In this document: positions 1 to 64,000 of the stretch, piece after piece
How the letters are laid out: each line of letters opens with the position of its first letter
How positions within the stretch are numbered: the first letter of the stretch is position 1
Source: a virus
Length of the DNA: 64,000 bases
Strand: one strand, 5' to 3'
Virus record (IMG/VR): IMGVR_UViG_3300032288_004534
Location: 6,406-70,405 of that record
Notes under the pieces: model-generated
Told to the model about the DNA's origin: nothing
Seen by the model: only the letters and a program-made list of their open reading frames with translations
Databases searched by the model: none
Program-made: the position numbers and the translations under genes

Positions 1-99
1 ACCCGACCCAGTCTCGCGAGATTGCACAACAGCCTTTCGGTATTCAACCATGGCTGCGTATAAATCTGCATTCTTCACATAGTGTTTTTTGCTTGACAT
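1..99 (-). CDS. 55: Late-transcription sigma factor gp55, N-terminus only (runs off window)
   Basis: Not in ORF track. ATG at 99 with AGGAG upstream gives MSSKKHYVKNADLYAAMVEYRKAV..., matching the HYV-N N-terminus of gp55. uvsW-55 synteny is typical of aquatic T4-like phages. Confidence 0.8.
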   Translation of the reverse strand, partial: MSSKKHYVKNADLYAAMVEYRKAVVQSRETGSG

Positions 100-120
100 T
101 TTATAATCTCCTGGTATAAT
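93..120 (+). promoter_or_regulatory. Consensus sigma70 promoter, antisense to uvsW
   Basis: TTGACA (93-98), 16-bp spacer, TATAAT (115-120) preceded by TGn (extended -10). Confidence 0.6.
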
Positions 121-149
121 AGGCCTTGCCGTTTACAGGGTATACTATA

Positions 150-1595
150 TTACTCTTTAAGTTTTATGGTATGCATCTCATACTTGAATCCTTCTTGATT
201 ATACATCTTGATGCGCTCTATCAAGTGGTTCAGAGTATAGTTTCTGCTAGTCTTTGTTGACATATCATCGGCTACATCAAATAGGGTGCAAGAATCTTTG
301 GTATCGCCTTTGCGAAGGCCACGGCCGATAGATTGCAAAGTACGCACTCGACTCTTAGTTGGGCTAGCAAAGATTACATTGTGTAGATTTCTGATATTGA
401 TACCAGTGCTAAACGTACCATAAGATGCTATGATAATATTGTTATCGCCAGATTCTGCTAGTGTGCGGATACCATCACGATCTTCTGCTTCTGTGCCACC
501 ATAGACAAATGAAACTGTCTTATCTTTTTCTTCTGCTTTAGCAGACATCATTTGATATAATATTTCACCATGCTTTTCAACCAATGCATATAGCACTAAG
601 GTATTACCCTTGAGAGATAATGCTAGATTGCGGATAAATTTATTTCTAGCCTCACTTGAAACTATGCGATCTATCTCATCTTGGTAAGATGCATCTTTAG
701 ATAAAGATGTTGAATGTTTTAATACCAATACCTTGATATCTAAATCTGCAACATGGCCTGCATCCATCAGGTCTTTGGTCTTGACCAATCTTTCAATTTT
801 ACCAAAGAGACCTTCTAGAACAAGTTCATTGACTTCAGAACCATCTAAGGTACCAGTCATACCGAATCTATATTTTGTGGTAGGCATCTTAGTCATTATA
901 GTAATAAGACTTTTAGCCTTGAAAAGATGTGCTTCATCACCGATGATCGTATCAAATTGAGAGAAAAATTCTTCACCCATCTCATATACGGACTGCCAAG
1001 TAGATACGGTAACACCGTCTACAGCTTTCTTTTCTTGACCGCCTCTGATTCCATGTATCTGACCGATATATCCGTAATCTTGAAAATCCTTGACCATCTG
1101 AATAACCAGAGATACTGTAGGCACCACAATTAATGTGCGACCGCCAAACCATTGTGATATAAGATATGCGACCATTGATTTACCGCTGGCCGTAGGTGAT
1201 ATGAATACAGCGCGGCGCATACGAATGGCCAATGCAAGCGCGCGTATCTGATAATCTCTAGGCTCTACTGGTAGCTTTAGGTCGCGAATAAAATCTTGGA
1301 TTTCGACTAATGATGCTTCATCTTCTGAAATAAGATCAACATCAACTGATACATCATAACCAGATTCTTCTAAAAATGATCTAACACTATGCGCTAGTCC
1401 TGCATACATTGTATAATTGCGAGCATTGAATAGACGAACTTTACCGTCCCAGACTTTGCTTCTATAAGATGGCATGAATTTTGCGCCAGGTACTTCGAAG
1501 GTATATTTTTCTGATACCTCTCTTGCAACAGAACCTGAGCATTGAAGGCGCATGGTTGATTCATCGATTTTAATAATATGTACTTGCTCGGTCAT
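150..1595 (-). CDS. uvsW: UvsW SF2 helicase
   Basis: PTASGKS Walker A, DEAH, QSIGRGLR; WDGKVRLF N-terminal motif. Confidence 0.95.
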   Translation of the reverse strand: MTEQVHIIKIDESTMRLQCSGSVAREVSEKYTFEVPGAKFMPSYRSKVWDGKVRLFNARNYTMYAGLAHSVRSFLEESGYDVSVDVDLISEDEASLVEIQDFIRDLKLPVEPRDYQIRALALAIRMRRAVFISPTASGKSMVAYLISQWFGGRTLIVVPTVSLVIQMVKDFQDYGYIGQIHGIRGGQEKKAVDGVTVSTWQSVYEMGEEFFSQFDTIIGDEAHLFKAKSLITIMTKMPTTKYRFGMTGTLDGSEVNELVLEGLFGKIERLVKTKDLMDAGHVADLDIKVLVLKHSTSLSKDASYQDEIDRIVSSEARNKFIRNLALSLKGNTLVLYALVEKHGEILYQMMSAKAEEKDKTVSFVYGGTEAEDRDGIRTLAESGDNNIIIASYGTFSTGINIRNLHNVIFASPTKSRVRTLQSIGRGLRKGDTKDSCTLFDVADDMSTKTSRNYTLNHLIERIKMYNQEGFKYEMHTIKLKE

Positions 1596-2032
1596 TTCAT
1601 ACCTACGGTTAGCTTGCGCCAGTCAATTACATTTTTGATCTGAAAGCCTCGATTGTTTATCGACCTCATAATCTCCTCAAGAACCATCACACATTCTTGA
1701 TGAAGACCCAGTATTGATTCAAGACGTATCATGGCTGCATCATTATTCACTCGCTCATCAATATCACCTCTTATGACGCGCTCCATGAATTGATCACGAC
1801 CTAGCTTTTCAAGCTCATCCTGAGTGGCCTTGCCTGAATAATAAGCAATTAGCAATCGTGTAAGGGTCTTTTTATTAGCTGTTAGTTCACGGACTTTAGC
1901 ACGCTCTTTTGAAAGCAGCGCCAAATATTTTCCGTGAAGCATAGGGACCTTGATGCTCTCAAGGTCCAAGTTTAGGTCATCCAACTTTGTGTCGATAACC
2001 CACATGTCGAGAATGTCTTGTGTTTTCATCAT
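1592..2032 (-). CDS. uvsY: UvsY recombination mediator
   Basis: LHGKYL, YYSGK, INNRGFQIKNVIDW motifs; lies between gp3 and uvsW. Confidence 0.9.
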   Translation of the reverse strand: MMKTQDILDMWVIDTKLDDLNLDLESIKVPMLHGKYLALLSKERAKVRELTANKKTLTRLLIAYYSGKATQDELEKLGRDQFMERVIRGDIDERVNNDAAMIRLESILGLHQECVMVLEEIMRSINNRGFQIKNVIDWRKLTVGMK

Positions 2033-2038
2033 CTAGCC

Positions 2039-2067
2039 ATAATACCAGGTTTCTAGGTAAATGTACA
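2039..2067 (-). promoter_or_regulatory. Sigma70-like promoter of uvsY-uvsW, probably leaderless
   Basis: TGTACA-N17-TATTAT with TGG before the -10; ATG 6 nt after the -10, no SD. Confidence 0.5.
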
Positions 2068-2070
2068 GAA

Positions 2071-2613
2071 CTAAATGCGTTCTAATGTATATTTTCTATA
2101 AGAAAATGTAGCAGTAGCTTCTAGATATTCAACATCATTTGACATTGAGCTAAATTTAAGTGCTGACAAACTAGTAGGAAAGGCATCAGCAAAAAATACA
2201 TTTAACCCAGGATTTTTATGACTTGTCAATACAGTAAGAGTTGCATCTGACATAATTGACATTGCACTACCTATAGTACTTGGTGTTGCAAGAGGCGATG
2301 ATGCAGATAAATCACGAAATTGTTTTAAGCTATTAGGGTGACCAAGACCCTCAAGCCAGTTAACCATTTCAATATAATTTTTCATATCTTCATCAACACG
2401 AAATGTAATCGTAAGAGGATCATATACAAGCTTATCCCCAGGTCTTATTAATGCACTTAGTGGTGTTGGTGTACTGATTGGTGTCATACTAATTGCAGGG
2501 ATATCGACCGACTGACAGAAATAATTGACCATAGGTAGACGCCGAAGAGTAAATTTAAACCCTAACGGTGAAAGATAATTTAGATTTGTAGGCTGGTCGT
2601 TAATAGCGTTCAT
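2071..2613 (-). CDS. 3: Tail completion / tube terminator gp3
   Basis: NYLSPLGFKF...YFCQ...VDEDMKNY...AFPTSLS pattern; synteny after gp23. Confidence 0.85.
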   Translation of the reverse strand: MNAINDQPTNLNYLSPLGFKFTLRRLPMVNYFCQSVDIPAISMTPISTPTPLSALIRPGDKLVYDPLTITFRVDEDMKNYIEMVNWLEGLGHPNSLKQFRDLSASSPLATPSTIGSAMSIMSDATLTVLTSHKNPGLNVFFADAFPTSLSALKFSSMSNDVEYLEATATFSYRKYTLERI

Positions 2614-2642
2614 CGTTGCCCTCCGTGATACTATTTAGGCAC

Positions 2643-2675
2643 AAAAAACCCCGTGAGATTTCTCCCACGGGGCTC
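2643..2675 (-). terminator. Rho-independent terminator after gp23, followed by late promoter-like CTAAATAG (2631-2638)
   Basis: Minus strand GCCCCGTGGGA-GAAA-TCTCACGGGGT then TTTTT. Confidence 0.85.
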
Positions 2676-2699
2676 TTGTTACTAGGCTGTCGCCTGATA

Positions 2700-4088
2700 T
2701 TACATCAGGTTTGTCACGGCCACAAAGCGATAGTAGATATTCGCCTTGCCGTCGCCGAATGAACCAATCGTTCCATCGGCGGCTGTTGTTGCAAACGGAT
2801 TGGCCACAATACCGTAACGAGTCTTGAAGCCAATCTTCGGCTGGAATGTATCCTGACCGATAGCGCGCACCATCTGGAGCGGCACATACGGGCAATAGAA
2901 CAGGCCGGCATCGAAGGCTGAAGAACCCTTGTAGCCAACTGTCAGATACTGCTTGCCAGTTGATGATGAGAAGTACGGGTCGATGTAGACGCGGATGCGG
3001 CCATTCAGCACACCAGCGAATGTGTTGCCTGTGTCATCAACCTGCAGATTCGCTGACAGAGCAGGTGTATAGTCAAGCACACCAGCCATTGACAGAGCTG
3101 AAGCAACGTCTGATGAGCAGATCATCACGTTGCCCTTACCGCGACGAGTAGCCTTCGCGATTTGGTTAGCTTCACGCTCGATCTGGAACAGCAGACCCTT
3201 GAACTTTTCAACCATCCAACGACCGTTTGAGTCAACGTCAAGGTTGAATGTGCCTGTTGAAGTCACATTTTCTTGAGCGCCAGCCGTGGCGGTGTAGTTG
3301 ATTGTGCGAACCACTTCGCGGTTGATTTCCGCAAGGATTTCAGCAGATAGAATGTTCGCAAGTTCTGATTCGGCGTCCAGACCATGGATAGCCTTCAGAT
3401 CTTGCGCCAGTTCCATCGTATATTCAGCCTTCAGAGCGCGTGACACTGCAGTCACGGCGACCTTCTCGACTGAGAATGCCATTTGCTGGAATGCATTGGA
3501 TGAACCGTCACCAAGAGCTTCCGCACGTGATGTTGTCATACCAGTTGACACGGTATAACCTGAAGCACCAGCCTTCACGCGGCCTGTAGGATCTGTACCG
3601 TCCTGAACGCGACCAGATGAAGTATTCGCGACAACAAAGCGAGAAGCTGTGTTACCTGCAGCCGCTGAAGTGAATGTTGTATTCGCTTCATTGAACAGCG
3701 CTTCTGTACCATCCTGAGATGTATAACGTGAGCGCAGAGCGAAGATCAGACCTGTTGGGCCAGTCATTGGCTGCACGCCGCAGATATCATAGGCAATCAG
3801 GTTTGGCATCGAACGACGAACCAGTGAGATAAGCACTGGATCGAAGATATCGATATTACCTGCTGAAGCTACTGAAGAAGAAGCACCCATCGCATTCGCG
3901 GGAGCAGCTTCACCTAGCAGACCAGGCGCGCGATAGCCGCCTGAGCCAATCGCTTGCTGGCGTGAATCAGACTCTTGGTTTTCCAAGAGCTGAGCCAGCA
4001 CGGCACGCTTATGTGAATCCTTAACGGAGGGGAGGTCACCATGGTCGATGACCGCGCCCCACTTCTGGATCAGAGACTCTGTATTCAT
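2700..4088 (-). CDS. 23: Major capsid protein gp23
   Basis: LIAYDICGVQPMTGPTGLIFA, RALKAEYTMELAQDLKAIHGLDAE, FQPKIGFKTRYG. Confidence 0.98.
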   Translation of the reverse strand: MNTESLIQKWGAVIDHGDLPSVKDSHKRAVLAQLLENQESDSRQQAIGSGGYRAPGLLGEAAPANAMGASSSVASAGNIDIFDPVLISLVRRSMPNLIAYDICGVQPMTGPTGLIFALRSRYTSQDGTEALFNEANTTFTSAAAGNTASRFVVANTSSGRVQDGTDPTGRVKAGASGYTVSTGMTTSRAEALGDGSSNAFQQMAFSVEKVAVTAVSRALKAEYTMELAQDLKAIHGLDAESELANILSAEILAEINREVVRTINYTATAGAQENVTSTGTFNLDVDSNGRWMVEKFKGLLFQIEREANQIAKATRRGKGNVMICSSDVASALSMAGVLDYTPALSANLQVDDTGNTFAGVLNGRIRVYIDPYFSSSTGKQYLTVGYKGSSAFDAGLFYCPYVPLQMVRAIGQDTFQPKIGFKTRYGIVANPFATTAADGTIGSFGDGKANIYYRFVAVTNLM

Positions 4089-4110
4089 GGTAGTTCCCTT
4101 TCCTAGGAAT

Positions 4111-4128
4111 ATTGGCTATTTAGCCGAT
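4111..4128 (-). promoter_or_regulatory. Late promoter-like CTAAATAG in a small inverted repeat upstream of gp23
   Basis: ATCGGCTAAATAGCCAAT on minus strand; variant of the T4 TATAAATA. Confidence 0.55.
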
Positions 4129-5183
4129 CAGAACTTTTTAACGGTGCGTGAGATTGCTGAGACATAAGCGGACATCGGCCCTGAAGTCTGCTCATTGATA
4201 TTTTCAATGGGATCAGAATCAAGAGCAGACTCTGTGAGAACTGACTTCAGAGCAGCCTTACGGCCTGACGGGAAGTAGCCTTCACGGAGGTCTTGTAGCT
4301 TAGATGAGAATGACTCAACATCGTTAAATTCAACAGACTCAGCGAGCTTACGCAGCTTTTCGGCCTGAACATCTGTTAAACCTTCTGTCGCTTCCGCGAT
4401 CAGCGCACCACAAACTAGAGCTTCATTTTCTGCACGAAGCTCAACTGACTTTTCAATTTCGCTATTCAGCGCATCCGTCAATTCTTCAACTTGAGCAGCT
4501 AGTTGCTCAACCACATCTTCCTTACCTTCCGGCACGTCGATGTAGTGTTCGCTAAAGAGATTGCGAAGACCTGACATGAATGAATTTACGATTTCAGAAC
4601 GCAGGCCAGTTTCAACGGCCAGCTTATTTTCGTCCATCCACTGCTCAACAACGTGGTCAAGATAAGAGTCAAGCTCTTCCACAACCTGTGTTACGCGGGA
4701 ATCAACAGCTTCTTCGATTTCGGCCTCATGAATAGATGCCATTTCTTCCAGCTTCTCATTGATCTTAGAAACAAGAGCTGTCTGGAAGATATCAGAAACC
4801 TTGTTCTTGAAATCTTCTGAAACTTCAGCGCCTTCAAAGATAGCGCGAACGTCATCAGCGATATCTAGGTCTTCTGATGTTACGCGAGGTGGTTGAGCAA
4901 TCTTTGATGTACCCTGCAAAGGAGCAGAATGTTCACCGTCAGGTAGACCCATCACTTTAGCATATGTTGCCTTAAGGTCACCCTTCTTCATCTTTGTCAC
5001 TGTATTCACGATGGCTGAAACCATCGCTGAACGTGACGCAGGGTCAACAGAAGTTGGTGATGTGCGGATGATACCATGCTCACCACCCTTATCGCCACCG
5101 GGAGGTGTAACTTTGTTACCAACTGCATCGGGAACGTGAGCGCCAGTGGCATCCACCTCGTCGATCTGCTTTCTTTCGTTCAT
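4128..5183 (-). CDS. 22: Prohead core scaffold gp22
   Basis: Acidic coiled coil; LDSYLDHVVEQWMDENKLAVETG, LFSEHYIDVP. Confidence 0.93.
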   Translation of the reverse strand: MNERKQIDEVDATGAHVPDAVGNKVTPPGGDKGGEHGIIRTSPTSVDPASRSAMVSAIVNTVTKMKKGDLKATYAKVMGLPDGEHSAPLQGTSKIAQPPRVTSEDLDIADDVRAIFEGAEVSEDFKNKVSDIFQTALVSKINEKLEEMASIHEAEIEEAVDSRVTQVVEELDSYLDHVVEQWMDENKLAVETGLRSEIVNSFMSGLRNLFSEHYIDVPEGKEDVVEQLAAQVEELTDALNSEIEKSVELRAENEALVCGALIAEATEGLTDVQAEKLRKLAESVEFNDVESFSSKLQDLREGYFPSGRKAALKSVLTESALDSDPIENINEQTSGPMSAYVSAISRTVKKF

Positions 5184-5221
5184 TTCCTGTCTCCCTTGGG
5201 ACTTAGATGATGATCTTGTGA

Positions 5222-5229
5222 TATTTATA
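5222..5229 (-). promoter_or_regulatory. T4-type late promoter TATAAATA (gp22)
   Basis: Exact TATAAATA, intergenic. Confidence 0.8.
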
Positions 5230-5241
5230 AAATGTGGTTAT

Positions 5242-5892
5242 TTAAAGCTTGGTAATAAAATCGCGGAACACGTTTAGCACTTCCGATTCGGTGCGACGTG
5301 AACGAGAAGCTTCGTTTATGCGAGTCTTATAACCAGCAATGTCGACTTCTTTCAAAATTCCATTATCCCAAACCCATTCTTTACCTTCCATAACACCATG
5401 TACAAATGCATCTGGAGCGGAAGGGTCAGCGACAATATCCGCAGCTGTTGCTAGATGAAAGTCATCTTGAACTTCCATGCAACCGTTACGTTCCTTTAAA
5501 GAACCCATACCACGAGTAGATACCCCAAGACGAGCACCTTCATCCATAAGATTCTTGACAATATTACCATATGGTGTATCCATGATCTTGGCACGACCAA
5601 TGTAATTATTTCCATCTTCGCGCAATTCTTTGATCATGTGTGATACACGCTCAAGATTGATGGTTGGTCCTGATGGGTGACCAAGCTCACCATAAGCACG
5701 ATTTTGTTTGATATGTTCATCAACATATCGATTAACTTCGCGCTCCATGATGTGCTTTGGATATGAGCGATTATTACGGTTCTTTTGTTCGGCCTGCATA
5801 AACACGCCTTCAATGAAATAACTGCGTCCACCGCGCTCATTAGCCTCGGTGATGACTTTCAATTCTTCATTGACTTCGCATATGAGTTTCAT
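5242..5892 (-). CDS. 21: Prohead protease gp21
   Basis: GELGHP, LGVSTRGMGS, DIVADPSAPDAFV. Confidence 0.96.
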   Translation of the reverse strand: MKLICEVNEELKVITEANERGGRSYFIEGVFMQAEQKNRNNRSYPKHIMEREVNRYVDEHIKQNRAYGELGHPSGPTINLERVSHMIKELREDGNNYIGRAKIMDTPYGNIVKNLMDEGARLGVSTRGMGSLKERNGCMEVQDDFHLATAADIVADPSAPDAFVHGVMEGKEWVWDNGILKEVDIAGYKTRINEASRSRRTESEVLNVFRDFITKL

Positions 5893-5904
5893 TGAAGTTA
5901 TTCC

Positions 5905-6288
5905 TTAGTAAGATGAACCGCCGGCAATAACCGGCCGTTTGTGTAATTTAATTACCAAGGAAGCAGGACCAGTACCTGCTCTAGTCACTACAACATTTGC
6001 CGAAGCTTCGCCGCCTGTCTCAAGACCAATACCAGCAGCTTGAAAATCCATTGTGCCAGTTAATGCAAGATTTAATACATTGTTGGCACCGCGCTTGATA
6101 TTAAATGTTACACCATTTGCAGCCGACCAAGAGACCACTGAAATTGCCATTTCTTGAACTGTTTCACCTGCTGAGTTAGCAGCTACAACAGCATTGGAAC
6201 TGTTTAGAGCGATATAGCCACCGGCAGAAAAATTACCGGTGACATAACCACCCTTAACTCCTTTATTGACTACGCGATCAATGGCCAT
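5905..6288 (-). CDS. Small beta-rich hypothetical protein, likely virion-associated
   Basis: Start reassigned to MAIDRV (AGGAG upstream, overlaps previous stop); lies in the head cluster. Confidence 0.6.
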   Translation of the reverse strand: MAIDRVVNKGVKGGYVTGNFSAGGYIALNSSNAVVAANSAGETVQEMAISVVSWSAANGVTFNIKRGANNVLNLALTGTMDFQAAGIGLETGGEASANVVVTRAGTGPASLVIKLHKRPVIAGGSSY

Positions 6289-6994
6289 CTTCTGACTCCT
6301 GGGCGTCAATGCTAAATGCAAAATCGATTAGCTCGCGGAGACCTTCTGCGCTAGATGAACCAATCTCAATAAATTTCTTAGCATTTTCATCTTCAAGCAG
6401 CGAATATACTTCAGCTAGCTTTTCAGCAATTGTATCAGCCACATCAACATGACCATCTTCAAAAATTACGCGGCCTCCAATGCGAGATTCTACAATACGA
6501 AGAATCCCAAATTGCATTGATTCGCGGAATTGCTTGATTGATACTCTAGGTGTCTTTTCAGCAAACGGAGCAACCGCTGATGGTGAAGTGCGAACTGGTG
6601 ATGTCTCACCACCGCGCTTATCAGCATAGTTTGTTGGTGTCTGCTTTGTGTAAGAACCTAACTCAGGACCTTTAACAGTAGAGGTGCCCTGAGTTACCTT
6701 TTCACGATCACCAACTTTGGGTTCATCGCCTGCACGATGATTGATGCGTGTCTTAGTATCTGCTTGGTTCTTATTATTATCTTGGTCACCAAAGTCTGTC
6801 GTGGTTGATGTATGCATGGCCTTGAAGGCCTTTTCACCAGCAGCCTTGGGTTCAAGAGAACCAGATTCATCGTCATCTACCGAAGTATCAGAACGATATG
6901 TGCGCTTCTTAGCTTGAACAGTGGCGACATATGCGCCAGCGCCTTCACGTAGGCGAAGCGCCTTTTCTCTAATATCTTTAAGAGTTTTCGCCAT
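6278..6994 (-). CDS. Prohead core protein (gp68 position)
   Basis: Start MAKTLK with GGAGG; C-terminal FEDG...A..L..VY..L..EN..KF pattern; synteny. Confidence 0.6.
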   Translation of the reverse strand: MAKTLKDIREKALRLREGAGAYVATVQAKKRTYRSDTSVDDDESGSLEPKAAGEKAFKAMHTSTTTDFGDQDNNKNQADTKTRINHRAGDEPKVGDREKVTQGTSTVKGPELGSYTKQTPTNYADKRGGETSPVRTSPSAVAPFAEKTPRVSIKQFRESMQFGILRIVESRIGGRVIFEDGHVDVADTIAEKLAEVYSLLEDENAKKFIEIGSSSAEGLRELIDFAFSIDAQESEDGH

Positions 6995-7181
6995 TTGTCG
7001 CCTCCGATGATTGTGCATCAGGAGCAACATCACCGAACATTTGCGAAGCGACGCTAACCTTTTCAACATCCATTCTATTAACCAGTTTATCCATCAAGAT
7101 GCTTTTGATGGTCTGAGAAAATTCTACTGGATTGCCACTACGAAGGCTATCTACTGCGTCACGTATAGAATCAAGAGACAT
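6978..7181 (-). CDS. Small prohead core protein (gp67-like)
   Basis: 67 aa with K..VA..MFG motif; follows a late promoter. Confidence 0.6.
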   Translation of the reverse strand: MSLDSIRDAVDSLRSGNPVEFSQTIKSILMDKLVNRMDVEKVSVASQMFGDVAPDAQSSEATNGENS

Positions 7182-7213
7182 TACAATATGCTCCTATGTT
7201 TAACTTAATGCCA

Positions 7214-7221
7214 TATTTATA
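7214..7221 (-). promoter_or_regulatory. Late promoter TATAAATA
   Basis: Exact match, intergenic. Confidence 0.8.
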
Positions 7222-7228
7222 ATAAAAG

Positions 7229-8176
7229 TCATCGAATAGAAGGCCATCTTCTAATTTCACTATTAATCAATGACTCATGTTCTTGTAAAGAAACATTTAA
7301 TATATCTTGAGGTTCAATACCAAGTGTTTCAAGTTTTTTACGAATCTCAGTTGAATTTATGGATGACATTACAATTCTATTGAGTTCTTCTCGTATAGGT
7401 CTTGGTGTATTTGACTTAACCCAAAAAGCTTGAAATGCATAAAATTCATCATTGACACCCAATTCTTTCCATGTAGGAATGTCTGGAAATGATGATCTGC
7501 GATTACCTGAGCTAATCATTAAAGCTTGACCACCAGCATCGACCAGCTGTCTAGCACTAGGAACCTCAACAGACATTATATCAATTCTACCAGCGGTGAA
7601 ATCTACTATGGCTGGAGCTAAACCTGTATATGGTACGTTAAGCATTCGACCACCAATGCCATCTAGAAATACCAAGACACCCATACCAGCTATGCCGCCG
7701 CCACCTATCGAAACAAATGAAAGAGATTCTGGTGCACCTCTAATTCTATCGATATATTGACGTGCATTAGTTATATTTGATGATCTTGATGCAACTGTGA
7801 CTAATGGTGTTTTAACAACAACACTTGCTATGGTAACTTCTCTCAACAAGTCAAGTGTTAAATCTGGATTGAATCTTCGAACCGCAGTCACACCATTTCC
7901 AGCTAACATCATTGTATGGCCATCTGATGGTTGATTTATCATATACTGCGCGCCTACAGCAACAAATCCACCGGGTCGATTTTCAACAATAACTGATTGC
8001 TTTATCTCAGTAGAAATACCTTCAGCTATAATACGCGCTAATACATCTGCATATCCACCAGCATTAAAGGGCACCACTATTCTTAATGGTCTTTGACCAA
8101 AATGCTGATATTGTGAAGCTTGTGCATTTACAAAACACATTGTAAACATCAAACCCAAAATCAATAATCTAAACAT
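7229..8176 (-). CDS. Tripartite tricarboxylate transporter substrate-binding protein (TctC/Bug family)
   Basis: Start MFRLLILG (GAGG upstream); signal peptide ending AQA; IVVPFNAGGYADVLAR, IVENRPGG, VPYTG, PDIPT..ELG, terminal W. Confidence 0.88.
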   Translation of the reverse strand: MFRLLILGLMFTMCFVNAQASQYQHFGQRPLRIVVPFNAGGYADVLARIIAEGISTEIKQSVIVENRPGGFVAVGAQYMINQPSDGHTMMLAGNGVTAVRRFNPDLTLDLLREVTIASVVVKTPLVTVASRSSNITNARQYIDRIRGAPESLSFVSIGGGGIAGMGVLVFLDGIGGRMLNVPYTGLAPAIVDFTAGRIDIMSVEVPSARQLVDAGGQALMISSGNRRSSFPDIPTWKELGVNDEFYAFQAFWVKSNTPRPIREELNRIVMSSINSTEIRKKLETLGIEPQDILNVSLQEHESLINSEIRRWPSIR

Positions 8177-8189
8177 TTTATACCTCATA

Positions 8190-11100
8190 TCATGGATAAA
8201 CTTGAGCACCAGTAGAATCATATATGTATATTGGTGCAACAGTGGTTGCACCATCTGGATAACGGAATCCACCAGTAGATGAACGGATAATACCTGCAAC
8301 ATCAAGCGTTGTGTTTGGTGTCACAGTATTCACACCAATTCGGCTTGCATTTTTCTGAATGAATAGCTTGCCGCTACTGAAGTTTAGCACAGCAGGTGTG
8401 ATAGCTACAGTATTACCTGTTATTGTCAGTGTATTTGTAACGGCAGAACCAAGAACTGTATTGCCGGATACCGTTAGATTTGAATTGGCAAATAGTGTGC
8501 CATTGATTGTTGTTCTTTCTGCGGTCGCATTAGGATCACCAAGAACTGTGTTACCTGAGACATACAAGTTTTGACTAATTGCTGCTCGACCGGTATGAGA
8601 AATTAATCCAGTTGATATAATTGTCTTAGCGGCACCACCAAGTGTTGTATTGCCAGATACCGTCAGATTATTATCAATAGTCTGACGACCCGTAACAGTT
8701 AGCAGACCGGTAATACCAGTTGTTTTAGCAGCAGCACCAAATGTGGTGTTACCAGAAACCGTTAAATTTTGAGATATTGTTTGCAGTGTTGCAGCTATTG
8801 TACCACCGATAATTGTAGATACACCAGCTCGACCCATAGTTACTTGGCCCGCTGTTGTTGTTATAAGAACCGCAGCATTAGGATTAATATTAATGCTTGT
8901 AGCGCCTGATGCTGTAATACCACCATTAAATGTTGTATTACCTGATACTGTCAGATTGGTGCTAATTGTAGCACGTCCAGTATGAGATAATAAACCTGTG
9001 GTTGTGATTGTCTTAGCAGCAGCACCAAGTGTTGTATTACCAGATACCGTCAGATTATTATCAATAGTCTGACGGCCAGTAACAGTTAGCAGACCAGTGA
9101 TATCAGTTGTCTTAGCAGCAGCACCAAGTGTTGTATTGCCAGATACGGTCAGATTACCATTAGCTGCTAAAATTCCATTAACAATTGTTTTCTTTAAAGC
9201 TGTACCAAGGACGCTATTGCCTGTTACTGCCAAGCTTGTACCAATAGTTGCACGACCTGAATGTGCAAGCAATCCTGACGTTGTTAATGTCTTACCAGTA
9301 CCGCCTAAAGTTGTATTACCGGTATGAATTATATTGCAATTAGCATACAATGTTCCATTGATAATCGTGCGTTCTGCGGTATTTGCCGGATCACCAAGAA
9401 CAGTATTACCAAAGACATACAAATTATCTTTGATATTTTGAGAACCGTTAGCATTTAAACGACCATTTACTACCATGGTCTTAGCTGCGGCACCAAAGAC
9501 TGAATTACCTGAAACTCTAAAGCTAGTGGTTACTGTGGCCCTTCCGCTATGGGCTAGAAGTCCTGAAGTTGTAGGATTGATTTTTGTGACATATAATGTA
9601 GCAGCGTTAGCTACTTGCAATTTATCATCAATCAATGAACGAATTGCAGTATTGGTTGCTAGTAGATTGGTTCTAACATTTGTGATAGCAAGATTTGTAT
9701 TTGCTAGACGTGCATTTGCAGTTGACTTAGTTTCATATGTTGCGACAGCATTAGCAATCTGCAATCTATCCGCAATCAATGTGCGAAGTGCTGTATTGGT
9801 TGATGTTAAGTTATTTTTAGCATTTTCTATAGATGTATTTGTATTAGCTAGCCGTGCATTTGCTGAAGTTTTAGTTTCATATGTTGCGACAGCATTAGCA
9901 ACCTGCAATCTATCCGCAATCAATGTGCGAAGTGCTGTATTGGTAGAAGTCAAACCTGTCTTGACATTTGTAATGGCAAGATTTGTATTAGCTAATTGGC
10001 TTTTAATGAAAGAATTGGTATTAGCTAAGGCCGCACGTTCTACTGCCTTTGTTTGATAGATTGTGGCAGCATTAGCAACTTGTAATCTATCTGAAATCAA
10101 AGTGCGAAGTGCGGTATTGGTTCCTGTCAGATTTGTATTAAGTCTACCAATAGCAAGATTTGTGTTTGCTAAGGCCGCACGTTCTATTACTTTTGTCTGA
10201 TATATCGCAGCAGCATTAGCAACCTGTAATCTATCCGCAATCAATGTTCGAAGTGCAGTATTAGTAGAAGTCAGACCTGTCTTGACATTTGTGATTGCCT
10301 GATTAGTATTAGCTAAGGCCGCACGTTCTACCGCTTTTGTTTGATAAATTGCAACTGCATTAGCAACTTGTAATCTATCTGAAATCAAAGTACGAAGTGC
10401 AGTATTGGTTGATGTTAGACCGGTCTTGACATTTGTTATAGCTTGATTTGTATTGGCTAAAGCTGCCCGTTCTATAGCTTTGGTCTGGTATGTCGCAGCA
10501 GCATTAGCAACCTGTAACCTATCATCAATTAAAATACGAAGTGCAGTATTGGTTGATGTTAGACCGGTCTTGACATTTGTTATAGCTTGATTAGTATTAG
10601 CCAATTGACTCTTGATGAAAGAGTTGGTATTAGCTAAGGCCGCACGTTCTACCGCTTTTGTTTGATAAATTGCAACTGCATTAGCAACTTGTAATCTATC
10701 ATTTATTAATAATCTTGTAGCAGCATTCTGTGCATAGCGACCTTCAAGATCATTTCCATTTATTACAATCTTTGGTGTTCTTAACACATTCATGTTAAGA
10801 TTTGCAAGTTTAAATGATGAATCTGCAATTACTATATTTGTATTTGGTTCAAAATCATATTCACCAAATAGATGGAATTCTTTAGTTCCAGAATCTCTAA
10901 AGAAACCTGCATGTCTGCCGTTACCATAGTGGCCAAAGAAACCAATATCTAGATTATCTGTTACACTATTTGCGGCAAGATGCAAAAGACCATCATCTGT
11001 GGTTATTGTTATTAACCGATTAAATGTTGTATTTCCTGTAACAACTAATTTGCCTGCTATTGTTACATTTGCTGAGAAATTAACATTACCAGCAATAGAT

Positions 11101-14100
11101 TGTGCTGAACTTGTTGTTTTACTCAGGAAATTTGTATTGACATATGTGTTAGCTGCTGCATATGCCTTTGTTGCAAATTTAGCATTCGCATTAGAAATTT
11201 GCAGTCTATCCGCGATTAATGTGCGAAGCGCAGTATTGGTGCCAGTTAGATTTGTATTCAGGTTACCAATCGCAAGATTTGTATTAGCCAAACGAGCATT
11301 TGCAGTTGATTTGGTTTCATATGTCGCAACTGCATTGGCAACTTGCAGACGGTCAGATATCAGCGTGCGAAGTGCAGTATTGGTTGATGTCAAATTATTC
11401 TTGACATTTGTGATTGCTTGATTGGTATTGGCCAAACGAGCATTTGCAGTTGATTTGGTTTCATATGTCGCAACTGCATTGGCAACTTGCAGACGGTCAT
11501 CAATTAACGTGCGAAGTGCAGTGTTGGTGCCAGTCAGATTGCTATTAACTAAAGTAATTCGGCTTGCTTCATTTGTTATTCTTGTATTGGTATTAGCAAG
11601 CTGACTCTTAATGAAAGAATTTGTATTTGCTAGACGAGCATTTGCCGTAGATTTTGTTTCATACGTAGCAACGGCATTGGCAACTTGCAGACGGTCATCA
11701 ATTAACGTGCGAAGTGCAGTGTTGGTTGATGTCAGATTAGTCTTGACATTACCAATTGCTTGATTGGTATTTGCAAGAGCAGCACGTTCAATAACTTTAG
11801 TCTGATAAATCGCGGATGCATTAGCAACCTGTAATCTATCAGCAATCAACGTGCGAAGTGCAGTATTGGTTGATGTCAAATTGGTTTTGACATTTATGAT
11901 TGATTGATTGGTATTAGCTAAAGCCGAATTAAATGTTGCATTAGATACAAATCCAGTACCTGATGCAACAGATGCAATATAAGCATTTGTATTGGCAAGA
12001 ATTTGCTTAACATAAGTGTTAGATGCAGCATAAGCTTTCGTTGCAAATTTAGCATCTGCATTAGCAATTTGTAAACGATCACGAATTAAAGTGCGTAAAG
12101 CTGTATTTGTACCAGTCAGATTATTGTTTAGATTGTTAATTGCTAAATTGGTATTAGCAAGTGCGGCACGTTCAGTCGATTTTGATTGATACAAATTATC
12201 CGCATTGGCAACTTGCAATCTATCTGCAATCAATAAGCGTAGAGCCGTATTGGTCGATGATAGATTATTTTTGGTATTGTTAATTGCAAGATTAGTATTA
12301 GCAAGTTGGCTTTTGATGAATGAATTGGTATTTGCAAGACGGGAATCTGATGTAACTTTTGTTTCATAGGTTGCAGCCGCATTAGTCACTTGCAATCTAT
12401 TTGAAATCAATGCACGAAGTGAAGTATTGGTACCAGTTAGATTTGTGTTCAGATTACCAATCGCAAGATTAGTATTCGCAAGACGTGAGTTAGAAATTGT
12501 CTTAGTTTCATAAGTTGCAGCAGCATTGGCAACTTGCAGACGGTCAGAAATCAAACCACGTAGAGCTGTATTTGTACCTGTTAGATTACCATTTAGATTA
12601 CCAATCGCAAGATTTGTATTGGCCAGACGTGAATTGGCTGTAACTTTTGTCTCATAGGTTGCGGCAGCATTGGAAACCTGCAATCTATCTGAAATCAAAA
12701 TACGAAGTGCAGTATTGGTACCAGTCAATGATGACCAAGATGCTTTAGATGCAATATAAGAATTGGTATTTGCTAATATCTGATTGACATAAGAATTAGC
12801 AGCCTTAGTACCAATTAGACTTGTGATACTTGTTGAGAAATTGGCATTATTAGCTAAAGCATTAGCAAGCTCTGATAATGTATTCAGGGTTGTTGGTGCT
12901 GAATTTACCAAAGCTGATATTGATGAATCAACATATTGACGAATAGACGTATTGGTGCTGGTCAATGCAGACCATGTTGCTCTAGTCGCAATATAAGAAT
13001 TGGTATTAGCAAGACGTGAATTAGCCGTAACTTTTGTTTCATAGGTTGCAGCCGCATTAGCAACTTGAAGTCTATCTGAAATCAAACCACGTAGAGCTGT
13101 ATTTGTACCTGTCAGATTAGTTTTGACATTGGTAATTGATAAATTAGTATTTGCAAGACGTGAATTGGCCAATACCTTTGTTTCATAGGTAGCAGCAGCA
13201 TTTGATACTTGCAATCTATCCGCAATTAGTATGCGGAGTGCAGTATTGGTACCTGTCAGATTTGTATTCAAATTACCAATAGCAAGATTTGTATTGGCCA
13301 GCGCAGATTTAAATGTACCCTCGGATACTCCACCACCACTAGCTACAACAGAAGCAATATAAGCATTAGTATTCGCAAGAATTTGTTTGACATATGCATT
13401 AGATGCTGCATATGCTTTTGTTGCAAATTTAGCATCTGCATTAGTAACTTGCAATCTATCAGCAATCAAAGTACGTAAAGACGTATTTGTAGATTGAATA
13501 TTGCTACGAATATTAATAATTGATTGATTAGTATTTGCAAGAATCTGTTTTACATATGTATTAGATGCTTTTAAACCAATTGAAGTTGTGATCGTAGTAG
13601 AAAAATTAGAATCATTACCTAAAGCAATTGCCAATTCTTTTAAGGTATTTAAAGTTGTAGGAGCAGAATTGACTAATGCAGATACAGATGAATCAACATA
13701 TTGACGAATAGATGTATTGGTGCTAGTTAAAGCAGACCATGTTGCTCTAGTCGCAATATAAGAATTGGTATTAGCAAGAGCGGCTCGTTCAATTGCTTTT
13801 GTTTGATATATTGCAGCGGCATTAGCCACTTGCAATCTATCTGATATCAAAATACGAAGTGCAGTATTGGTAGAAGTCAAACCTGTCTTGACATTAGTAA
13901 TCGCAAGATTTGTATTAGCTAAGGTCGCATTAAATGTTGTATTAGAAACACCGCCGCCACCTGCTGATACCGATGCGATATATGCATTTGTATTAGCCAG
14001 GATCTGCTTTACATAGGTGTTAGAAGCCGCATATGATTTGGTAGCAAATTTGGCATCCGCATTAGATACTTGCAATCTATCTGATATCAAAGTACGAAGT

Positions 14101-16031
14101 GCAGTATTGGTACCAGTTAGATTTGTTTTGACATTTGTTATAGCTTGATTAGTATTAGCTAATGCAGCATTAAATGTACCTACAGATACACCACCACCAC
14201 CTGAAACAATAGATGCGATATATGCATTTGTATTTGCTAAATCAAGTTTTGCTTGATTTATGGTTTGATATGTCGCAACTGCATTAGCAACTTGTAATCT
14301 ATTCTTAATTGCAATGTTGGTATTTGCAAGACGAGCATTGGCCGTAGCTTTTGTTTCATAGGTTGCAGCAGCATTAGCCACTTGCAATCTATCTGATATC
14401 AAAGTACGTAATGCGGTATTAGTACCAGTAAGATTTGTATTTAAGTTACTAATAGCAAGATTAGTATTAGCAAGCCCACCACTACCTGATGATACTGATG
14501 CGATATATGCATTGGTATTTGCTAGAATCTGTTTAACATATGTGTTAGATGCAGCATAAGCTTTTGTTGCAAATTTGGCATTTGCATTAGCAACTTGTAA
14601 TCTATCTTTAATTGCAATATTAGTATTAGCTAAAGCCGCATTGAATGTTGCATTAGAAACGCCGCCACCACCTGCTGATACAGATGCAATATATGCATTG
14701 GTATTAGCAAGGATTTGCTTTACATAGGTATTAGAAGCGGCATAAGCTTTAGTAGCAAATTTTGCATTTGCGTTAGCTACCTGCAAACGGTCTGCAACCA
14801 ATGTTCTGATAGCAGTATTTGTGCCAGTCAGATTTGTATTAAGGCGCCCAATAGCAAGGTTTGTATTAGCTAACGCCGCATTAAATGTACCTACAGATAC
14901 ACCGCCGCCCCCAGATACTATTGATGCGATATATGCATTTGTATTTGCTAAATCAAGTTTTGATTGGCTTATTGTTTGATATGTTGCAACTGCATTAGCA
15001 ACTTGCAATCTAGTTTTAATTGCAGCATTGGTGTTGGCAAGAGCAGCACGCTCTACAGCTTTTGTCTGATATGTTGCAGCCGCATTAGAAACTTGTAATC
15101 TATCAGAGATTAAAGTACGCAGTGCAGTATTAGTGCTAGTTAAATTACCTTTAACATTTGCAATCGCAAGATTTGTATTAGCCAAAATCTGCTTAACATA
15201 TGTGTTAGATGCTGCATAAGCTTTACTAGCATATGTGTCAGTAAGATATGCATTTGATACCAAAGTTTCTGTTTGGCCTGATTGCGTGATAACCTTAAGC
15301 TGTCCTGTTGCACTAGATTTTAGAACAGTATTTCCTAAAAATATAGTGCTACCACTTAGATACAGATTTGCATATCTACGCCCAGGTGAACCAATATTGA
15401 AAGTATTATTTGATGAAGGAATAATAGCACGTGTCTGAATAGTAGTGGTAAAATTATTAGTGGCCCCACCACCGCCACCACCACCAACTATTGTATTAGC
15501 TTGCCATTTACCTAGAGTCTCATTCCATACTAAAGCTTGCCCGTCTGTAGCAGCATCAACAGAATTGATATCAACATCATCAAGACGATTTAATTTTGTC
15601 TCACCAGATCCACCATGCTTTGCTGCTAATGCAAGACGAGTTGCTTGTGAGCTAACTCTCTGTGAAAGTTCATCAAATTTGTTAGTAAGTTTTTCTTCAA
15701 CAGAAGACACGTCTCCCGCAGGGCCTTGAGGACCTACTGGACCTACTGGACCGCGATCACCCTTTTCGCCTTGTGGACCTGCAGGACCAATATCACCCTT
15801 TTCGCCTTTTTCTCCTTTAGGACCTTGCGCTCCTACTGGACCAGGAATACCAGGAAGACCACGATCACCTTTAGGACCAGCGGGCCCACCAGATGGACCC
15901 TGAGGCCCTTCAGGTCCTTGAGGTATCTTGCGAATTTCCTCAAGCAGCTTATTTTCAACTTTGTCGGCTTCATTTTGAGCAGCCTTTAATGCGGCCGCAA
16001 GTATTTTAGCTGCTTCTATGGAAAGAGTCAC
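8190..16031 (-). CDS. 2613-aa repeat fibre protein
   Basis: N-terminal Gly-X-Y collagen tract; about 29 DRLQVANA coiled-coil repeats; two [17 protein letters not shown] tail-fibre motifs; C-terminal [10 protein letters not shown] beta repeats. Confidence 0.85.
9600..15200 (-). repeat. Degenerate coding tandem repeats (about 47-aa unit)
   Basis: Recurrent LANTNLAI...LT(S/G)TNTALRTLI(S/A)DRLQVANA; one non-repeat interruption near 10700-11140. Confidence 0.9.
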
Positions 16032-16035
16032 TATC

Positions 16036-17748
16036 TTAACCCCTTGACCTATTAGACGTATTTAATGTATCTTCAGCATCATATGTGCCTATCTTAGTTA
16101 TATCTATAGGGTCTCCCTCATTTAGTATTTCTATAGCTTTAGTCATAGATTCTATCAACATTTTTTCTTCATCAGACAATGGTTTATTACTTGATTCATT
16201 TTTCTGATCAGGTTCATCTAGCATCTGTTCAGGTTCAGTTTTCTTAGCCTGAATTGCTTGATCCATTTCATCGGCCGAAGCTTCTTGCATTTCAGATTCC
16301 ATTTCTTCAATTTCTTCATCAGTAAATCGAAGAACGTTTTTCTGCACCCATTCTTTTGTATAGAATTGATTAATATAAGGTGATATTGTATTCAGCAGCT
16401 GTAGGCGAGATGTCAACACCTCTTGATCTTTTAGCTCTGAAAAATAATTGTCTTTCTGGAAATCATATTTGATATATGACCGCATCTCACGCCATTCTTC
16501 GCGTGACATCACACCTTTAAGCGCAAGCTGAATTTCCATGAGATGATCAAATAGCATTGTAAAACGATGACGGAGACGACCAATGAAACGAGAGAATTTT
16601 ACTTCATCTCTGGTAATTTCATTTGAGCGTCCTAAGCTAAATTGACCATCTGGCTCAAGACGTGAAATCGGTACTGACAATGATTGATATAATTTCTTTC
16701 TGAAATAATCAACATCTGCCATTTCACCAAGATTTTGACCACCAGGCAATGTAGTAATTTCTGTACCACGGGCACCTTCACGGCGAGGCAACCAGAAATC
16801 TTCAAGCATGGTCATGAATTTGCGGTCGTCACGAACCTCACCTGTCGATGCATCATATACCAAACGATTCTTATGACGAATCATCATATCACGCAAATAT
16901 TGCTCAGCTTTAGGCTTAGGTAGATTACCTACGTCAATATAGAATATGCGACGTTCAGGTGCGCGACTTAGGCGATAGATCACAACCGCATCTTCTAACA
17001 TGCGTGTCTGATTAAGAGGCTTGATAGCTTTATGCAGATGTGATAGCACCATACGATTGCGATTATCAAGTATACCTGAATTTACATAGCAGATTGAATC
17101 AGGTGAAATCTTGATGCCTTGTGAATATGCTGCACCTGCAAGGCCTGCAGGATTATACAAATAATATTCTGAATAGGCAGGAACTGTGGGATTCTTATCC
17201 TTAGTCGCATCGCCATTTTCTTTTTTCTGAGGTACGCGAACCTTGCGAATACGGCGCGGATCAACATAACGTAGCTCTTTAATACCATCACGAGGTTTAG
17301 CTACGTCAATCATGATATGATAATAAAGACGACCATCAACATACCAACGACGGAATATCTCATAACAAATATTTGAAAAATCTAATAGCTCAAGAATTTC
17401 TTCAAATTCTTCTTCTATACGTTTCTTAATACGTGTGGGTTGTTTGAGATCATCCATAGAAAGACGAACAACAGAAGCATCTTGATCGGTAACTAATGCT
17501 TCATTGACAATGTCATCTACAGCAGCTTCAACTTCTGGATTCATAGACATTTCGCGATAGCGAGTAATAAGCTCGGCCTCGCTTTTAGCAGTGCCTTCTA
17601 AATCAACAAATGTTCCGTAAGCGCCGCCAGGTGCGATTTCAACCGCGCCGTCATCCTTCTGTTCCGGAACGAATGACGGGATCTGTACAGCCCTTTTGGC
17701 GTCTTCGTCAGCCTTGCCGATACGGAAGCCAAATAGCTCTATAGCCAT
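16036..17748 (-). CDS. 20: Portal protein gp20
   Basis: [39 protein letters not shown]; acidic C-terminal extension. Confidence 0.97.
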
Positions 17749-17759
17749 GAGAATCCCTC

Positions 17760-17794
17760 AAAAAAAATAGGTCCGCCATATTTAGCGGACCTAT
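17760..17794 (-). terminator. Terminator after gp19 with embedded late promoter-like CTAAATA
   Basis: ATAGGTCCGC-TAAATATG-GCGGACCTAT then poly-T on minus strand. Confidence 0.75.
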
Positions 17795-17818
17795 CGTAAG
17801 TTCCGCTGACTGTAGCTA

Positions 17819-18376
17819 TTATACTGTCAGCGTACCAGTTGTACCTGGGTTAACTAGATCCCAGTAGTCATAAGCAAATTCCACACCGAACGTTTCGATC
17901 TGGTCCCCATTTTCCCAAGATAGATCGATTGCTCCAATATCTACTGGGAAAATATTGACAAATCTATATGTGCGGATTGATTCGCCAGTCTTAGCAAACT
18001 GTGTCACAGTAGCTGTAGTGCGATATGAAGCTGTTGTTGAGAGCTGTGGCGCACGCAAGTTAGCTTGGTGGCGATTGATCTCATTGCTCCATACTTCCAT
18101 TGCTTGACGAACTTGGAAATCTTCATCATTGAGAATTTCCACTCTCCAGTTCGGAAAGGTGCGCGTTCCAGCAACTTTGATACGTCTACCATAATATGCG
18201 GGTTCGATCACTGTCAATGTGCTAGATGGAATCTGAGCAGCACGGCATGTGAAAGCAACACGAGCTCCTACATTAGGAACACCAGAAGGCGTATCGATAA
18301 TAACATTAAAGAGCGACGGACGGGCACCACCAAGTGGTAACCCTGCCGAAGCAAACTCTGAAATATTGAAGGCCAT
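17819..18376 (-). CDS. 19: Tail tube gp19
   Basis: GGARPSLF, GRRIKVAGTRTF, NDEDF, IDLSW, FAYDYW. Confidence 0.95.
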   Translation of the reverse strand: MAFNISEFASAGLPLGGARPSLFNVIIDTPSGVPNVGARVAFTCRAAQIPSSTLTVIEPAYYGRRIKVAGTRTFPNWRVEILNDEDFQVRQAMEVWSNEINRHQANLRAPQLSTTASYRTTATVTQFAKTGESIRTYRFVNIFPVDIGAIDLSWENGDQIETFGVEFAYDYWDLVNPGTTGTLTV

Positions 18377-18401
18377 CTCTTAACTCTCCTTTGCCCGCGC
18401 C

Positions 18402-20330
18402 TTAGAAGTTGCCAACAATTTCAGAGAACTCGACGCCGGTGCGGACGGCAACAAAGTTCAACTGGATGAAATTGATCGAGCGAGCTGGCTTCACATAAAT
18501 GTCACCAACAAACTCGTTACGGTCAATTACTTCAGGGGTATTGTTAGATTCATCACAGACCACACGGAAATCATAGATCCCACGACGTCCTTGAACGTCA
18601 CGTAGGAACGGCTCAACCAAATTACGGAACTGAGCGCGAGTAAATTCATCATTGAACTCAAACAGCGTAAATTTGGCTGCTGTAGCAATCGCCTTCTCAA
18701 GAACTATAAACAATCTGCGAACATTGACGCGGTCAAATGCAGACGGCTTCGCAAGAAGAGTCTTATCACCAAATAGCACTGTGCCTTGACCAGGGAATGT
18801 TACAACAGGATTGATGCCGCTCTTATACAGCTGATCACGTTGACCCTTTGTTGGATTTGTCGCAAGCTTGATCACGTTCTTGACCTGACCGCGATTAAAT
18901 CCAGCAGGTGAGAACCAGGGATCACGCTCGTTATCGGTACGAACCATCAGACCTGCTGTGTCACCATTTAGCGGTACATAACGATAGATGTCATTATATT
19001 TGTCATAGATGTATTTGTAACCGCTATCAAGAACCGCATAAGAAGATGACGGTAGGCTGTTGCGATATGAGATGGTATCATCAACATCTTTACCAACATA
19101 TCCCGAATTATTTACTACGTCTGAACGACGAGGTGAAATAACTGCGATACAGTCTTTACGAACTTCGGCGATATTATTGATAAGATGCACGGCCTTAGTC
19201 AAATTACCGTCACCACCAAGAATTAGCGATACATCAACTTCTTCAGGATTATTGAATTTGTTATAACCGTTGATATAATCGGCCGAGCGAGGTGATGCTC
19301 CATCACGTCCAAGAACAAATGAATTATTGATTGGGAGACCTTGAGAGCCAAGACCAAAATTCGTACCACTTGCCAAATTACCTATGCTGGTAACACCAGT
19401 TAGATTGGCTGTCCACCAAGCATATGAAGAACGATCATTGATTACCGTCTTATAATACAAGGCATTACCATCTTCGGAAATTGCATCTGATGCTTTTGAC
19501 ACATTTGAGAATCGCTCAAGCACAGTATTTGCTGCGCCTGACCAAACCCCAGTTTCGTCGGCAACAACGATATGCATTTCATCATTTGACCCGCCTCTCA
19601 AGCGAGCAAAATCTGAAGTACCAGGAGCTGAATCAAAATAATTGTAAAATTCCCAACGACGAGTTGTTGTTTGACCAGTCGCGGTATTTCCAACATATTT
19701 GTTACGCAATGTAAGAGATGTACCATTAGAAACAGATGAAACTATGACCTCAGTCTTATCAGGACCAGCTAATAGAATATCACCCACACGAATTTGTGAT
19801 GAGAATGATGTGCCAGAACCAGAGACAGTTGTAGAATTATTCGTAAAAGTCAAAGTTCCAGTGAGCACGCTTGACCAAGCATTTGTTGTCGGACAGACGG
19901 AAATGCGAAGGGCATTTCCTTTAGCACCTGGATATTTGGCAACCCAGTGCCCAACACCAGTAATACCTGATGAATAATTTGCTTGATAATCATCATCATT
20001 TTTGATTATTGTATTTTGAGTATTTGATGATGTGGTAATAGCATTACGGCCGCTGCTTGTCGTACCAGCTTCATTAATGACGCGCACGACGTACAGCTTA
20101 TTACCGTAACCTAGAAAACTAGCTGCCGTGAAAAAGTCTGCGGCTGTGTTAGCATTTGGCTTTCCATACTGACTAACTAGAACATCTTCAGATTCAATCA
20201 AGACCCTTTTTTGAACGGGGCCCCAATTAAAATGTCCAGCAATACCACCTTCTGTTGTGCTAACAGCAGGGACGATCGTAGTTAGATCGATTTCGCTGAC
20301 GTTCACGCCGGGAGAAACTTGAAATGGCAT
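18402..20330 (-). CDS. 18: Tail sheath gp18
   Basis: MPFQVSPGV.VSEIDLT, PWFSPAGFNRG, FDRVNVRRLF, KPARSINFIQLNF. Confidence 0.97.
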   Translation of the reverse strand: MPFQVSPGVNVSEIDLTTIVPAVSTTEGGIAGHFNWGPVQKRVLIESEDVLVSQYGKPNANTAADFFTAASFLGYGNKLYVVRVINEAGTTSSGRNAITTSSNTQNTIIKNDDDYQANYSSGITGVGHWVAKYPGAKGNALRISVCPTTNAWSSVLTGTLTFTNNSTTVSGSGTSFSSQIRVGDILLAGPDKTEVIVSSVSNGTSLTLRNKYVGNTATGQTTTRRWEFYNYFDSAPGTSDFARLRGGSNDEMHIVVADETGVWSGAANTVLERFSNVSKASDAISEDGNALYYKTVINDRSSYAWWTANLTGVTSIGNLASGTNFGLGSQGLPINNSFVLGRDGASPRSADYINGYNKFNNPEEVDVSLILGGDGNLTKAVHLINNIAEVRKDCIAVISPRRSDVVNNSGYVGKDVDDTISYRNSLPSSSYAVLDSGYKYIYDKYNDIYRYVPLNGDTAGLMVRTDNERDPWFSPAGFNRGQVKNVIKLATNPTKGQRDQLYKSGINPVVTFPGQGTVLFGDKTLLAKPSAFDRVNVRRLFIVLEKAIATAAKFTLFEFNDEFTRAQFRNLVEPFLRDVQGRRGIYDFRVVCDESNNTPEVIDRNEFVGDIYVKPARSINFIQLNFVAVRTGVEFSEIVGNF

Positions 20331-20372
20331 GATCATTACCTCCTAAGGTGTTTGATGTCTTTCCATCGTCGA

Positions 20373-20380
20373 TATTTATA
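20373..20380 (-). promoter_or_regulatory. Late promoter TATAAATA (gp18)
   Basis: Exact match, intergenic. Confidence 0.8.
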
Positions 20381-20389
20381 AAAAAGCCA

Positions 20390-22015
20390 TTACACGCGGG
20401 CCCAACGATCAAACCATTCACCATCATCCGATGATCCATCTAAAGACATCGGGTCATCCATTGTACCGTCATCATAAAAACCTGCCGGCAACAAATCTTC
20501 ATCCATCTCCCGTAGCTTTTCTTCAGCTATACGGTGTCTAATATCTATATCAGTTAGTTCTTTAAAGAAAAGTTGCTTTGTTAGCCAACCAAATAAAACC
20601 AATGTCATCACAAGATCATCATTATAACCTTCTTCAGCCTCAAAAGAATTACCTTTTGATACAAAATTTGAAAGTTCTTCAATAGTATCAAAATCTTCGA
20701 TGATAAGCTTATCACCTTCGATTAATTCTTTTAAATTAGCACAACCAACAGCTTTCACAAATCTTGAAGTGGTAACGCCTAATTGTGATCTACCTGAGAA
20801 TCCGGCACTAAGCTGTTGACCACCACGACCCATTTGTGTAGTGGATAATACGTTATCACACTCAAGATCACGATGTAAAACTTCCGCGATTGTTTTACCT
20901 ACATCATTAGTTTCTACCAAGATATAAGCATTATTATAGGCCTTAGCATATCTGGCAATAATTTCTGGATAAAATGATGGAACTACATTATTGTTTTTAT
21001 ATTTTGCAACAAGTCTATATGGAGCCTGTGTCACATCTATTATACTAAAAGCGGAATAGTCAAGACCAACACCATGACCAGTATCGACCATGATAGCATA
21101 GGTATGCTTATATTCAGGCTGATGATAGATATCAACACCCCAACCATCTCTGGTTACATTCTTAAAGGCCATAGACCTAAGCTTTGAACCGGAGATAAGG
21201 GTGAGTGTACTACCAAGAAACTCAGTTTCAAATTCTTGCTTGAATTGTTCTTCGCTGGTATTACGAATAGTCTGTTCGCGCCACTTATCATCACGACCTG
21301 GTGTATCGCGCCAATGCACTTCAATTGGCACATATTCGCTACGTTTCTCAGTCGCATCAACCCACATCTTATAATAATGATTCAGACCGTTAGGTGTCGA
21401 TACGACTATGATCTTAGAAGTCTTACCAGAGCTAATCGTAGGATAAACAGATGCAAAAAATTCTTCAGCGATATTACGTGGTACGAATGCAAATTCGTCA
21501 AGAAAGATCAGGTTATATGACCCACCGCGAATCGCGCTAGCTGAAGTTGCAGATGCTAATATCTTTGAACCGTTTTCAAGTTCAATATTGCCTTTGTTCC
21601 ATATGACAATACCTTGCTGCATCCACTTTGGTATATGTTCATATGCAAGCTGAATTTTGGAAAGCATGTCTCGCGCAAGACTGCCTTTGTTGGCTAGAAT
21701 GGCGATGCTTTGATTATCATGAAACAGTATCAACCACAGCATATATCCAGTAACCGTCGTCGATTTACCAGACTGACGAGGCATCTTGCAGATGGAAAAT
21801 CTATTATCTTTAAATGTTCGAACCATCTTGCGCTGATATTGATATAAACCAAAGTTTATCAAACCGCGGTCAACGCTGACAATCTTCATATAATTTTCAA
21901 TAAAGTATTCAGGATCTGTAGCACACTTATGATATTCACGAATTTGATCTTCCGTGAAGTTTATTTTAACCCCAGCTTTCTTTAGTGTAGGATTGCCCAG
22001 ATAATTATCAGACAT
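20390..22015 (-). CDS. 17: Terminase large subunit gp17
   Basis: PRQSGKS, IFLDEFAF, VSTPNG, DDLVM. Confidence 0.97.
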   Translation of the reverse strand: MSDNYLGNPTLKKAGVKINFTEDQIREYHKCATDPEYFIENYMKIVSVDRGLINFGLYQYQRKMVRTFKDNRFSICKMPRQSGKSTTVTGYMLWLILFHDNQSIAILANKGSLARDMLSKIQLAYEHIPKWMQQGIVIWNKGNIELENGSKILASATSASAIRGGSYNLIFLDEFAFVPRNIAEEFFASVYPTISSGKTSKIIVVSTPNGLNHYYKMWVDATEKRSEYVPIEVHWRDTPGRDDKWREQTIRNTSEEQFKQEFETEFLGSTLTLISGSKLRSMAFKNVTRDGWGVDIYHQPEYKHTYAIMVDTGHGVGLDYSAFSIIDVTQAPYRLVAKYKNNNVVPSFYPEIIARYAKAYNNAYILVETNDVGKTIAEVLHRDLECDNVLSTTQMGRGGQQLSAGFSGRSQLGVTTSRFVKAVGCANLKELIEGDKLIIEDFDTIEELSNFVSKGNSFEAEEGYNDDLVMTLVLFGWLTKQLFFKELTDIDIRHRIAEEKLREMDEDLLPAGFYDDGTMDDPMSLDGSSDDGEWFDRWARV

Positions 22016-22427
22016 CAGAAGCTTGCCCGTCTATGATATCTTCCTTGCGACTGTTTATGATTGCTTGCAGATCAGCTGTGCTACCTATGAATACTGCATT
22101 ATTCACCACTGTGCTAGGGCCTGCGGCTTCGCCTCTGATATCTTTATTACGCTTATGAATATCAAGCAAATCTTTATTAACATCAGATATAGTCTTGATA
22201 AGCTGTCCGACAACCTCATATGCACGAGGTGAGTCAAGGTCTTTTGCCATTGTCAAAAGATTCTCAAGGGCTTCTTTACCCTTACCTATAACATCTTTTA
22301 GATTGCTTCGTGCCTCTTTGTAATCTATTTCCAGATCATCAGAATTTTCATTCTGATCTATTACTGCTGGCAGAGTTTCTTTTTTTTGAACTTCTGGTAG
22401 ATTTAAAGCATCATGTAAACTGCTCAT
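22008..22427 (-). CDS. 16: Terminase small subunit gp16
   Basis: PRAYEV, NNAVFIGSTADL. Confidence 0.9.
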   Translation of the reverse strand: MSSLHDALNLPEVQKKETLPAVIDQNENSDDLEIDYKEARSNLKDVIGKGKEALENLLTMAKDLDSPRAYEVVGQLIKTISDVNKDLLDIHKRNKDIRGEAAGPSTVVNNAVFIGSTADLQAIINSRKEDIIDGQASDV

Positions 22428-22428
22428 T

Positions 22429-23346
22429 TTAAGAATCCTGACCTGTTATTGGATCATATTTCACACCACTAGGATAGAAAAATGTATTAGGTGCATATTT
22501 CCAAGCAGAATTTGCTTGTATGAGATTTGGATTTATAGATGCTGCACTATTTGTAGTACCAACACCATTCGCATAAAGACCTGGTTGAACTGTCACTCTA
22601 GAGTTGATAAGAACCTTTTCAATTTCTTCATCTGTGATATCAATAGTTATACCATACAAAGTATTAGCTTTAGGTTTTAAATCCATAGCACTAATATTGA
22701 TAATCGACCGTTTGATCAAACCATCAGAACCAGAATTACGAACCGGACCAAAGAACCAACACTTCATAGTAAAATTAAATGTTTGAACTAAAGCTCTGCG
22801 GTTTTCATAATCGCCTTCATATGTATCTTCTATACTCATACCTGTCAATATAGTAGGTATGTCCATCTTGATACCCATCTCAGGAATCAAATTTATACTA
22901 TTAGTCCATTCGGGTCCAAAATATGGTAAAATCTGTTCCATAATTTGCACACCATCATCAGCATTTCTTACATAAGAATGTAAAGAAAAATTCAAATTCC
23001 AAGGGACTGGTGTTCTTTGATATCTTAAATTATTAGAATCAGTCGCCGATATAGAAACATTTCTTGTCGTCGATGGTAAACGTCTAGTGCCATCATATTC
23101 AAAGCCTGTTATCTCAAAAGCTAATCTAGGTAAAATGGTCTGAACTTGTGATGTTAGATCAGGATTATCACGTATTCTGGCTAACCATTTTTCTTTTGGG
23201 CTATATGTTATTGGTACGGCAATAGTTTGAATATTATTGTTATCTGCATCTATTCTACTTACTGTCATATCATTAAACATGTTACCAAAAGCAATAACAT
23301 ATTTGCGTAATGTCTGATGATAAAAAGTAGATCCGAACATTGGCAT
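22429..23346 (-). CDS. 15: Tail sheath stabilizer gp15
   Basis: FYHQTLRKYVIAFG, LPRLAFE, QIMEQILPYF. Confidence 0.93.
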   Translation of the reverse strand: MPMFGSTFYHQTLRKYVIAFGNMFNDMTVSRIDADNNNIQTIAVPITYSPKEKWLARIRDNPDLTSQVQTILPRLAFEITGFEYDGTRRLPSTTRNVSISATDSNNLRYQRTPVPWNLNFSLHSYVRNADDGVQIMEQILPYFGPEWTNSINLIPEMGIKMDIPTILTGMSIEDTYEGDYENRRALVQTFNFTMKCWFFGPVRNSGSDGLIKRSIINISAMDLKPKANTLYGITIDITDEEIEKVLINSRVTVQPGLYANGVGTTNSAASINPNLIQANSAWKYAPNTFFYPSGVKYDPITGQDS

Positions 23347-23348
23347 GG

Positions 23349-24185
23349 TTAATACCTGTCTATTTCGCTAAATGGATTTCGTTCGCTAAAATCAATATCA
23401 GCAAATGATTTTAGTGTAAAGGTTTGATTATTAGCAGTACCACCAAGTAATGTATATTCTTGATATAGAAATCCATTATCTTCAATCAATATTGGTTCGC
23501 TATTTTCGGTCAATAGATTATATCCAAGGACATCTCTGCTATAACGATCTTCTATTATATCTATCGCGGTATTACCAGTATCAATACGTTCAGAGCTATA
23601 ACGGAATAGTTCACATGTCATTTCATATGTGTATAACTTGCCGTGTTGATAAAAGACACGTTCATGCTCAACAAATTTTACTTCATAGATAGCGCCGTTT
23701 CCATTGTTTATAAAAGGAATATAAATCAAATCGCCTTCAAGAGGACGCGATGATGAAATAGAATATCCGTTGGCTGATCCTGTTTCTAGCAAATAATTGT
23801 CTGTGTTTGATGAATAATTTGCAGGATTGTCTTCTGTAAGATATATGTTTCCAACCTCATCAACCATCTTCTCAGTGCGAATCTGATCCCAACGACGACG
23901 GGCCATTGTGAGTGTAATCTGATCACGAATTTCCAAATTAAACTTACTAAGAAAATCACCCTCACCTTGAAAATTTTCAAGATTATTCACATAGACTTCA
24001 ATAGGTACTGCTAGATCAAATTTTGATAATGGATCTTCACCAAATTCTTCAATCTCATTGAATATGGTGCGCGGCATGTATTGCACATCGACACCATAAA
24101 TCTTGATGACCTCAACCATGAGGTCATCTTCTACCCTTTGTTCTCTTCCGTAATTATAATTGCGAAAATATTTGTTTGTGGCCAT
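23349..24185 (-). CDS. 14: Neck protein gp14
   Basis: IYGVDVQYMPR, FGEDP, PLEGDLIY, DFSERNPF. Confidence 0.93.
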   Translation of the reverse strand: MATNKYFRNYNYGREQRVEDDLMVEVIKIYGVDVQYMPRTIFNEIEEFGEDPLSKFDLAVPIEVYVNNLENFQGEGDFLSKFNLEIRDQITLTMARRRWDQIRTEKMVDEVGNIYLTEDNPANYSSNTDNYLLETGSANGYSISSSRPLEGDLIYIPFINNGNGAIYEVKFVEHERVFYQHGKLYTYEMTCELFRYSSERIDTGNTAIDIIEDRYSRDVLGYNLLTENSEPILIEDNGFLYQEYTLLGGTANNQTFTLKSFADIDFSERNPFSEIDRY

Positions 24186-24186
24186 A

Positions 24187-24930
24187 TCAATTCATCATAT
24201 CCATGACTGGTAGGCTATATCCACTATTCATTTCTTTTTCAAGAGCATTAATTTCATCATTAGCCTCATCCCAAATCTTCTGACCATTAAATTTAATTCC
24301 ACCAGGAAGATTCATACCTTCAAACTTCTTCAGGTTTTCACCCCATTGCTTTTTGATAAGCGCAGTAGCATATTTCTTTAACCATGGATCTGACCATACA
24401 TCGCTGAAGGTCTCAGAATCAAGCACGCGATAGCAATCGACAATTACATAATCATCAACCTTAACATCTTTATCCCATTTCATATCAACATATAGACGAT
24501 TATTATGGCGATTGAAACGAATTGGTTTGCTACCAACAAATATCTGCTCAAGTTCTTCGATATGTCGCATACCCATAACATATGGTACATAAGTTGTACT
24601 TGTGAAATCAAACAAGTCATTTAAATGAATTTGATAGCGTACATTGAATAGATTTGACACGCTAGATGCACGGCCAATATCAAAAATACGAATAACATAA
24701 TTGATATTGTCAGGAAGCGTGATGAATTTGTTATCTACGTCAGTCTGTGTAATTTTATATGAGAGATAAATGTGCTCTGTACCATCGAAATGAAAATCTC
24801 GATAATATGCAAGCGCGTCATCTATACGATCATCAATCTGCCCGTCATCAACGTTAATATCGATAACAGGATAACCTAGCCGTCTAAGACAATAATCTTT
24901 GAACAGCTTACGAGTAGTGGGTACAGCCAT
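24187..24930 (-). CDS. 13: Neck protein gp13
   Basis: YCLRRLGYPVIDINV, WLKKYATALIKKQWGENL, LPGG..FNG. Confidence 0.94.
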   Translation of the reverse strand: MAVPTTRKLFKDYCLRRLGYPVIDINVDDGQIDDRIDDALAYYRDFHFDGTEHIYLSYKITQTDVDNKFITLPDNINYVIRIFDIGRASSVSNLFNVRYQIHLNDLFDFTSTTYVPYVMGMRHIEELEQIFVGSKPIRFNRHNNRLYVDMKWDKDVKVDDYVIVDCYRVLDSETFSDVWSDPWLKKYATALIKKQWGENLKKFEGMNLPGGIKFNGQKIWDEANDEINALEKEMNSGYSLPVMDMMN

Positions 24931-24954
24931 ACCTACCTCCGAATTAAGCCATAC

Positions 24955-24962
24955 TATTTATG
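24955..24962 (-). promoter_or_regulatory. Late promoter-like CATAAATA (gp13)
   Basis: One mismatch to TATAAATA, intergenic. Confidence 0.6.
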
Positions 24963-24964
24963 GC

Positions 24965-25480
24965 TTACTTCTTTCCAGCCGCAGCCTCATCTTTTGCTCT
25001 TGAGCCTGCTGATGAACCAAAATAGAATGATACGACGGCACCCCAAGCGGTTCCTAGAGTACCAAGCATCACGAGCATAGCTTCACCACCACCTGACGTA
25101 GGTAATCCAAACATTAACATATACATTAACACACCAAAGAATCCAATTGTGATAACCGCAGCCAAAGCGCGTGGTGTCCAATCTCGGGGATTCTGAATTG
25201 CCATCTGACGTGCGCTATCACGATCACCTGCGCTAATACGCTCCAGATCAACATCAAGCTTTTTCATTTCAAGTTTAAAATTATTTTCTGCTTGCTTTAA
25301 TGCTAATAATTGGGCGGGTGATGCTGTTGTTGCTGCATAAGCTAATTCTTCTTCAGTACCATCCGGATGACCAAGTAAAGTCTCAGACAAAGTACGAACA
25401 GCCATACCTGCAAGAGGACCACCCATCGCCGTAGCGATGGTTGGCGCAACCGTCTTGACTATATTAAGAAGCTGTTCCAC
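24965..25480 (-). CDS. Putative holin (3TM/GTA-type)
   Basis: APTIATAMGGP, DRDSARQM, C-terminal TM helices ending FYFGSS. Confidence 0.65.
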   Translation of the reverse strand: MEQLLNIVKTVAPTIATAMGGPLAGMAVRTLSETLLGHPDGTEEELAYAATTASPAQLLALKQAENNFKLEMKKLDVDLERISAGDRDSARQMAIQNPRDWTPRALAAVITIGFFGVLMYMLMFGLPTSGGGEAMLVMLGTLGTAWGAVVSFYFGSSAGSRAKDEAAAGKK

Positions 25481-25484
25481 AAAA

Positions 25485-25754
25485 TTACTTCCTTATGAAG
25501 TTTGCGGATACCATACCCACAAAGCAACCGACCACTGTCTGGAATGCAGGTCCAAGAATCTCAAATATCTTATTATTGTCAACATCTGGATGAAAGATAC
25601 TGATTAACAAAACACCAACCACAGATACCATGATTGATGCAAGAGATATAATTGATATTTTTGTGACAAAAAATGAATGCGCCATTGACAGAGTGGTTTG
25701 TTCTTGTGTAAGAGCAGGCGGCGGCGCTGCGGTTTCTTCTTTATTTTCAGACAT
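25485..25754 (-). CDS. Small two-TM membrane protein
   Basis: Two hydrophobic segments flanking VDNNKIFEILGPAFQTVVG; GGAGG 9 nt before ATG 25754. Confidence 0.6.
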   Translation of the reverse strand: MSENKEETAAPPPALTQEQTTLSMAHSFFVTKISIISLASIMVSVVGVLLISIFHPDVDNNKIFEILGPAFQTVVGCFVGMVSANFIRK

Positions 25755-25813
25755 GATAGGCATCCTCCAGCTATACTATTGTCATCATGGTATAGCTAGG
25801 TCACATTGTCTAT

Positions 25814-26452
25814 TTAGACTTGTCCTACCAAAACTGAAGTTTTTAAGGGCAATGAGTTTGTAAAAGCTCCCGTAAATTCATGAGAATATATTTCTTTGCT
25901 AAATGATATTTGGTGTCTTAAATCATCTATAGAAAATATAGGATTTATATTATAAGCTCTGAGTGTATTGTTATTTCCTGCTAAACAAATAATGGTATCT
26001 TTTTTTATATTTGGTAATAATTGTTTAATTGGTAATAATCTATTGACGGACGGAATTATTATAATATTTGATTGGTTTACTTCATTTTGAATGTCATCAA
26101 ATATTACATCTTTTCTAACATATCTAATTGAATTATCTCTTTTTAAAATTTTTTTAATATGATTTCCCATTTTAGATACATTAGGATCATGATCTAATAG
26201 AGTTACGGAATGAAAATTAATTTTACTGTTTATCAACGGTTCTAATATTGGTATGGAAAACCATGAAGCTAATATTGTTATTTTATACAATGGTTTTAGA
26301 TATGGTATAATAGCCAAAGCTATAGCATATTCATGAATAGAATTGTAATTGCTTAGACTGAACATTATGCGATCATATGATTCCTTATCTAATATTTTTT
26401 CTAATGATGAATATTTTGTTCTGATCTCATTAATAAAAATATTATAATTCAC
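25814..26452 (-). CDS. Hypothetical, class I SAM-methyltransferase-like fold
   Basis: ITILASWFS (degenerate motif I), VTLLDHDP, KDVIFD; GTG start at 26452 coupled to the upstream stop (start uncertain). Confidence 0.45.
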   Translation of the reverse strand: MNYNIFINEIRTKYSSLEKILDKESYDRIMFSLSNYNSIHEYAIALAIIPYLKPLYKITILASWFSIPILEPLINSKINFHSVTLLDHDPNVSKMGNHIKKILKRDNSIRYVRKDVIFDDIQNEVNQSNIIIIPSVNRLLPIKQLLPNIKKDTIICLAGNNNTLRAYNINPIFSIDDLRHQISFSKEIYSHEFTGAFTNSLPLKTSVLVGQV

Positions 26453-27173
26453 GATTTGATTCCCATAAATCTCTAGCCCAATGTTTTGTATCAGATATAT
26501 CAAGACCAATACCATGAGAATTATTGAATATGCATATTTTATAGTCTGGTCTAAAAGTTGCAACTTTTAGATCATTAGGATATTCTGCACCAGAATTATA
26601 TGAATATACTAGTTTTCTTGGATGAAATGAATATTCATTTTCTTGTAAATAATATAATGATTTGTCAAAACTATCATATACTTTACTTATTTTATCTATA
26701 TTTTTTTGATAGAAATTAAAGACACCATCTAACTGATTATCTTTCCATGTTACAAATGACGAATTTATATCACACCAACTATCACCATATGCTGTCTTTT
26801 TATGATTTTCATAATTCCAATAATTTTTAATGATTCTAGGTTCATAAAAATTATAAGAATTAAGATATTCTGTAATATCATTATGAATTAATATATCCAA
26901 ATCCAATAACACATACGGACCATTACAATTTAAAAATCCATTTTTAAAACAACTAACCTTTTCAATTGTAAACATTGAAGATGATGTGCCTCTCCAATGA
27001 GACATTTCTTTTATATCATAGGTCTTTATGTCGATAGATAGACCTGCAGGATTATCAGTAATACAGTTAAAATCAAAATCAAGTTGACAATATTTTTTTA
27101 CCATATTATTGAGATAATTTACATATTTGTGTGAATATTTTTTACCCCATTTAAAACATATAAATCTAATCAT
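26442..27173 (-). CDS. Glycosyltransferase-like (GT-A fold)
   Basis: ICFKWGKKYS..YV..L..MV, CITD, LLDLD (DxD), INSSFVTW. Confidence 0.75.
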   Translation of the reverse strand: MIRFICFKWGKKYSHKYVNYLNNMVKKYCQLDFDFNCITDNPAGLSIDIKTYDIKEMSHWRGTSSSMFTIEKVSCFKNGFLNCNGPYVLLDLDILIHNDITEYLNSYNFYEPRIIKNYWNYENHKKTAYGDSWCDINSSFVTWKDNQLDGVFNFYQKNIDKISKVYDSFDKSLYYLQENEYSFHPRKLVYSYNSGAEYPNDLKVATFRPDYKICIFNNSHGIGLDISDTKHWARDLWESNREL

Positions 27174-27201
27174 AACCACCCTTCATCACTGGAGTTATTT
27201 T

Positions 27202-27834
27202 ATGTATAATGTATATTCAGTATTGGTTAAGCCAAAATATAGTGTAAGAGATGTGAAAAAAATAAATGGTCTTTGCCATAGATACATTCCAGGCAAATTC
27301 AAACACTATTGTTTGACTGATGATACTGAGCAATTTGCGGGTGAAAATTTCTGCGAGCTAATCGATATCAAGAAATATGAATTAGATATCTGGTGGAATA
27401 AAATGATATTATTTGAACAAGGTATATGTCCTAAAGATGAAATTTGTTTATTTTTTGATCTTGACTCAACCATAATTAATTCATTAGCACCAATATTATC
27501 AAATTATAATGGTAAATTAACTTTGGCCACAAATCCACATAAACTTAATAGACAATTTATAAGTTCTATAATGTATCACAAATACGGAAAATATTATACG
27601 ATGATGAACTCATCGTTTATGATGTGGAAAGGTGATCATAATATAGACCTATGGGAAAAATTTGCTAATAATGCAGATTACTATTGCAGCAAATACATAT
27701 TAGGAAATGATCAATTCATGACTTTTGAATATGATAATTTTCATCTATTAGATGAAAAATATATCACAGATTTTCAATTAAAAAGGATGAAGCTTGACAC
27801 ACCTGAAGCAATCATATCACTAAAAGATTTATGA
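27202..27834 (+). CDS. Glycosyltransferase-like (GT-A fold), opposite orientation
   Basis: GGAG before ATG 27202; CLTDD, WWNKM.LF, FFDLD, NSSFMMW, GNDQF; same family as the neighbour. Confidence 0.75.
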   Translation: MYNVYSVLVKPKYSVRDVKKINGLCHRYIPGKFKHYCLTDDTEQFAGENFCELIDIKKYELDIWWNKMILFEQGICPKDEICLFFDLDSTIINSLAPILSNYNGKLTLATNPHKLNRQFISSIMYHKYGKYYTMMNSSFMMWKGDHNIDLWEKFANNADYYCSKYILGNDQFMTFEYDNFHLLDEKYITDFQLKRMKLDTPEAIISLKDL

Positions 27835-28464
27835 TTCGATTTCTTCAACCATATTTTCCCAAATATTTTTGTCATAGATGACATAGCTAAGTGTTAAACG
27901 ATCACATTCGGTTCTAGCTGAATGCCAATAAATTTTATCAGGCTCACTAAATCTACCAAAATATCCAACCTTAATTGACCAACCTGGCTTGTCTTTAAAT
28001 TCTATGATTTCTCTTTTCTCCAAATCATAATGATAAAATGCACCATCGCCAGTTTTGCTATAGGTCATTACTATATTATAACCATGAGCATTTGCATTAT
28101 TATGCCATCCTATAAATCCTTTAGGGGGATAATACATCTTTAATGCATTATTTCTAGCACCAAGAAATGTCATAAGCTCATCATCTAGTTCTTTAAGAAC
28201 TGGATGAAAATGTTTTGGAATCTTTTCTGGACGCATCATTAACATATCCGCACCCCATGCATCGCGCGGGAAACCAAATCTATCCGGAGTGGGTAAAGCA
28301 TCTTCAAGATATTTTAAACTTGTGCATTCAATATGCGACAAATTTTTCTTGAAATCATCTCTTCGTTGAGTTTCTAGGGATGTATAATCTTGACGAAAAA
28401 ACCATTCACTAAAATTATCTAATATCTTTTGGAGATCCGGATGTATTCTCGATAAAACCCGCAT
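27829..28464 (-). CDS. Putative 2OG-Fe(II) oxygenase-fold protein
   Basis: YYPPKGFIGWHNN, G.F.Y, distal YWHSA and R-L-T, consistent with a double-stranded beta-helix oxygenase. Confidence 0.6.
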   Translation of the reverse strand: MRVLSRIHPDLQKILDNFSEWFFRQDYTSLETQRRDDFKKNLSHIECTSLKYLEDALPTPDRFGFPRDAWGADMLMMRPEKIPKHFHPVLKELDDELMTFLGARNNALKMYYPPKGFIGWHNNANAHGYNIVMTYSKTGDGAFYHYDLEKREIIEFKDKPGWSIKVGYFGRFSEPDKIYWHSARTECDRLTLSYVIYDKNIWENMVEEIES

Positions 28465-29164
28465 GGATTTTCTCCTTAGGTATAGTATAATGATGGACCA
28501 CTATTGGTTTGTCTGTTTCATTGTCATTATAATTATATACGAAATTCCATCTAGCATCATCAGGTAGTGTGGCTACTTTTATATCAAATTGATTTTCTTT
28601 ACAAAGGCGCCAAAAAGTAAATTGATCCCAAGGCTTCATTCTTTCAGTATATTTTGGCCAAGGCCAAACTTTGGAATGTATTTGAATTAGATAATCATCC
28701 CACCATTTTTTCATGAATGCGCGAACCTTCTCTGTATTCCTATACAGAAAAAGACCACAATGATATTTCATTTTTTCGGTATTATTAACCGCAGTGCCTT
28801 TACCGCTATATTCACGGATCTCAGTCAGAGCAATATCATTATCACCTAATAGTTCAAAGATATCTTTAATATCTTCATGCCAAACTTCAGTATCACAATC
28901 CATATACAATGTTATATCATATGGTGATTTATCAAGCGCATATAGTTTTGCCCTAGTGTGCACAGGAACACCAGTATGAATATTTTCGAAAAGATATCTA
29001 TCTTTATCTTTTACAAAATCTTTATGTGTAAAAAGAGTTATGCGAGCATCAGGATAATGATCTTTAATTGATACTGCTAATCTAATCCCTGCATCATAAA
29101 AAGCAGATGATATAGATGCTACAAGTAAAAATCCTTTACTGAGCTGTGTTTGCTGAGGCTCCAT
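28415..29164 (-). CDS. Glycosyltransferase (GT8-like / nucleotide-diphospho-sugar transferase)
   Basis: K.YAL.KSPYDITLYMDCD, HCGLFLY, WDQFTFW, RWN, VVHH. Confidence 0.75.
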   Translation of the reverse strand: MEPQQTQLSKGFLLVASISSAFYDAGIRLAVSIKDHYPDARITLFTHKDFVKDKDRYLFENIHTGVPVHTRAKLYALDKSPYDITLYMDCDTEVWHEDIKDIFELLGDNDIALTEIREYSGKGTAVNNTEKMKYHCGLFLYRNTEKVRAFMKKWWDDYLIQIHSKVWPWPKYTERMKPWDQFTFWRLCKENQFDIKVATLPDDARWNFVYNYNDNETDKPIVVHHYTIPKEKIHAGFIENTSGSPKDIR

Positions 29165-29627
29165 CTGTCACACCTTCATTATTTAATTGTTCATTGGTAT
29201 TTTCAATGGCTTGCTGAGAATTATAATTTTCCATAGCAATCATTGATGCTATTATTGAAACTTCCATAGGACTAGTAGCTTTACGCAATTTAGATTTTAA
29301 TGCCATATTTTTAGAAGTTCTAACTAATTCAATTTCAAAAGCATCACTCTTTGCCATAAACAAAGCTTCACGCTTTTGCATTTCTGCATTACGTTGTTGG
29401 TCCATCTGACGCTTAACACGATTAGATTCATGCGTCTGACGCTTCTTAGCAGTATTAGCATCAATTTCTTCGATACTATATTTTTCAAATATTTCTATCC
29501 AATCAGGATTACCTTCTGCTGTCTGCGTAACAGATGCTGTCAGGATCTTGCCATCATCATATTTGAACAGGCATACTACCTGGTTTTTTAAATTAGATGC
29601 CCAATACGGGTCTAATATTTCTCTCAT
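29136..29627 (-). CDS. Hypothetical protein coupled to the repeat protein
   Basis: 163-aa ORF starting 1 nt after the upstream stop and overlapping the downstream GT. Confidence 0.7.
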   Translation of the reverse strand: MREILDPYWASNLKNQVVCLFKYDDGKILTASVTQTAEGNPDWIEIFEKYSIEEIDANTAKKRQTHESNRVKRQMDQQRNAEMQKREALFMAKSDAFEIELVRTSKNMALKSKLRKATSPMEVSIIASMIAMENYNSQQAIENTNEQLNNEGVTDGASANTAQ

Positions 29628-29628
29628 C

Positions 29629-31623
29629 TTAGGCTGTCCTTACCCATAAGCTGACTGTTGAAACATTTTCTGTAGTAACTTGAATTGTAGCACCAGTATA
29701 ATTTCCCGTATATGTACCACCGTAATTACCTGTATAGCTACCACCATATGTAGACGTAAAATTACCTGCATATGATCCAGTAAATGCGCTAGAATAAGCA
29801 CCTGCATAATTACCAGCAAATGCTCTAGAATATGCACCTGCATAATTACCTGTAAATGTACTAGAATATGCTCCTGCATATGCCCCAGTAAACGTTCTAG
29901 AGTAGTTTCCTGTATAAGAACCAGCATATGATCCTACAAATGATCCTGTATAAGAACCGCCATAGAATCCTGTAAATGCTCTAGCATAATTTCCTGTATA
30001 AGTACCAGCATATGATCCTACAAATGATCCTGTATAAGAACCACCATAGAATCCTGTAAATGCTCTAGCATAATTTCCTGTATAAGAACCAGCATATGAT
30101 CCCGTAAATGATCCTGTATAAGAACCGCCATAGAATCCTGTAAATGCTCTAGCATAATTTCCTGTATAAGTACCGGAATATGTTGAAGTATAACTGCCTG
30201 TATATGTACCACTATAATTTGTGGTATAGTTACCAGTATATGCACCAGAATATGTTGAGGTATAACTGCCTGTATATGAACCGGTAAAAAACCCAGTATA
30301 ATTTCCTGTAAATGTGCCAGTAAATGGTGTTCCAGAAAATGGTGCATTAAATACGCGTGAATAGAATCCTGTAAATACCCTTGAATAAGCCCCTGCATAG
30401 GATCCTGAAAATGCTCTGGAATAAGATCCTGTATATGATCCTGAGAAAGCTCTAGAATAAGATCCTGTATATGATCCTGAGAAAGCACTAGAATAACCTC
30501 CGGTATAAGCACCAGAATATGTTGAAGTATAACTGCCTGTATATGATCCTGTAAATGGTGACGTATAGGTTCCAGAATATGAGCCAGCAAATGCACCAGA
30601 ATATGTTGAGGTATAGTTACCAGTATATGATCCTGTAAATGGTGACGTATAGGTTCCGGAATATGAACCAGCAAATGCACCAGAATATGTTGAGGTATAG
30701 TTACCAGTATACGATCCACTATATGTGGATGTGTAGCTACCTGTATATGTGCCGCCATATGTTGATGTATAATTACCGGTATATGTACCACCATAGGTTG
30801 ATGTATATGTACCGCTATAACCACCAGCAAATGCGCTAGAATAACTACCTGTATATGCGCCGGAATAAGTTCCCGCATAGTTTCCAGTATATGTTTGATT
30901 TGCTAAAGTATTTCTAGTATCAACAAAGGCAGCACCAGCAGTTACCCATGTACCGCCAACAGGTGCCGTTTCTTGTATCGCATATTTACCTATACCTGTA
31001 GAAACTATTTGATTTCTTAATCTAGGAGTTAATGTTTGAATATTAGCATCGGTCATTTCGCGGATATTAGCACCATCTAAGCGCAATGGTCTAACTGTTG
31101 TAGGTGCAGCACCACCTGTTTTCCGCCATAGTGTTGTTGAATTAGAACCTGAATTTGTAGTATTTGTAATAGTTGATATTGACGTCCAAGTACCCGCCGG
31201 AGAACTTGGCTGTAATGCATATGAACCAATACCAGTTGTGACTAGATTAGTTAGTGCATTTGATATGATAGCACCATTTAATTGTGTATCATTTTGGGCC
31301 CTAACTGCGCTAGTAGAAAATTCTAATGGCCGCAGTAAACCTGTTTCGGATGCTGAACTTAAATCTTGCTTAAACACATATGATACTGATGTAATTGTAG
31401 TACCAACTGGATGATCACCAACAGCACCAGGTCTAGTGGTATCAATAAATGTGCCTATTGTAGTACCAGTAGCACCATCAACATTTAATGTGCCCACACC
31501 AGATTGTGTAGATGCAAAATCTTTCAATATTACATCTATTGAATAATCTTGCTCTGCTGTGGTCATGGTCTGAAGACCTTGGAAGGTAGCTCCAGATTTT
31601 TTAATTTTTAGAGGCGATGCCAT
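29629..31623 (-). CDS. Tyr/Gly/Ser/Thr tetrapeptide-repeat virion protein
   Basis: About 245-aa N-domain, about 400 aa of (Y/F)-x-(G/S)-x repeats, short C-terminal strand VSLWVRTA. Confidence 0.8.
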   Translation of the reverse strand: MASPLKIKKSGATFQGLQTMTTAEQDYSIDVILKDFASTQSGVGTLNVDGATGTTIGTFIDTTRPGAVGDHPVGTTITSVSYVFKQDLSSASETGLLRPLEFSTSAVRAQNDTQLNGAIISNALTNLVTTGIGSYALQPSSPAGTWTSISTITNTTNSGSNSTTLWRKTGGAAPTTVRPLRLDGANIREMTDANIQTLTPRLRNQIVSTGIGKYAIQETAPVGGTWVTAGAAFVDTRNTLANQTYTGNYAGTYSGAYTGSYSSAFAGGYSGTYTSTYGGTYTGNYTSTYGGTYTGSYTSTYSGSYTGNYTSTYSGAFAGSYSGTYTSPFTGSYTGNYTSTYSGAFAGSYSGTYTSPFTGSYTGSYTSTYSGAYTGGYSSAFSGSYTGSYSRAFSGSYTGSYSRAFSGSYAGAYSRVFTGFYSRVFNAPFSGTPFTGTFTGNYTGFFTGSYTGSYTSTYSGAYTGNYTTNYSGTYTGSYTSTYSGTYTGNYARAFTGFYGGSYTGSFTGSYAGSYTGNYARAFTGFYGGSYTGSFVGSYAGTYTGNYARAFTGFYGGSYTGSFVGSYAGSYTGNYSRTFTGAYAGAYSSTFTGNYAGAYSRAFAGNYAGAYSSAFTGSYAGNFTSTYGGSYTGNYGGTYTGNYTGATIQVTTENVSTVSLWVRTA
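29695..30895 (-). repeat. 12-bp-period coding repeat with higher-order 60-bp duplications
   Basis: Near-identical 60-bp blocks at 29941-30160 and 30541-30700. Confidence 0.9.
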
Positions 31624-31634
31624 ATCATATCACC

Positions 31635-32162
31635 TCAGGGATATACTTGTGAACCAGAAGAGTCATACACATAAAGAGGAGCAGTTGCTGTTCCTCCATC
31701 AGGAAATCTAAAGCCACCGGTAGATGACCGAATTATTCCAGCTACATCAAATGTAGTATTAGGATTAGTCTTACCAACACCAATTCTATTAGTAGTAGGA
31801 TTTATGAATAACGTACCAGAATCTATACTTAGTGTGGTTGAAATTGATACTGTATTCGCAGTAAATTCTACCTGCGATGCAGCAGTATCACCAAATACCG
31901 TATTTCCCGCTACTCTTAGATTTGATGAAATTCTTACACGACCATTAGCTTGCAGCAGACCATTTGTAATAGTAGTATCTAATGAAGAAGCACCTAGTTT
32001 TGTAGGACCAAGTGATATAAATCTAACATTTGCAATTAGTGTATTCGAATACAAAGAAGATTCATTAATTGTAAATTGGCTTAGACGATGAAACGCCTGA
32101 TTGGTTCTTATGCGCCAAGTATCAAATGTATTGGTAAGCGCGACATTTGCGATCTTAGCCAT
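31635..32162 (-). CDS. Short fibre/adaptor protein
   Basis: N-terminal TNTFDTWR..TN motif; RIGVG..NP...DVAG; C-terminus shared with the 2613-aa fibre. Confidence 0.65.
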   Translation of the reverse strand: MAKIANVALTNTFDTWRIRTNQAFHRLSQFTINESSLYSNTLIANVRFISLGPTKLGASSLDTTITNGLLQANGRVRISSNLRVAGNTVFGDTAASQVEFTANTVSISTTLSIDSGTLFINPTTNRIGVGKTNPNTTFDVAGIIRSSTGGFRFPDGGTATAPLYVYDSSGSQVYP

Positions 32163-32170
32163 AAATTGCC

Positions 32171-32389
32171 CTACTCATCTTTCTTTGCAAGTAATTGCGT
32201 TATCATATTTTTTATATCAGACATCTCTTGCTTTAAGGTATTTATATCCTGCAGAGCATTATCTATATTAAGATTCCGCTTCCTTTTATTCCTATAAGCC
32301 TCCAGTGCTGGCAAATCTGTTGCCAGCACTGCGGAGTTAGTAGGATCTCTAGCAAAACCAGGAGCGTTATCTGCTTTTATTAGTTTCAT
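32171..32389 (-). CDS. Small hypothetical protein
   Basis: RDP..AVL...Y, C-terminal coiled coil; overlaps the stop of the large structural gene. Confidence 0.65.
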   Translation of the reverse strand: MKLIKADNAPGFARDPTNSAVLATDLPALEAYRNKRKRNLNIDNALQDINTLKQEMSDIKNMITQLLAKKDE

Positions 32390-35300
32390 CTTTGTAATGC
32401 AATCACTCTAAGATCATCAAGCCGAGGCGGTCTTGTGGTTGTAGTATTTGTAAGCACTATCTTGATTGAAAGATATTTGTACCCTACAAATCTAGCACCA
32501 CTTGAATTTCTATATTCAATGATATCAGAATTTGTTGTATTAGCTCCAGAACGATATGTATTACCATAATCTGGTACGCCATAAACATATTCTTTGAAAT
32601 CATCTTGATCTTCGGAACTTGAATATACGGTTGATGCGGTAAATCCTTGATCGGCCAATATATCCATCGGAATCCAACGAGCATCATCAAAGGTGTCGCT
32701 ATCTTCGCGATGTAATATCTTGTAATATACTAGCACACTAGAACCAGGTGGTCTATATGCTGTCACATAGACTCTGATGTCTTCCGCATCTTGTCCATCC
32801 GCAAGAGTGATCTTGCGGGTAATATATTTTGCATCTGCACCACCACCCGAAGATGCATTGGCTTCACCTGATGTATTATCATTAATCAGATTATGAACAG
32901 TGATTAATGACATACGTTTAGTATCGATCACAGGTGATACAAATGGAGACTGAGATGCCATACCAACAACTATTTCCGCAGAGCGAGTAGAGGCCAGTGA
33001 TGATGATGTTGCCGCGGTATTTGATTCCATGCTACGGCTATGCACAAATCTTGGAGCAGGTAGCTCCAGATTATCATTTGGCGGAATAGTTAAGAATGTT
33101 GTATCACGTCCTGAGGTTGATGTCGAAAATTTACCATAGAATGCAACCCCAGTATTTGATGGTTGAATGTAATCCATATTTAAGTTTATGACATCGGCTC
33201 TCAAACTTTCCATTTTATAAATGTATGCTGTTTGTCCGCCAGTTTGTCCGCGAATAAACGTATTCGCATGGAATACTCTACCCGCAAAGGTATTAGCTGG
33301 TCCGCTATTCACAAAAGATGTATTTGCTAAATGCAGATACGTATTTGAGAATCCTGTTGGATTATAATATACAACTTTACCAACTGGTGTGGTAGATGAT
33401 ATAATTGCACCAGTAGAATTACCTATGATAACTCCAGTTTCTGCATTTGTATTACGAATGCGGATGCGTTCGCCTCCGCGGAATTTAGATCCGGTTGATA
33501 CATTTCTTATTCTCAGACCCGTAGTACTATAGCGCGAGACAGTTCCAGTCGCACCTGATACCATACCTTGAACATAGGTTACACCAGTATTGACAAATTT
33601 GGTGTTAGCAAATGTTCCGGTTAATATTGTTTCGCCATGAACACTTTCACCAACTGAAGAAAATGCACTAGAAACATTTGATACCATTAGATAATCACGT
33701 AGCTCATTCTTAAACACAGCAGCAGCGGTGCCGCTAGTTAAGAAATTAGCAACATATAGATTAAATTTCAAATCTTCTTCTTGTATTGGTGAATATTGAA
33801 CGTCATTCGATGACACGAACAACATACCAACGGCAGGAGATGTAGTAACCCTATTACCAGTGGCTATATCAGTATCACCCAATCTTGCTACAAACACATT
33901 GTAACCTGGATTTGCACCTATAGGTTTTACGACAACCGCGTATTCTCTACCATTTTGTAAGAATACAGGCGCTTGAAAATATACCGGTGTTGGTGAGAAC
34001 CCATTTTCGCTGATATTTACATCATTCGGTGTTAAGAATACTTGGCTAAAGGGAACTATGCGCGATGTAATCATATGCGATACAGGATCCATATCACGAA
34101 TATGAACTTCTACACCTATTGTTGCATGTTTTGTTGCAAAAAATAGATCAATCTTAGTCACAAATGCGCCGGATCCAATATAACCAAATTGTTTGGTGTC
34201 CATCAAGAATGACTGAGCGATTGGTTCATCACCACCACCACCAGAGTCACCACCACCACCGCCACCGTCACCGTCACCACTACTACTGCCTACGCCACTA
34301 TCCGAACTAGGACTTGATCCGCCGTTATCAGCAGGGAAAACTGGTACTTCAACTATTCTTTCAACTATCTGAATTACAGGACGATCAACATAGACTGTGT
34401 TAGTAACTGTTTTAATTACAGTAACAGGTACAGTAACATTTTTAGTGACAGTTTTAGCAACTGTAACTGTTTTGATTACAGTAGTAGGCACATTAACATA
34501 AACAGGTTTTTCAACTAGTTTTGTAATTGTTTCAATTACAGGTTTTTCAACTACACGATCGACATATTCAATTACAGGCTTATCTACATAAATTATAGTT
34601 CCTGGGCCTGGTACTTCTACAGTTTTTATTATCTCTTTATCAACATATTCAGTTCTTATGACTTCTTTTTCAACTTCTTTGATAATTTCTCTATCAACAT
34701 ATACTATCTTATCAACAGGAACTTCTTTGACAACCTCAACATATTGAACAGGGCCTGGTACTTGTATTTCCCTTACAACTTCAACAGGAACAGGTACTGG
34801 AACCTCAACAATTGTTGGTGGTGGTGGGGGTAAAGGATCAGGTGAGAATACTGTGTTTACCACACTATTCACAACAGTAGTAGATTCATTTACGCTACTG
34901 GTAGTAATTTCAGGATATCTTGTAGATGTTATCGTACTTTGAACTTCTTGTGATAATCCCTCAGCAGTATAAGTTCCCTCGGCTGATGTGATAGTTAGAC
35001 CTAATCCTGATTGATTATTGATATTATCCGTTAAACGGAAAATCTTAGAGCCGACTCTAAATTTCAAATTATTATCTGAAGGAAGTCTGAATATTCCGTA
35101 TACATCACCAGTCGAATTTACAAGAAGAGGTGAACCTTCTGTTGCAGTAGCATTAAATGATGAATCTGTCGGTGTGACATAAGATGTCACACTGGTTCCA
35201 TCAAAGAATGGATATACACGTGATCCAGGACGCAATCCTCTACCAACAAAATTAATACTACGAGAACGCATAAACGGTATGATATTAGATGATATGACTC

Positions 35301-38300
35301 TAGGACCAAGATTAGTTTTTGTCTCGGCTGGAGTTACCTTAAACTGAGTACCAGTTCTTGATTGCAATGTTTCAGTTGTAGTAGTGGTAATGGTAGATGT
35401 ACCTGTTCCTCCTACTGCACCTTGTGAATTTCCAGTACCTGGTTGGTTTTTAACAATATCTACGTCAGTCTTGGTTCCCTGCCATACTGTCTGCCAAGCA
35501 TTCCACTGCGTACCCCATGCAGACGGCATGTTTAACCAGTTATCACTAAAAAGATTTACATTGACTTGAACATCTGGTAAATTGACAGTATCCGTCCAAT
35601 AGTCAGTATTCGGATCTAATATAACATTACCTTTCCATTGCCATAGCAAACCAGCAGCATTTCTAGTTGTTGTTGCCATCGGCTGTGAAAGATAAGTCAT
35701 ATGCGAATATGGAAGAGTGATTAAATCACTTGGTGTAGTAGTAGAAACTGCAGTAATTGTTGTTTGAACTGCACTAGTTGTACCACGAATTATAGTTCCT
35801 ACTGAAAAATTCGTGCTAGCATCTTCAACATATAGTCGATTACCAACCTTATATCTAAGTTTTGCACTACCACCACTTGATACCAATTGTTCACCAAAAA
35901 TAAATGGTAGTGTTGCATCAGCTATTGTAATCATCTGATCACGAGATGTACCATCATCTCTGACATTTGTGCGAACAGTATTGATTGAATTAGCTGTATT
36001 ATAGAATAGCTCGATGTTATCCATCTTGAATGGAGGACGAGCTTCGCCCCTAGCAGGATCGATAGAAATTTTATAATCAGGATTTCTAACATCACCAATA
36101 TTATGGCCAGAAAATTGATCTACAATTATACCATTCTTGAAACGATCATTACCACTTGCATCTTGCACAAGCAATGATTTAGTATTAAGTTCTAGCAAAC
36201 TAAGTGATGTATAATATTCAAGATTTTCAATTCTATCCCTTAGAACCCCAATATCTTTCATGGTAAATCTTGGATTCTTAATCGGATAAAGTGCAGATGA
36301 TAAATCTGTTCTGCTTACACGTCTTGCCTGCTCATCAGGTAATGATGGATAAGGGGTTAAACTTATAGTTGCCAAAGACATCGCACCCATTGGCTCATCT
36401 GGAGTTATGGGTTTTAGTGATGGTTGACCTCTAATAGCTTTGAAATTACCATTTTTATCAACTATGATTCTGTCATTACGTCTTAGATAATAATCAAGAT
36501 CCATAGTGAAATTTTCACCAGGAGCAGCAAATCGCATACCACCGGTTGGTAAATCCAATGAAGTAGATATGCTAGGATTCGTTGACATACCTGCGATAGT
36601 TGAAACACTTGCAGCCGTATCAGTCATCCGTGGTCTAATATCTATAGAATCTCTCAGATCATATGTTCTACCAGTGCGAGGAGATGTATACACCGGAATT
36701 TCATAAGTGTATATTTTTGTAGTATCAGTTCCTGCCGTGCTGTCATCCACAGGATATGAATCAACTGAGAAATAACCAACCCCGCTCGAATAACTATGAG
36801 TAAAGTGATCAAATTTTACAAGCAGTCTATCACCAGAAGCAAGTGATAATCCAGAAGTTGGTTTTTTAACCAAACGTGCATGTTCATAAATGCTATCGCG
36901 CATACCACTATCAAGAGTGAAATGACTGGTTACGTCAGTTCCTTCTGTCAATGTGGTAAATGATGAACCACTTTTCTTTCTAACGGATACTAATCTAAAT
37001 CCATCAGATAAACCTAATACCCATGGACCAGCCAGATCTGAAGTCAGGCTAAGCTGAACTATACGATCGCGAACAATTACCTTTGCTGCTTCTCTACCGT
37101 CAACCTTGTTTAATTCTGTTATGACAGTAGCATTTAATGCCGAATTAAGATTTTCATTTATATTGAAAGTTGCTTGAGTTGAAGATGCGATTGAGATAGA
37201 ACGATCGCCCCCACCACCCTTATTACCAAAATCAATTACTTGACCTTCCAAAAATCTTTTATGGAAAGCACCACCAGTAGATGACGCCGCATTAGCTGTA
37301 AGAGTTAAACTAGTTGCGCTTGCTATGCTGCTAACAATAAATTTTTGAGACGGTGAACAAGCTATGATATCACCAGGGCTAAGTTGTGAATCAAATTGTG
37401 TACCACTACCAGTTACAGAAGTACTTCCTGATGTAACCGTTATGGTTCCAGTCAGATTAGTAGTATTTGACGAACCTCTTGATACCACATAATAACCTGT
37501 TCTGGTTGCTGAATCGGATAATGCACCACTACCAGAAAATGTTTCTGATGAATCTCCGGTAGATGCCGTTGCAGAGCTACCTGCACCAGTGCTAAATGCT
37601 ATATCAAATGATTTCTTAAATCTAAAATTAGTGTCTATTGCGCTTGTTGTATCACGTATGGTTTTTGTAGCAATAATTGGTAGTGCAAATACGCCTATAT
37701 CAAATGATGAATCTGTAGTGGTCGCATTTGTACCATCTGCTCCTACTATATCAGCTTTACCATCAGCAACAGATGTATCATATCCGATAGATTTAACTTC
37801 GGTAAATGATTTGCTGGGCTCCATCTTAATATCTGTTAGATAAACTTTATATTCGCAAGATGGTAGGCCTGGTGTACCTGAAGAATATTCTATAGCACGA
37901 ACGCGCGCATAACCAATTATATTACCAGACAAAGTTGTTGTTGAATATACACCGTTAGTGATGGAATTCATTTTCTCATCACGTAGAGTTATACGACTCT
38001 GGCCATTGACATCCCATTGACCTGACATATTCAATACAGTAATATAATTACCATAATCTGCTGTAGTCGAAACCTGCTCGACAGAAGCATAATCAATAGC
38101 TTTGTCTATAGTTACCTTATGACTAACTAAAAATTCATGGTCATATCCCATGATATAGGCTTTGCCGGGAGACATCTCAACCACAAGCCTATCAGAGCTA
38201 CCACCTTCAGCTGTTGTGTAAACCCCTTGGTTATCACCACTTATCAGATGTTCTCTAAGTCTAGGTTGTAATCCATTTACAACATAATTACCTGATTCAT

Positions 38301-39192
38301 CATATGTACGTTGCGCCATATAATCTCTGACTAAATCATATTGAGGTTTGTCAGATTGATTTTGAATAATTCCTCTTCTAACAATCATCAACTGCGCAAA
38401 ATTATTAGAAGTAGATTCTTGAATAGTTTTTTTGACTAACTTAGCTTCTAATTTTAGACGTGAAGCACCTGGTGCTGCATAGTTATATGATCCTGAGGCA
38501 GGATCTAACAGTGATTCATCTTGAGTATCATTTACTATAGTTTCAACAATTTCAAAGCCAACTCTATAGGTAGAATTTGCTGAATATTTGTCAAGAATTA
38601 AAAGTTGTTCATCTACGCGAATGAAATGATCTTTTGCATAGATGACACCATATCCTACACGAACAGCAGAAGTATAACCTGTTGCACTACTTGATATTAA
38701 GTTGGCTGTATATCCATCAGTTGATACTATAACTTCACCATTAGCAAATGTTCTATCAGTACCATTAGCTCCAGTATATTTTACAAATAAAGTTTTAAAA
38801 TTGGGTGTATTTGCTTCGGAACCATCATTAACATATAATACATTGGCCTTAACACCTGAAGTAGATCCTGTAATAGAATCAAATGTAAAAGAATATACAT
38901 TGACTGTAGACGTACCATCTGCAGTTTTATCTCTAAGTTTAAGATAAGTTATTGCATTATCTAATTTTATTTCACATCCACGAACAACACTACCTTCTTT
39001 GAATACATGCTCTGCAAATCGATCAATCTGATTTTGCAAGATTGATTGCATCTGTGTAAGCTCGCGCGCTTGCACAGCCATACCCGGTCTAAACAATATT
39101 CTATGAAAATTCTTAGATTCATTAAAATCATCATAATACGGATCCACATTAAGATTTGTGGATATCGTGACTGTGTTAGCAAGAGATGACAT
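32386..39192 (-). CDS. Large virion structural protein (VrlC/DUF4815-like)
   Basis: NLNVDPYYDDF...RILFRPG..VQARELTQ.QSILQNQI, RTYDESGNY, RI.NLEYYTSLSLLE, C-terminal LRVIAL. Confidence 0.85.
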   Translation of the reverse strand: MSSLANTVTISTNLNVDPYYDDFNESKNFHRILFRPGMAVQARELTQMQSILQNQIDRFAEHVFKEGSVVRGCEIKLDNAITYLKLRDKTADGTSTVNVYSFTFDSITGSTSGVKANVLYVNDGSEANTPNFKTLFVKYTGANGTDRTFANGEVIVSTDGYTANLISSSATGYTSAVRVGYGVIYAKDHFIRVDEQLLILDKYSANSTYRVGFEIVETIVNDTQDESLLDPASGSYNYAAPGASRLKLEAKLVKKTIQESTSNNFAQLMIVRRGIIQNQSDKPQYDLVRDYMAQRTYDESGNYVVNGLQPRLREHLISGDNQGVYTTAEGGSSDRLVVEMSPGKAYIMGYDHEFLVSHKVTIDKAIDYASVEQVSTTADYGNYITVLNMSGQWDVNGQSRITLRDEKMNSITNGVYSTTTLSGNIIGYARVRAIEYSSGTPGLPSCEYKVYLTDIKMEPSKSFTEVKSIGYDTSVADGKADIVGADGTNATTTDSSFDIGVFALPIIATKTIRDTTSAIDTNFRFKKSFDIAFSTGAGSSATASTGDSSETFSGSGALSDSATRTGYYVVSRGSSNTTNLTGTITVTSGSTSVTGSGTQFDSQLSPGDIIACSPSQKFIVSSIASATSLTLTANAASSTGGAFHKRFLEGQVIDFGNKGGGGDRSISIASSTQATFNINENLNSALNATVITELNKVDGREAAKVIVRDRIVQLSLTSDLAGPWVLGLSDGFRLVSVRKKSGSSFTTLTEGTDVTSHFTLDSGMRDSIYEHARLVKKPTSGLSLASGDRLLVKFDHFTHSYSSGVGYFSVDSYPVDDSTAGTDTTKIYTYEIPVYTSPRTGRTYDLRDSIDIRPRMTDTAASVSTIAGMSTNPSISTSLDLPTGGMRFAAPGENFTMDLDYYLRRNDRIIVDKNGNFKAIRGQPSLKPITPDEPMGAMSLATISLTPYPSLPDEQARRVSRTDLSSALYPIKNPRFTMKDIGVLRDRIENLEYYTSLSLLELNTKSLLVQDASGNDRFKNGIIVDQFSGHNIGDVRNPDYKISIDPARGEARPPFKMDNIELFYNTANSINTVRTNVRDDGTSRDQMITIADATLPFIFGEQLVSSGGSAKLRYKVGNRLYVEDASTNFSVGTIIRGTTSAVQTTITAVSTTTPSDLITLPYSHMTYLSQPMATTTRNAAGLLWQWKGNVILDPNTDYWTDTVNLPDVQVNVNLFSDNWLNMPSAWGTQWNAWQTVWQGTKTDVDIVKNQPGTGNSQGAVGGTGTSTITTTTTETLQSRTGTQFKVTPAETKTNLGPRVISSNIIPFMRSRSINFVGRGLRPGSRVYPFFDGTSVTSYVTPTDSSFNATATEGSPLLVNSTGDVYGIFRLPSDNNLKFRVGSKIFRLTDNINNQSGLGLTITSAEGTYTAEGLSQEVQSTITSTRYPEITTSSVNESTTVVNSVVNTVFSPDPLPPPPPTIVEVPVPVPVEVVREIQVPGPVQYVEVVKEVPVDKIVYVDREIIKEVEKEVIRTEYVDKEIIKTVEVPGPGTIIYVDKPVIEYVDRVVEKPVIETITKLVEKPVYVNVPTTVIKTVTVAKTVTKNVTVPVTVIKTVTNTVYVDRPVIQIVERIVEVPVFPADNGGSSPSSDSGVGSSSGDGDGGGGGGDSGGGGDEPIAQSFLMDTKQFGYIGSGAFVTKIDLFFATKHATIGVEVHIRDMDPVSHMITSRIVPFSQVFLTPNDVNISENGFSPTPVYFQAPVFLQNGREYAVVVKPIGANPGYNVFVARLGDTDIATGNRVTTSPAVGMLFVSSNDVQYSPIQEEDLKFNLYVANFLTSGTAAAVFKNELRDYLMVSNVSSAFSSVGESVHGETILTGTFANTKFVNTGVTYVQGMVSGATGTVSRYSTTGLRIRNVSTGSKFRGGERIRIRNTNAETGVIIGNSTGAIISSTTPVGKVVYYNPTGFSNTYLHLANTSFVNSGPANTFAGRVFHANTFIRGQTGGQTAYIYKMESLRADVINLNMDYIQPSNTGVAFYGKFSTSTSGRDTTFLTIPPNDNLELPAPRFVHSRSMESNTAATSSSLASTRSAEIVVGMASQSPFVSPVIDTKRMSLITVHNLINDNTSGEANASSGGGADAKYITRKITLADGQDAEDIRVYVTAYRPPGSSVLVYYKILHREDSDTFDDARWIPMDILADQGFTASTVYSSSEDQDDFKEYVYGVPDYGNTYRSGANTTNSDIIEYRNSSGARFVGYKYLSIKIVLTNTTTTRPPRLDDLRVIALQR

Positions 39193-39209
39193 CTTTCGTT
39201 TTTATCCTC

Positions 39210-40778
39210 TTAAAAAGTCACGATAAAGCGATAATCTTCAACTTGATCTGAAGTACGAGTGATAGGTGTTTTATTTTCTATGTATAACACTTCTCCGGTA
39301 CCTTCTCTAACTGCAGGTTTATCAAATGAGGTAACTATTGCATTTATATTAGTAGTACTTGATACCACAGTTTCTCCTGGTATAAAAAATACTCCAGTAC
39401 CTCCTGTAGTAACTCGCGTTAGTTTTAATATACCTTGAGTTCTAGCAGTATTGGTATTGGCAAATAGCACCAATCTACCTCTAGCACCGCTAGTGGAGCC
39501 AGTAATTACTTCATTCTCACGGTAATCACCTAATACACCAGTTACATGTACTCTAGATGTTTGGTCAATCAATACAGAATTTGCTGTAGGTCCAGAACGA
39601 AGTTTTGGATTACGCAATAAACCTACCATTCTCAATTCATTATTTGATGGATATGAATTAGCTTCATTGACACCCATTGAAACTGATATCATGACATTTC
39701 GGCCACCTAATTCATTTCTAGCACTTTTTCCGTGGCCACCAGGTGGTGACAAAACTGGATATATTGTGGCACCGGAACCATGAGAAGAATTAGCAATTAT
39801 TACTGCATTAGCGATAGAATAATTACGACCTGGTGTAATCATAGTAATTTTTCTTACCTGGCCTGCAATACAATTTGAAACATAAGCAGTAGCTCTTTGT
39901 GCAATAGTGGCTCCACTATCACCTCTTATAACTACATTAGGGCCTATAATATAAGTTGATGTAGTATTAGGTGTTATGGTAAATGCATTATTGACTATTG
40001 CAGTTTTTGTAATACCAATATATCTTACTATTCTACGTAATTGTCCTGCACCTAATCCTGATGATATGTACATGGTAGAATAATTATAAATTCCATCAAC
40101 CGAACTAGCTTCAGCTCCAAGTCTAAATGAAGTATTGCTAGATATCTGAACAAACGTATTACTCAATGACAAATATCCAGCACCATTGGCACTTATAACT
40201 ACATGATCTATAGAACCATTTGATGCGGCCTGCATAACAACCCATTGAGCCGAACCATTATTTGCCGTAAGTTCTTTTACCGGTATATTTGTTGATGTTA
40301 AAAATTTCTGAGCATCGGCCGAGGTTACATTATACATGAATTTCCAACGATAACCATCAGCAGTGCTTATTATTGAAGTACCAATACCTGCAGGTTCAAC
40401 AGTAGATGGAGCACCTCTATTATTATCAATACACTTATAAACATTGTTATCTGATGATAGAATATAAAATTGCGTATCATATAAATCCGCATTAGTATCA
40501 GTATATTGTGTATAAACAGTACCGCTAGTCCAATTATATCTCGGTATTACATGCGATACATCTGTATAATTAACCCTTTTTAAAGTTACCATATCTCTAT
40601 AGACATCAAATGACGTATTAAAAACATCATTAGCCACTGCCGGTGGAGATGCATCATTAGCAAACGGAATTGTTTTACCTACAAACATATACATGAGAGT
40701 AGGAGCAGCTTCATTGAAAGATTCATGAAACTGCTCCGCGGTATTGATGCTAAAATTTGATGTGGTGGTACCTGGCAT
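39210..40778 (-). CDS. 8: Baseplate wedge gp8
   Basis: IPRYNWTSG, VYKCIDN, DGYRWKFMY, SPPGGHG, GEVLYIEN..PITR..DQ.ED. Confidence 0.88.
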   Translation of the reverse strand: MPGTTTSNFSINTAEQFHESFNEAAPTLMYMFVGKTIPFANDASPPAVANDVFNTSFDVYRDMVTLKRVNYTDVSHVIPRYNWTSGTVYTQYTDTNADLYDTQFYILSSDNNVYKCIDNNRGAPSTVEPAGIGTSIISTADGYRWKFMYNVTSADAQKFLTSTNIPVKELTANNGSAQWVVMQAASNGSIDHVVISANGAGYLSLSNTFVQISSNTSFRLGAEASSVDGIYNYSTMYISSGLGAGQLRRIVRYIGITKTAIVNNAFTITPNTTSTYIIGPNVVIRGDSGATIAQRATAYVSNCIAGQVRKITMITPGRNYSIANAVIIANSSHGSGATIYPVLSPPGGHGKSARNELGGRNVMISVSMGVNEANSYPSNNELRMVGLLRNPKLRSGPTANSVLIDQTSRVHVTGVLGDYRENEVITGSTSGARGRLVLFANTNTARTQGILKLTRVTTGGTGVFFIPGETVVSSTTNINAIVTSFDKPAVREGTGEVLYIENKTPITRTSDQVEDYRFIVTF

Positions 40779-40807
40779 CTATTTGATCACCTTTCTGTGC
40801 AGGCTAT

Positions 40808-43510
40808 TTATTCCTGTATCACGAACTCTGAAGATTGTGTTAGTAATGCTGATCGATCTTGATTCAATAATCTTGGATTATGTTGGAACATATCAATTCT
40901 ATCCTGCACAGAATCGCATACAAATAATTTAGTCTGATCAGGATTGAATGTAATACCTGTTGGTGAAGTACCTACAGTAGCAATATACTGATTCAGATAT
41001 GCCGCAGTCTCTACATTCCATGCCTCAGATAATGCAAATCCATAGATTCTATCACTATTTGACCCAGAGATAAACATCTGAGTCCCCTCAATATTAAACT
41101 GGACATCATTTGGATTTAAATCTTGATTTCCTATGTAAAAGAAACTACTGCTTTCAAGCACTAGATGTTGTGCATCTTCCATCACACATACATCATCATT
41201 TTCAAATAATATATTATCATATAATATCGTGGCCGTTCTAACATCCCAAGCAGATGTTAATTGGCATTCAACTATCTTTCTATCACCCTCACCAACAACA
41301 AATAATTTGTATCCATCAGGTTTAAATGCAAATCCTTGATTTCCTGTATCAAGCTCGGTAAGTGACAAATCTGTGGTTGTTGTTGAGAAATCACCAAGTG
41401 CATCACCTGATTCAGTAGTTATGATATCACCAGCATGGGTCAAAAATTTATCTAATACAACATAAGCTGTCGATACATCCCATGCGGTACCAAGATCATA
41501 TTGAGTTATATTATCTCTGGTATTTCCAATGACATACATTCGACTACCATCAGGTTTAAACCTAATACCTGTTGGATTAATATCACCATAGTCAGAAGTT
41601 TTTGCTGTTGTATTTGCTACGGAAAAACTTTTTGATGCATAAGCCGCAGTAGTTATATCAAAAGGTGTAGTTAAATTATATTGATAAACTCTATCTGTGG
41701 TTATACCAACAATATACATTTTTTGACCAGATGGACTAAATTCAACACCGCTAACATTCAATTCTTGACTGCCAATATTAAAATGAGTATTTGTAGCAAG
41801 TCTACTCAAATTATTGGCAAATATAACCATACGAGTAGCGGTATCAGCATCAGTTCTGACAATATTGTGACCAGGATGTGGCAAAGTAGAGATGGTTTGA
41901 AATTCACCAAACATCTTAGTGCCAGCAGGATGCAATATACGCTTGACAACATCACGGTATTTGTTTATGGTTTCTGTTATTCTTAAAACATAAGAATATT
42001 CTTGATAAAAATTGTTATCTTGTAATTTGTTGTTCCAGCTTATAAAGCCTTTAGTATCAGTATAGCGGCCTGGTAAAGTTATAACACCGGATACTTCTGG
42101 AGAAATTACACCATTATAGGTATTAGCACGTAATGTATAACGAGTTATTCCTGCCAAATCTGTATATGATTCGGGTGTAAGTGCAGTACCTCTAATATTA
42201 GTCAATGAGGCGGTAGAAAATCTATCAAATGATGCATCAGATGCAACTATTGAAATTGCATCAATCGTACCAGGAGCATTTTCAGCAACTATTAATCCAT
42301 CACCACCTTGAAAGAGATTGTTTTGTCCAGGTATGGCCCTATCATAAATTTCTTGGTCTCTAACCACAACAGTTGGTAAAGATGTTTGATAACCACGACC
42401 AACGGATGTTACTGTTATCGAATTTATAGAACCTACAATAGAATTTGTAAAATTTAATGCTGTAGCAAGCTGTGATGATATATTTGCAGCAGCAAGATTG
42501 GCAGATAACGCAGTGCTATTAGTACCTAATGACGCAAAAGTAGCTCCGGTAGATAAAACTACATTACTAACAGAACGAATTAAATCATTATTTAATGATA
42601 ATGTTGATGTGTTTGAAAGTGAAGTAACAACTGCTGATGCGCCATTACCACTTCCGCCAGTAATAGATATTAAGCTAGTATTTCCAAGTCTATAACCACT
42701 ACCACCTCTGGTAATTTTAAATGTAATAGCGCCGCCGGTAGGGGCAGTAGATACCACTCTACCAGTGGCAACAGCAACACCTGATGTTATGGTTATATTA
42801 TCACCAGCAGTATGATATGCACCACCATCTAAAACACTAGCTTTTACTATAGAACCAAATTGCGATTGAATGCGAGCCGTATTTCCTAAGTTATCCTGAA
42901 CAATTTCATCATTTTGAAAAGTACCAATTACATTTTCTATGGTCAATTCATATAGATCAATACCTAACACATTTACTTGTGATACACCTTGAACCTTTGC
43001 TCTAGCACCAGATGTAAGACCTATTAGATTACGGCCCTCAAAAACCGTAGGTAATGCATTAAACGGACGTCCTACTCTAAGCAGAGTTTCTTTTGTCCAT
43101 CGTCCATCTGATGCTCTAAGAATATAATCACCGGGATAATATAAATCAATTTCTTTATTGAAAAGTGCACGAAACAAAAATCTATAAGAAAATTCAGAAC
43201 CTCTGGTTCTGTAGAATTGACGAATATGTTTAGTAAGAAGTCGTTGATCAGCTAATACATCTTTTGGTATGTTTAGCATAAACTCTTTACGAAAATAATC
43301 AAGAAATGAATCTATAGTCCTATCAATATCTTGATATTCTATAAGACTTCTACCTGTTGTGACTACGTTTCCTGATTGCTCTAAAAATTCATAATAAGCT
43401 TTTAGAAATGAAACAAATCTAGGGCCTTCTTCTCTAATAAATGCAGGAAATTGTGCCTCTATTAGAGGTGAAATCTTCTTAAAGATTTCTTCAGCGCCGG
43501 ATATATTCAT
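40808..43510 (-). CDS. Baseplate wedge gp7-like with C-terminal beta-propeller
   Basis: QFPAF...FLKAYYEFLE, FYRTRG, SDGRW, LQDNNFYQEYSY, HPAG; repeated F.PDG..MY..G...D.I.QY.L...WDV.TA blades. Confidence 0.75.
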   Translation of the reverse strand: MNISGAEEIFKKISPLIEAQFPAFIREEGPRFVSFLKAYYEFLEQSGNVVTTGRSLIEYQDIDRTIDSFLDYFRKEFMLNIPKDVLADQRLLTKHIRQFYRTRGSEFSYRFLFRALFNKEIDLYYPGDYILRASDGRWTKETLLRVGRPFNALPTVFEGRNLIGLTSGARAKVQGVSQVNVLGIDLYELTIENVIGTFQNDEIVQDNLGNTARIQSQFGSIVKASVLDGGAYHTAGDNITITSGVAVATGRVVSTAPTGGAITFKITRGGSGYRLGNTSLISITGGSGNGASAVVTSLSNTSTLSLNNDLIRSVSNVVLSTGATFASLGTNSTALSANLAAANISSQLATALNFTNSIVGSINSITVTSVGRGYQTSLPTVVVRDQEIYDRAIPGQNNLFQGGDGLIVAENAPGTIDAISIVASDASFDRFSTASLTNIRGTALTPESYTDLAGITRYTLRANTYNGVISPEVSGVITLPGRYTDTKGFISWNNKLQDNNFYQEYSYVLRITETINKYRDVVKRILHPAGTKMFGEFQTISTLPHPGHNIVRTDADTATRMVIFANNLSRLATNTHFNIGSQELNVSGVEFSPSGQKMYIVGITTDRVYQYNLTTPFDITTAAYASKSFSVANTTAKTSDYGDINPTGIRFKPDGSRMYVIGNTRDNITQYDLGTAWDVSTAYVVLDKFLTHAGDIITTESGDALGDFSTTTTDLSLTELDTGNQGFAFKPDGYKLFVVGEGDRKIVECQLTSAWDVRTATILYDNILFENDDVCVMEDAQHLVLESSSFFYIGNQDLNPNDVQFNIEGTQMFISGSNSDRIYGFALSEAWNVETAAYLNQYIATVGTSPTGITFNPDQTKLFVCDSVQDRIDMFQHNPRLLNQDRSALLTQSSEFVIQE

Positions 43511-43511
43511 C

Positions 43512-45359
43512 TTAGAAAGATGTCACAAAAGTAATAGAAGTTGAACTAAGTGTAGTAGTGGTACCAATTGTATTGATTGGATCAATCAATGATTCCTCTC
43601 TACCAGTATTATCATTTAATACCTTAACCCTAGAATTGCTTATTAGCAATATCTGATTTCGTATAGGATATACATTATAATCTGCAATCTTAACTGAAAA
43701 ATTGATCTCACCATTTAATGATTGGGGTCTAAATGAATTGATAATTATTCTTCCAGTATTGTAATCTATAGATCCTATGTTATTAACCACAAAATTCTTT
43801 TGTGCATTTCTCAAAAAATAAATTCGAATATTACCAAAACCATCATCATCAAAATAACACTGTTCGCCTGCATATCCAAATGCATTTGAACTCACAGCAG
43901 AGACATACCCATCATTTGGATGAAATATGGGTCTATTAAAAGTTAATGTATAGGTATTTTCACCAGTTAAAGATGGTATAAATCTTTTCTGTACAGAAAT
44001 ATCAGCAGTGGTCGATTCGATAGATGTGCTGGCCGAATCTAAAATATCTAAGAATCTAGAATATCTAAATTTGCCTTCAAATCTATTCAAATATGTTGAT
44101 TCATATTGAATAATTTTATTTGCAACAGCATCACCAATTTCAGATGCAGATAAAGTAGTCTTTAATGGGTCATATCTTACAGTGATAACTGGATTAACAT
44201 AAAGATATGTTGGATCCACTATTTCCATATCTATAGTCTGAACATTGTATTTACGCATGTCAGCTTTAATCTGATTTTTGCGTCTAGTAGATATTAATGT
44301 ACCTTGTTTAGCTGTTAAGGATGCATATACTTTACCATATACTGGTGGTGAATTTTCTTCACCACCCCATATATTAACACCGGATATATCTGGATTGTTC
44401 TGTAAAATAATACGTCGATAATCTTCAGAAGTAACAGCTCTACCTTGAGTTTCATATAATCTAGGTGCATTAAATCTGATTGATTCCATTGTTTCTACAT
44501 CAGCGCCACCAATTGCTCTTTCCATTGTCGATAGTGTAAATGATGACTGCCCACCCACAGTACCAGAAGCAGTAAAATTATTTGCACCATTTGGTCTGAC
44601 GCCATTACAAACACGATATGAAATTAATACAGTGCTATTATATGCAGGTCTAGTACCTAAAACATTGTCACCAAATCCGACTTTATAAAGCTTATTCTTA
44701 TCAGGTTCTACGAAAAAGATTTTTGATGATGAATTTACTGTTGTTAAATCAGTTGCTTGTATATATGTTTGTGTATTACCACCAGTGGTTACGTCAACTG
44801 ATATGCTTGATATATCCGTATTCGCATTAGGTAAAACAAATGATGTATTAGCTGTCGTAAATGCATATCTATGGGTAAGAGGAGTTCCCTCAGTTATATC
44901 AATATAACCAGTAAACCGATTTGTAGTATTAGCTTTTATAGAATAAGATTTAGGTGTGACAAAAATATAAGATACACCATTTACTAAGGTTGTAAATCTA
45001 GTATTTTTTGCGACAGTTATAGTACGAAAGCTTGCATTAGCTACAGCAGAGGTAAAGGTCACCTTTACATTAGCAGTTGCACCACGCGCAGAATTAGGAA
45101 GATAACCAAGCATTTTAGCTCTTGATACAACATTGTCATATATCTGAGCGGTATCTAAGAAAGATTCATTTGCAGCCATATTAGCATAAAAGGACATATA
45201 ATATGTGTTGTATGCTAATAAATCAAGCAAGGTACCAATCGCAGAATCTTCAAAATCAAAATCTGAAAATTCTGATCTGCCTGCAATAAAATTTCTCAGA
45301 TTTAAACGGATCGAATCAAAATCTAGACCCGCTACTGTTAGAGCTGTATTTGCGGCCAT
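43512..45359 (-). CDS. 6: Baseplate wedge gp6
   Basis: LDFDSI, LLDLLAYNTYY, RAVTSEDY, WGGEENSPPVYGKV. Confidence 0.93.
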   Translation of the reverse strand: MAANTALTVAGLDFDSIRLNLRNFIAGRSEFSDFDFEDSAIGTLLDLLAYNTYYMSFYANMAANESFLDTAQIYDNVVSRAKMLGYLPNSARGATANVKVTFTSAVANASFRTITVAKNTRFTTLVNGVSYIFVTPKSYSIKANTTNRFTGYIDITEGTPLTHRYAFTTANTSFVLPNANTDISSISVDVTTGGNTQTYIQATDLTTVNSSSKIFFVEPDKNKLYKVGFGDNVLGTRPAYNSTVLISYRVCNGVRPNGANNFTASGTVGGQSSFTLSTMERAIGGADVETMESIRFNAPRLYETQGRAVTSEDYRRIILQNNPDISGVNIWGGEENSPPVYGKVYASLTAKQGTLISTRRKNQIKADMRKYNVQTIDMEIVDPTYLYVNPVITVRYDPLKTTLSASEIGDAVANKIIQYESTYLNRFEGKFRYSRFLDILDSASTSIESTTADISVQKRFIPSLTGENTYTLTFNRPIFHPNDGYVSAVSSNAFGYAGEQCYFDDDGFGNIRIYFLRNAQKNFVVNNIGSIDYNTGRIIINSFRPQSLNGEINFSVKIADYNVYPIRNQILLISNSRVKVLNDNTGREESLIDPINTIGTTTTLSSTSITFVTSF

Positions 45360-45757
45360 TAACGTAAGGCCTCCAATGAGAGAACCAAATTAGACGGTGT
45401 TTGATTAGTTATAGTCCTGAATGATATATTTACCTGAAGTGCATTATCTTCAGGTGCGCCATCAACAGCAACATTTAATATTTGAACACGTTCCTCATAA
45501 TTGGCCGCGGCAAGTCTAACATCTAGGTCTATACCTGTTGCTATACCTGGATCCATCAAATCAAATAGCTGCTGTCTAATATCTGAACCAAATGCAGGAC
45601 GAAAAGGACGTTCACCTCTATCTGTCAAAATCAAGCATTTAAGAGCTTGTTTGACAGAATCATTATTCTTACGAATGATTAGCTTACCCGTTACAGGATG
45701 AACCTTCATGTTCAAGTCTAGATCCCTGAATACTGGCGTTTTGACTACACTTGACAT
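45359..45757 (-). CDS. 25: Baseplate wedge gp25
   Basis: DLDL...HPVT, T..GERPF.P.FGS, YEER. Confidence 0.92.
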   Translation of the reverse strand: MSSVVKTPVFRDLDLNMKVHPVTGKLIIRKNNDSVKQALKCLILTDRGERPFRPAFGSDIRQQLFDLMDPGIATGIDLDVRLAAANYEERVQILNVAVDGAPEDNALQVNISFRTITNQTPSNLVLSLEALR

Positions 45758-45784
45758 GAGACCTCTCCGTTTATGGCATATTTA

Positions 45785-46579
45785 TCAGGAACCAGAACCA
45801 CCTATATTGAGTGATGATAAACGGCTATTAACATCAGCTAGTTCAGATTGCAATCTCTGTATCTCATTAGGATCACTATTAGCATTAGCTCTTAAATGAG
45901 AAAGTTCCAATTCAAGTCTATATCGTTGAACATTTAATCTTGCAGATTCCACAAATCTCATTTGACCTAATGTATTCTGTGCTTGAGTAGGATTATTACC
46001 AGATAATACTTGTGATGTAACACCAGAATTAGGAGAATTTACTTGACCAGGAACTTGTGGGCCTGGGACTCGTGGTGGTGATTGATTAGCATTCTGCCCA
46101 GAAGGTGGTGGTACTGATGATCCACCGGCAGCAATTGATATCAAGCTACAAAAACCAGAACCTTGTGCAATCTGTTGCAATAGATTTTGTAAATTTATAT
46201 TTGGATATAAACCTTGTGTTCTTAAATACTGTGCTGCAAATGCAACAGGATCATTAACTAATCTAAGTAGATTTGCTATATCTTGCCTAAGTGTATTACC
46301 AGTTGGTGTTGGTAAACCACCTAATACATTACCTAGTTGATTAACTGTTGAATTTATCTGTGCGGATATAAGATTTGGTATATTTTGAACAACTGATACA
46401 ATATTCTGTGCGCCACCAATCGCACCATTTATTGCACTTCGCGCACCTGCTAATGCAGAATTAAGACCTGATTGCGATGCACCAGTACCACATATCGAAG
46501 ATGCGCCTATGCTGCTATTTACTACACCAGATGCGCTTCGTAATATCTGCTGTATCTGTTCTAAACCGCTAACTACCAT
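45785..46579 (-). CDS. Low-complexity hypothetical protein between gp5 and gp25
   Basis: 264-aa Gly/Ser/Asn/Gln-rich ORF with AGGA upstream. Confidence 0.6.
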   Translation of the reverse strand: MVVSGLEQIQQILRSASGVVNSSIGASSICGTGASQSGLNSALAGARSAINGAIGGAQNIVSVVQNIPNLISAQINSTVNQLGNVLGGLPTPTGNTLRQDIANLLRLVNDPVAFAAQYLRTQGLYPNINLQNLLQQIAQGSGFCSLISIAAGGSSVPPPSGQNANQSPPRVPGPQVPGQVNSPNSGVTSQVLSGNNPTQAQNTLGQMRFVESARLNVQRYRLELELSHLRANANSDPNEIQRLQSELADVNSRLSSLNIGGSGS

Positions 46580-46591
46580 GTTATCTTCCTA

Positions 46592-47833
46592 TCAATCGCT
46601 TGGAGGATTAAGGTCTATTGTAGATCCCTTGACCACCGTTGGTCCAGGTGATCCTACATTCATCGATGTGGCACCAGCAGCTTGAAATGTCTCACCTGAT
46701 GCCAGATTTACATCACCTGATGTAACTGAATTAAAAGTACCTTGATTCATGAAAAAATAATTACCTTGAATTACATGGCTGACATCATTGGTGCCTGTAT
46801 ATTGGTTTGTGCCTTTTACATTTTCAACAACATTTCCGCCTACTATGAGAGCTTTATCTCCTGAGATTCTTTTGGCCTCATTTACGTTTATCTGTGTATT
46901 TACAGAACCAAGAACTTCTTTTTCTTCATTACCTTCTATCTTTGATACCATAGATCCTTTGACGTTAAGATAATAGTCTCCTGAAATTTCTTCAACCTTA
47001 TTTCCGTCAATTCGTACTCTAGTATCACCAATTATAGTTACATTACAATTTCCGTATATTAATACATTCTTATCTTTTAGAAAAATCTCATAATCATCAC
47101 CTACTATGCGAGTGACTCGAGTACCATCATCCATTATCTCGCGATTGGTACCTGAAGCATGATATTCATGTATACGTCTAGCACCAACTGTATCATCGAC
47201 TTCAAACACATGACCTGATTCAGTTGTTTTGACATGATTGTAAGGATAAAGAGGTGGTGTAGTTATTGCATGTAATTGAGGCTGATCCCATGTTGGTGTC
47301 TCATATTCGGCGGAGTCTAGATCATCAGAGACCGAATCCGTTTTTCTAATAGCCGACATAGGAACCGATGTGATCCTATTTTCCACACGCTCCTTTGTAG
47401 TTGGATGGTCAAGATATACATCACCTTGAGCAAAAAATGATGTATCAGGTATACCTTTAGTTAAAGGGTATACTGAATATGGATCATCGAATCCTGCGCC
47501 TTGATTACTATCGCCATTAACACCATGAAATGACCCTAGAATCATGGGTACTTGGGCTAGCTGACCATCCATATAAAAACCTATCACCCAAGAACCTTCA
47601 ACCAGTCCTGTAGGTGATGTACCAACTCCGCTAATTGAAGCTGATGTGACAGGAATTAATACCTGAGCCCATGGTAAAGATTCTGTTGGAAGAACACTTT
47701 TATCTCTAGTATGCCATCCAAAACATCTAACTCGAACACGACCTATTTTTAGAGGATCATTTCTATCCTCAACTATACCGACAAACCATACAAAGCCGTT
47801 CGTACCCATCCATTCTTCATCACGAACTGGCAT
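46592..47833 (-). CDS. 5: Baseplate spike gp5 (OB fold plus beta-helix, no lysozyme)
   Basis: WFVGIVEDRNDP..IGRVRVRC, LPWA, YPYNHV..TESGH, V.G repeats, terminal IDLN. Confidence 0.9.
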   Translation of the reverse strand: MPVRDEEWMGTNGFVWFVGIVEDRNDPLKIGRVRVRCFGWHTRDKSVLPTESLPWAQVLIPVTSASISGVGTSPTGLVEGSWVIGFYMDGQLAQVPMILGSFHGVNGDSNQGAGFDDPYSVYPLTKGIPDTSFFAQGDVYLDHPTTKERVENRITSVPMSAIRKTDSVSDDLDSAEYETPTWDQPQLHAITTPPLYPYNHVKTTESGHVFEVDDTVGARRIHEYHASGTNREIMDDGTRVTRIVGDDYEIFLKDKNVLIYGNCNVTIIGDTRVRIDGNKVEEISGDYYLNVKGSMVSKIEGNEEKEVLGSVNTQINVNEAKRISGDKALIVGGNVVENVKGTNQYTGTNDVSHVIQGNYFFMNQGTFNSVTSGDVNLASGETFQAAGATSMNVGSPGPTVVKGSTIDLNPPSD

Positions 47834-47837
47834 ATCA

Positions 47838-49142
47838 TTATCTCCCATCCACAGGTTGTATGTAAGAATCTTTGACACATTCTAGAACCGTGCCATATGC
47901 TAGACCACCAGCTTTTATTCTATGAGCGACTGCCGTAACCAGATATTTACCACCAACAAAATTATCCATTCTACGTTGCGAGATGGGAACATCACCAGAT
48001 CGAGGTACACGTATTTCTATAGTATCACCAGCACAAATACCCGAATCACCATGAACCAATACTTTCGTTACATGAGTAAGAATGTCTGCCTTAGCACCAG
48101 TTTCTTTTCCTAAAAATTCTTGTCGTCTTCTATAAGTATTCTGCATATCTGAATCACGATCTGCAACATAAGATATTGAACCTTGATATGAATTTGAAAC
48201 TATGAATTTTTCGCGAGATATTTCAGAACTTAATTGTTGTGATATTTCAGGTGATACTCTTTGATTTCTAGCTAAATGATCTACCTGATTGAAATCTCTA
48301 TTATACAAATAATTTGATGTACGAAATCTTTTTGCTACAGGATCTAATACTAATACATTAGTTCCCCATTGACCATAAGAAATGCCTTTTAATATATCAA
48401 ATCCAACTGGTTCTTCTAAAGCAACTACACGATTTCTTTCAAATTGACGATCTCCCGCAAGATAATCTTCAAAATGATAAAAGATTTTAGTTGGTGGTTG
48501 TCTCATCAAATATTGAAATGATGCAAAATGATATCCTCTAGCATTTTCAAAAAAGAAATAATTTGATGTACTTCTATCACTAGATGATTTTGCTTCACTT
48601 GCAAGATATTTCATTGCTGTAAATGGACTTACTCTAGGAAATGCTGTATCGAAAAGTCCATCGGTCTCATCCAGCGTCATTAATCCTTTACCTGATACAG
48701 GAAGAATATAATCATCAAATATTTTAACGGCCATATCGCTAACTGTTGTAGAATCAAATGCATTTGAGACTCGTTTATACTGATCTTCCATCAATTCAAA
48801 AGATGACATAAACAAATCATAAGAATCAACATGTGGTTTTAATCGTACTCTGTTTGCTAGCTTATACAGCTGCATTTGACCTTGGATTGTAGTAGTATTT
48901 CTTTCCGAATCAGAAAATGAATAATTTACAGTCTCGCCACCTATAATAGGTAATTCATTTCTTAATCCAGCACCATCAACCATTGCTATGGCAATCGAAG
49001 TTGATACAGAATCAATACTTTCATAATAGTTAAATTCAGCCATCAATGATTTAAAATCGATTGTCATACCAGTCGTTGTCGATTGCACCGACAATGCTTT
49101 TATTAATCCTGTACCTGATCTAGTTTCAATATTACCAGACAT
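47838..49142 (-). CDS. Baseplate hub protein (gp27-like)
   Basis: YESI, LPIIGGE, YFFFEN..GY.F, GKYLVTAV.H; lies between gp53 and gp5. Confidence 0.65.
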   Translation of the reverse strand: MSGNIETRSGTGLIKALSVQSTTTGMTIDFKSLMAEFNYYESIDSVSTSIAIAMVDGAGLRNELPIIGGETVNYSFSDSERNTTTIQGQMQLYKLANRVRLKPHVDSYDLFMSSFELMEDQYKRVSNAFDSTTVSDMAVKIFDDYILPVSGKGLMTLDETDGLFDTAFPRVSPFTAMKYLASEAKSSSDRSTSNYFFFENARGYHFASFQYLMRQPPTKIFYHFEDYLAGDRQFERNRVVALEEPVGFDILKGISYGQWGTNVLVLDPVAKRFRTSNYLYNRDFNQVDHLARNQRVSPEISQQLSSEISREKFIVSNSYQGSISYVADRDSDMQNTYRRRQEFLGKETGAKADILTHVTKVLVHGDSGICAGDTIEIRVPRSGDVPISQRRMDNFVGGKYLVTAVAHRIKAGGLAYGTVLECVKDSYIQPVDGR

Positions 49143-49720
49143 TATCTGTATACATTCCTAAAAGCTTCTAATATTGAGGGAACATAACTAGCATCTATGA
49201 TTGAGATATTTCTTCTCTTATCATTTAATGATATCTCATAATCATATGCATATACAAGTTTACGATTTGCTGCATCATTCTCAAAATATGTAGTTCGATC
49301 TACAACTAAAGTCTTTTCAGGTAATAATATCTTTTCACCATCTGCATTAGTTATCTCATTTCTTTTCTGTGTTATGACTTCATAATGATGAATTTGCGTC
49401 ATTGCATTTTCAACACTACCATATTTTTTACGAATGTAATCATTAAATCTATTTGTCTCAAGAGGCCATTGATAATATGGATCCAATATCTCATTTGGTA
49501 ATAAAATTAACCAATCTAATGTAGATTCTCTATAAAATTTATATGCAACGTTATCAGGTCTTTCGCCATCTTGTATATCATAGGTATAATATGAAAGAAA
49601 ATTACGTCTATAAAAATCACGCAACACGACTCTTTTAGTAATATCCGTTGCGAATACTCTTTCACCTAAAGCAGGAAGCTTATAATTTATTATTGGGAAA
49701 TTGCTAAAATATTGTGACAT
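49142..49720 (-). CDS. 53: Baseplate wedge gp53
   Basis: YFSNFP, I.DGERPD.VA, W.ILL.N.I.DP...WP, IHHYE. Confidence 0.9.
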   Translation of the reverse strand: MSQYFSNFPIINYKLPALGERVFATDITKRVVLRDFYRRNFLSYYTYDIQDGERPDNVAYKFYRESTLDWLILLPNEILDPYYQWPLETNRFNDYIRKKYGSVENAMTQIHHYEVITQKRNEITNADGEKILLPEKTLVVDRTTYFENDAANRKLVYAYDYEISLNDKRRNISIIDASYVPSILEAFRNVYR

Positions 49721-49722
49721 GA

Positions 49723-50850
49723 TTACCTATTATTTTCCTTGATTTGTTCTTTTGTCACTATATCTGTTTCTTTGAAAGTAAGAGATATAACTACTTCCGA
49801 TGGTGAAGCTATATTTGGACTATCTAATGATCTAACATATGCTGGATAATTTTGAGGATGATAATTTACACCAAAATCAGTTAGTACAGATTCGCCTATT
49901 TGAAACAATTCATCTTTATTTCTAAATCTGATAACAAATACTTCAGGATATTCAAAAAATGCTCTTGATGTAGCGCCAGCTTCTGCTGTAATACTACTCG
50001 TAGTCTGACCAAGTTCTGGAAAACCTAATCCTGTAAGCAACCCTCTAGATATACCAGGCAGACCACCCACACCATAACTTGGTGACATATAATATTTAAA
50101 TAATCTAATAATGTCTTTTATATTTCTAGCTTCTCTAGCATTTCTAGGTGTCAAACTATATGTAAAACTATGCGTTCTAAAATTAACACCACTAAACAAT
50201 ACAACCTTATGGGGATTTCTAGCAATTCCAGCCATATTAGCTAAAACTGCCGTTGATGCTGGTGTTAATCTAGCTAATGCACCTGCTGCTGCCGAAGCTG
50301 TTGCAGCAGCAACCGTACCACTGCTAACACCCAAATTACCTAATACCGCAGCAAGATTATTTTGTAATCTCTGTAATGCTTGTGAAACACCTTGTCCTGT
50401 AGTTTGACCACCAAAGGCCCGCGCATATTCGGCAGGATTAATAGTCTGCCCCAATTGTCTGGCAAAACTTTCAGCATTAGAACCACCAACATTTGATGAT
50501 GCTGTAGCTACAATTTCTCCTAATGCACCTATTGGCGTTTCATCATAATTTACGCCGTAATTTGTTAGCAATGCGCCTGGCATAGGTAGTGTAATTCTAT
50601 GAACAGTTCGTGCAGCCTCTGTTGTACGATTAGTTAAGAGAGGTCCATCGCTAGCCAAAGATGATGTTCGTGTAACACTTTCAAATTTCAATACATTAAA
50701 TGTGACAAAATGATCAATATTCAGATAATCATTTGGAAAATAAATATTACCTGGTGGCGCTATATTAATAACAGGACCAGCGGGTTGAATAGTTTGACCT
50801 ACAGACCCGGCGGCCGCAGCCTCAGCATAAGTTGCTCCCTCAAATGCCAT
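49723..50850 (-). CDS. 48: Baseplate tail-tube cap gp48
   Basis: I.LPMP, NP...LF.GV.FR..SF.Y...PRN..EA, L.FKE. Confidence 0.82.
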   Translation of the reverse strand: MAFEGATYAEAAAAGSVGQTIQPAGPVINIAPPGNIYFPNDYLNIDHFVTFNVLKFESVTRTSSLASDGPLLTNRTTEAARTVHRITLPMPGALLTNYGVNYDETPIGALGEIVATASSNVGGSNAESFARQLGQTINPAEYARAFGGQTTGQGVSQALQRLQNNLAAVLGNLGVSSGTVAAATASAAAGALARLTPASTAVLANMAGIARNPHKVVLFSGVNFRTHSFTYSLTPRNAREARNIKDIIRLFKYYMSPSYGVGGLPGISRGLLTGLGFPELGQTTSSITAEAGATSRAFFEYPEVFVIRFRNKDELFQIGESVLTDFGVNYHPQNYPAYVRSLDSPNIASPSEVVISLTFKETDIVTKEQIKENNR

Positions 50851-50902
50851 CTGTGTTTTACCTCACTAATTAGTATTATATTTATTGCACTTGGAACAAA
50901 GT

Positions 50903-51349
50903 ATGGCTTACAAAGGCAAATACAGACCTATCAACCCAAAAAAATATAAAGGTGATCCTACCAATATTGTCTTTCGTTCACTTTGGGAACGAAAGGTCAT
51001 GGTCGAATTTGATACGAATGATTCGGTTCTTGAATGGGCATCCGAAGAAACGTTTGTTCCATATAAGTCACCCATAGACAATAAGTGGCATAGATATTTT
51101 CCCGATTTCATTATAAAAATGCGTGATAGGGGTGGTAATATAAAAGTCAAAATGATTGAGGTCAAACCCTATAACGAAACAAAACCTCCAGCTAAACACG
51201 ACGGATCAAAAAGACCAACTAGAAAATATCTTACTGAGGTTGCCAAATATGGGATAAATAGCGCAAAGTGGAAAGCTGCCCAAGAATATTGTGCTGATCG
51301 CGGGTGGGATTTTGAGATAATCACAGAAAAGGAATTAGGACTGCGCTGA
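50903..51349 (+). CDS. 4: Head completion nuclease gp4
   Basis: MAYKGKY.P.NPKKY.GD, RSLWE, W.SEE, HRYFPDF, EVKP. Confidence 0.93.
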   Translation: MAYKGKYRPINPKKYKGDPTNIVFRSLWERKVMVEFDTNDSVLEWASEETFVPYKSPIDNKWHRYFPDFIIKMRDRGGNIKVKMIEVKPYNETKPPAKHDGSKRPTRKYLTEVAKYGINSAKWKAAQEYCADRGWDFEIITEKELGLR

Positions 51350-51963
51350 TGGTAGCATATGTCTTTGATAACATATTAAAGCAGGGTTCAGGACGAGGTA
51401 TACTACAAACAAAAGAGCAGACATCAAGAAATTGGTTTCGCGCTCAGGCCAGCAAAGTTGCTATGAATCCAAATGCTTTAATGGCACAAGACCGAAGCGC
51501 ATTTCAATCCGTACCTATGATTGGTCAGATGTATCTTTTTGCATATGATCCAAAGACAAAAGATAAACTACCATATTATGATGCATATCCCCTAGTAATA
51601 CCTATTGATTCTGTTAGAACTGGTGGTAGAGCAGGTAAAGAAGGTAGTTTTATGGGTTTGAATATGCATTACCTACCTTTACGCTTGCGCGCAAGATTAA
51701 TGGATGCCCTTTATACTGTGATTAGTGACGAAAAATATGATGAAAGAACCCATCTAGAAATTTCATACAAAATGTTGAAATCAATAACACGGTATGAACT
51801 CTATAAACCTTGCATCAAGCAATATCTATTTTCTCATGTACGCACTAAATTCTTTAGAATAGATCCAACATCTTGGGACTTAGCCCTTTTCATGCCTCTT
51901 GATAGATTTGTCGGCTCAAGCAGAGAAGGTGTATATAATGATAGCTATAGGAAACTGAAATAA
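51349..51963 (+). CDS. 2: DNA end protector gp2
   Basis: YDPKTKDKLPYYD.YPL, GLNMHYLP, PCIKQYL..HV. Confidence 0.92.
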   Translation: MVAYVFDNILKQGSGRGILQTKEQTSRNWFRAQASKVAMNPNALMAQDRSAFQSVPMIGQMYLFAYDPKTKDKLPYYDAYPLVIPIDSVRTGGRAGKEGSFMGLNMHYLPLRLRARLMDALYTVISDEKYDERTHLEISYKMLKSITRYELYKPCIKQYLFSHVRTKFFRIDPTSWDLALFMPLDRFVGSSREGVYNDSYRKLK

Positions 51964-52871
51964 TGGCTAATCGCAGATTTAATGTCTCAGAATTTACTGC
52001 TGAAGTACATAAACGTGGTATTGCGAAACCGACTCATTTTTCCGTTATGGTAACTCTACCTAGCGCCATACGAGGATTTTTCAATACATCATTCATGCCA
52101 TTTAAGATTGAAAGCGCATCCATTCCTTCACGCAATCTGATGACAATAGATCAAAATTATCATGGACCAGTCAGAAAGATTCCATATCGGGTTATGAATT
52201 TTCCAATGCGACTAAGGGTTGCTCTTAGCGAAAACATGATAGAGCGCGAAATATTCATGGCTTGGCAAGACCTTGCGATATCTTCTGGTGGTATTTCCAG
52301 TTATCGTAGAGGTGGAGGAAAGGCACCAAAAGCTGGTGGATTTGATTCTACATTCTATGATGAAATGACTGGAATGATAGACATATTACAATTTGCAGAA
52401 TCACCAAAATTTCAAATACCTTCTGCATTAGAAGTTGGCGGTAGCTTGATTAGAGGTGATGTTGGAAGCTTGATTAATGATGTAATCGATATTTTCAATC
52501 CACTGAATATTAATGTATTTGATTCTCCTGGTGATAGATCAATATTTCCTCAATATCGCATTCAATTAGTGGAAGCATATCCAATCAATATTGGAGAAGT
52601 TGAAATGGATTGGTCTACTGATGGGCAAGCCAAACTTAATGTAGATATTGAATATTTCATCGCATATGAAAGACATCCCGATGCTCTTCCATTTGAAAAT
52701 CTATATGCTTTGGAGTCTTTGATCCGTGGTGTAGCAAATATGTTAGATCAATTTTCTCCGCTTATATCATTGTTTACCAGAAATGGTATATCTGGTGGTG
52801 TACGCGGTATTGTGAATCAGGTCGGAAATAATTTTAGAAATTCATTTTCGACTCAAAGATTTGGTATCTGA
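51963..52871 (+). CDS. Baseplate tail-tube initiator gp54-like
   Basis: G.AKP..F.V, SIPSR, EAYPINI.....W tube-fold motifs; synteny. Confidence 0.7.
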   Translation: MANRRFNVSEFTAEVHKRGIAKPTHFSVMVTLPSAIRGFFNTSFMPFKIESASIPSRNLMTIDQNYHGPVRKIPYRVMNFPMRLRVALSENMIEREIFMAWQDLAISSGGISSYRRGGGKAPKAGGFDSTFYDEMTGMIDILQFAESPKFQIPSALEVGGSLIRGDVGSLINDVIDIFNPLNINVFDSPGDRSIFPQYRIQLVEAYPINIGEVEMDWSTDGQAKLNVDIEYFIAYERHPDALPFENLYALESLIRGVANMLDQFSPLISLFTRNGISGGVRGIVNQVGNNFRNSFSTQRFGI

Positions 52872-52889
52872 ATGTGATAGGAGAACATC

Positions 52890-53597
52890 ATGCCCTTACC
52901 TAAAGTTTCGTCACCTACGTTTTCATTTAAGCTTCCTTCTACAGGAAAAGATGTTGTGTTTAGACCTTTTCTTGTCAAAGAGGAAAAGTCACTTCTTGTG
53001 GCAATGGAATCTAAGGACCTAGATCATATGCAAAGGGCTATGATTGAAGTTCTATCTGAATGTATTATGACAGAAGGTGTCGATGTTAAAAAACTACCGA
53101 TGTTTGATCTCGAATATCTTTTTCTAAAGATTAGATCAAAATCTGTAAGCGAAAAAGTAACATTAAATTATCGACATGTTGATGGGATCAATTATGAAGG
53201 AAAAGAATGTAGCATTGTCACACCTGTAGAAATTGACCTTGAAGAAGTTGAAGTCAAATTTAGAGATGATCATAAAAATACTATAGAATTGACTGATAAA
53301 CTTGTATTGAAAATGAGATATCCTAGCTTTGTTGATACCGTAGTAGGTGAAATTAATGATGAATTGGATTTGATTGCAAGATGCATAGAAGCTGTATATG
53401 ACGATGATGAAATCTATGAACCTGATAATCTGGAAGAGGCTAAACAATTCATTGGTTCTCTCAACAGTCAACAATTCTTAAAAGTTATGCAATTTTTTGA
53501 AACCATGCCAACATTAGAGCATACCGTGACCTACAAATGTACAGGGTGTGGTCAAGATGACACTATAGTGCTGAGAGGTTTATCTGATTTTTTTTGA
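52890..53597 (+). CDS. 26: Baseplate hub assembly gp26
   Basis: MPLPK..P, FRPFLVKEEK, FDLEYLFL.IR.KSV, C..C, GL.DFF. Confidence 0.9.
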   Translation: MPLPKVSSPTFSFKLPSTGKDVVFRPFLVKEEKSLLVAMESKDLDHMQRAMIEVLSECIMTEGVDVKKLPMFDLEYLFLKIRSKSVSEKVTLNYRHVDGINYEGKECSIVTPVEIDLEEVEVKFRDDHKNTIELTDKLVLKMRYPSFVDTVVGEINDELDLIARCIEAVYDDDEIYEPDNLEEAKQFIGSLNSQQFLKVMQFFETMPTLEHTVTYKCTGCGQDDTIVLRGLSDFF

Positions 53598-53770
53598 TGG
53601 CCCTCTCTCATAATACGCTGTCAAATTACTATACATTGAATTTTTCGCTTATGCAATACCACAAGTATAGCTTGACTGAAATAGAATCTATGATGCCATG
53701 GGAGAGGGAAGTTTACGTGAAGCTTTTGATAGATTACATCGAAACTGAAAAAGCTAAAAGGGAACAGTAA
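53597..53770 (+). CDS. 51: Baseplate hub assembly catalyst gp51-like (57 aa, not in ORF track)
   Basis: [57 protein letters not shown]; starts in a TGATG overlap with gp26. Confidence 0.85.
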
Positions 53771-53771
53771 A

Positions 53772-55880
53772 TTGGCATCACTTACCGAGGCCATAATGAG
53801 ATATAATATGAGCGGCCTCGAAACAAAAGCTGCTAACATAGCTGTATTGCCATTTCTATCATTAGTCACAAACAAAATTAAACCTAATACAAATGTCATC
53901 AGAACTTCTGGTGGTATATCTGATCAGCTTTTATCCCTTCGAAATTATGGTAGAAGGATGTTATCCATATTAAAAGGGATAAATGCTGAAAAAGAAAGAC
54001 AGAAAGCTATTCTTCAAAGAATAGAACGTGAAGAAGAAGAAAATAAAATTGAAGCATCTACCAGAGCGGTAGCAACTAAAGGTGAAATACAAAAAGTAAA
54101 ACCTGATGAAAATGAAGAAGATGATGGGTCTTCAATATTAAGAAGAATATTTGATGTAATCCGCGGAGCTTTTACTCTTTTACGCCGAATGATTACTAGA
54201 CTAACTACAGGTCTAAGAAGTATTATACCAGCATTAAGTGCAATAGGTACAGCAGTAAGCAGATTTTTACCGGGCCCATTAAGAGCTTTGGTATTAGGTA
54301 CTTCATTGGCATTGCAATTTATGACAAGAAGAGGTTCGGCTGCAACAAGATCAACTGAACCTGAAGATATAACTGGTCAAGGTTTTGATAATTTACTTAA
54401 TCCTGAAATTTCTGGTGGTGCGGCAGAGTCATCACAACCGTCTGGTCGAACGCAACCTGCCGCTGCTGCCGCGGCCGGGGCGGCCGCATCCGGAGCTACT
54501 GGAAGAGAAACGACAATTCCAGGAAGACCCTCTAGAGATTTTGCATCAGAGGTAACTGAAGGTGGTGGTCGTAGAAATTCACAAGGGGTTTTGTTAGACA
54601 TACCACCTGAAGGTAGAGGTTTATTAGATGCAATTGCTGTACCAGAAAGTGCAGGAAGATATGATGTTATTTACGGAGGACAAACATTATCTGATTATGG
54701 ACTTGACTATTCTAGACATCCTAGAATAGATATTCCAATTCAAAGTGGCCCAAACGTAAGAAATACGTCTAGTGCAGCAGGTAGATATCAATTTATCAAA
54801 GGCACTTGGGATAAAATATCGACAAAATATGATTTAAATGATTTTAGTCCGGCAAGCCAAGATAGAGCAGCTTGGTATCTAGCACAAGAAGATTACAAAA
54901 AACGCACTGGACGAGATTTGTATACAGATTTACGATCTGGTAATCTTCAAGAAGTTTCTCGCATGTTAAGTCCGACATGGACATCACTTGCAGGTGGAAT
55001 AGAAGCCCAATCATCTGGTGGTGGAACTGCATTTGAAAGAAATTATCAAGCAGGTCTTGCAGCAGGTAGACAGCAAATAGAGACATCTCGAAATGCTCGA
55101 ACATCCACAGCAGCACAATCTAGATCACAAACACAATCAACTGGAAATCCATCAGGCACTTCTACTACCCCACAATCCGCTCAACCAACAAATCAACGTA
55201 CATCATCAAATTCTACTGTACCGGGTCAAAATATTATAATATCTGCTAATGAGCAAACTACTATCAACAATCAATCGCAATCAGAAATTGAAACTAATCG
55301 TATTAGAACAAATAATACAGAAATTAATAGAGAAAATTCATCTACAAATAATACCGTTCAAAATATTGAAAACAACAGATCTTCACAAAGATTGGTGCCA
55401 AATGAAAATAGAGTGAACAATAATGAGGGCGCAAATCAAGGTAGAGTAACTAGAGATTTACCCACCACAAATAGTAATATACCAAGAGAATCACAAGATA
55501 CTTCTTCAAGATCAGAAGATAATAGACAAGCAGGTAGACAATCATCTGAAGGTAATAGACAATCATCGGAAAACACAAGTCGAGATAGAATAACTAGAGA
55601 TTTACCCACCACAAATAGTAATATACCAAGAGAATCACAAGATATTTCAAGTTCAAGCGAAACTCGTAGACAGACAACAGGTAGACAAGCAACAACACCT
55701 GCAACAGCATCTATAGAACCTTCAAGATCATATGGTAGAACACCATTTAATCAAGGGGTGCCAATACCTTCCAATGTTGTAGCATCAGCATCCCCTCGAG
55801 GTTTAAATGAGTTAGCAACCGGCCGCACACCATCAGGTGGTGTGCAATTTATACTTTTACCTATAGTATTTGAGGCATAG
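53772..55880 (+). CDS. Tape-measure/ejected-type protein with lambda-type lysozyme domain
   Basis: [23 protein letters not shown]...TW, DFSP.SQD.AA, W.SL; long polar low-complexity tail. Confidence 0.72.
55447..55644 (+). repeat. Exact 54-bp direct repeat (55447-55500, 55591-55644)
   Basis: TAACTAGAGATTTACCCACC...TCACAAGATA twice, 144 bp apart, in frame. Confidence 0.9.
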
Positions 55881-55887
55881 CATATAG

Positions 55888-58155
55888 ATGGCAACTTTAT
55901 CAGAACTTTTTCAAAGAAATCCAAATGAAAATCAAGACTATCGTGATGCACTTTCTCGATATAGAGAAATTGCATCAAATGTGCGTATAGAAAAAGATGA
56001 TAGTATTACCAGAGCTGATAGAGAAAAAGCTCAAGATCAATATGTACCCTTATCTACTTTTTTAGCTTTTCGAAGTGATGTTTATCTTTATATTAGTCAA
56101 ATAGCGGATTTAACTCGTTCTGGTCTTGAAGAATTACAAAAAATTCTCAATTCTCAAGCTAAAGATACTGAGACTTTACGCAAATATGAGATGGAAAAGG
56201 ATGAAAGTAATTTAGAAAAGGGCCCAGGGCTTCTAGAACGTTCTTATGATAAAGTAAAAGATACTGTAAAAAATAACAAAGGTACAATTGCAGGTTTATT
56301 CGGTCTATTAGCCTTAGCTGGATTTATGAGTATCAATCCACAGCAGTTTGAAGATTTTGGTCAAGGAATTGATGATCTTATTTCTACCATAAGAGAGGGA
56401 TTATTAACAGCTGCTGGAATATTGGCAGCTGCCGAAGCAGCAAGAAGAGTTTTCAATAGAACAACAGGAAGAACACCAGCACCAAGCGCTGGTGGTGGGG
56501 GTTCTGGAACAACTGGTAATAGGGGATCCTCATCGGGTGCACCAGGTAATGCGGGTTCTGCGGGACCTGGTGGTCGACCAGGAACTTCAGGAAGTCCTGG
56601 AACTGCAGGTACAAGTGGTACAAGCGGTGGAATGGGTATTCCAGGATCTGCTGGTCAGAGAGGAACCGCAGGAACCGCCGGAACTGCTGGAACTGCTGGT
56701 CAAAGAGGAACTGCAGGCACTGCTGGAACCACCGGAACTGCTGGAACTGCAGGTCAAAGAGGAACTGCAGGCACTGCTGGTCAGAGAGGAATTCCTGGTA
56801 CTGCAGAAATTTCACGTGCAACGGAAACTTCTGGGCAAAGAGGAATTCCAGGTGCTGCAGGTCGAAGAGGAATTCCGGGCGCGCCAGGTGCTGGTGGTCA
56901 AAGAGGAACTGCAGGAACTGCTGGTCAAAGAGGTACAGCGCTGCGCGGCCCTGCTGGTGAAACTGGTGCTAGGGGAGCTCCCGGTGCTCAGGGAACTACC
57001 GCAAGAACTCCTATATCAGGTCAAAGAGCGATTGGTCGTAGAATAGAACCGAGGCTTCTACCCGAAACTAGACCATCAGGTGGTTCTAGAGGAACAGTCG
57101 TATGGAATGAAAGAGCAGGTCGTTTTCAAGATACAAGTCGTCCAAGAAATCCATTTATAACTTTTAGAGAAGCTGCTTCAAGGGGTTATTATCCACCACC
57201 AGGAAGTCCTGAACGAATTTCACCCACACCATCATCTAGAGTGGCACCTGCAATAGCACCTGAAGCTGCATCAAGACCTTCAATGGTATCTAGAATATCA
57301 GGTATGATAACCAGACCGGGTGAACTTTTAAGAACAGCAGTAGCCTCGCCAGTGGGTCAAGCATTGACAAGAACATTTAGTGGTGTGATGACCGCGACAT
57401 ATGTTATATCTCAGGCAAGTGAAATCAACAGTTTACGTCAACAATTTAATTCAGGATTAATTACAAGAGAACAATATAGAGCAGGCATAGCTAGAATAGT
57501 TGGTGAAACTGCTGGTGGTGTTTTAGGATCTGCATTAGGTTCTCGTGGTGGTTTTATAGGAGCAATGCTTGGTGGATTTGGTGGTCACGTATTAGGTGGT
57601 AGAACAGGTTCTCTCATAGAAAGAACTCCAATTCCTGGTATTGTTGATAGAGTATATCAAATATTAAATGAAAGACCACAATCAGTAGAAGAACGAAATG
57701 CCGCTCAACGAGAAGTAGAAAGAATACAATCTGGCGGTCCAGTAAGAAGCCCTGCTGAACAAGCTAGACGCGAAGCGCAAACTCAAGGTAGAATGGCTCT
57801 ACCTGAAAGAAGCGGTTCTCGTGAAGAAGTTATGCGTACAATAACTCAAGCACGCGAGCAAGGGGTAATATCACGAGAAGAAGCTCTTAGATTAACTCAA
57901 CAGACTAGGGTACGAGGTGGCCCTGGTGCAGTAAACACAGAAGATGTTATACGTTCATTGCGCGAAAGAATGAATCCGGATATGGCTAATCCGGCTCCTC
58001 CTACTATGTTGAATCCAATAGTTATACCATCCCAAACGCGTCCGCAAACTAATCAACCACAACGACAAGAAAATACGCCTCCTCCAGTCGGTATGCAAGC
58101 ACGCAATTTGGAGGAGGCGTTAATAGATGCGATAACTAGAACGGTGAGAAATTAA
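55888..58155 (+). CDS. Tape-measure-like protein with hydrophobic segments and Gly-X-Y tract
   Basis: GLFGLLALAGF segment; (GTA/GQR/GIP)n; glycine zipper GGVLGSALG...GAMLGGFGG. Confidence 0.6.
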   Translation: MATLSELFQRNPNENQDYRDALSRYREIASNVRIEKDDSITRADREKAQDQYVPLSTFLAFRSDVYLYISQIADLTRSGLEELQKILNSQAKDTETLRKYEMEKDESNLEKGPGLLERSYDKVKDTVKNNKGTIAGLFGLLALAGFMSINPQQFEDFGQGIDDLISTIREGLLTAAGILAAAEAARRVFNRTTGRTPAPSAGGGGSGTTGNRGSSSGAPGNAGSAGPGGRPGTSGSPGTAGTSGTSGGMGIPGSAGQRGTAGTAGTAGTAGQRGTAGTAGTTGTAGTAGQRGTAGTAGQRGIPGTAEISRATETSGQRGIPGAAGRRGIPGAPGAGGQRGTAGTAGQRGTALRGPAGETGARGAPGAQGTTARTPISGQRAIGRRIEPRLLPETRPSGGSRGTVVWNERAGRFQDTSRPRNPFITFREAASRGYYPPPGSPERISPTPSSRVAPAIAPEAASRPSMVSRISGMITRPGELLRTAVASPVGQALTRTFSGVMTATYVISQASEINSLRQQFNSGLITREQYRAGIARIVGETAGGVLGSALGSRGGFIGAMLGGFGGHVLGGRTGSLIERTPIPGIVDRVYQILNERPQSVEERNAAQREVERIQSGGPVRSPAEQARREAQTQGRMALPERSGSREEVMRTITQAREQGVISREEALRLTQQTRVRGGPGAVNTEDVIRSLRERMNPDMANPAPPTMLNPIVIPSQTRPQTNQPQRQENTPPPVGMQARNLEEALIDAITRTVRN

Positions 58156-59096
58156 TCTTCCTCAGCCAGTCGTTCAAACAAGCTGATATCATCACCTTCC
58201 CACGGTGGACGGACCGAAGCACCAGCAACGGCGCTAGCTGCCTTAGGAAGAGTTTCTACAAGAGTAGAACGAGACTTAGGCTCAGCTGAAGCGCGTGATG
58301 CAGGCCGTTCCTCACGTTCATCATCTTCATCATTTGATGCGCGACGAGGAGCAGCCTCATTCAATACGCGTTCAAGGCGCGCCTTCAATTCTTCATAAGT
58401 CTTGAATTGATCAGGTGCAACAAAAGCTTGAAGCTTATGCTGCGAAGCCCAGATATTCTCAAGATCACCATCATTATCAGACAGAGGTTCAGGACGATCA
58501 AATTCTGACTTGTCATAATTACGATAGCCCTCGACGTTGCGAATCTTCAGCTTGAAATTCGCACCAGCCCAGAAATCGAAGGGATTGACGGCCTTCTCAT
58601 CCTCAAACTGAGGTGTCATCATCTCATTGATCTTGTCAAAAATCTTCTTACCAAACTTGAACAGCTTGACCTTACCCTCATTTTGAGGATTCGCTGGATC
58701 CTTGACAACATAGATGTTAGCAATATAAGAAAGGCGCCGCTTTTGTTTACGAGCGATTTCCTTGTCCTTATCACTACCGCTATTCCACAGCTTAGAGTTT
58801 AGCTCGGCCACTGGATCTTTCTGACCAAGAGTCGTCAGAGAGTTTTCGATATACCAACCACCTGGGCCTTGAAACCCATGCGACCAAATACGAACCCAGG
58901 GAAGATCCTCACCCTTAGCAGCAGGAAGAAAACGAATCACCGCATAACCGTTACCAGCCTTGTCAACCTCGGGTTGCCAAAAACGGTCATCGGATTCGCG
59001 CTGATTGGTGCCACCTGCTAGCTTACCGATCTCCTTAGTAAGGCGATCCAGATTATTGGTGGAAGAACGCTTCAATGAAGCGAAGTCATTAGTCAT
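58152..59096 (-). CDS. 32: ssDNA-binding protein gp32
   Basis: DDRFW, GNGYAVIRFLP, WYIENSLTT, GANFKLKIR.VEGYRNYD, acidic tail. Confidence 0.96.
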   Translation of the reverse strand: MTNDFASLKRSSTNNLDRLTKEIGKLAGGTNQRESDDRFWQPEVDKAGNGYAVIRFLPAAKGEDLPWVRIWSHGFQGPGGWYIENSLTTLGQKDPVAELNSKLWNSGSDKDKEIARKQKRRLSYIANIYVVKDPANPQNEGKVKLFKFGKKIFDKINEMMTPQFEDEKAVNPFDFWAGANFKLKIRNVEGYRNYDKSEFDRPEPLSDNDGDLENIWASQHKLQAFVAPDQFKTYEELKARLERVLNEAAPRRASNDEDDEREERPASRASAEPKSRSTLVETLPKAASAVAGASVRPPWEGDDISLFERLAEED

Positions 59097-59165
59097 TTGT
59101 ATATTCTCCGTATGTTTTGTATGTTTTGTGTGTCTTGTATTTCACTTCGATCATGACGACACATC

Positions 59166-59196
59166 TACTTATATCATGTCGAACTGCCTGTGTCAA
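59166..59196 (-). promoter_or_regulatory. Composite sigma70/late promoter of gp32
   Basis: TTGACA-N17-TATAAG, with the -10 continuing as TATAAGTA. Confidence 0.7.
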
Positions 59197-59786
59197 GAAA
59201 TAAACACTTGACGCATGGTTTTCTTCAAAATAGATGCATCGGCTTTAACAAAGGGTCCGTATTTTCTCATTTTGCGAGACACATCAGGCCAGATGATCGT
59301 ATCTTGAATACGTGCATCCCATGCTTGATGAAATCCCAAAACCCTATCAGCCAATATCAAACTCTCAAGCTTTATTTTATCACCAAGATGCAAGCGAAGC
59401 ACCTCAGGATGATCACCATTAGACTGCCATGCCTTATTAACATCCTGACATGAATCGGCTATGAGTTGCATATCTTGTTTAAACATGTAAGAGATAGATT
59501 CCATATGCCGTTTCCAATCGACATAAGTTTTTTCAGCCTCTAGCGTAATCAGATCACCAACCCATTTGATGCCTTTACCTCTAGACATGTTTGCAACATA
59601 AAAATTAGTCAGATCATCTTTGTATCTACGTTCCAGTTTGCGAAAGTGAAATACATCTTTTCTGATTTCAAATGCACTTTCGCTAATTGAACGCGTCTTA
59701 CCCATATATTTGAAATAGTCATACCTATCCTGCGTGAAGTGTAGCTTCAACGCGACATATTCTTGGTAGGCTTTCATTCCTTCCAT
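59193..59786 (-). CDS. 59: Helicase loader gp59
   Basis: Y..YVALKLHF...YDYFKY.GK, F..RKD...F.KL, KY.PF. Confidence 0.88.
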   Translation of the reverse strand: MEGMKAYQEYVALKLHFTQDRYDYFKYMGKTRSISESAFEIRKDVFHFRKLERRYKDDLTNFYVANMSRGKGIKWVGDLITLEAEKTYVDWKRHMESISYMFKQDMQLIADSCQDVNKAWQSNGDHPEVLRLHLGDKIKLESLILADRVLGFHQAWDARIQDTIIWPDVSRKMRKYGPFVKADASILKKTMRQVFIS

Positions 59787-60373
59787 TTAAACAGGGCGTC
59801 TCCCGTTCCTCTTTCATTGAAAAAAGTTCCAATTAATTCAAATCGATCTGATAATATATTTGTTATATCAGAAAAAGTACACGCACCTTCATATAAAGGT
59901 GTCTCACTTGCCTCACAGAAAATATATTTTGTTTTGATTAATGTATCCTTCGCACCAGCCAATACCTTATCTTCACTACCTTGTGCATCAATCACAAGTA
60001 AATCGACATTCATCTCCTCGAATAGTCCATCAAGAGTAGCACATGGAACTGTGATCTTATCGATGAAGTTACATCTATGCATTTCGTTATTTGGTGTAGC
60101 ATAAATGCTTGATGACATACCTTGATTATCTGCGATATGAAATTCAATTTCACCATCATAATCCATGCAGGCACATTCATATATTACAACTTTATTACCA
60201 GATCCCCATTTCTCAGCCAAACCTTGAGCGATACTAGGAATTGGCTCTATGAGAACTATTTTCTCAACACCTGATGCAATATAATGATCGACTTCAGCAC
60301 CTGTAGATGCACCTACATGCACTACAGTTTGTGGCTGAATCATATCGATTATATTTTCAACTTTGATCTTCAT
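59774..60373 (-). CDS. FkbM-family methyltransferase
   Basis: HVGASTG.E, IEP, SSS, TLD, IDAQGSE..VL.G, LYEG, GDALF. Confidence 0.88.
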   Translation of the reverse strand: MKIKVENIIDMIQPQTVVHVGASTGAEVDHYIASGVEKIVLIEPIPSIAQGLAEKWGSGNKVVIYECACMDYDGEIEFHIADNQGMSSSIYATPNNEMHRCNFIDKITVPCATLDGLFEEMNVDLLVIDAQGSEDKVLAGAKDTLIKTKYIFCEASETPLYEGACTFSDITNILSDRFELIGTFFNERGTGDALFKWKE

Positions 60374-60612
60374 CAGATAGGAAGCCTTGGTTCGTTTTGA
60401 CGCCGCTTTAGAAGATTCAAATTGGTAGCTTCACTGGTCAATATCTTTTTAATTCGTGGTGATATCAAACGTGGTACCATTTCAAGTTCTAAACCTGAAT
60501 TTTCGCATACATGCATAATCGCATCAAGATATGATATATTTTTCTCGGCGACTGTACGCTCAATCGTGGATATGAATCTTTCCTGAGTCATAATTGTCAA
60601 TTCAGGATTCAT
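60373..60612 (-). CDS. 33: Late transcription coactivator gp33
   Basis: Start reassigned to MNPEL; F...IE..V....ISYLDA....CE...LE, EA..LNLL. Confidence 0.82.
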   Translation of the reverse strand: MNPELTIMTQERFISTIERTVAEKNISYLDAIMHVCENSGLELEMVPRLISPRIKKILTSEATNLNLLKRRQNEPRLPI

Positions 60613-60988
60613 TATTTGTATCCTGTTTGGCCATTGCTGCAACAAAACCACCAACATCTTTACGCACAATATCAATCGATTCCATATGCTGCGGCCAATA
60701 GATTTCAAGTGCCTGAGCATCTTGCGTGCATACAAAACAATGCACTTCATTTGGTGGTACAGCGGTGAAATCACCAGGCCGAAGCACGGTCACATCTGTC
60801 AAACCATATTGCTTTTCAGTATGGATTTCAATGATACCACTAATCACATAGAATCCATTCCAACGATGTTGATGACTATGAAGCGAACACCGAAAGCCTG
60901 CCTTTGTATTGATGCGATGTACCTCTACATTAGGACTGGTGAACAAATCTTCAGTGTCACCCCAAATTTTACCAATCTTCATAATCAA
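60602..60988 (-). CDS. Cupin protein (sugar isomerase-like)
   Basis: K.WG, CSLHSH, L.PGD...VPP..VH.F. Confidence 0.78.
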   Translation of the reverse strand: MIMKIGKIWGDTEDLFTSPNVEVHRINTKAGFRCSLHSHQHRWNGFYVISGIIEIHTEKQYGLTDVTVLRPGDFTAVPPNEVHCFVCTQDAQALEIYWPQHMESIDIVRKDVGGFVAAMAKQDTNNES

Positions 60989-61803
60989 ACTCCTTTCTTC
61001 ACAACATAATCTATCTCAAGTAGCTTCTCAAGTACAGGGCAAAATTTGGCTAAGTGAAGCATATTAGGTCCATCGCATGGAGCATTATCAGGATCCTGAT
61101 GAACTTCCATGAACACACCAGCTACACCAACAGCCACGGCAGCACGAGCAATCGCAGGTACCATGTCACGATCACCACCGGATGATGTACCATATCCACC
61201 TGGCGATTGCACTGCATGAGTGCAATCCATTATGACAGGATAATTAGCAGGAGTATTAGCACGCATAAGCTCTAAGCTTCTCATGTCAACCACAAGATTA
61301 TTATAACCAAATGTCGTGCCACGCTCAGTCTGCATTACCTTATTGCAACCAAATGATTCCAGCTTTGCGACAATATTAACCATCTCTTTCGGAGACAGAA
61401 ACTGGCCTTTCTTCACATTTACAGGCTTGCCGGTCTCGGCCGCGGCTTTAAGAAGATCAGTCTGCCGACATAAAAATGCGGGAATCTGTAATATATCGGC
61501 TGCTACAGATTCGCATTGCCAAGGTTCATGAACATCGGTAAGAACTTCGACACCGAGAACCTCTCTAACCGCATTCATACCATAATAGGCTTCATCAAAT
61601 CCTACACCTCGATAAGATAGGCTGCTAGTGCGATTAGCCTTATCGAAAGATGTCTTATAGATAAAATTTACATCTAGTAAAGAACATATCTCTTTTAGCG
61701 CACCTGCCATATCAAGCGCATGTTGCTTCGATTCAAATATGCAAGGCCCAGCTATTACACTAAGCCTTGCTTCATTACGACATACATCATAAAAAGATGA
61801 CAT
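60985..61803 (-). CDS. kdsA: KDO-8-phosphate synthase
   Basis: IAGPC, SFDKANRTS, QIPAFLCRQTDL, KKGQF, ERG.TFGY, D.THAVQ, FMEVH.DPD.A..DG. Confidence 0.95.
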   Translation of the reverse strand: MSSFYDVCRNEARLSVIAGPCIFESKQHALDMAGALKEICSLLDVNFIYKTSFDKANRTSSLSYRGVGFDEAYYGMNAVREVLGVEVLTDVHEPWQCESVAADILQIPAFLCRQTDLLKAAAETGKPVNVKKGQFLSPKEMVNIVAKLESFGCNKVMQTERGTTFGYNNLVVDMRSLELMRANTPANYPVIMDCTHAVQSPGGYGTSSGGDRDMVPAIARAAVAVGVAGVFMEVHQDPDNAPCDGPNMLHLAKFCPVLEKLLEIDYVVKKGV

Positions 61804-61804
61804 T

Positions 61805-62395
61805 TTATCTCCTATAGAAAAGGTGAGATCCTATTCTGATTGCATTTCTGGTATGGCCAGCCGATCCTGAGATTGCATGAAAGCGAGTTGCACCATCCGT
61901 GATATCAGGTTTGTTACCGGACATGACTTGAAATGCTAGATCATTTGCCATTTGCCATTGAGGATCATCATAGCGCGGGATTCTATTGCCTACTTTGCAA
62001 TAATATTCGAATTGACAAGTGGTTCTAGTTTTTTGACGCGTAACTTCGCATACGGTCTTTGGGTAATCTGGGTCTGAAACCCTATTCATAATAACATTAG
62101 CCACTGCTAACATGCCAACATATCTTTCACCACGCGCTTCATAGTATATAGCGTGGGCCAGACAATGCATATCTGCTTGACTTATTGTGAAAATATCAAA
62201 TTCTGGTGGTGCTACATCAAGCTCCAAATCATTAATTGAGAGCGATACATTTACGGTTGGTTCACCGTAATATTGTTGCACCACGATAGGTTGGGCTGGG
62301 GCTGCATCAGCCCCATGAATGATATCGATAGCAAAAGCGGTCAATACCGCACCAATCAGCGCGCCCAAGGCAACGCTTAATATCCTTTCCATCAA
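61805..62395 (-). CDS. SleB-like cell wall hydrolase with N-terminal TM/signal
   Basis: CLA.AIYYEARGE, AVANVI.NRV, YP.TVC.V, CQF, GAT.FH, IGSHLFY. Confidence 0.9.
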   Translation of the reverse strand: MMERILSVALGALIGAVLTAFAIDIIHGADAAPAQPIVVQQYYGEPTVNVSLSINDLELDVAPPEFDIFTISQADMHCLAHAIYYEARGERYVGMLAVANVIMNRVSDPDYPKTVCEVTRQKTRTTCQFEYYCKVGNRIPRYDDPQWQMANDLAFQVMSGNKPDITDGATRFHAISGSAGHTRNAIRIGSHLFYRR

Positions 62396-62445
62396 GGGAG
62401 TTATCCTTCTGTTGTTGATCCTGGCATCATGTAGTCATGAAAGTC

Positions 62446-62686
62446 AGGTGGGGAGCTTCTGTTGCCCGGTGCTCCCCAAACCGCGCTTACCTATTTTAGG
62501 CAGCGAGTGCGACGGCAAAGCCGTTGTCATTGGCACTTATCAATAGCGATTAGGTCGCTAGCCGTCATCTCCGGTCAACCTTTACCATGCACGTCGATTC
62601 TGTTTCAGCCCCATAAAAATGGTGGAGCTGCGCGGCACTGCCCCGCGGTCCGTTACATCTATTCTGTCGCCATCAACGATGACAAT
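62446..62686 (-). ncRNA. ssrA: Circularly permuted (two-piece) tmRNA
   Basis: T-arm CGCGG-GGCAGTG-CCGCG, then CAGCTCCACCA (CCA 62622-62620), a 7-nt spacer, then GGGGCTG (from 62612) forming a G3-U acceptor stem. Tag frame 62534-62496 reads ANDNGFAVALAA*. Ends approximate. Confidence 0.93.
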
Positions 62687-62688
62687 AC

Positions 62689-62719
62689 TACTTATACAGG
62701 GTTGTGTTTATAAAGTCAA
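62689..62719 (-). promoter_or_regulatory. Composite sigma70/late promoter of tmRNA
   Basis: TTGACT-N17-TATAAG(TA), with TG before the -10. Confidence 0.7.
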
Positions 62720-63378
62720 CGGCTATTTTCGTAATAATCGGCTATCACACCGTATAGCTGGTCGACATATTTGGCACGAAACCTACAAAACATCTGAGGC
62801 TTAGGTTCACCATCAACACCAATCAATATCACAATACCTGGTATGATGGTGCTAGTCAATTCCTCAAACATGATAGAATAAGCTGTGGCTTGAAGGAGGT
62901 AATTGTCTATATGTTCTTCGCTTTTTAGCCTTTTTGATGTTTTGAAGTCAATAATACAATTTACACCAGCCCATTTACCGACCAAATCACATCTGCCAGC
63001 CACACCTAGCTTATGTGAATACAAAGGGGCCTCTAGAGCATAGACAGTCTGTAGATACTTATCCACATATGGATGCATGGTAGCAAACATCTCGCGGTTA
63101 ACCAGATCACCGGTGATAGGATCACCCATGATCCAGTCTTCCATCATCTTGTGGATCGAAGTGCCGCGGCGAGATGCTTGTGCTGATACCTTATTTGCTT
63201 CCTGTTCGCCGACTCGTGCGCGCCATTCAGCTATAAGCTTTTTCTTTTCAGGTCTAGCACCCAAGACAGTGGTGATAGAAGGATAGGCGCGGCCGCCAGG
63301 TACATTATACATGCGGCCGCGCTCTGTTTGCGTAGCAGTTAACTCTGGTAAATTTACCAGCTCATTATGAAATCTCAC
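62716..63378 (-). CDS. PD-(D/E)XK exonuclease
   Basis: YPSITTVL, RGT.IH, E..LY, AGRCD, IIDFKTS, Q.TAY. Confidence 0.88.
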   Translation of the reverse strand: MRFHNELVNLPELTATQTERGRMYNVPGGRAYPSITTVLGARPEKKKLIAEWRARVGEQEANKVSAQASRRGTSIHKMMEDWIMGDPITGDLVNREMFATMHPYVDKYLQTVYALEAPLYSHKLGVAGRCDLVGKWAGVNCIIDFKTSKRLKSEEHIDNYLLQATAYSIMFEELTSTIIPGIVILIGVDGEPKPQMFCRFRAKYVDQLYGVIADYYENSR

Positions 63379-64000
63379 ACAATTCCTTCTTCCAACTTCG
63401 CCTCAATATATTCTTTCACCAAAGCAGACCTAACAATATCATCTTTAGTAAATTCCACGCGCGCGAAGCTACGCATATGATTTATGACCGACATAAAGCG
63501 GTGCAGTCCTTCCCGCTCGTCGTTTCGCCAGAGGTCACTCTGACGAAAATCACCACAAAAGATCACCCTACAACCGGTTCCCATTCGTGTGATGACCGAA
63601 TCCAGCTCATGAAAGGTCATATTCTGACATTCATCGACAATTACTATATTATCTCGGAATGTAAGACCGCGCAAGAATGATGTTGTAGCAAATTGTACCG
63701 TACCATCGCGCTTTAATATGTCATAAGCGGTGCTACGACCAAACATCTCATTACAGATAGCAGCATATGGCTCCTCATAAACAGCTGATTTCTCTTTTTG
63801 TGAGCCGGGTAAGAAGCCGATATCGCGTGTAGGGACTACAGAACGGATTATGACTACTGGTTTTGGTGCTTCTCCACTCAAAACCGATCTGAGTGCAAGA
63901 TAAAGTGAGATATAAGTCTTACCAGTACCGGCCACACCATGAAGAATCAAGTTCTTTTCATCATCAAAGGCTGAAAATGTTCGAGCCTGGCCTGCGGTAA
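63375..64000 (-). CDS. phoH: PhoH-like ATPase (5' end outside window)
   Basis: G.AGTGKT, RS.V, IGFLPG, SFLRG.T, DE.QN, GD..Q.D, DIVRS; frame stays open to the window edge. Confidence 0.92.
   Translation of the reverse strand, partial: TAGQARTFSAFDDEKNLILHGVAGTGKTYISLYLALRSVLSGEAPKPVVIIRSVVPTRDIGFLPGSQKEKSAVYEEPYAAICNEMFGRSTAYDILKRDGTVQFATTSFLRGLTFRDNIVIVDECQNMTFHELDSVITRMGTGCRVIFCGDFRQSDLWRNDEREGLHRFMSVINHMRSFARVEFTKDDIVRSALVKEYIEAKLEEGIV

Follow-up and report, generated by a model that had tools for sequence, protein, structure and literature searches.

An Asn-centred tripeptide enriched on the virion exterior of non-marine T4-like phages, a possible surface modification sequon

Introduction

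Virion glycosylation is documented for some mycobacteriophages. Freeman et al. in 2023 reportedly found that mycobacteriophage capsid and tail-tube proteins are O-glycosylated by phage glycosyltransferases, the glycans being said to sit on Ser/Thr-rich C-terminal tails in these siphoviruses of actinobacteria. The HMW1C/ApNGT enzymes (GT41) transfer a hexose in the cytoplasm to Asn at the sequon N-X-S/T, in proteins that are folded or still nascent, and the acceptors of several GT8 members are proteins or glycans bound to proteins. The sites of Vp54 of the chlorovirus PBCV-1 reportedly carry a small residue at −1. We know of no report of virion glycosylation in T4-like phages of Gram-negative bacteria; full-text literature searches found neither such a report nor a sequence motif predicting modification sites on phage particles.

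Asn-glycosylation of the chlorovirus capsid occurs at the sequons NTGT, NTET, NTAT and NIPG, the N-T-x-T type falling outside N-X-S/T, and at other sites or in other strains the +1 position may hold I, V, L, K or G (PMC9614988); the same source describes Glc-Asn linkages in Haemophilus and Actinobacillus. Chloroviruses encode their own glycosyltransferases together with a GDP-mannose 4,6-dehydratase and an epimerase/reductase (PMC5408694). A sequence-only reading of the phage DNA studied here had named this system as a precedent with an (A/G)-N-T acceptor; the passages of PMC9614988 consulted bear out the Asn-Thr part and contain no (A/G) before Asn.

The window analysed here comprises 64,000 nucleotides of the T4-like phage record IMGVR_UViG_3300032288_004534 (record positions 6,406–70,405; record 37% complete). 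As in Vp54, and in sequence pattern only, Asn directly precedes Thr in the motif of this phage. Like chloroviruses, the record has genes of its own for glycosyltransferases (here GT-A enzymes), Gmd and an epimerase/reductase, and it also has one for a methyltransferase. Unlike in chloroviruses, which are eukaryotic giant viruses with glycosylation known to be shown for the capsid protein only, the phage motif lies on capsid, sheath, neck, baseplate and fibres. As in mycobacteriophages, whose glycosyltransferases probably decorate the virion surface, glycosyltransferase genes adjoin structural genes in the window phage and its relatives G002 and G003, but not in Stenotrophomonas phage DLP6; unlike the mycobacteriophage O-glycans, the feature is a tripeptide centred on Asn that recurs in many different proteins of these T4-like myoviruses.

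Results

The features of the window are collected in Table 1. The motif strings quoted by the sequence-only reading were all recovered from the translations of the capsid protein, sheath (NANT, SSNT, VGNT, AANT), gp15 (KANT, QANS), gp6 (AANT, KANT, TANT, NANT), gp8 (FANT, IANS, TANS), the 2268-aa protein (LANT, EANT, FANT, PANT, HANT, GANT) and the giant fibre.

Table 1. Features of the window and of the upstream part of the record, with motif sites given as residue numbers.
Feature	Position	Strand	Basis or remark
gp23 major capsid protein (MCP), 462 aa	2700–4088	-	PHROG 138, E 2.5e-161
MCP sites 135 (ANT), 145 (GNT), 154 (ANT)	3621–3686	-	
MCP site 354 (GNT)	3021–3029	-	kept in 6/6 aligned phages
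Giant fibre, 2613 aa, 72 motif sites	8190–16031	-	
gp18 tail sheath, 644 aa, sites 62, 104, 216, 269	18402–20336	-	PHROG 23
gp15 (sites 227, 278) and gp14 (sites 126, 204), neck/sheath-terminator proteins	22429–24185	-	PHROGs 227, 460/679
Five-ORF island between orf171/gp13 and fibre genes	25814–29164	both	
orf249a	25814–26563	-	
orf245	26442–27179	-	phrog_1962, E 5.9e-4
orf235	27127–27834	+	phrog_1962, E 1.7e-6
orf211	27829–28464	-	
orf249b	28415–29164	-	
Fibre-module ORFs orf163, orf664, orf175	29136–32162	-	no known family
2268-aa structural protein	32386–39192	-	VrlC-like; homologue of DLP6 'VlrC'
Baseplate wedge proteins gp8, gp7-like (900 aa), gp6	39210–45359	-	PHROGs 438, 17744, 219
FkbM-family methyltransferase	59774–60373	-	Pfam
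KdsA-type DAHP_synth_1	60985–61803	-	Pfam
Gmd, NAD-dependent epimerase/reductase, Asn-synthase-like gene	same record, upstream of window (L009)		Pfam

Motif counts were compared with 1000 shuffles per test, made either globally or within 10-aa windows. The pattern [ASG]-N-[TS] is enriched beyond both global and local composition. The 12 exterior and fibre-module proteins without the giant fibre, a group drawn up after inspecting the per-protein counts, hold 53 sites against 24.0 expected from the global and 26.3 from the local shuffle (z 5.5–6.3; about 5.6 for local composition), and the 18 interior and non-structural proteins of the same grouping hold 3 against about 7. The near-absence from internal proteins, previously judged by eye, was upheld by the counts: portal, tube, protease, scaffold, gp26 and gp32 have no site, and TerL, UvsW and KdsA have one each. 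Exact ANT occurs 22 times in the 12 proteins against 3.56 expected and ranks third in enrichment among all tripeptides. The order of the residues matters, as the reverse pattern [TS]N[ASG] is found 21 times against 53 forward in the 2268-aa and other exterior proteins summed, and permutations of the same composition score lower. The canonical sequon N[^P][ST] is not enriched in these 12 proteins (97 against 91.5 expected); the enriched pattern puts the hydroxyl residue at +1.

The 2268-aa protein has 16 sites against 6.5 expected, 7 of the 16 being ANT, and the baseplate wedge proteins gp8, gp7-like and gp6 have 6, 7 and 6 against 2.4, 2.6 and 2.3, respectively. Two ANT are present in orf163 and three sites in orf175; orf664, a T/S-rich protein of the fibre module, is depleted (1 against 4.0), as are two homologues. 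The giant fibre consists of a collagen-like N-terminus (residues ~37–106), tandem repeats of ~48 aa carrying LANT (41 copies) and 33-aa repeats carrying SGNT, with autocorrelation peaks at 48 and 33/96; its C-terminal ~120 aa are common to orf175. Dozens of motifs had been noted in this fibre, and the count stands (72 sites, z about 12), but almost all come from the two repeats and therefore are not independent events, so they do not stand as independent enrichment. Elsewhere, domains shared at the level of BLAST hold only 2 of 56 sites, and the 22 ANT sites are written with 12 different 9-mers, their codon usage being that of the background. The motif acts at the protein level.

To compare T4-like phages, nine orthologous exterior families named after T4 were used, so that these tests are independent of the grouping made for the window phage. 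Observed over expected counts are 47/18.8 in the window phage, 48/18.7 in DLP6, 54/19.5 in Caulobacter phage Cr30 and 33/14.7 in Sinorhizobium phage phiM12. Among five IMG/VR genomes selected by the presence of a PF00534 glycosyltransferase, four are similarly enriched (G006 53/24.9, G008 47/22.9, G009 41/20.4, G010 51/18.3), which places DLP6, Cr30, phiM12 and these four at 2–2.8-fold; G007 (17/10.9) and OC (20/14.6) show a weaker excess of 1.4–1.6-fold. Controls lie at about 1-fold: T4 26/25.4 and the marine relatives Melnitz 13/16.7, HTVC008M 19/18.9, S-SSM7 24/26.8 and Mosig 22/20.4. Summed, carriers have 411/183.7 and controls 104/108.2. Across four positive phages, orthologues of the interior and non-structural proteins contain 16 sites against 25.3 and no ANT against 4.0. 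When all 8000 tripeptides were ranked in nine pooled positive phages, ANT (116/28.5) came first and SNT (110/35.1) second, as opposed to 14/13.5 and 20/16.7 in motif-negative phages; in DLP6 alone ANT ranks third. Melnitz overuses a different tripeptide, FDS (11 against 1.6), and the Asp version ADT is at about 1-fold in T4 and the four marine phages. Carriers are a broad group of non-marine T4-like phages that includes the window phage, its IMG/VR clade, DLP6, Cr30, phiM12 and others. According to record sources, positives come from soil, pond and sewage and negatives from sea and gut. The node joining the positive phages is not resolved in a gp6 tree; they may have one common ancestor, in which case the lineage contrast may be a single event.

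The sites themselves are mostly not homologous between phages. In seven families aligned between the window phage and DLP6 only three motif columns are in common, and the gains are therefore independent. Sites favour stretches of low conservation that are rich in indels (mean percentile 0.28 against 0.47 for other Asn, p 2.5e-4). The first three capsid sites lie in such a variable stretch, aligning with T4 gp23 ~151–170, and the capsid sites of positive phages share a relative location at 0.26–0.42 of the length. All four sheath sites of the window phage are within the N-terminal 42%, and of the 27 sheath sites counted over five phages all but one are within the first 52%. Inside the clade of the window phage, A-N-[T/S] is retained with T/S swaps despite changing flanks at gp6 columns 148, 178, 187 and 205 and gp8 columns 450, 494 and 571; overall pattern retention is 0.53 against 0.23–0.51 in permuted controls.

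Over 404 motif sites the +1 residue is either T (269 sites) or S (135 sites), and this position is also permissive, since ANV, ANG and ANA are enriched 2–2.6-fold. Thr at +3 is at background (1.0-fold, 42 of 404 sites), A, L, N and I being slightly favoured. Thus NTxT is not reproduced, and the phage motif, with its strong small residue at −1, differs here from the chlorovirus N-T-x-T. Flanks show a weak alternating hydrophobic preference, with V at −4 and +5 and Y at +4. At some positions aligned with ANT of the window phage, marine phages have D/S-rich strings.

The window encodes glycosyltransferases, as the sequence-only reading had proposed, and sugar-nucleotide enzymes, KdsA being assigned by Pfam. 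The glycosyltransferase-like ORFs (26442–29164) sit between gp13 and the fibre genes, inside the structural module, and G+C is low at 24–28 kb (0.325). The predicted fold of orf249b confirms a GT-A/GT8-like glycosyltransferase. Its AF2 model (pLDDT 92.8, pTM 0.90) matches glycogenin, LgtC, UGGT and GlyE in Foldseek (E ~5e-10, probability 1.00), as well as viral glycosyltransferases, at 12–20% sequence identity to GT8 members, and, as in glycogenin, LgtC, the UGGT catalytic domain and GlyE, the GT-A fold is accompanied by an invariant DxD (D89 and D91 across 33 sequences). Pfam gives only weak PF03407/PF00535 matches to orf249b, none reaching cut-off. A second glycosyltransferase is probably encoded by orf235; orf235 and orf245 score 0.95–0.96 to viral GT8/Nucleotid_trans clusters in Atlas. 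As a lead only, orf211 is possibly an Asp/Asn-hydroxylase-like oxygenase: its nearest Atlas clusters are viral 'aspartyl/asparaginyl beta-hydroxylase' (0.93) and H121, H181 and R189 are invariant in its family, which has no match in Pfam or PDB profile searches. Upstream of the window, Pfam matches GDP_Man_Dehyd at E 1.5e-135 and, at E 1.7e-50, Epimerase. The five-ORF island is kept in G002 and G003, and G001 carries a different glycan island at the locus, with three ORFs matching Pfam 2OG-Fe(II) oxygenases, a sulfotransferase, an APS kinase, a methyltransferase and GT2/GT25.

The motif had been tied to this cassette, a link that found no support here: DLP6, Cr30 and phiM12 are equally enriched and have no BLAST homologue of it. 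This agrees in part with an outcome that the sequence-only reading had set against its own proposal, equal enrichment in relatives lacking glycosyltransferases. Two ORFs beside gp13 in DLP6 give no glycosyltransferase signal, and no glycosyltransferase was detected adjoining its structural genes. A different gene, of GT group 1 (PF00534, 37.5 bits), occurs in DLP6, Cr30, phiM12 and OC and is absent from the four marine phages; its carriers form one clade, it was not found in the record of the window phage or in five fragments from the clade of the window phage, and in phiM12 it is located among early and DNA-metabolism genes. Marine relatives, which lack the motif, likewise have glycosyltransferases and oxygenases where this island lies. 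No GT41 match (PF13844, E <= 0.01) was obtained in any of five records (the 37%-complete window record, DLP6, Cr30, phiM12 and OC), and N-X-S/T, the sequon of GT41 enzymes, is not enriched in the window phage.

Discussion

A tripeptide that is overused 2–3-fold (ANT 4–7-fold), confined to the exterior, limited to certain lineages and gained independently is a strong evolutionary signature of surface function. The reading that we favour, with a probability of about 45%, is that selection on the virion exterior maintains [A/S/G]-Asn-[T/S], chiefly in the forms A-N-T and S-N-T, as a short linear motif that serves as a surface modification sequon, most plausibly for glycosylation. We infer the modification, the modified atom and the responsible enzyme from the sequence patterns: the motif would be recognised late in infection by a cytoplasmic activity acting on the exposed Asn or the adjacent Thr/Ser. 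Glycosylation would be the most plausible chemistry, with the atypical N-T sequons of the chlorovirus capsid as the model, and as a result capsid, sheath, baseplate and fibres would all be modified, probably with glycans.

A bolder version, possible but doubtful, is that many non-marine T4-like phages coat their entire exterior with glycans at [A/S/G]-Asn-Thr through an unrecognised cytoplasmic Asn-glycosylation system. Such a coat would be a phage counterpart of chlorovirus N-glycosylation, with site turnover as in animal-virus glycan shields. Surface chemistry would then vary from strain to strain through the exchange of glycan cassettes within the structural module (GT8-like genes in the window phage; GT2/GT25, sulfotransferase and APS kinase in a relative). 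The original proposal of a glycan-coated virion built by phage glycosyltransferases thus keeps the motif enrichment, the exterior confinement and the presence of glycosyltransferases, whereas its link to the cassette is not supported.

Alternatively, the motif may be purely structural and unmodified, small-Asn-Thr building or capping exposed turns and strand ends in new surface loops. Such loops would suit phages from habitats of low ionic strength, would take the place of the acidic, D/S-rich ones that marine relatives have, and would involve no enzyme. The hydrophobic flanks suggest strand-turn-strand contexts, and the tolerance of V, G and A at +1, the habitat split, the marine D/S-rich strings and the FDS excess of Melnitz fit as well. 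We nevertheless consider this explanation rather unlikely: the same folds occur in T4 and four marine phages with no excess of ANT, SNT or ADT, the enrichment depends on residue order and is not explained by composition or charge adaptation, and interior proteins of carriers are at or below expectation.

A sequon for something other than a glycan is improbable. Asn beta-hydroxylation by a phage 2OG/AspH-like oxygenase, perhaps decorated further, or methylation would suit orf211, which is flanked by two glycosyltransferase-like genes, together with the oxygenase-rich island of G001 and the FkbM methyltransferase in the window. The Atlas score of orf211 is a lead only, however, orf211 has no BLAST homologue in DLP6, and such oxygenases are also plentiful in motif-negative marine phages (Mosig annotation).

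Multivalent weak binding, with unmodified Asn/Thr patches sticking to host or environmental polysaccharide, could draw on the spread of the motif over capsid, sheath, baseplate and fibres and on its very high density in the fibre, but carbohydrate binding through only three residues, the one at −1 being strictly small, would be unusual and nothing specific speaks for it, which makes it quite improbable. A statistical artefact of composition, tandem repeats, shared domains, a DNA-level signal or post-hoc choice does account for the giant fibre, and the motif was picked by eye on the window, but as a general explanation it is very nearly dismissed by an excess that survives local shuffles and permuted controls, lies outside shared domains (54/56 sites) with diverse codons, recurs at non-homologous positions in eight other phage genomes and puts ANT and SNT at ranks 1 and 2 of 8000.

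Three carriers can be cultivated on common laboratory hosts: DLP6, Cr30 (host Caulobacter crescentus) and phiM12 (host Sinorhizobium meliloti). If the motif is unmodified, it is still an unexplained lineage-specific design rule for surface loops. If it is a modification sequon, as we favour, it would represent a new phage surface chemistry, bearing on stability, adsorption and immune recognition in phage therapy, and might lead towards the Asn-transferase of giant viruses. It would also bear on why the structural modules of T4-like phages carry sugar genes and hypervariable islands, which have long lacked an explanation.

Gene content of the window

The record is a 70,405-bp fragment, estimated to be 37% complete, of which the window covers bases 6406-70405. 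PHROG and Pfam scans gave the gene content tabulated below, which is that of the structural half of a T4-like myovirus, carried mainly on the minus strand. The capsid protein is only 60-65% identical to those of the nearest isolates, Stenotrophomonas phage DLP6, cyanophages, pelagiphages and Methylophilales phages. The 6.4 kb to the left of the window (L009, G000:C1:1-6405) carry genes for an Asn-synthase/QueC-like ATP-pyrophosphatase (truncated at the end of the contig), a peptide deformylase, an epimerase/reductase, a GDP-mannose 4,6-dehydratase and gp46/gp47-like recombination nuclease subunits. Within the head/fibre module the TctC gene is an unusual auxiliary gene, possibly a clue to the lineage of the host. 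The TTG listed as its start gives an overlap of ~115 bases with the end of the giant fibre gene, and translation therefore probably begins further downstream.

Features of the window, with positions, strand where assigned, and basis or remarks
Feature	Position	Strand	Basis or remarks
UvsW, UvsY, gp3-like protein			PHROG/Pfam
Major capsid protein	2700-4088		PHROG/Pfam; followed by scaffold and prohead protease
TctC/'Bug'-family periplasmic tricarboxylate-receptor gene	7229-8305	minus	PF03401, E 2.5e-37
Giant fibre, 2613 aa	8190-16031	minus	PHROG/Pfam
Portal, tube, TerL, TerS			PHROG/Pfam
Sheath	18402-20336		PHROG/Pfam
Sheath residues 158-210	19707-19865		outer insertion of the sheath
gp15, gp14, gp13			PHROG/Pfam
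Small-ORF island	25814-29164		fibre-module ORFs alongside
orf211	27829-28464	minus	in the small-ORF island
orf249b	28415-29164		in the small-ORF island
orf664	29629-31623	minus	fibre module
orf175	31635-32162
VrlC-like protein, 2268 aa	32386-39192
gp8, gp7-like protein, gp6	39210-45359
Inner baseplate and hub genes			PHROG/Pfam
gp32, gp59, FkbM methyltransferase, KdsA, PhoH			PHROG/Pfam
755-aa ORF	55888-58155	plus	collagen triple-helix repeats (PF01391, E 1.8e-16); motif sites 0 vs 1.3 expected

An ordered tripeptide is enriched in exterior virion proteins

The sequence-only reading had proposed [A/S/G]-N-[T/S] as a candidate non-canonical glycosylation sequon on exterior virion proteins. All the strings it quoted are present in the translated window proteins. 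Per-protein shuffles gave 4 sites vs 1.2 expected in the capsid protein, 6 vs 2.3 in gp6, 7 vs 2.6 in the gp7-like protein, 6 vs 2.4 in gp8 and 16 vs 6.5 in the 2268-aa protein. In a combined set of 12 exterior or fibre-module proteins that leaves out the giant fibre and was drawn, like its interior counterpart, after inspection of the per-protein counts (the cross-phage comparisons are independent of that choice), 53 sites were found against 24.0 expected from 1000 shuffles. The expectation rose only to 26.3 when residues were shuffled within 10-aa windows (z 5.5-6.3 across tests), which rules out composition, overall or local, as the cause of the excess. The near-absence of the motif from interior proteins was also borne out, with no site in the portal, tube, protease, scaffold, gp26 or gp32 and 3 vs ~7 expected across 18 interior or non-structural proteins.

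The enrichment depends on residue order. Permuted orders of the same residue classes were rarer than the motif in the exterior proteins, and exact ANT, found 22 times vs 3.56 expected, ranked third among all tripeptides for enrichment; other top tripeptides of this set were GSY, YTG and GNY. The canonical N-X-S/T sequon was not enriched in the 12 proteins (97 vs 91.5) and is thereby ruled out as the underlying pattern. At -1 there is a strong preference for A and S and a weak one for G and F, with D, K, V and L under-represented; at +1, T stands well above V, G, S, A and N, and the under-represented residues are E, K, R and Q. No Thr preference was seen at +3, and around the motif hydrophobic residues are preferred only weakly, in an alternating pattern. 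The fibre-module protein orf664 is very Thr/Ser/Gly-rich (T+S 32%), yet motif-depleted (1 vs 4.0); homologues in two clade fragments show the same depletion (G002, 0 vs 3.2; G003, 0 vs 1.3).

The giant fibre does hold the abundant sites ascribed to it (72 vs 20 expected), but these are repeat copies, carried by a tandem unit of 48 aa (LANT 41 times) and by a repeat of 33 aa; not being independent events, they are to be discounted. The protein has a collagen-like Gly-X-Y run at residues ~37-106, followed by ~35 copies of the 48-aa repeat and then by the 33-aa repeats, and over its C-terminal ~120 residues it shares 55% identity with orf175. Another shared module of ~53 aa, 55% identical, links sheath residues 158-210 with residues 580-631 of the 2268-aa protein; the sheath segment also matches several 'tail fiber protein' PHROGs.

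The enrichment is shared by some relatives and absent from others

Orthologues of nine exterior families (gp23, gp18, gp15, gp14, gp13, gp6, gp7-like, gp8 and VrlC-like) were scored from whole genomes of relatives.

Motif and ANT counts in exterior orthologues, observed/expected
Phage	Motif	ANT	Remarks
Window phage	47/18.8	19/2.8
DLP6	48/18.7	20/4.1
Caulobacter phage Cr30	54/19.5		non-marine isolate
Sinorhizobium phage phiM12	33/14.7		non-marine isolate
Ochrobactrum phage OC	20/14.6	7/2.5	non-marine isolate; weak
Melnitz	13/16.7	about 1x	marine
HTVC008M	19/18.9	about 1x	marine
S-SSM7	24/26.8	about 1x	marine
Mosig	22/20.4	about 1x	marine

Five (near-)complete IMG/VR genomes, selected for the presence of one particular glycosyltransferase gene and nothing else, gave exterior counts of 53/24.9, 17/10.9, 47/22.9, 41/20.4 and 51/18.3, with interior proteins mostly at or under expectation. 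Summed, the enriched phages hold 411 sites vs 183.7 expected, and T4 (26 vs 25.4 in 19 exterior proteins) and the four marine phages together 104 vs 108.2, which rules out the motif as a generic trait of T4-like exterior proteins. Across 17 interior or non-structural families the counts were 4/7.1 in the window phage and 3/6.1 in DLP6, with no ANT in either, and the exterior/interior contrast recurred in every one of the 19 IMG/VR relatives of the window's gp6, which are 54-97% identical to it. When the full set of 8000 tripeptides was ranked without bias in the nine clearly positive phages, ANT (116 vs 28.5) came first and SNT (110 vs 35.1) second; the corresponding counts in the negative phages were 14/13.5 and 20/16.7. 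Exterior orthologues of single lineages over-use tripeptides of their own (FDS, 11 vs 1.6, in Melnitz; TNR, 19 vs 2.1, and PPP, 11 vs 0.7, in DLP6), which may be repeats or other lineage-specific motifs. The original observation is thus confirmed and extends well past the window.

Sites are gained repeatedly and lie in variable segments

Motif positions in the window phage and DLP6 are almost never homologous: seven aligned families share three columns, one of which is a GNT conserved in all phages aligned. The sites are, to judge from these alignments, independent gains. Within the window phage's clade several sites are kept as A-N-[T/S], with T and S interchanging and flanking residues variable, while others turn over; pattern retention (0.53) differs modestly from that of permuted control patterns (0.23-0.51). 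In gp6 of one clade fragment (L074, G002), Thr has been lost together at three otherwise conserved sites (ANVS, NANAD, NNQ); the five-gene island is retained there. The codons at 22 ANT sites form 12 distinct 9-mers and match background codon use, ruling out a DNA-level motif; the signal acts at the protein level. Shared mobile domains were likewise rejected as its source, as only 2 of the 56 sites outside the giant fibre lie in segments BLAST-similar to another exterior protein.

The sites fall in poorly conserved, indel-rich segments, with a mean local-conservation percentile of 0.28 vs 0.47 for other Asn (Mann-Whitney p 2.5e-4). The N-terminal domains of the T4 sheath protein gp18 face outward; in the sheaths of five phages, 26 of 27 sites fall within the N-terminal 52% of the chain, and its final 39% holds none. 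In the capsid protein of the enriched phages, sites occupy 0.26-0.42 of the chain and align to about residues 151-170 of T4 gp23, which by the linker numbering of gp24 would fall in the insertion domain. The T4 insertion domain makes up the surface protrusions (PMC9546572). By these proxies (conservation, indels and place along the sheath and capsid protein), the sites are likely at surface positions.

The small-ORF island as a probable swappable glycan module

The glycosyltransferase cassette described from sequence proved real. By its modelled fold (pLDDT 92.8), orf249b is a genuine glycosyltransferase, with Foldseek probability 1.00 to glycogenin, LgtC, the UGGT catalytic domain, GlyE and also many viral glycosyltransferases, and its DxD motif is invariant among homologues. 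In the same island, orf235 and orf245 weakly match a PHROG glycosyltransferase family, and in the Atlas orf235 lies next to viral GT8/Nucleotid_trans clusters; hhalign found no paralogy of other island ORFs with orf249b. The record also encodes a GDP-mannose 4,6-dehydratase, an NAD-dependent epimerase/reductase, KdsA and an FkbM methyltransferase.

The five-gene island is retained in the relatives G002 and G003. In a third, G001 (L075, G001:C1:22000-41556, about 4742-18660), a different island of 16 ORFs takes its place between the fibres and orf171, with three RCC1-repeat proteins, 2OG-Fe(II) oxygenases, a sulfotransferase, APS kinase, GT25, GT2 and GT9-like genes and a methyltransferase. By gene content this replacement is a hypervariable glycan/sulfation cassette at a fixed position, and the window's cassette looks like a swappable glycan module. 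A 233-kb contig encodes 90-91% homologues of both orf249b and orf211. The orf211 family is widespread in viruses, with 109 database homologues, invariant H121, H181 and R189, and no Pfam family.

A weakened link between the motif and this cassette

The proposed link between motif and cassette is weakened, since the cassette has no homologue in the equally enriched DLP6, Cr30 or phiM12. DLP6 gave no GT2 match, the two ORFs beside its gp13 carry no glycosyltransferase signal, and no GT41 (NGT-type) enzyme was found in the records of the window phage, DLP6, Cr30, phiM12 and OC. A phyletic-profile screen returned only two DLP6 genes with homologues in Cr30, phiM12 and OC and none in the four marine phages. 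One, gp315 in phiM12, is a glycosyltransferase group 1 enzyme (PF00534, 37.5 bits). Beside it in phiM12 and in 21 of 80 IMG/VR loci lies the other, a protein of 376 aa (phrog_11903). The model of the 376-aa protein has a pTM of 0.37 and matches no fold at E <= 0.001; not being GT-like, the protein was rejected as a candidate transferase. In phiM12 the pair sits among nrdC, rnh and phoH, which counts against the group 1 lead. The group 1 gene was not found in the window phage's record or in five fragments of its clade, including 16.6 kb past PhoH in G005, fragments too incomplete to mean absence; searching with the OC homologue turned up no close relative either, fragmentary contigs limiting this result too.

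In the gp6 tree the phages bearing the group 1 gene form one clade (support 100/99), and the window phage's clade groups with OC (86/86). The tree gives no resolved placement of these clades relative to the pelagiphage/Melnitz clade and S-SSM7, so the trait may have had a single origin. The trait also coincides with habitat (soil, pond and sewage vs sea and gut). Associations with gene content are therefore of little weight, a problem that does not touch the independent placement of sites inside positive lineages.

A candidate modification sequon

The motif is best explained as a recognition element, because it depends on residue order, is confined to the exterior and to certain lineages, has been gained repeatedly and is kept while T and S interchange. 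It would serve as a sequon for post-translational modification of the virion exterior, most plausibly glycosylation, a tentative reading put at about 0.45. Modification readings are favoured by the sugar toolkit of the record and by the N-T sequons of chloroviruses (PMC9614988, PMC5408694).

The main rival, itself unlikely, is a structural or physicochemical rule for surface loops that involves no modification. A generic Asx-turn preference was rejected, the Asp version ADT standing at ~1x in the negative phages and lower in the positive ones. A sequon for another modification, such as Asn hydroxylation, is improbable. The Atlas neighbours of orf211 are viral 'Asp/Asn beta-hydroxylase' clusters (0.93), while Pfam and PDB profile searches with its family were empty, and an Asp/Asn beta-hydroxylase-like oxygenase is only a lead for this putative enzyme. 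A statistical artefact is largely excluded, except in the giant fibre.

No report of the motif or of glycosylated T4-like virions was found in a full-text literature that leaves most subscription journals outside its coverage, and 'glycos', 'sugar' and 'mass spectrometry' never occur in the main text of the DLP6 paper. The modification reading is a plausible proposal, and the motif is an unusual finding whose carriers include cultivable phages.
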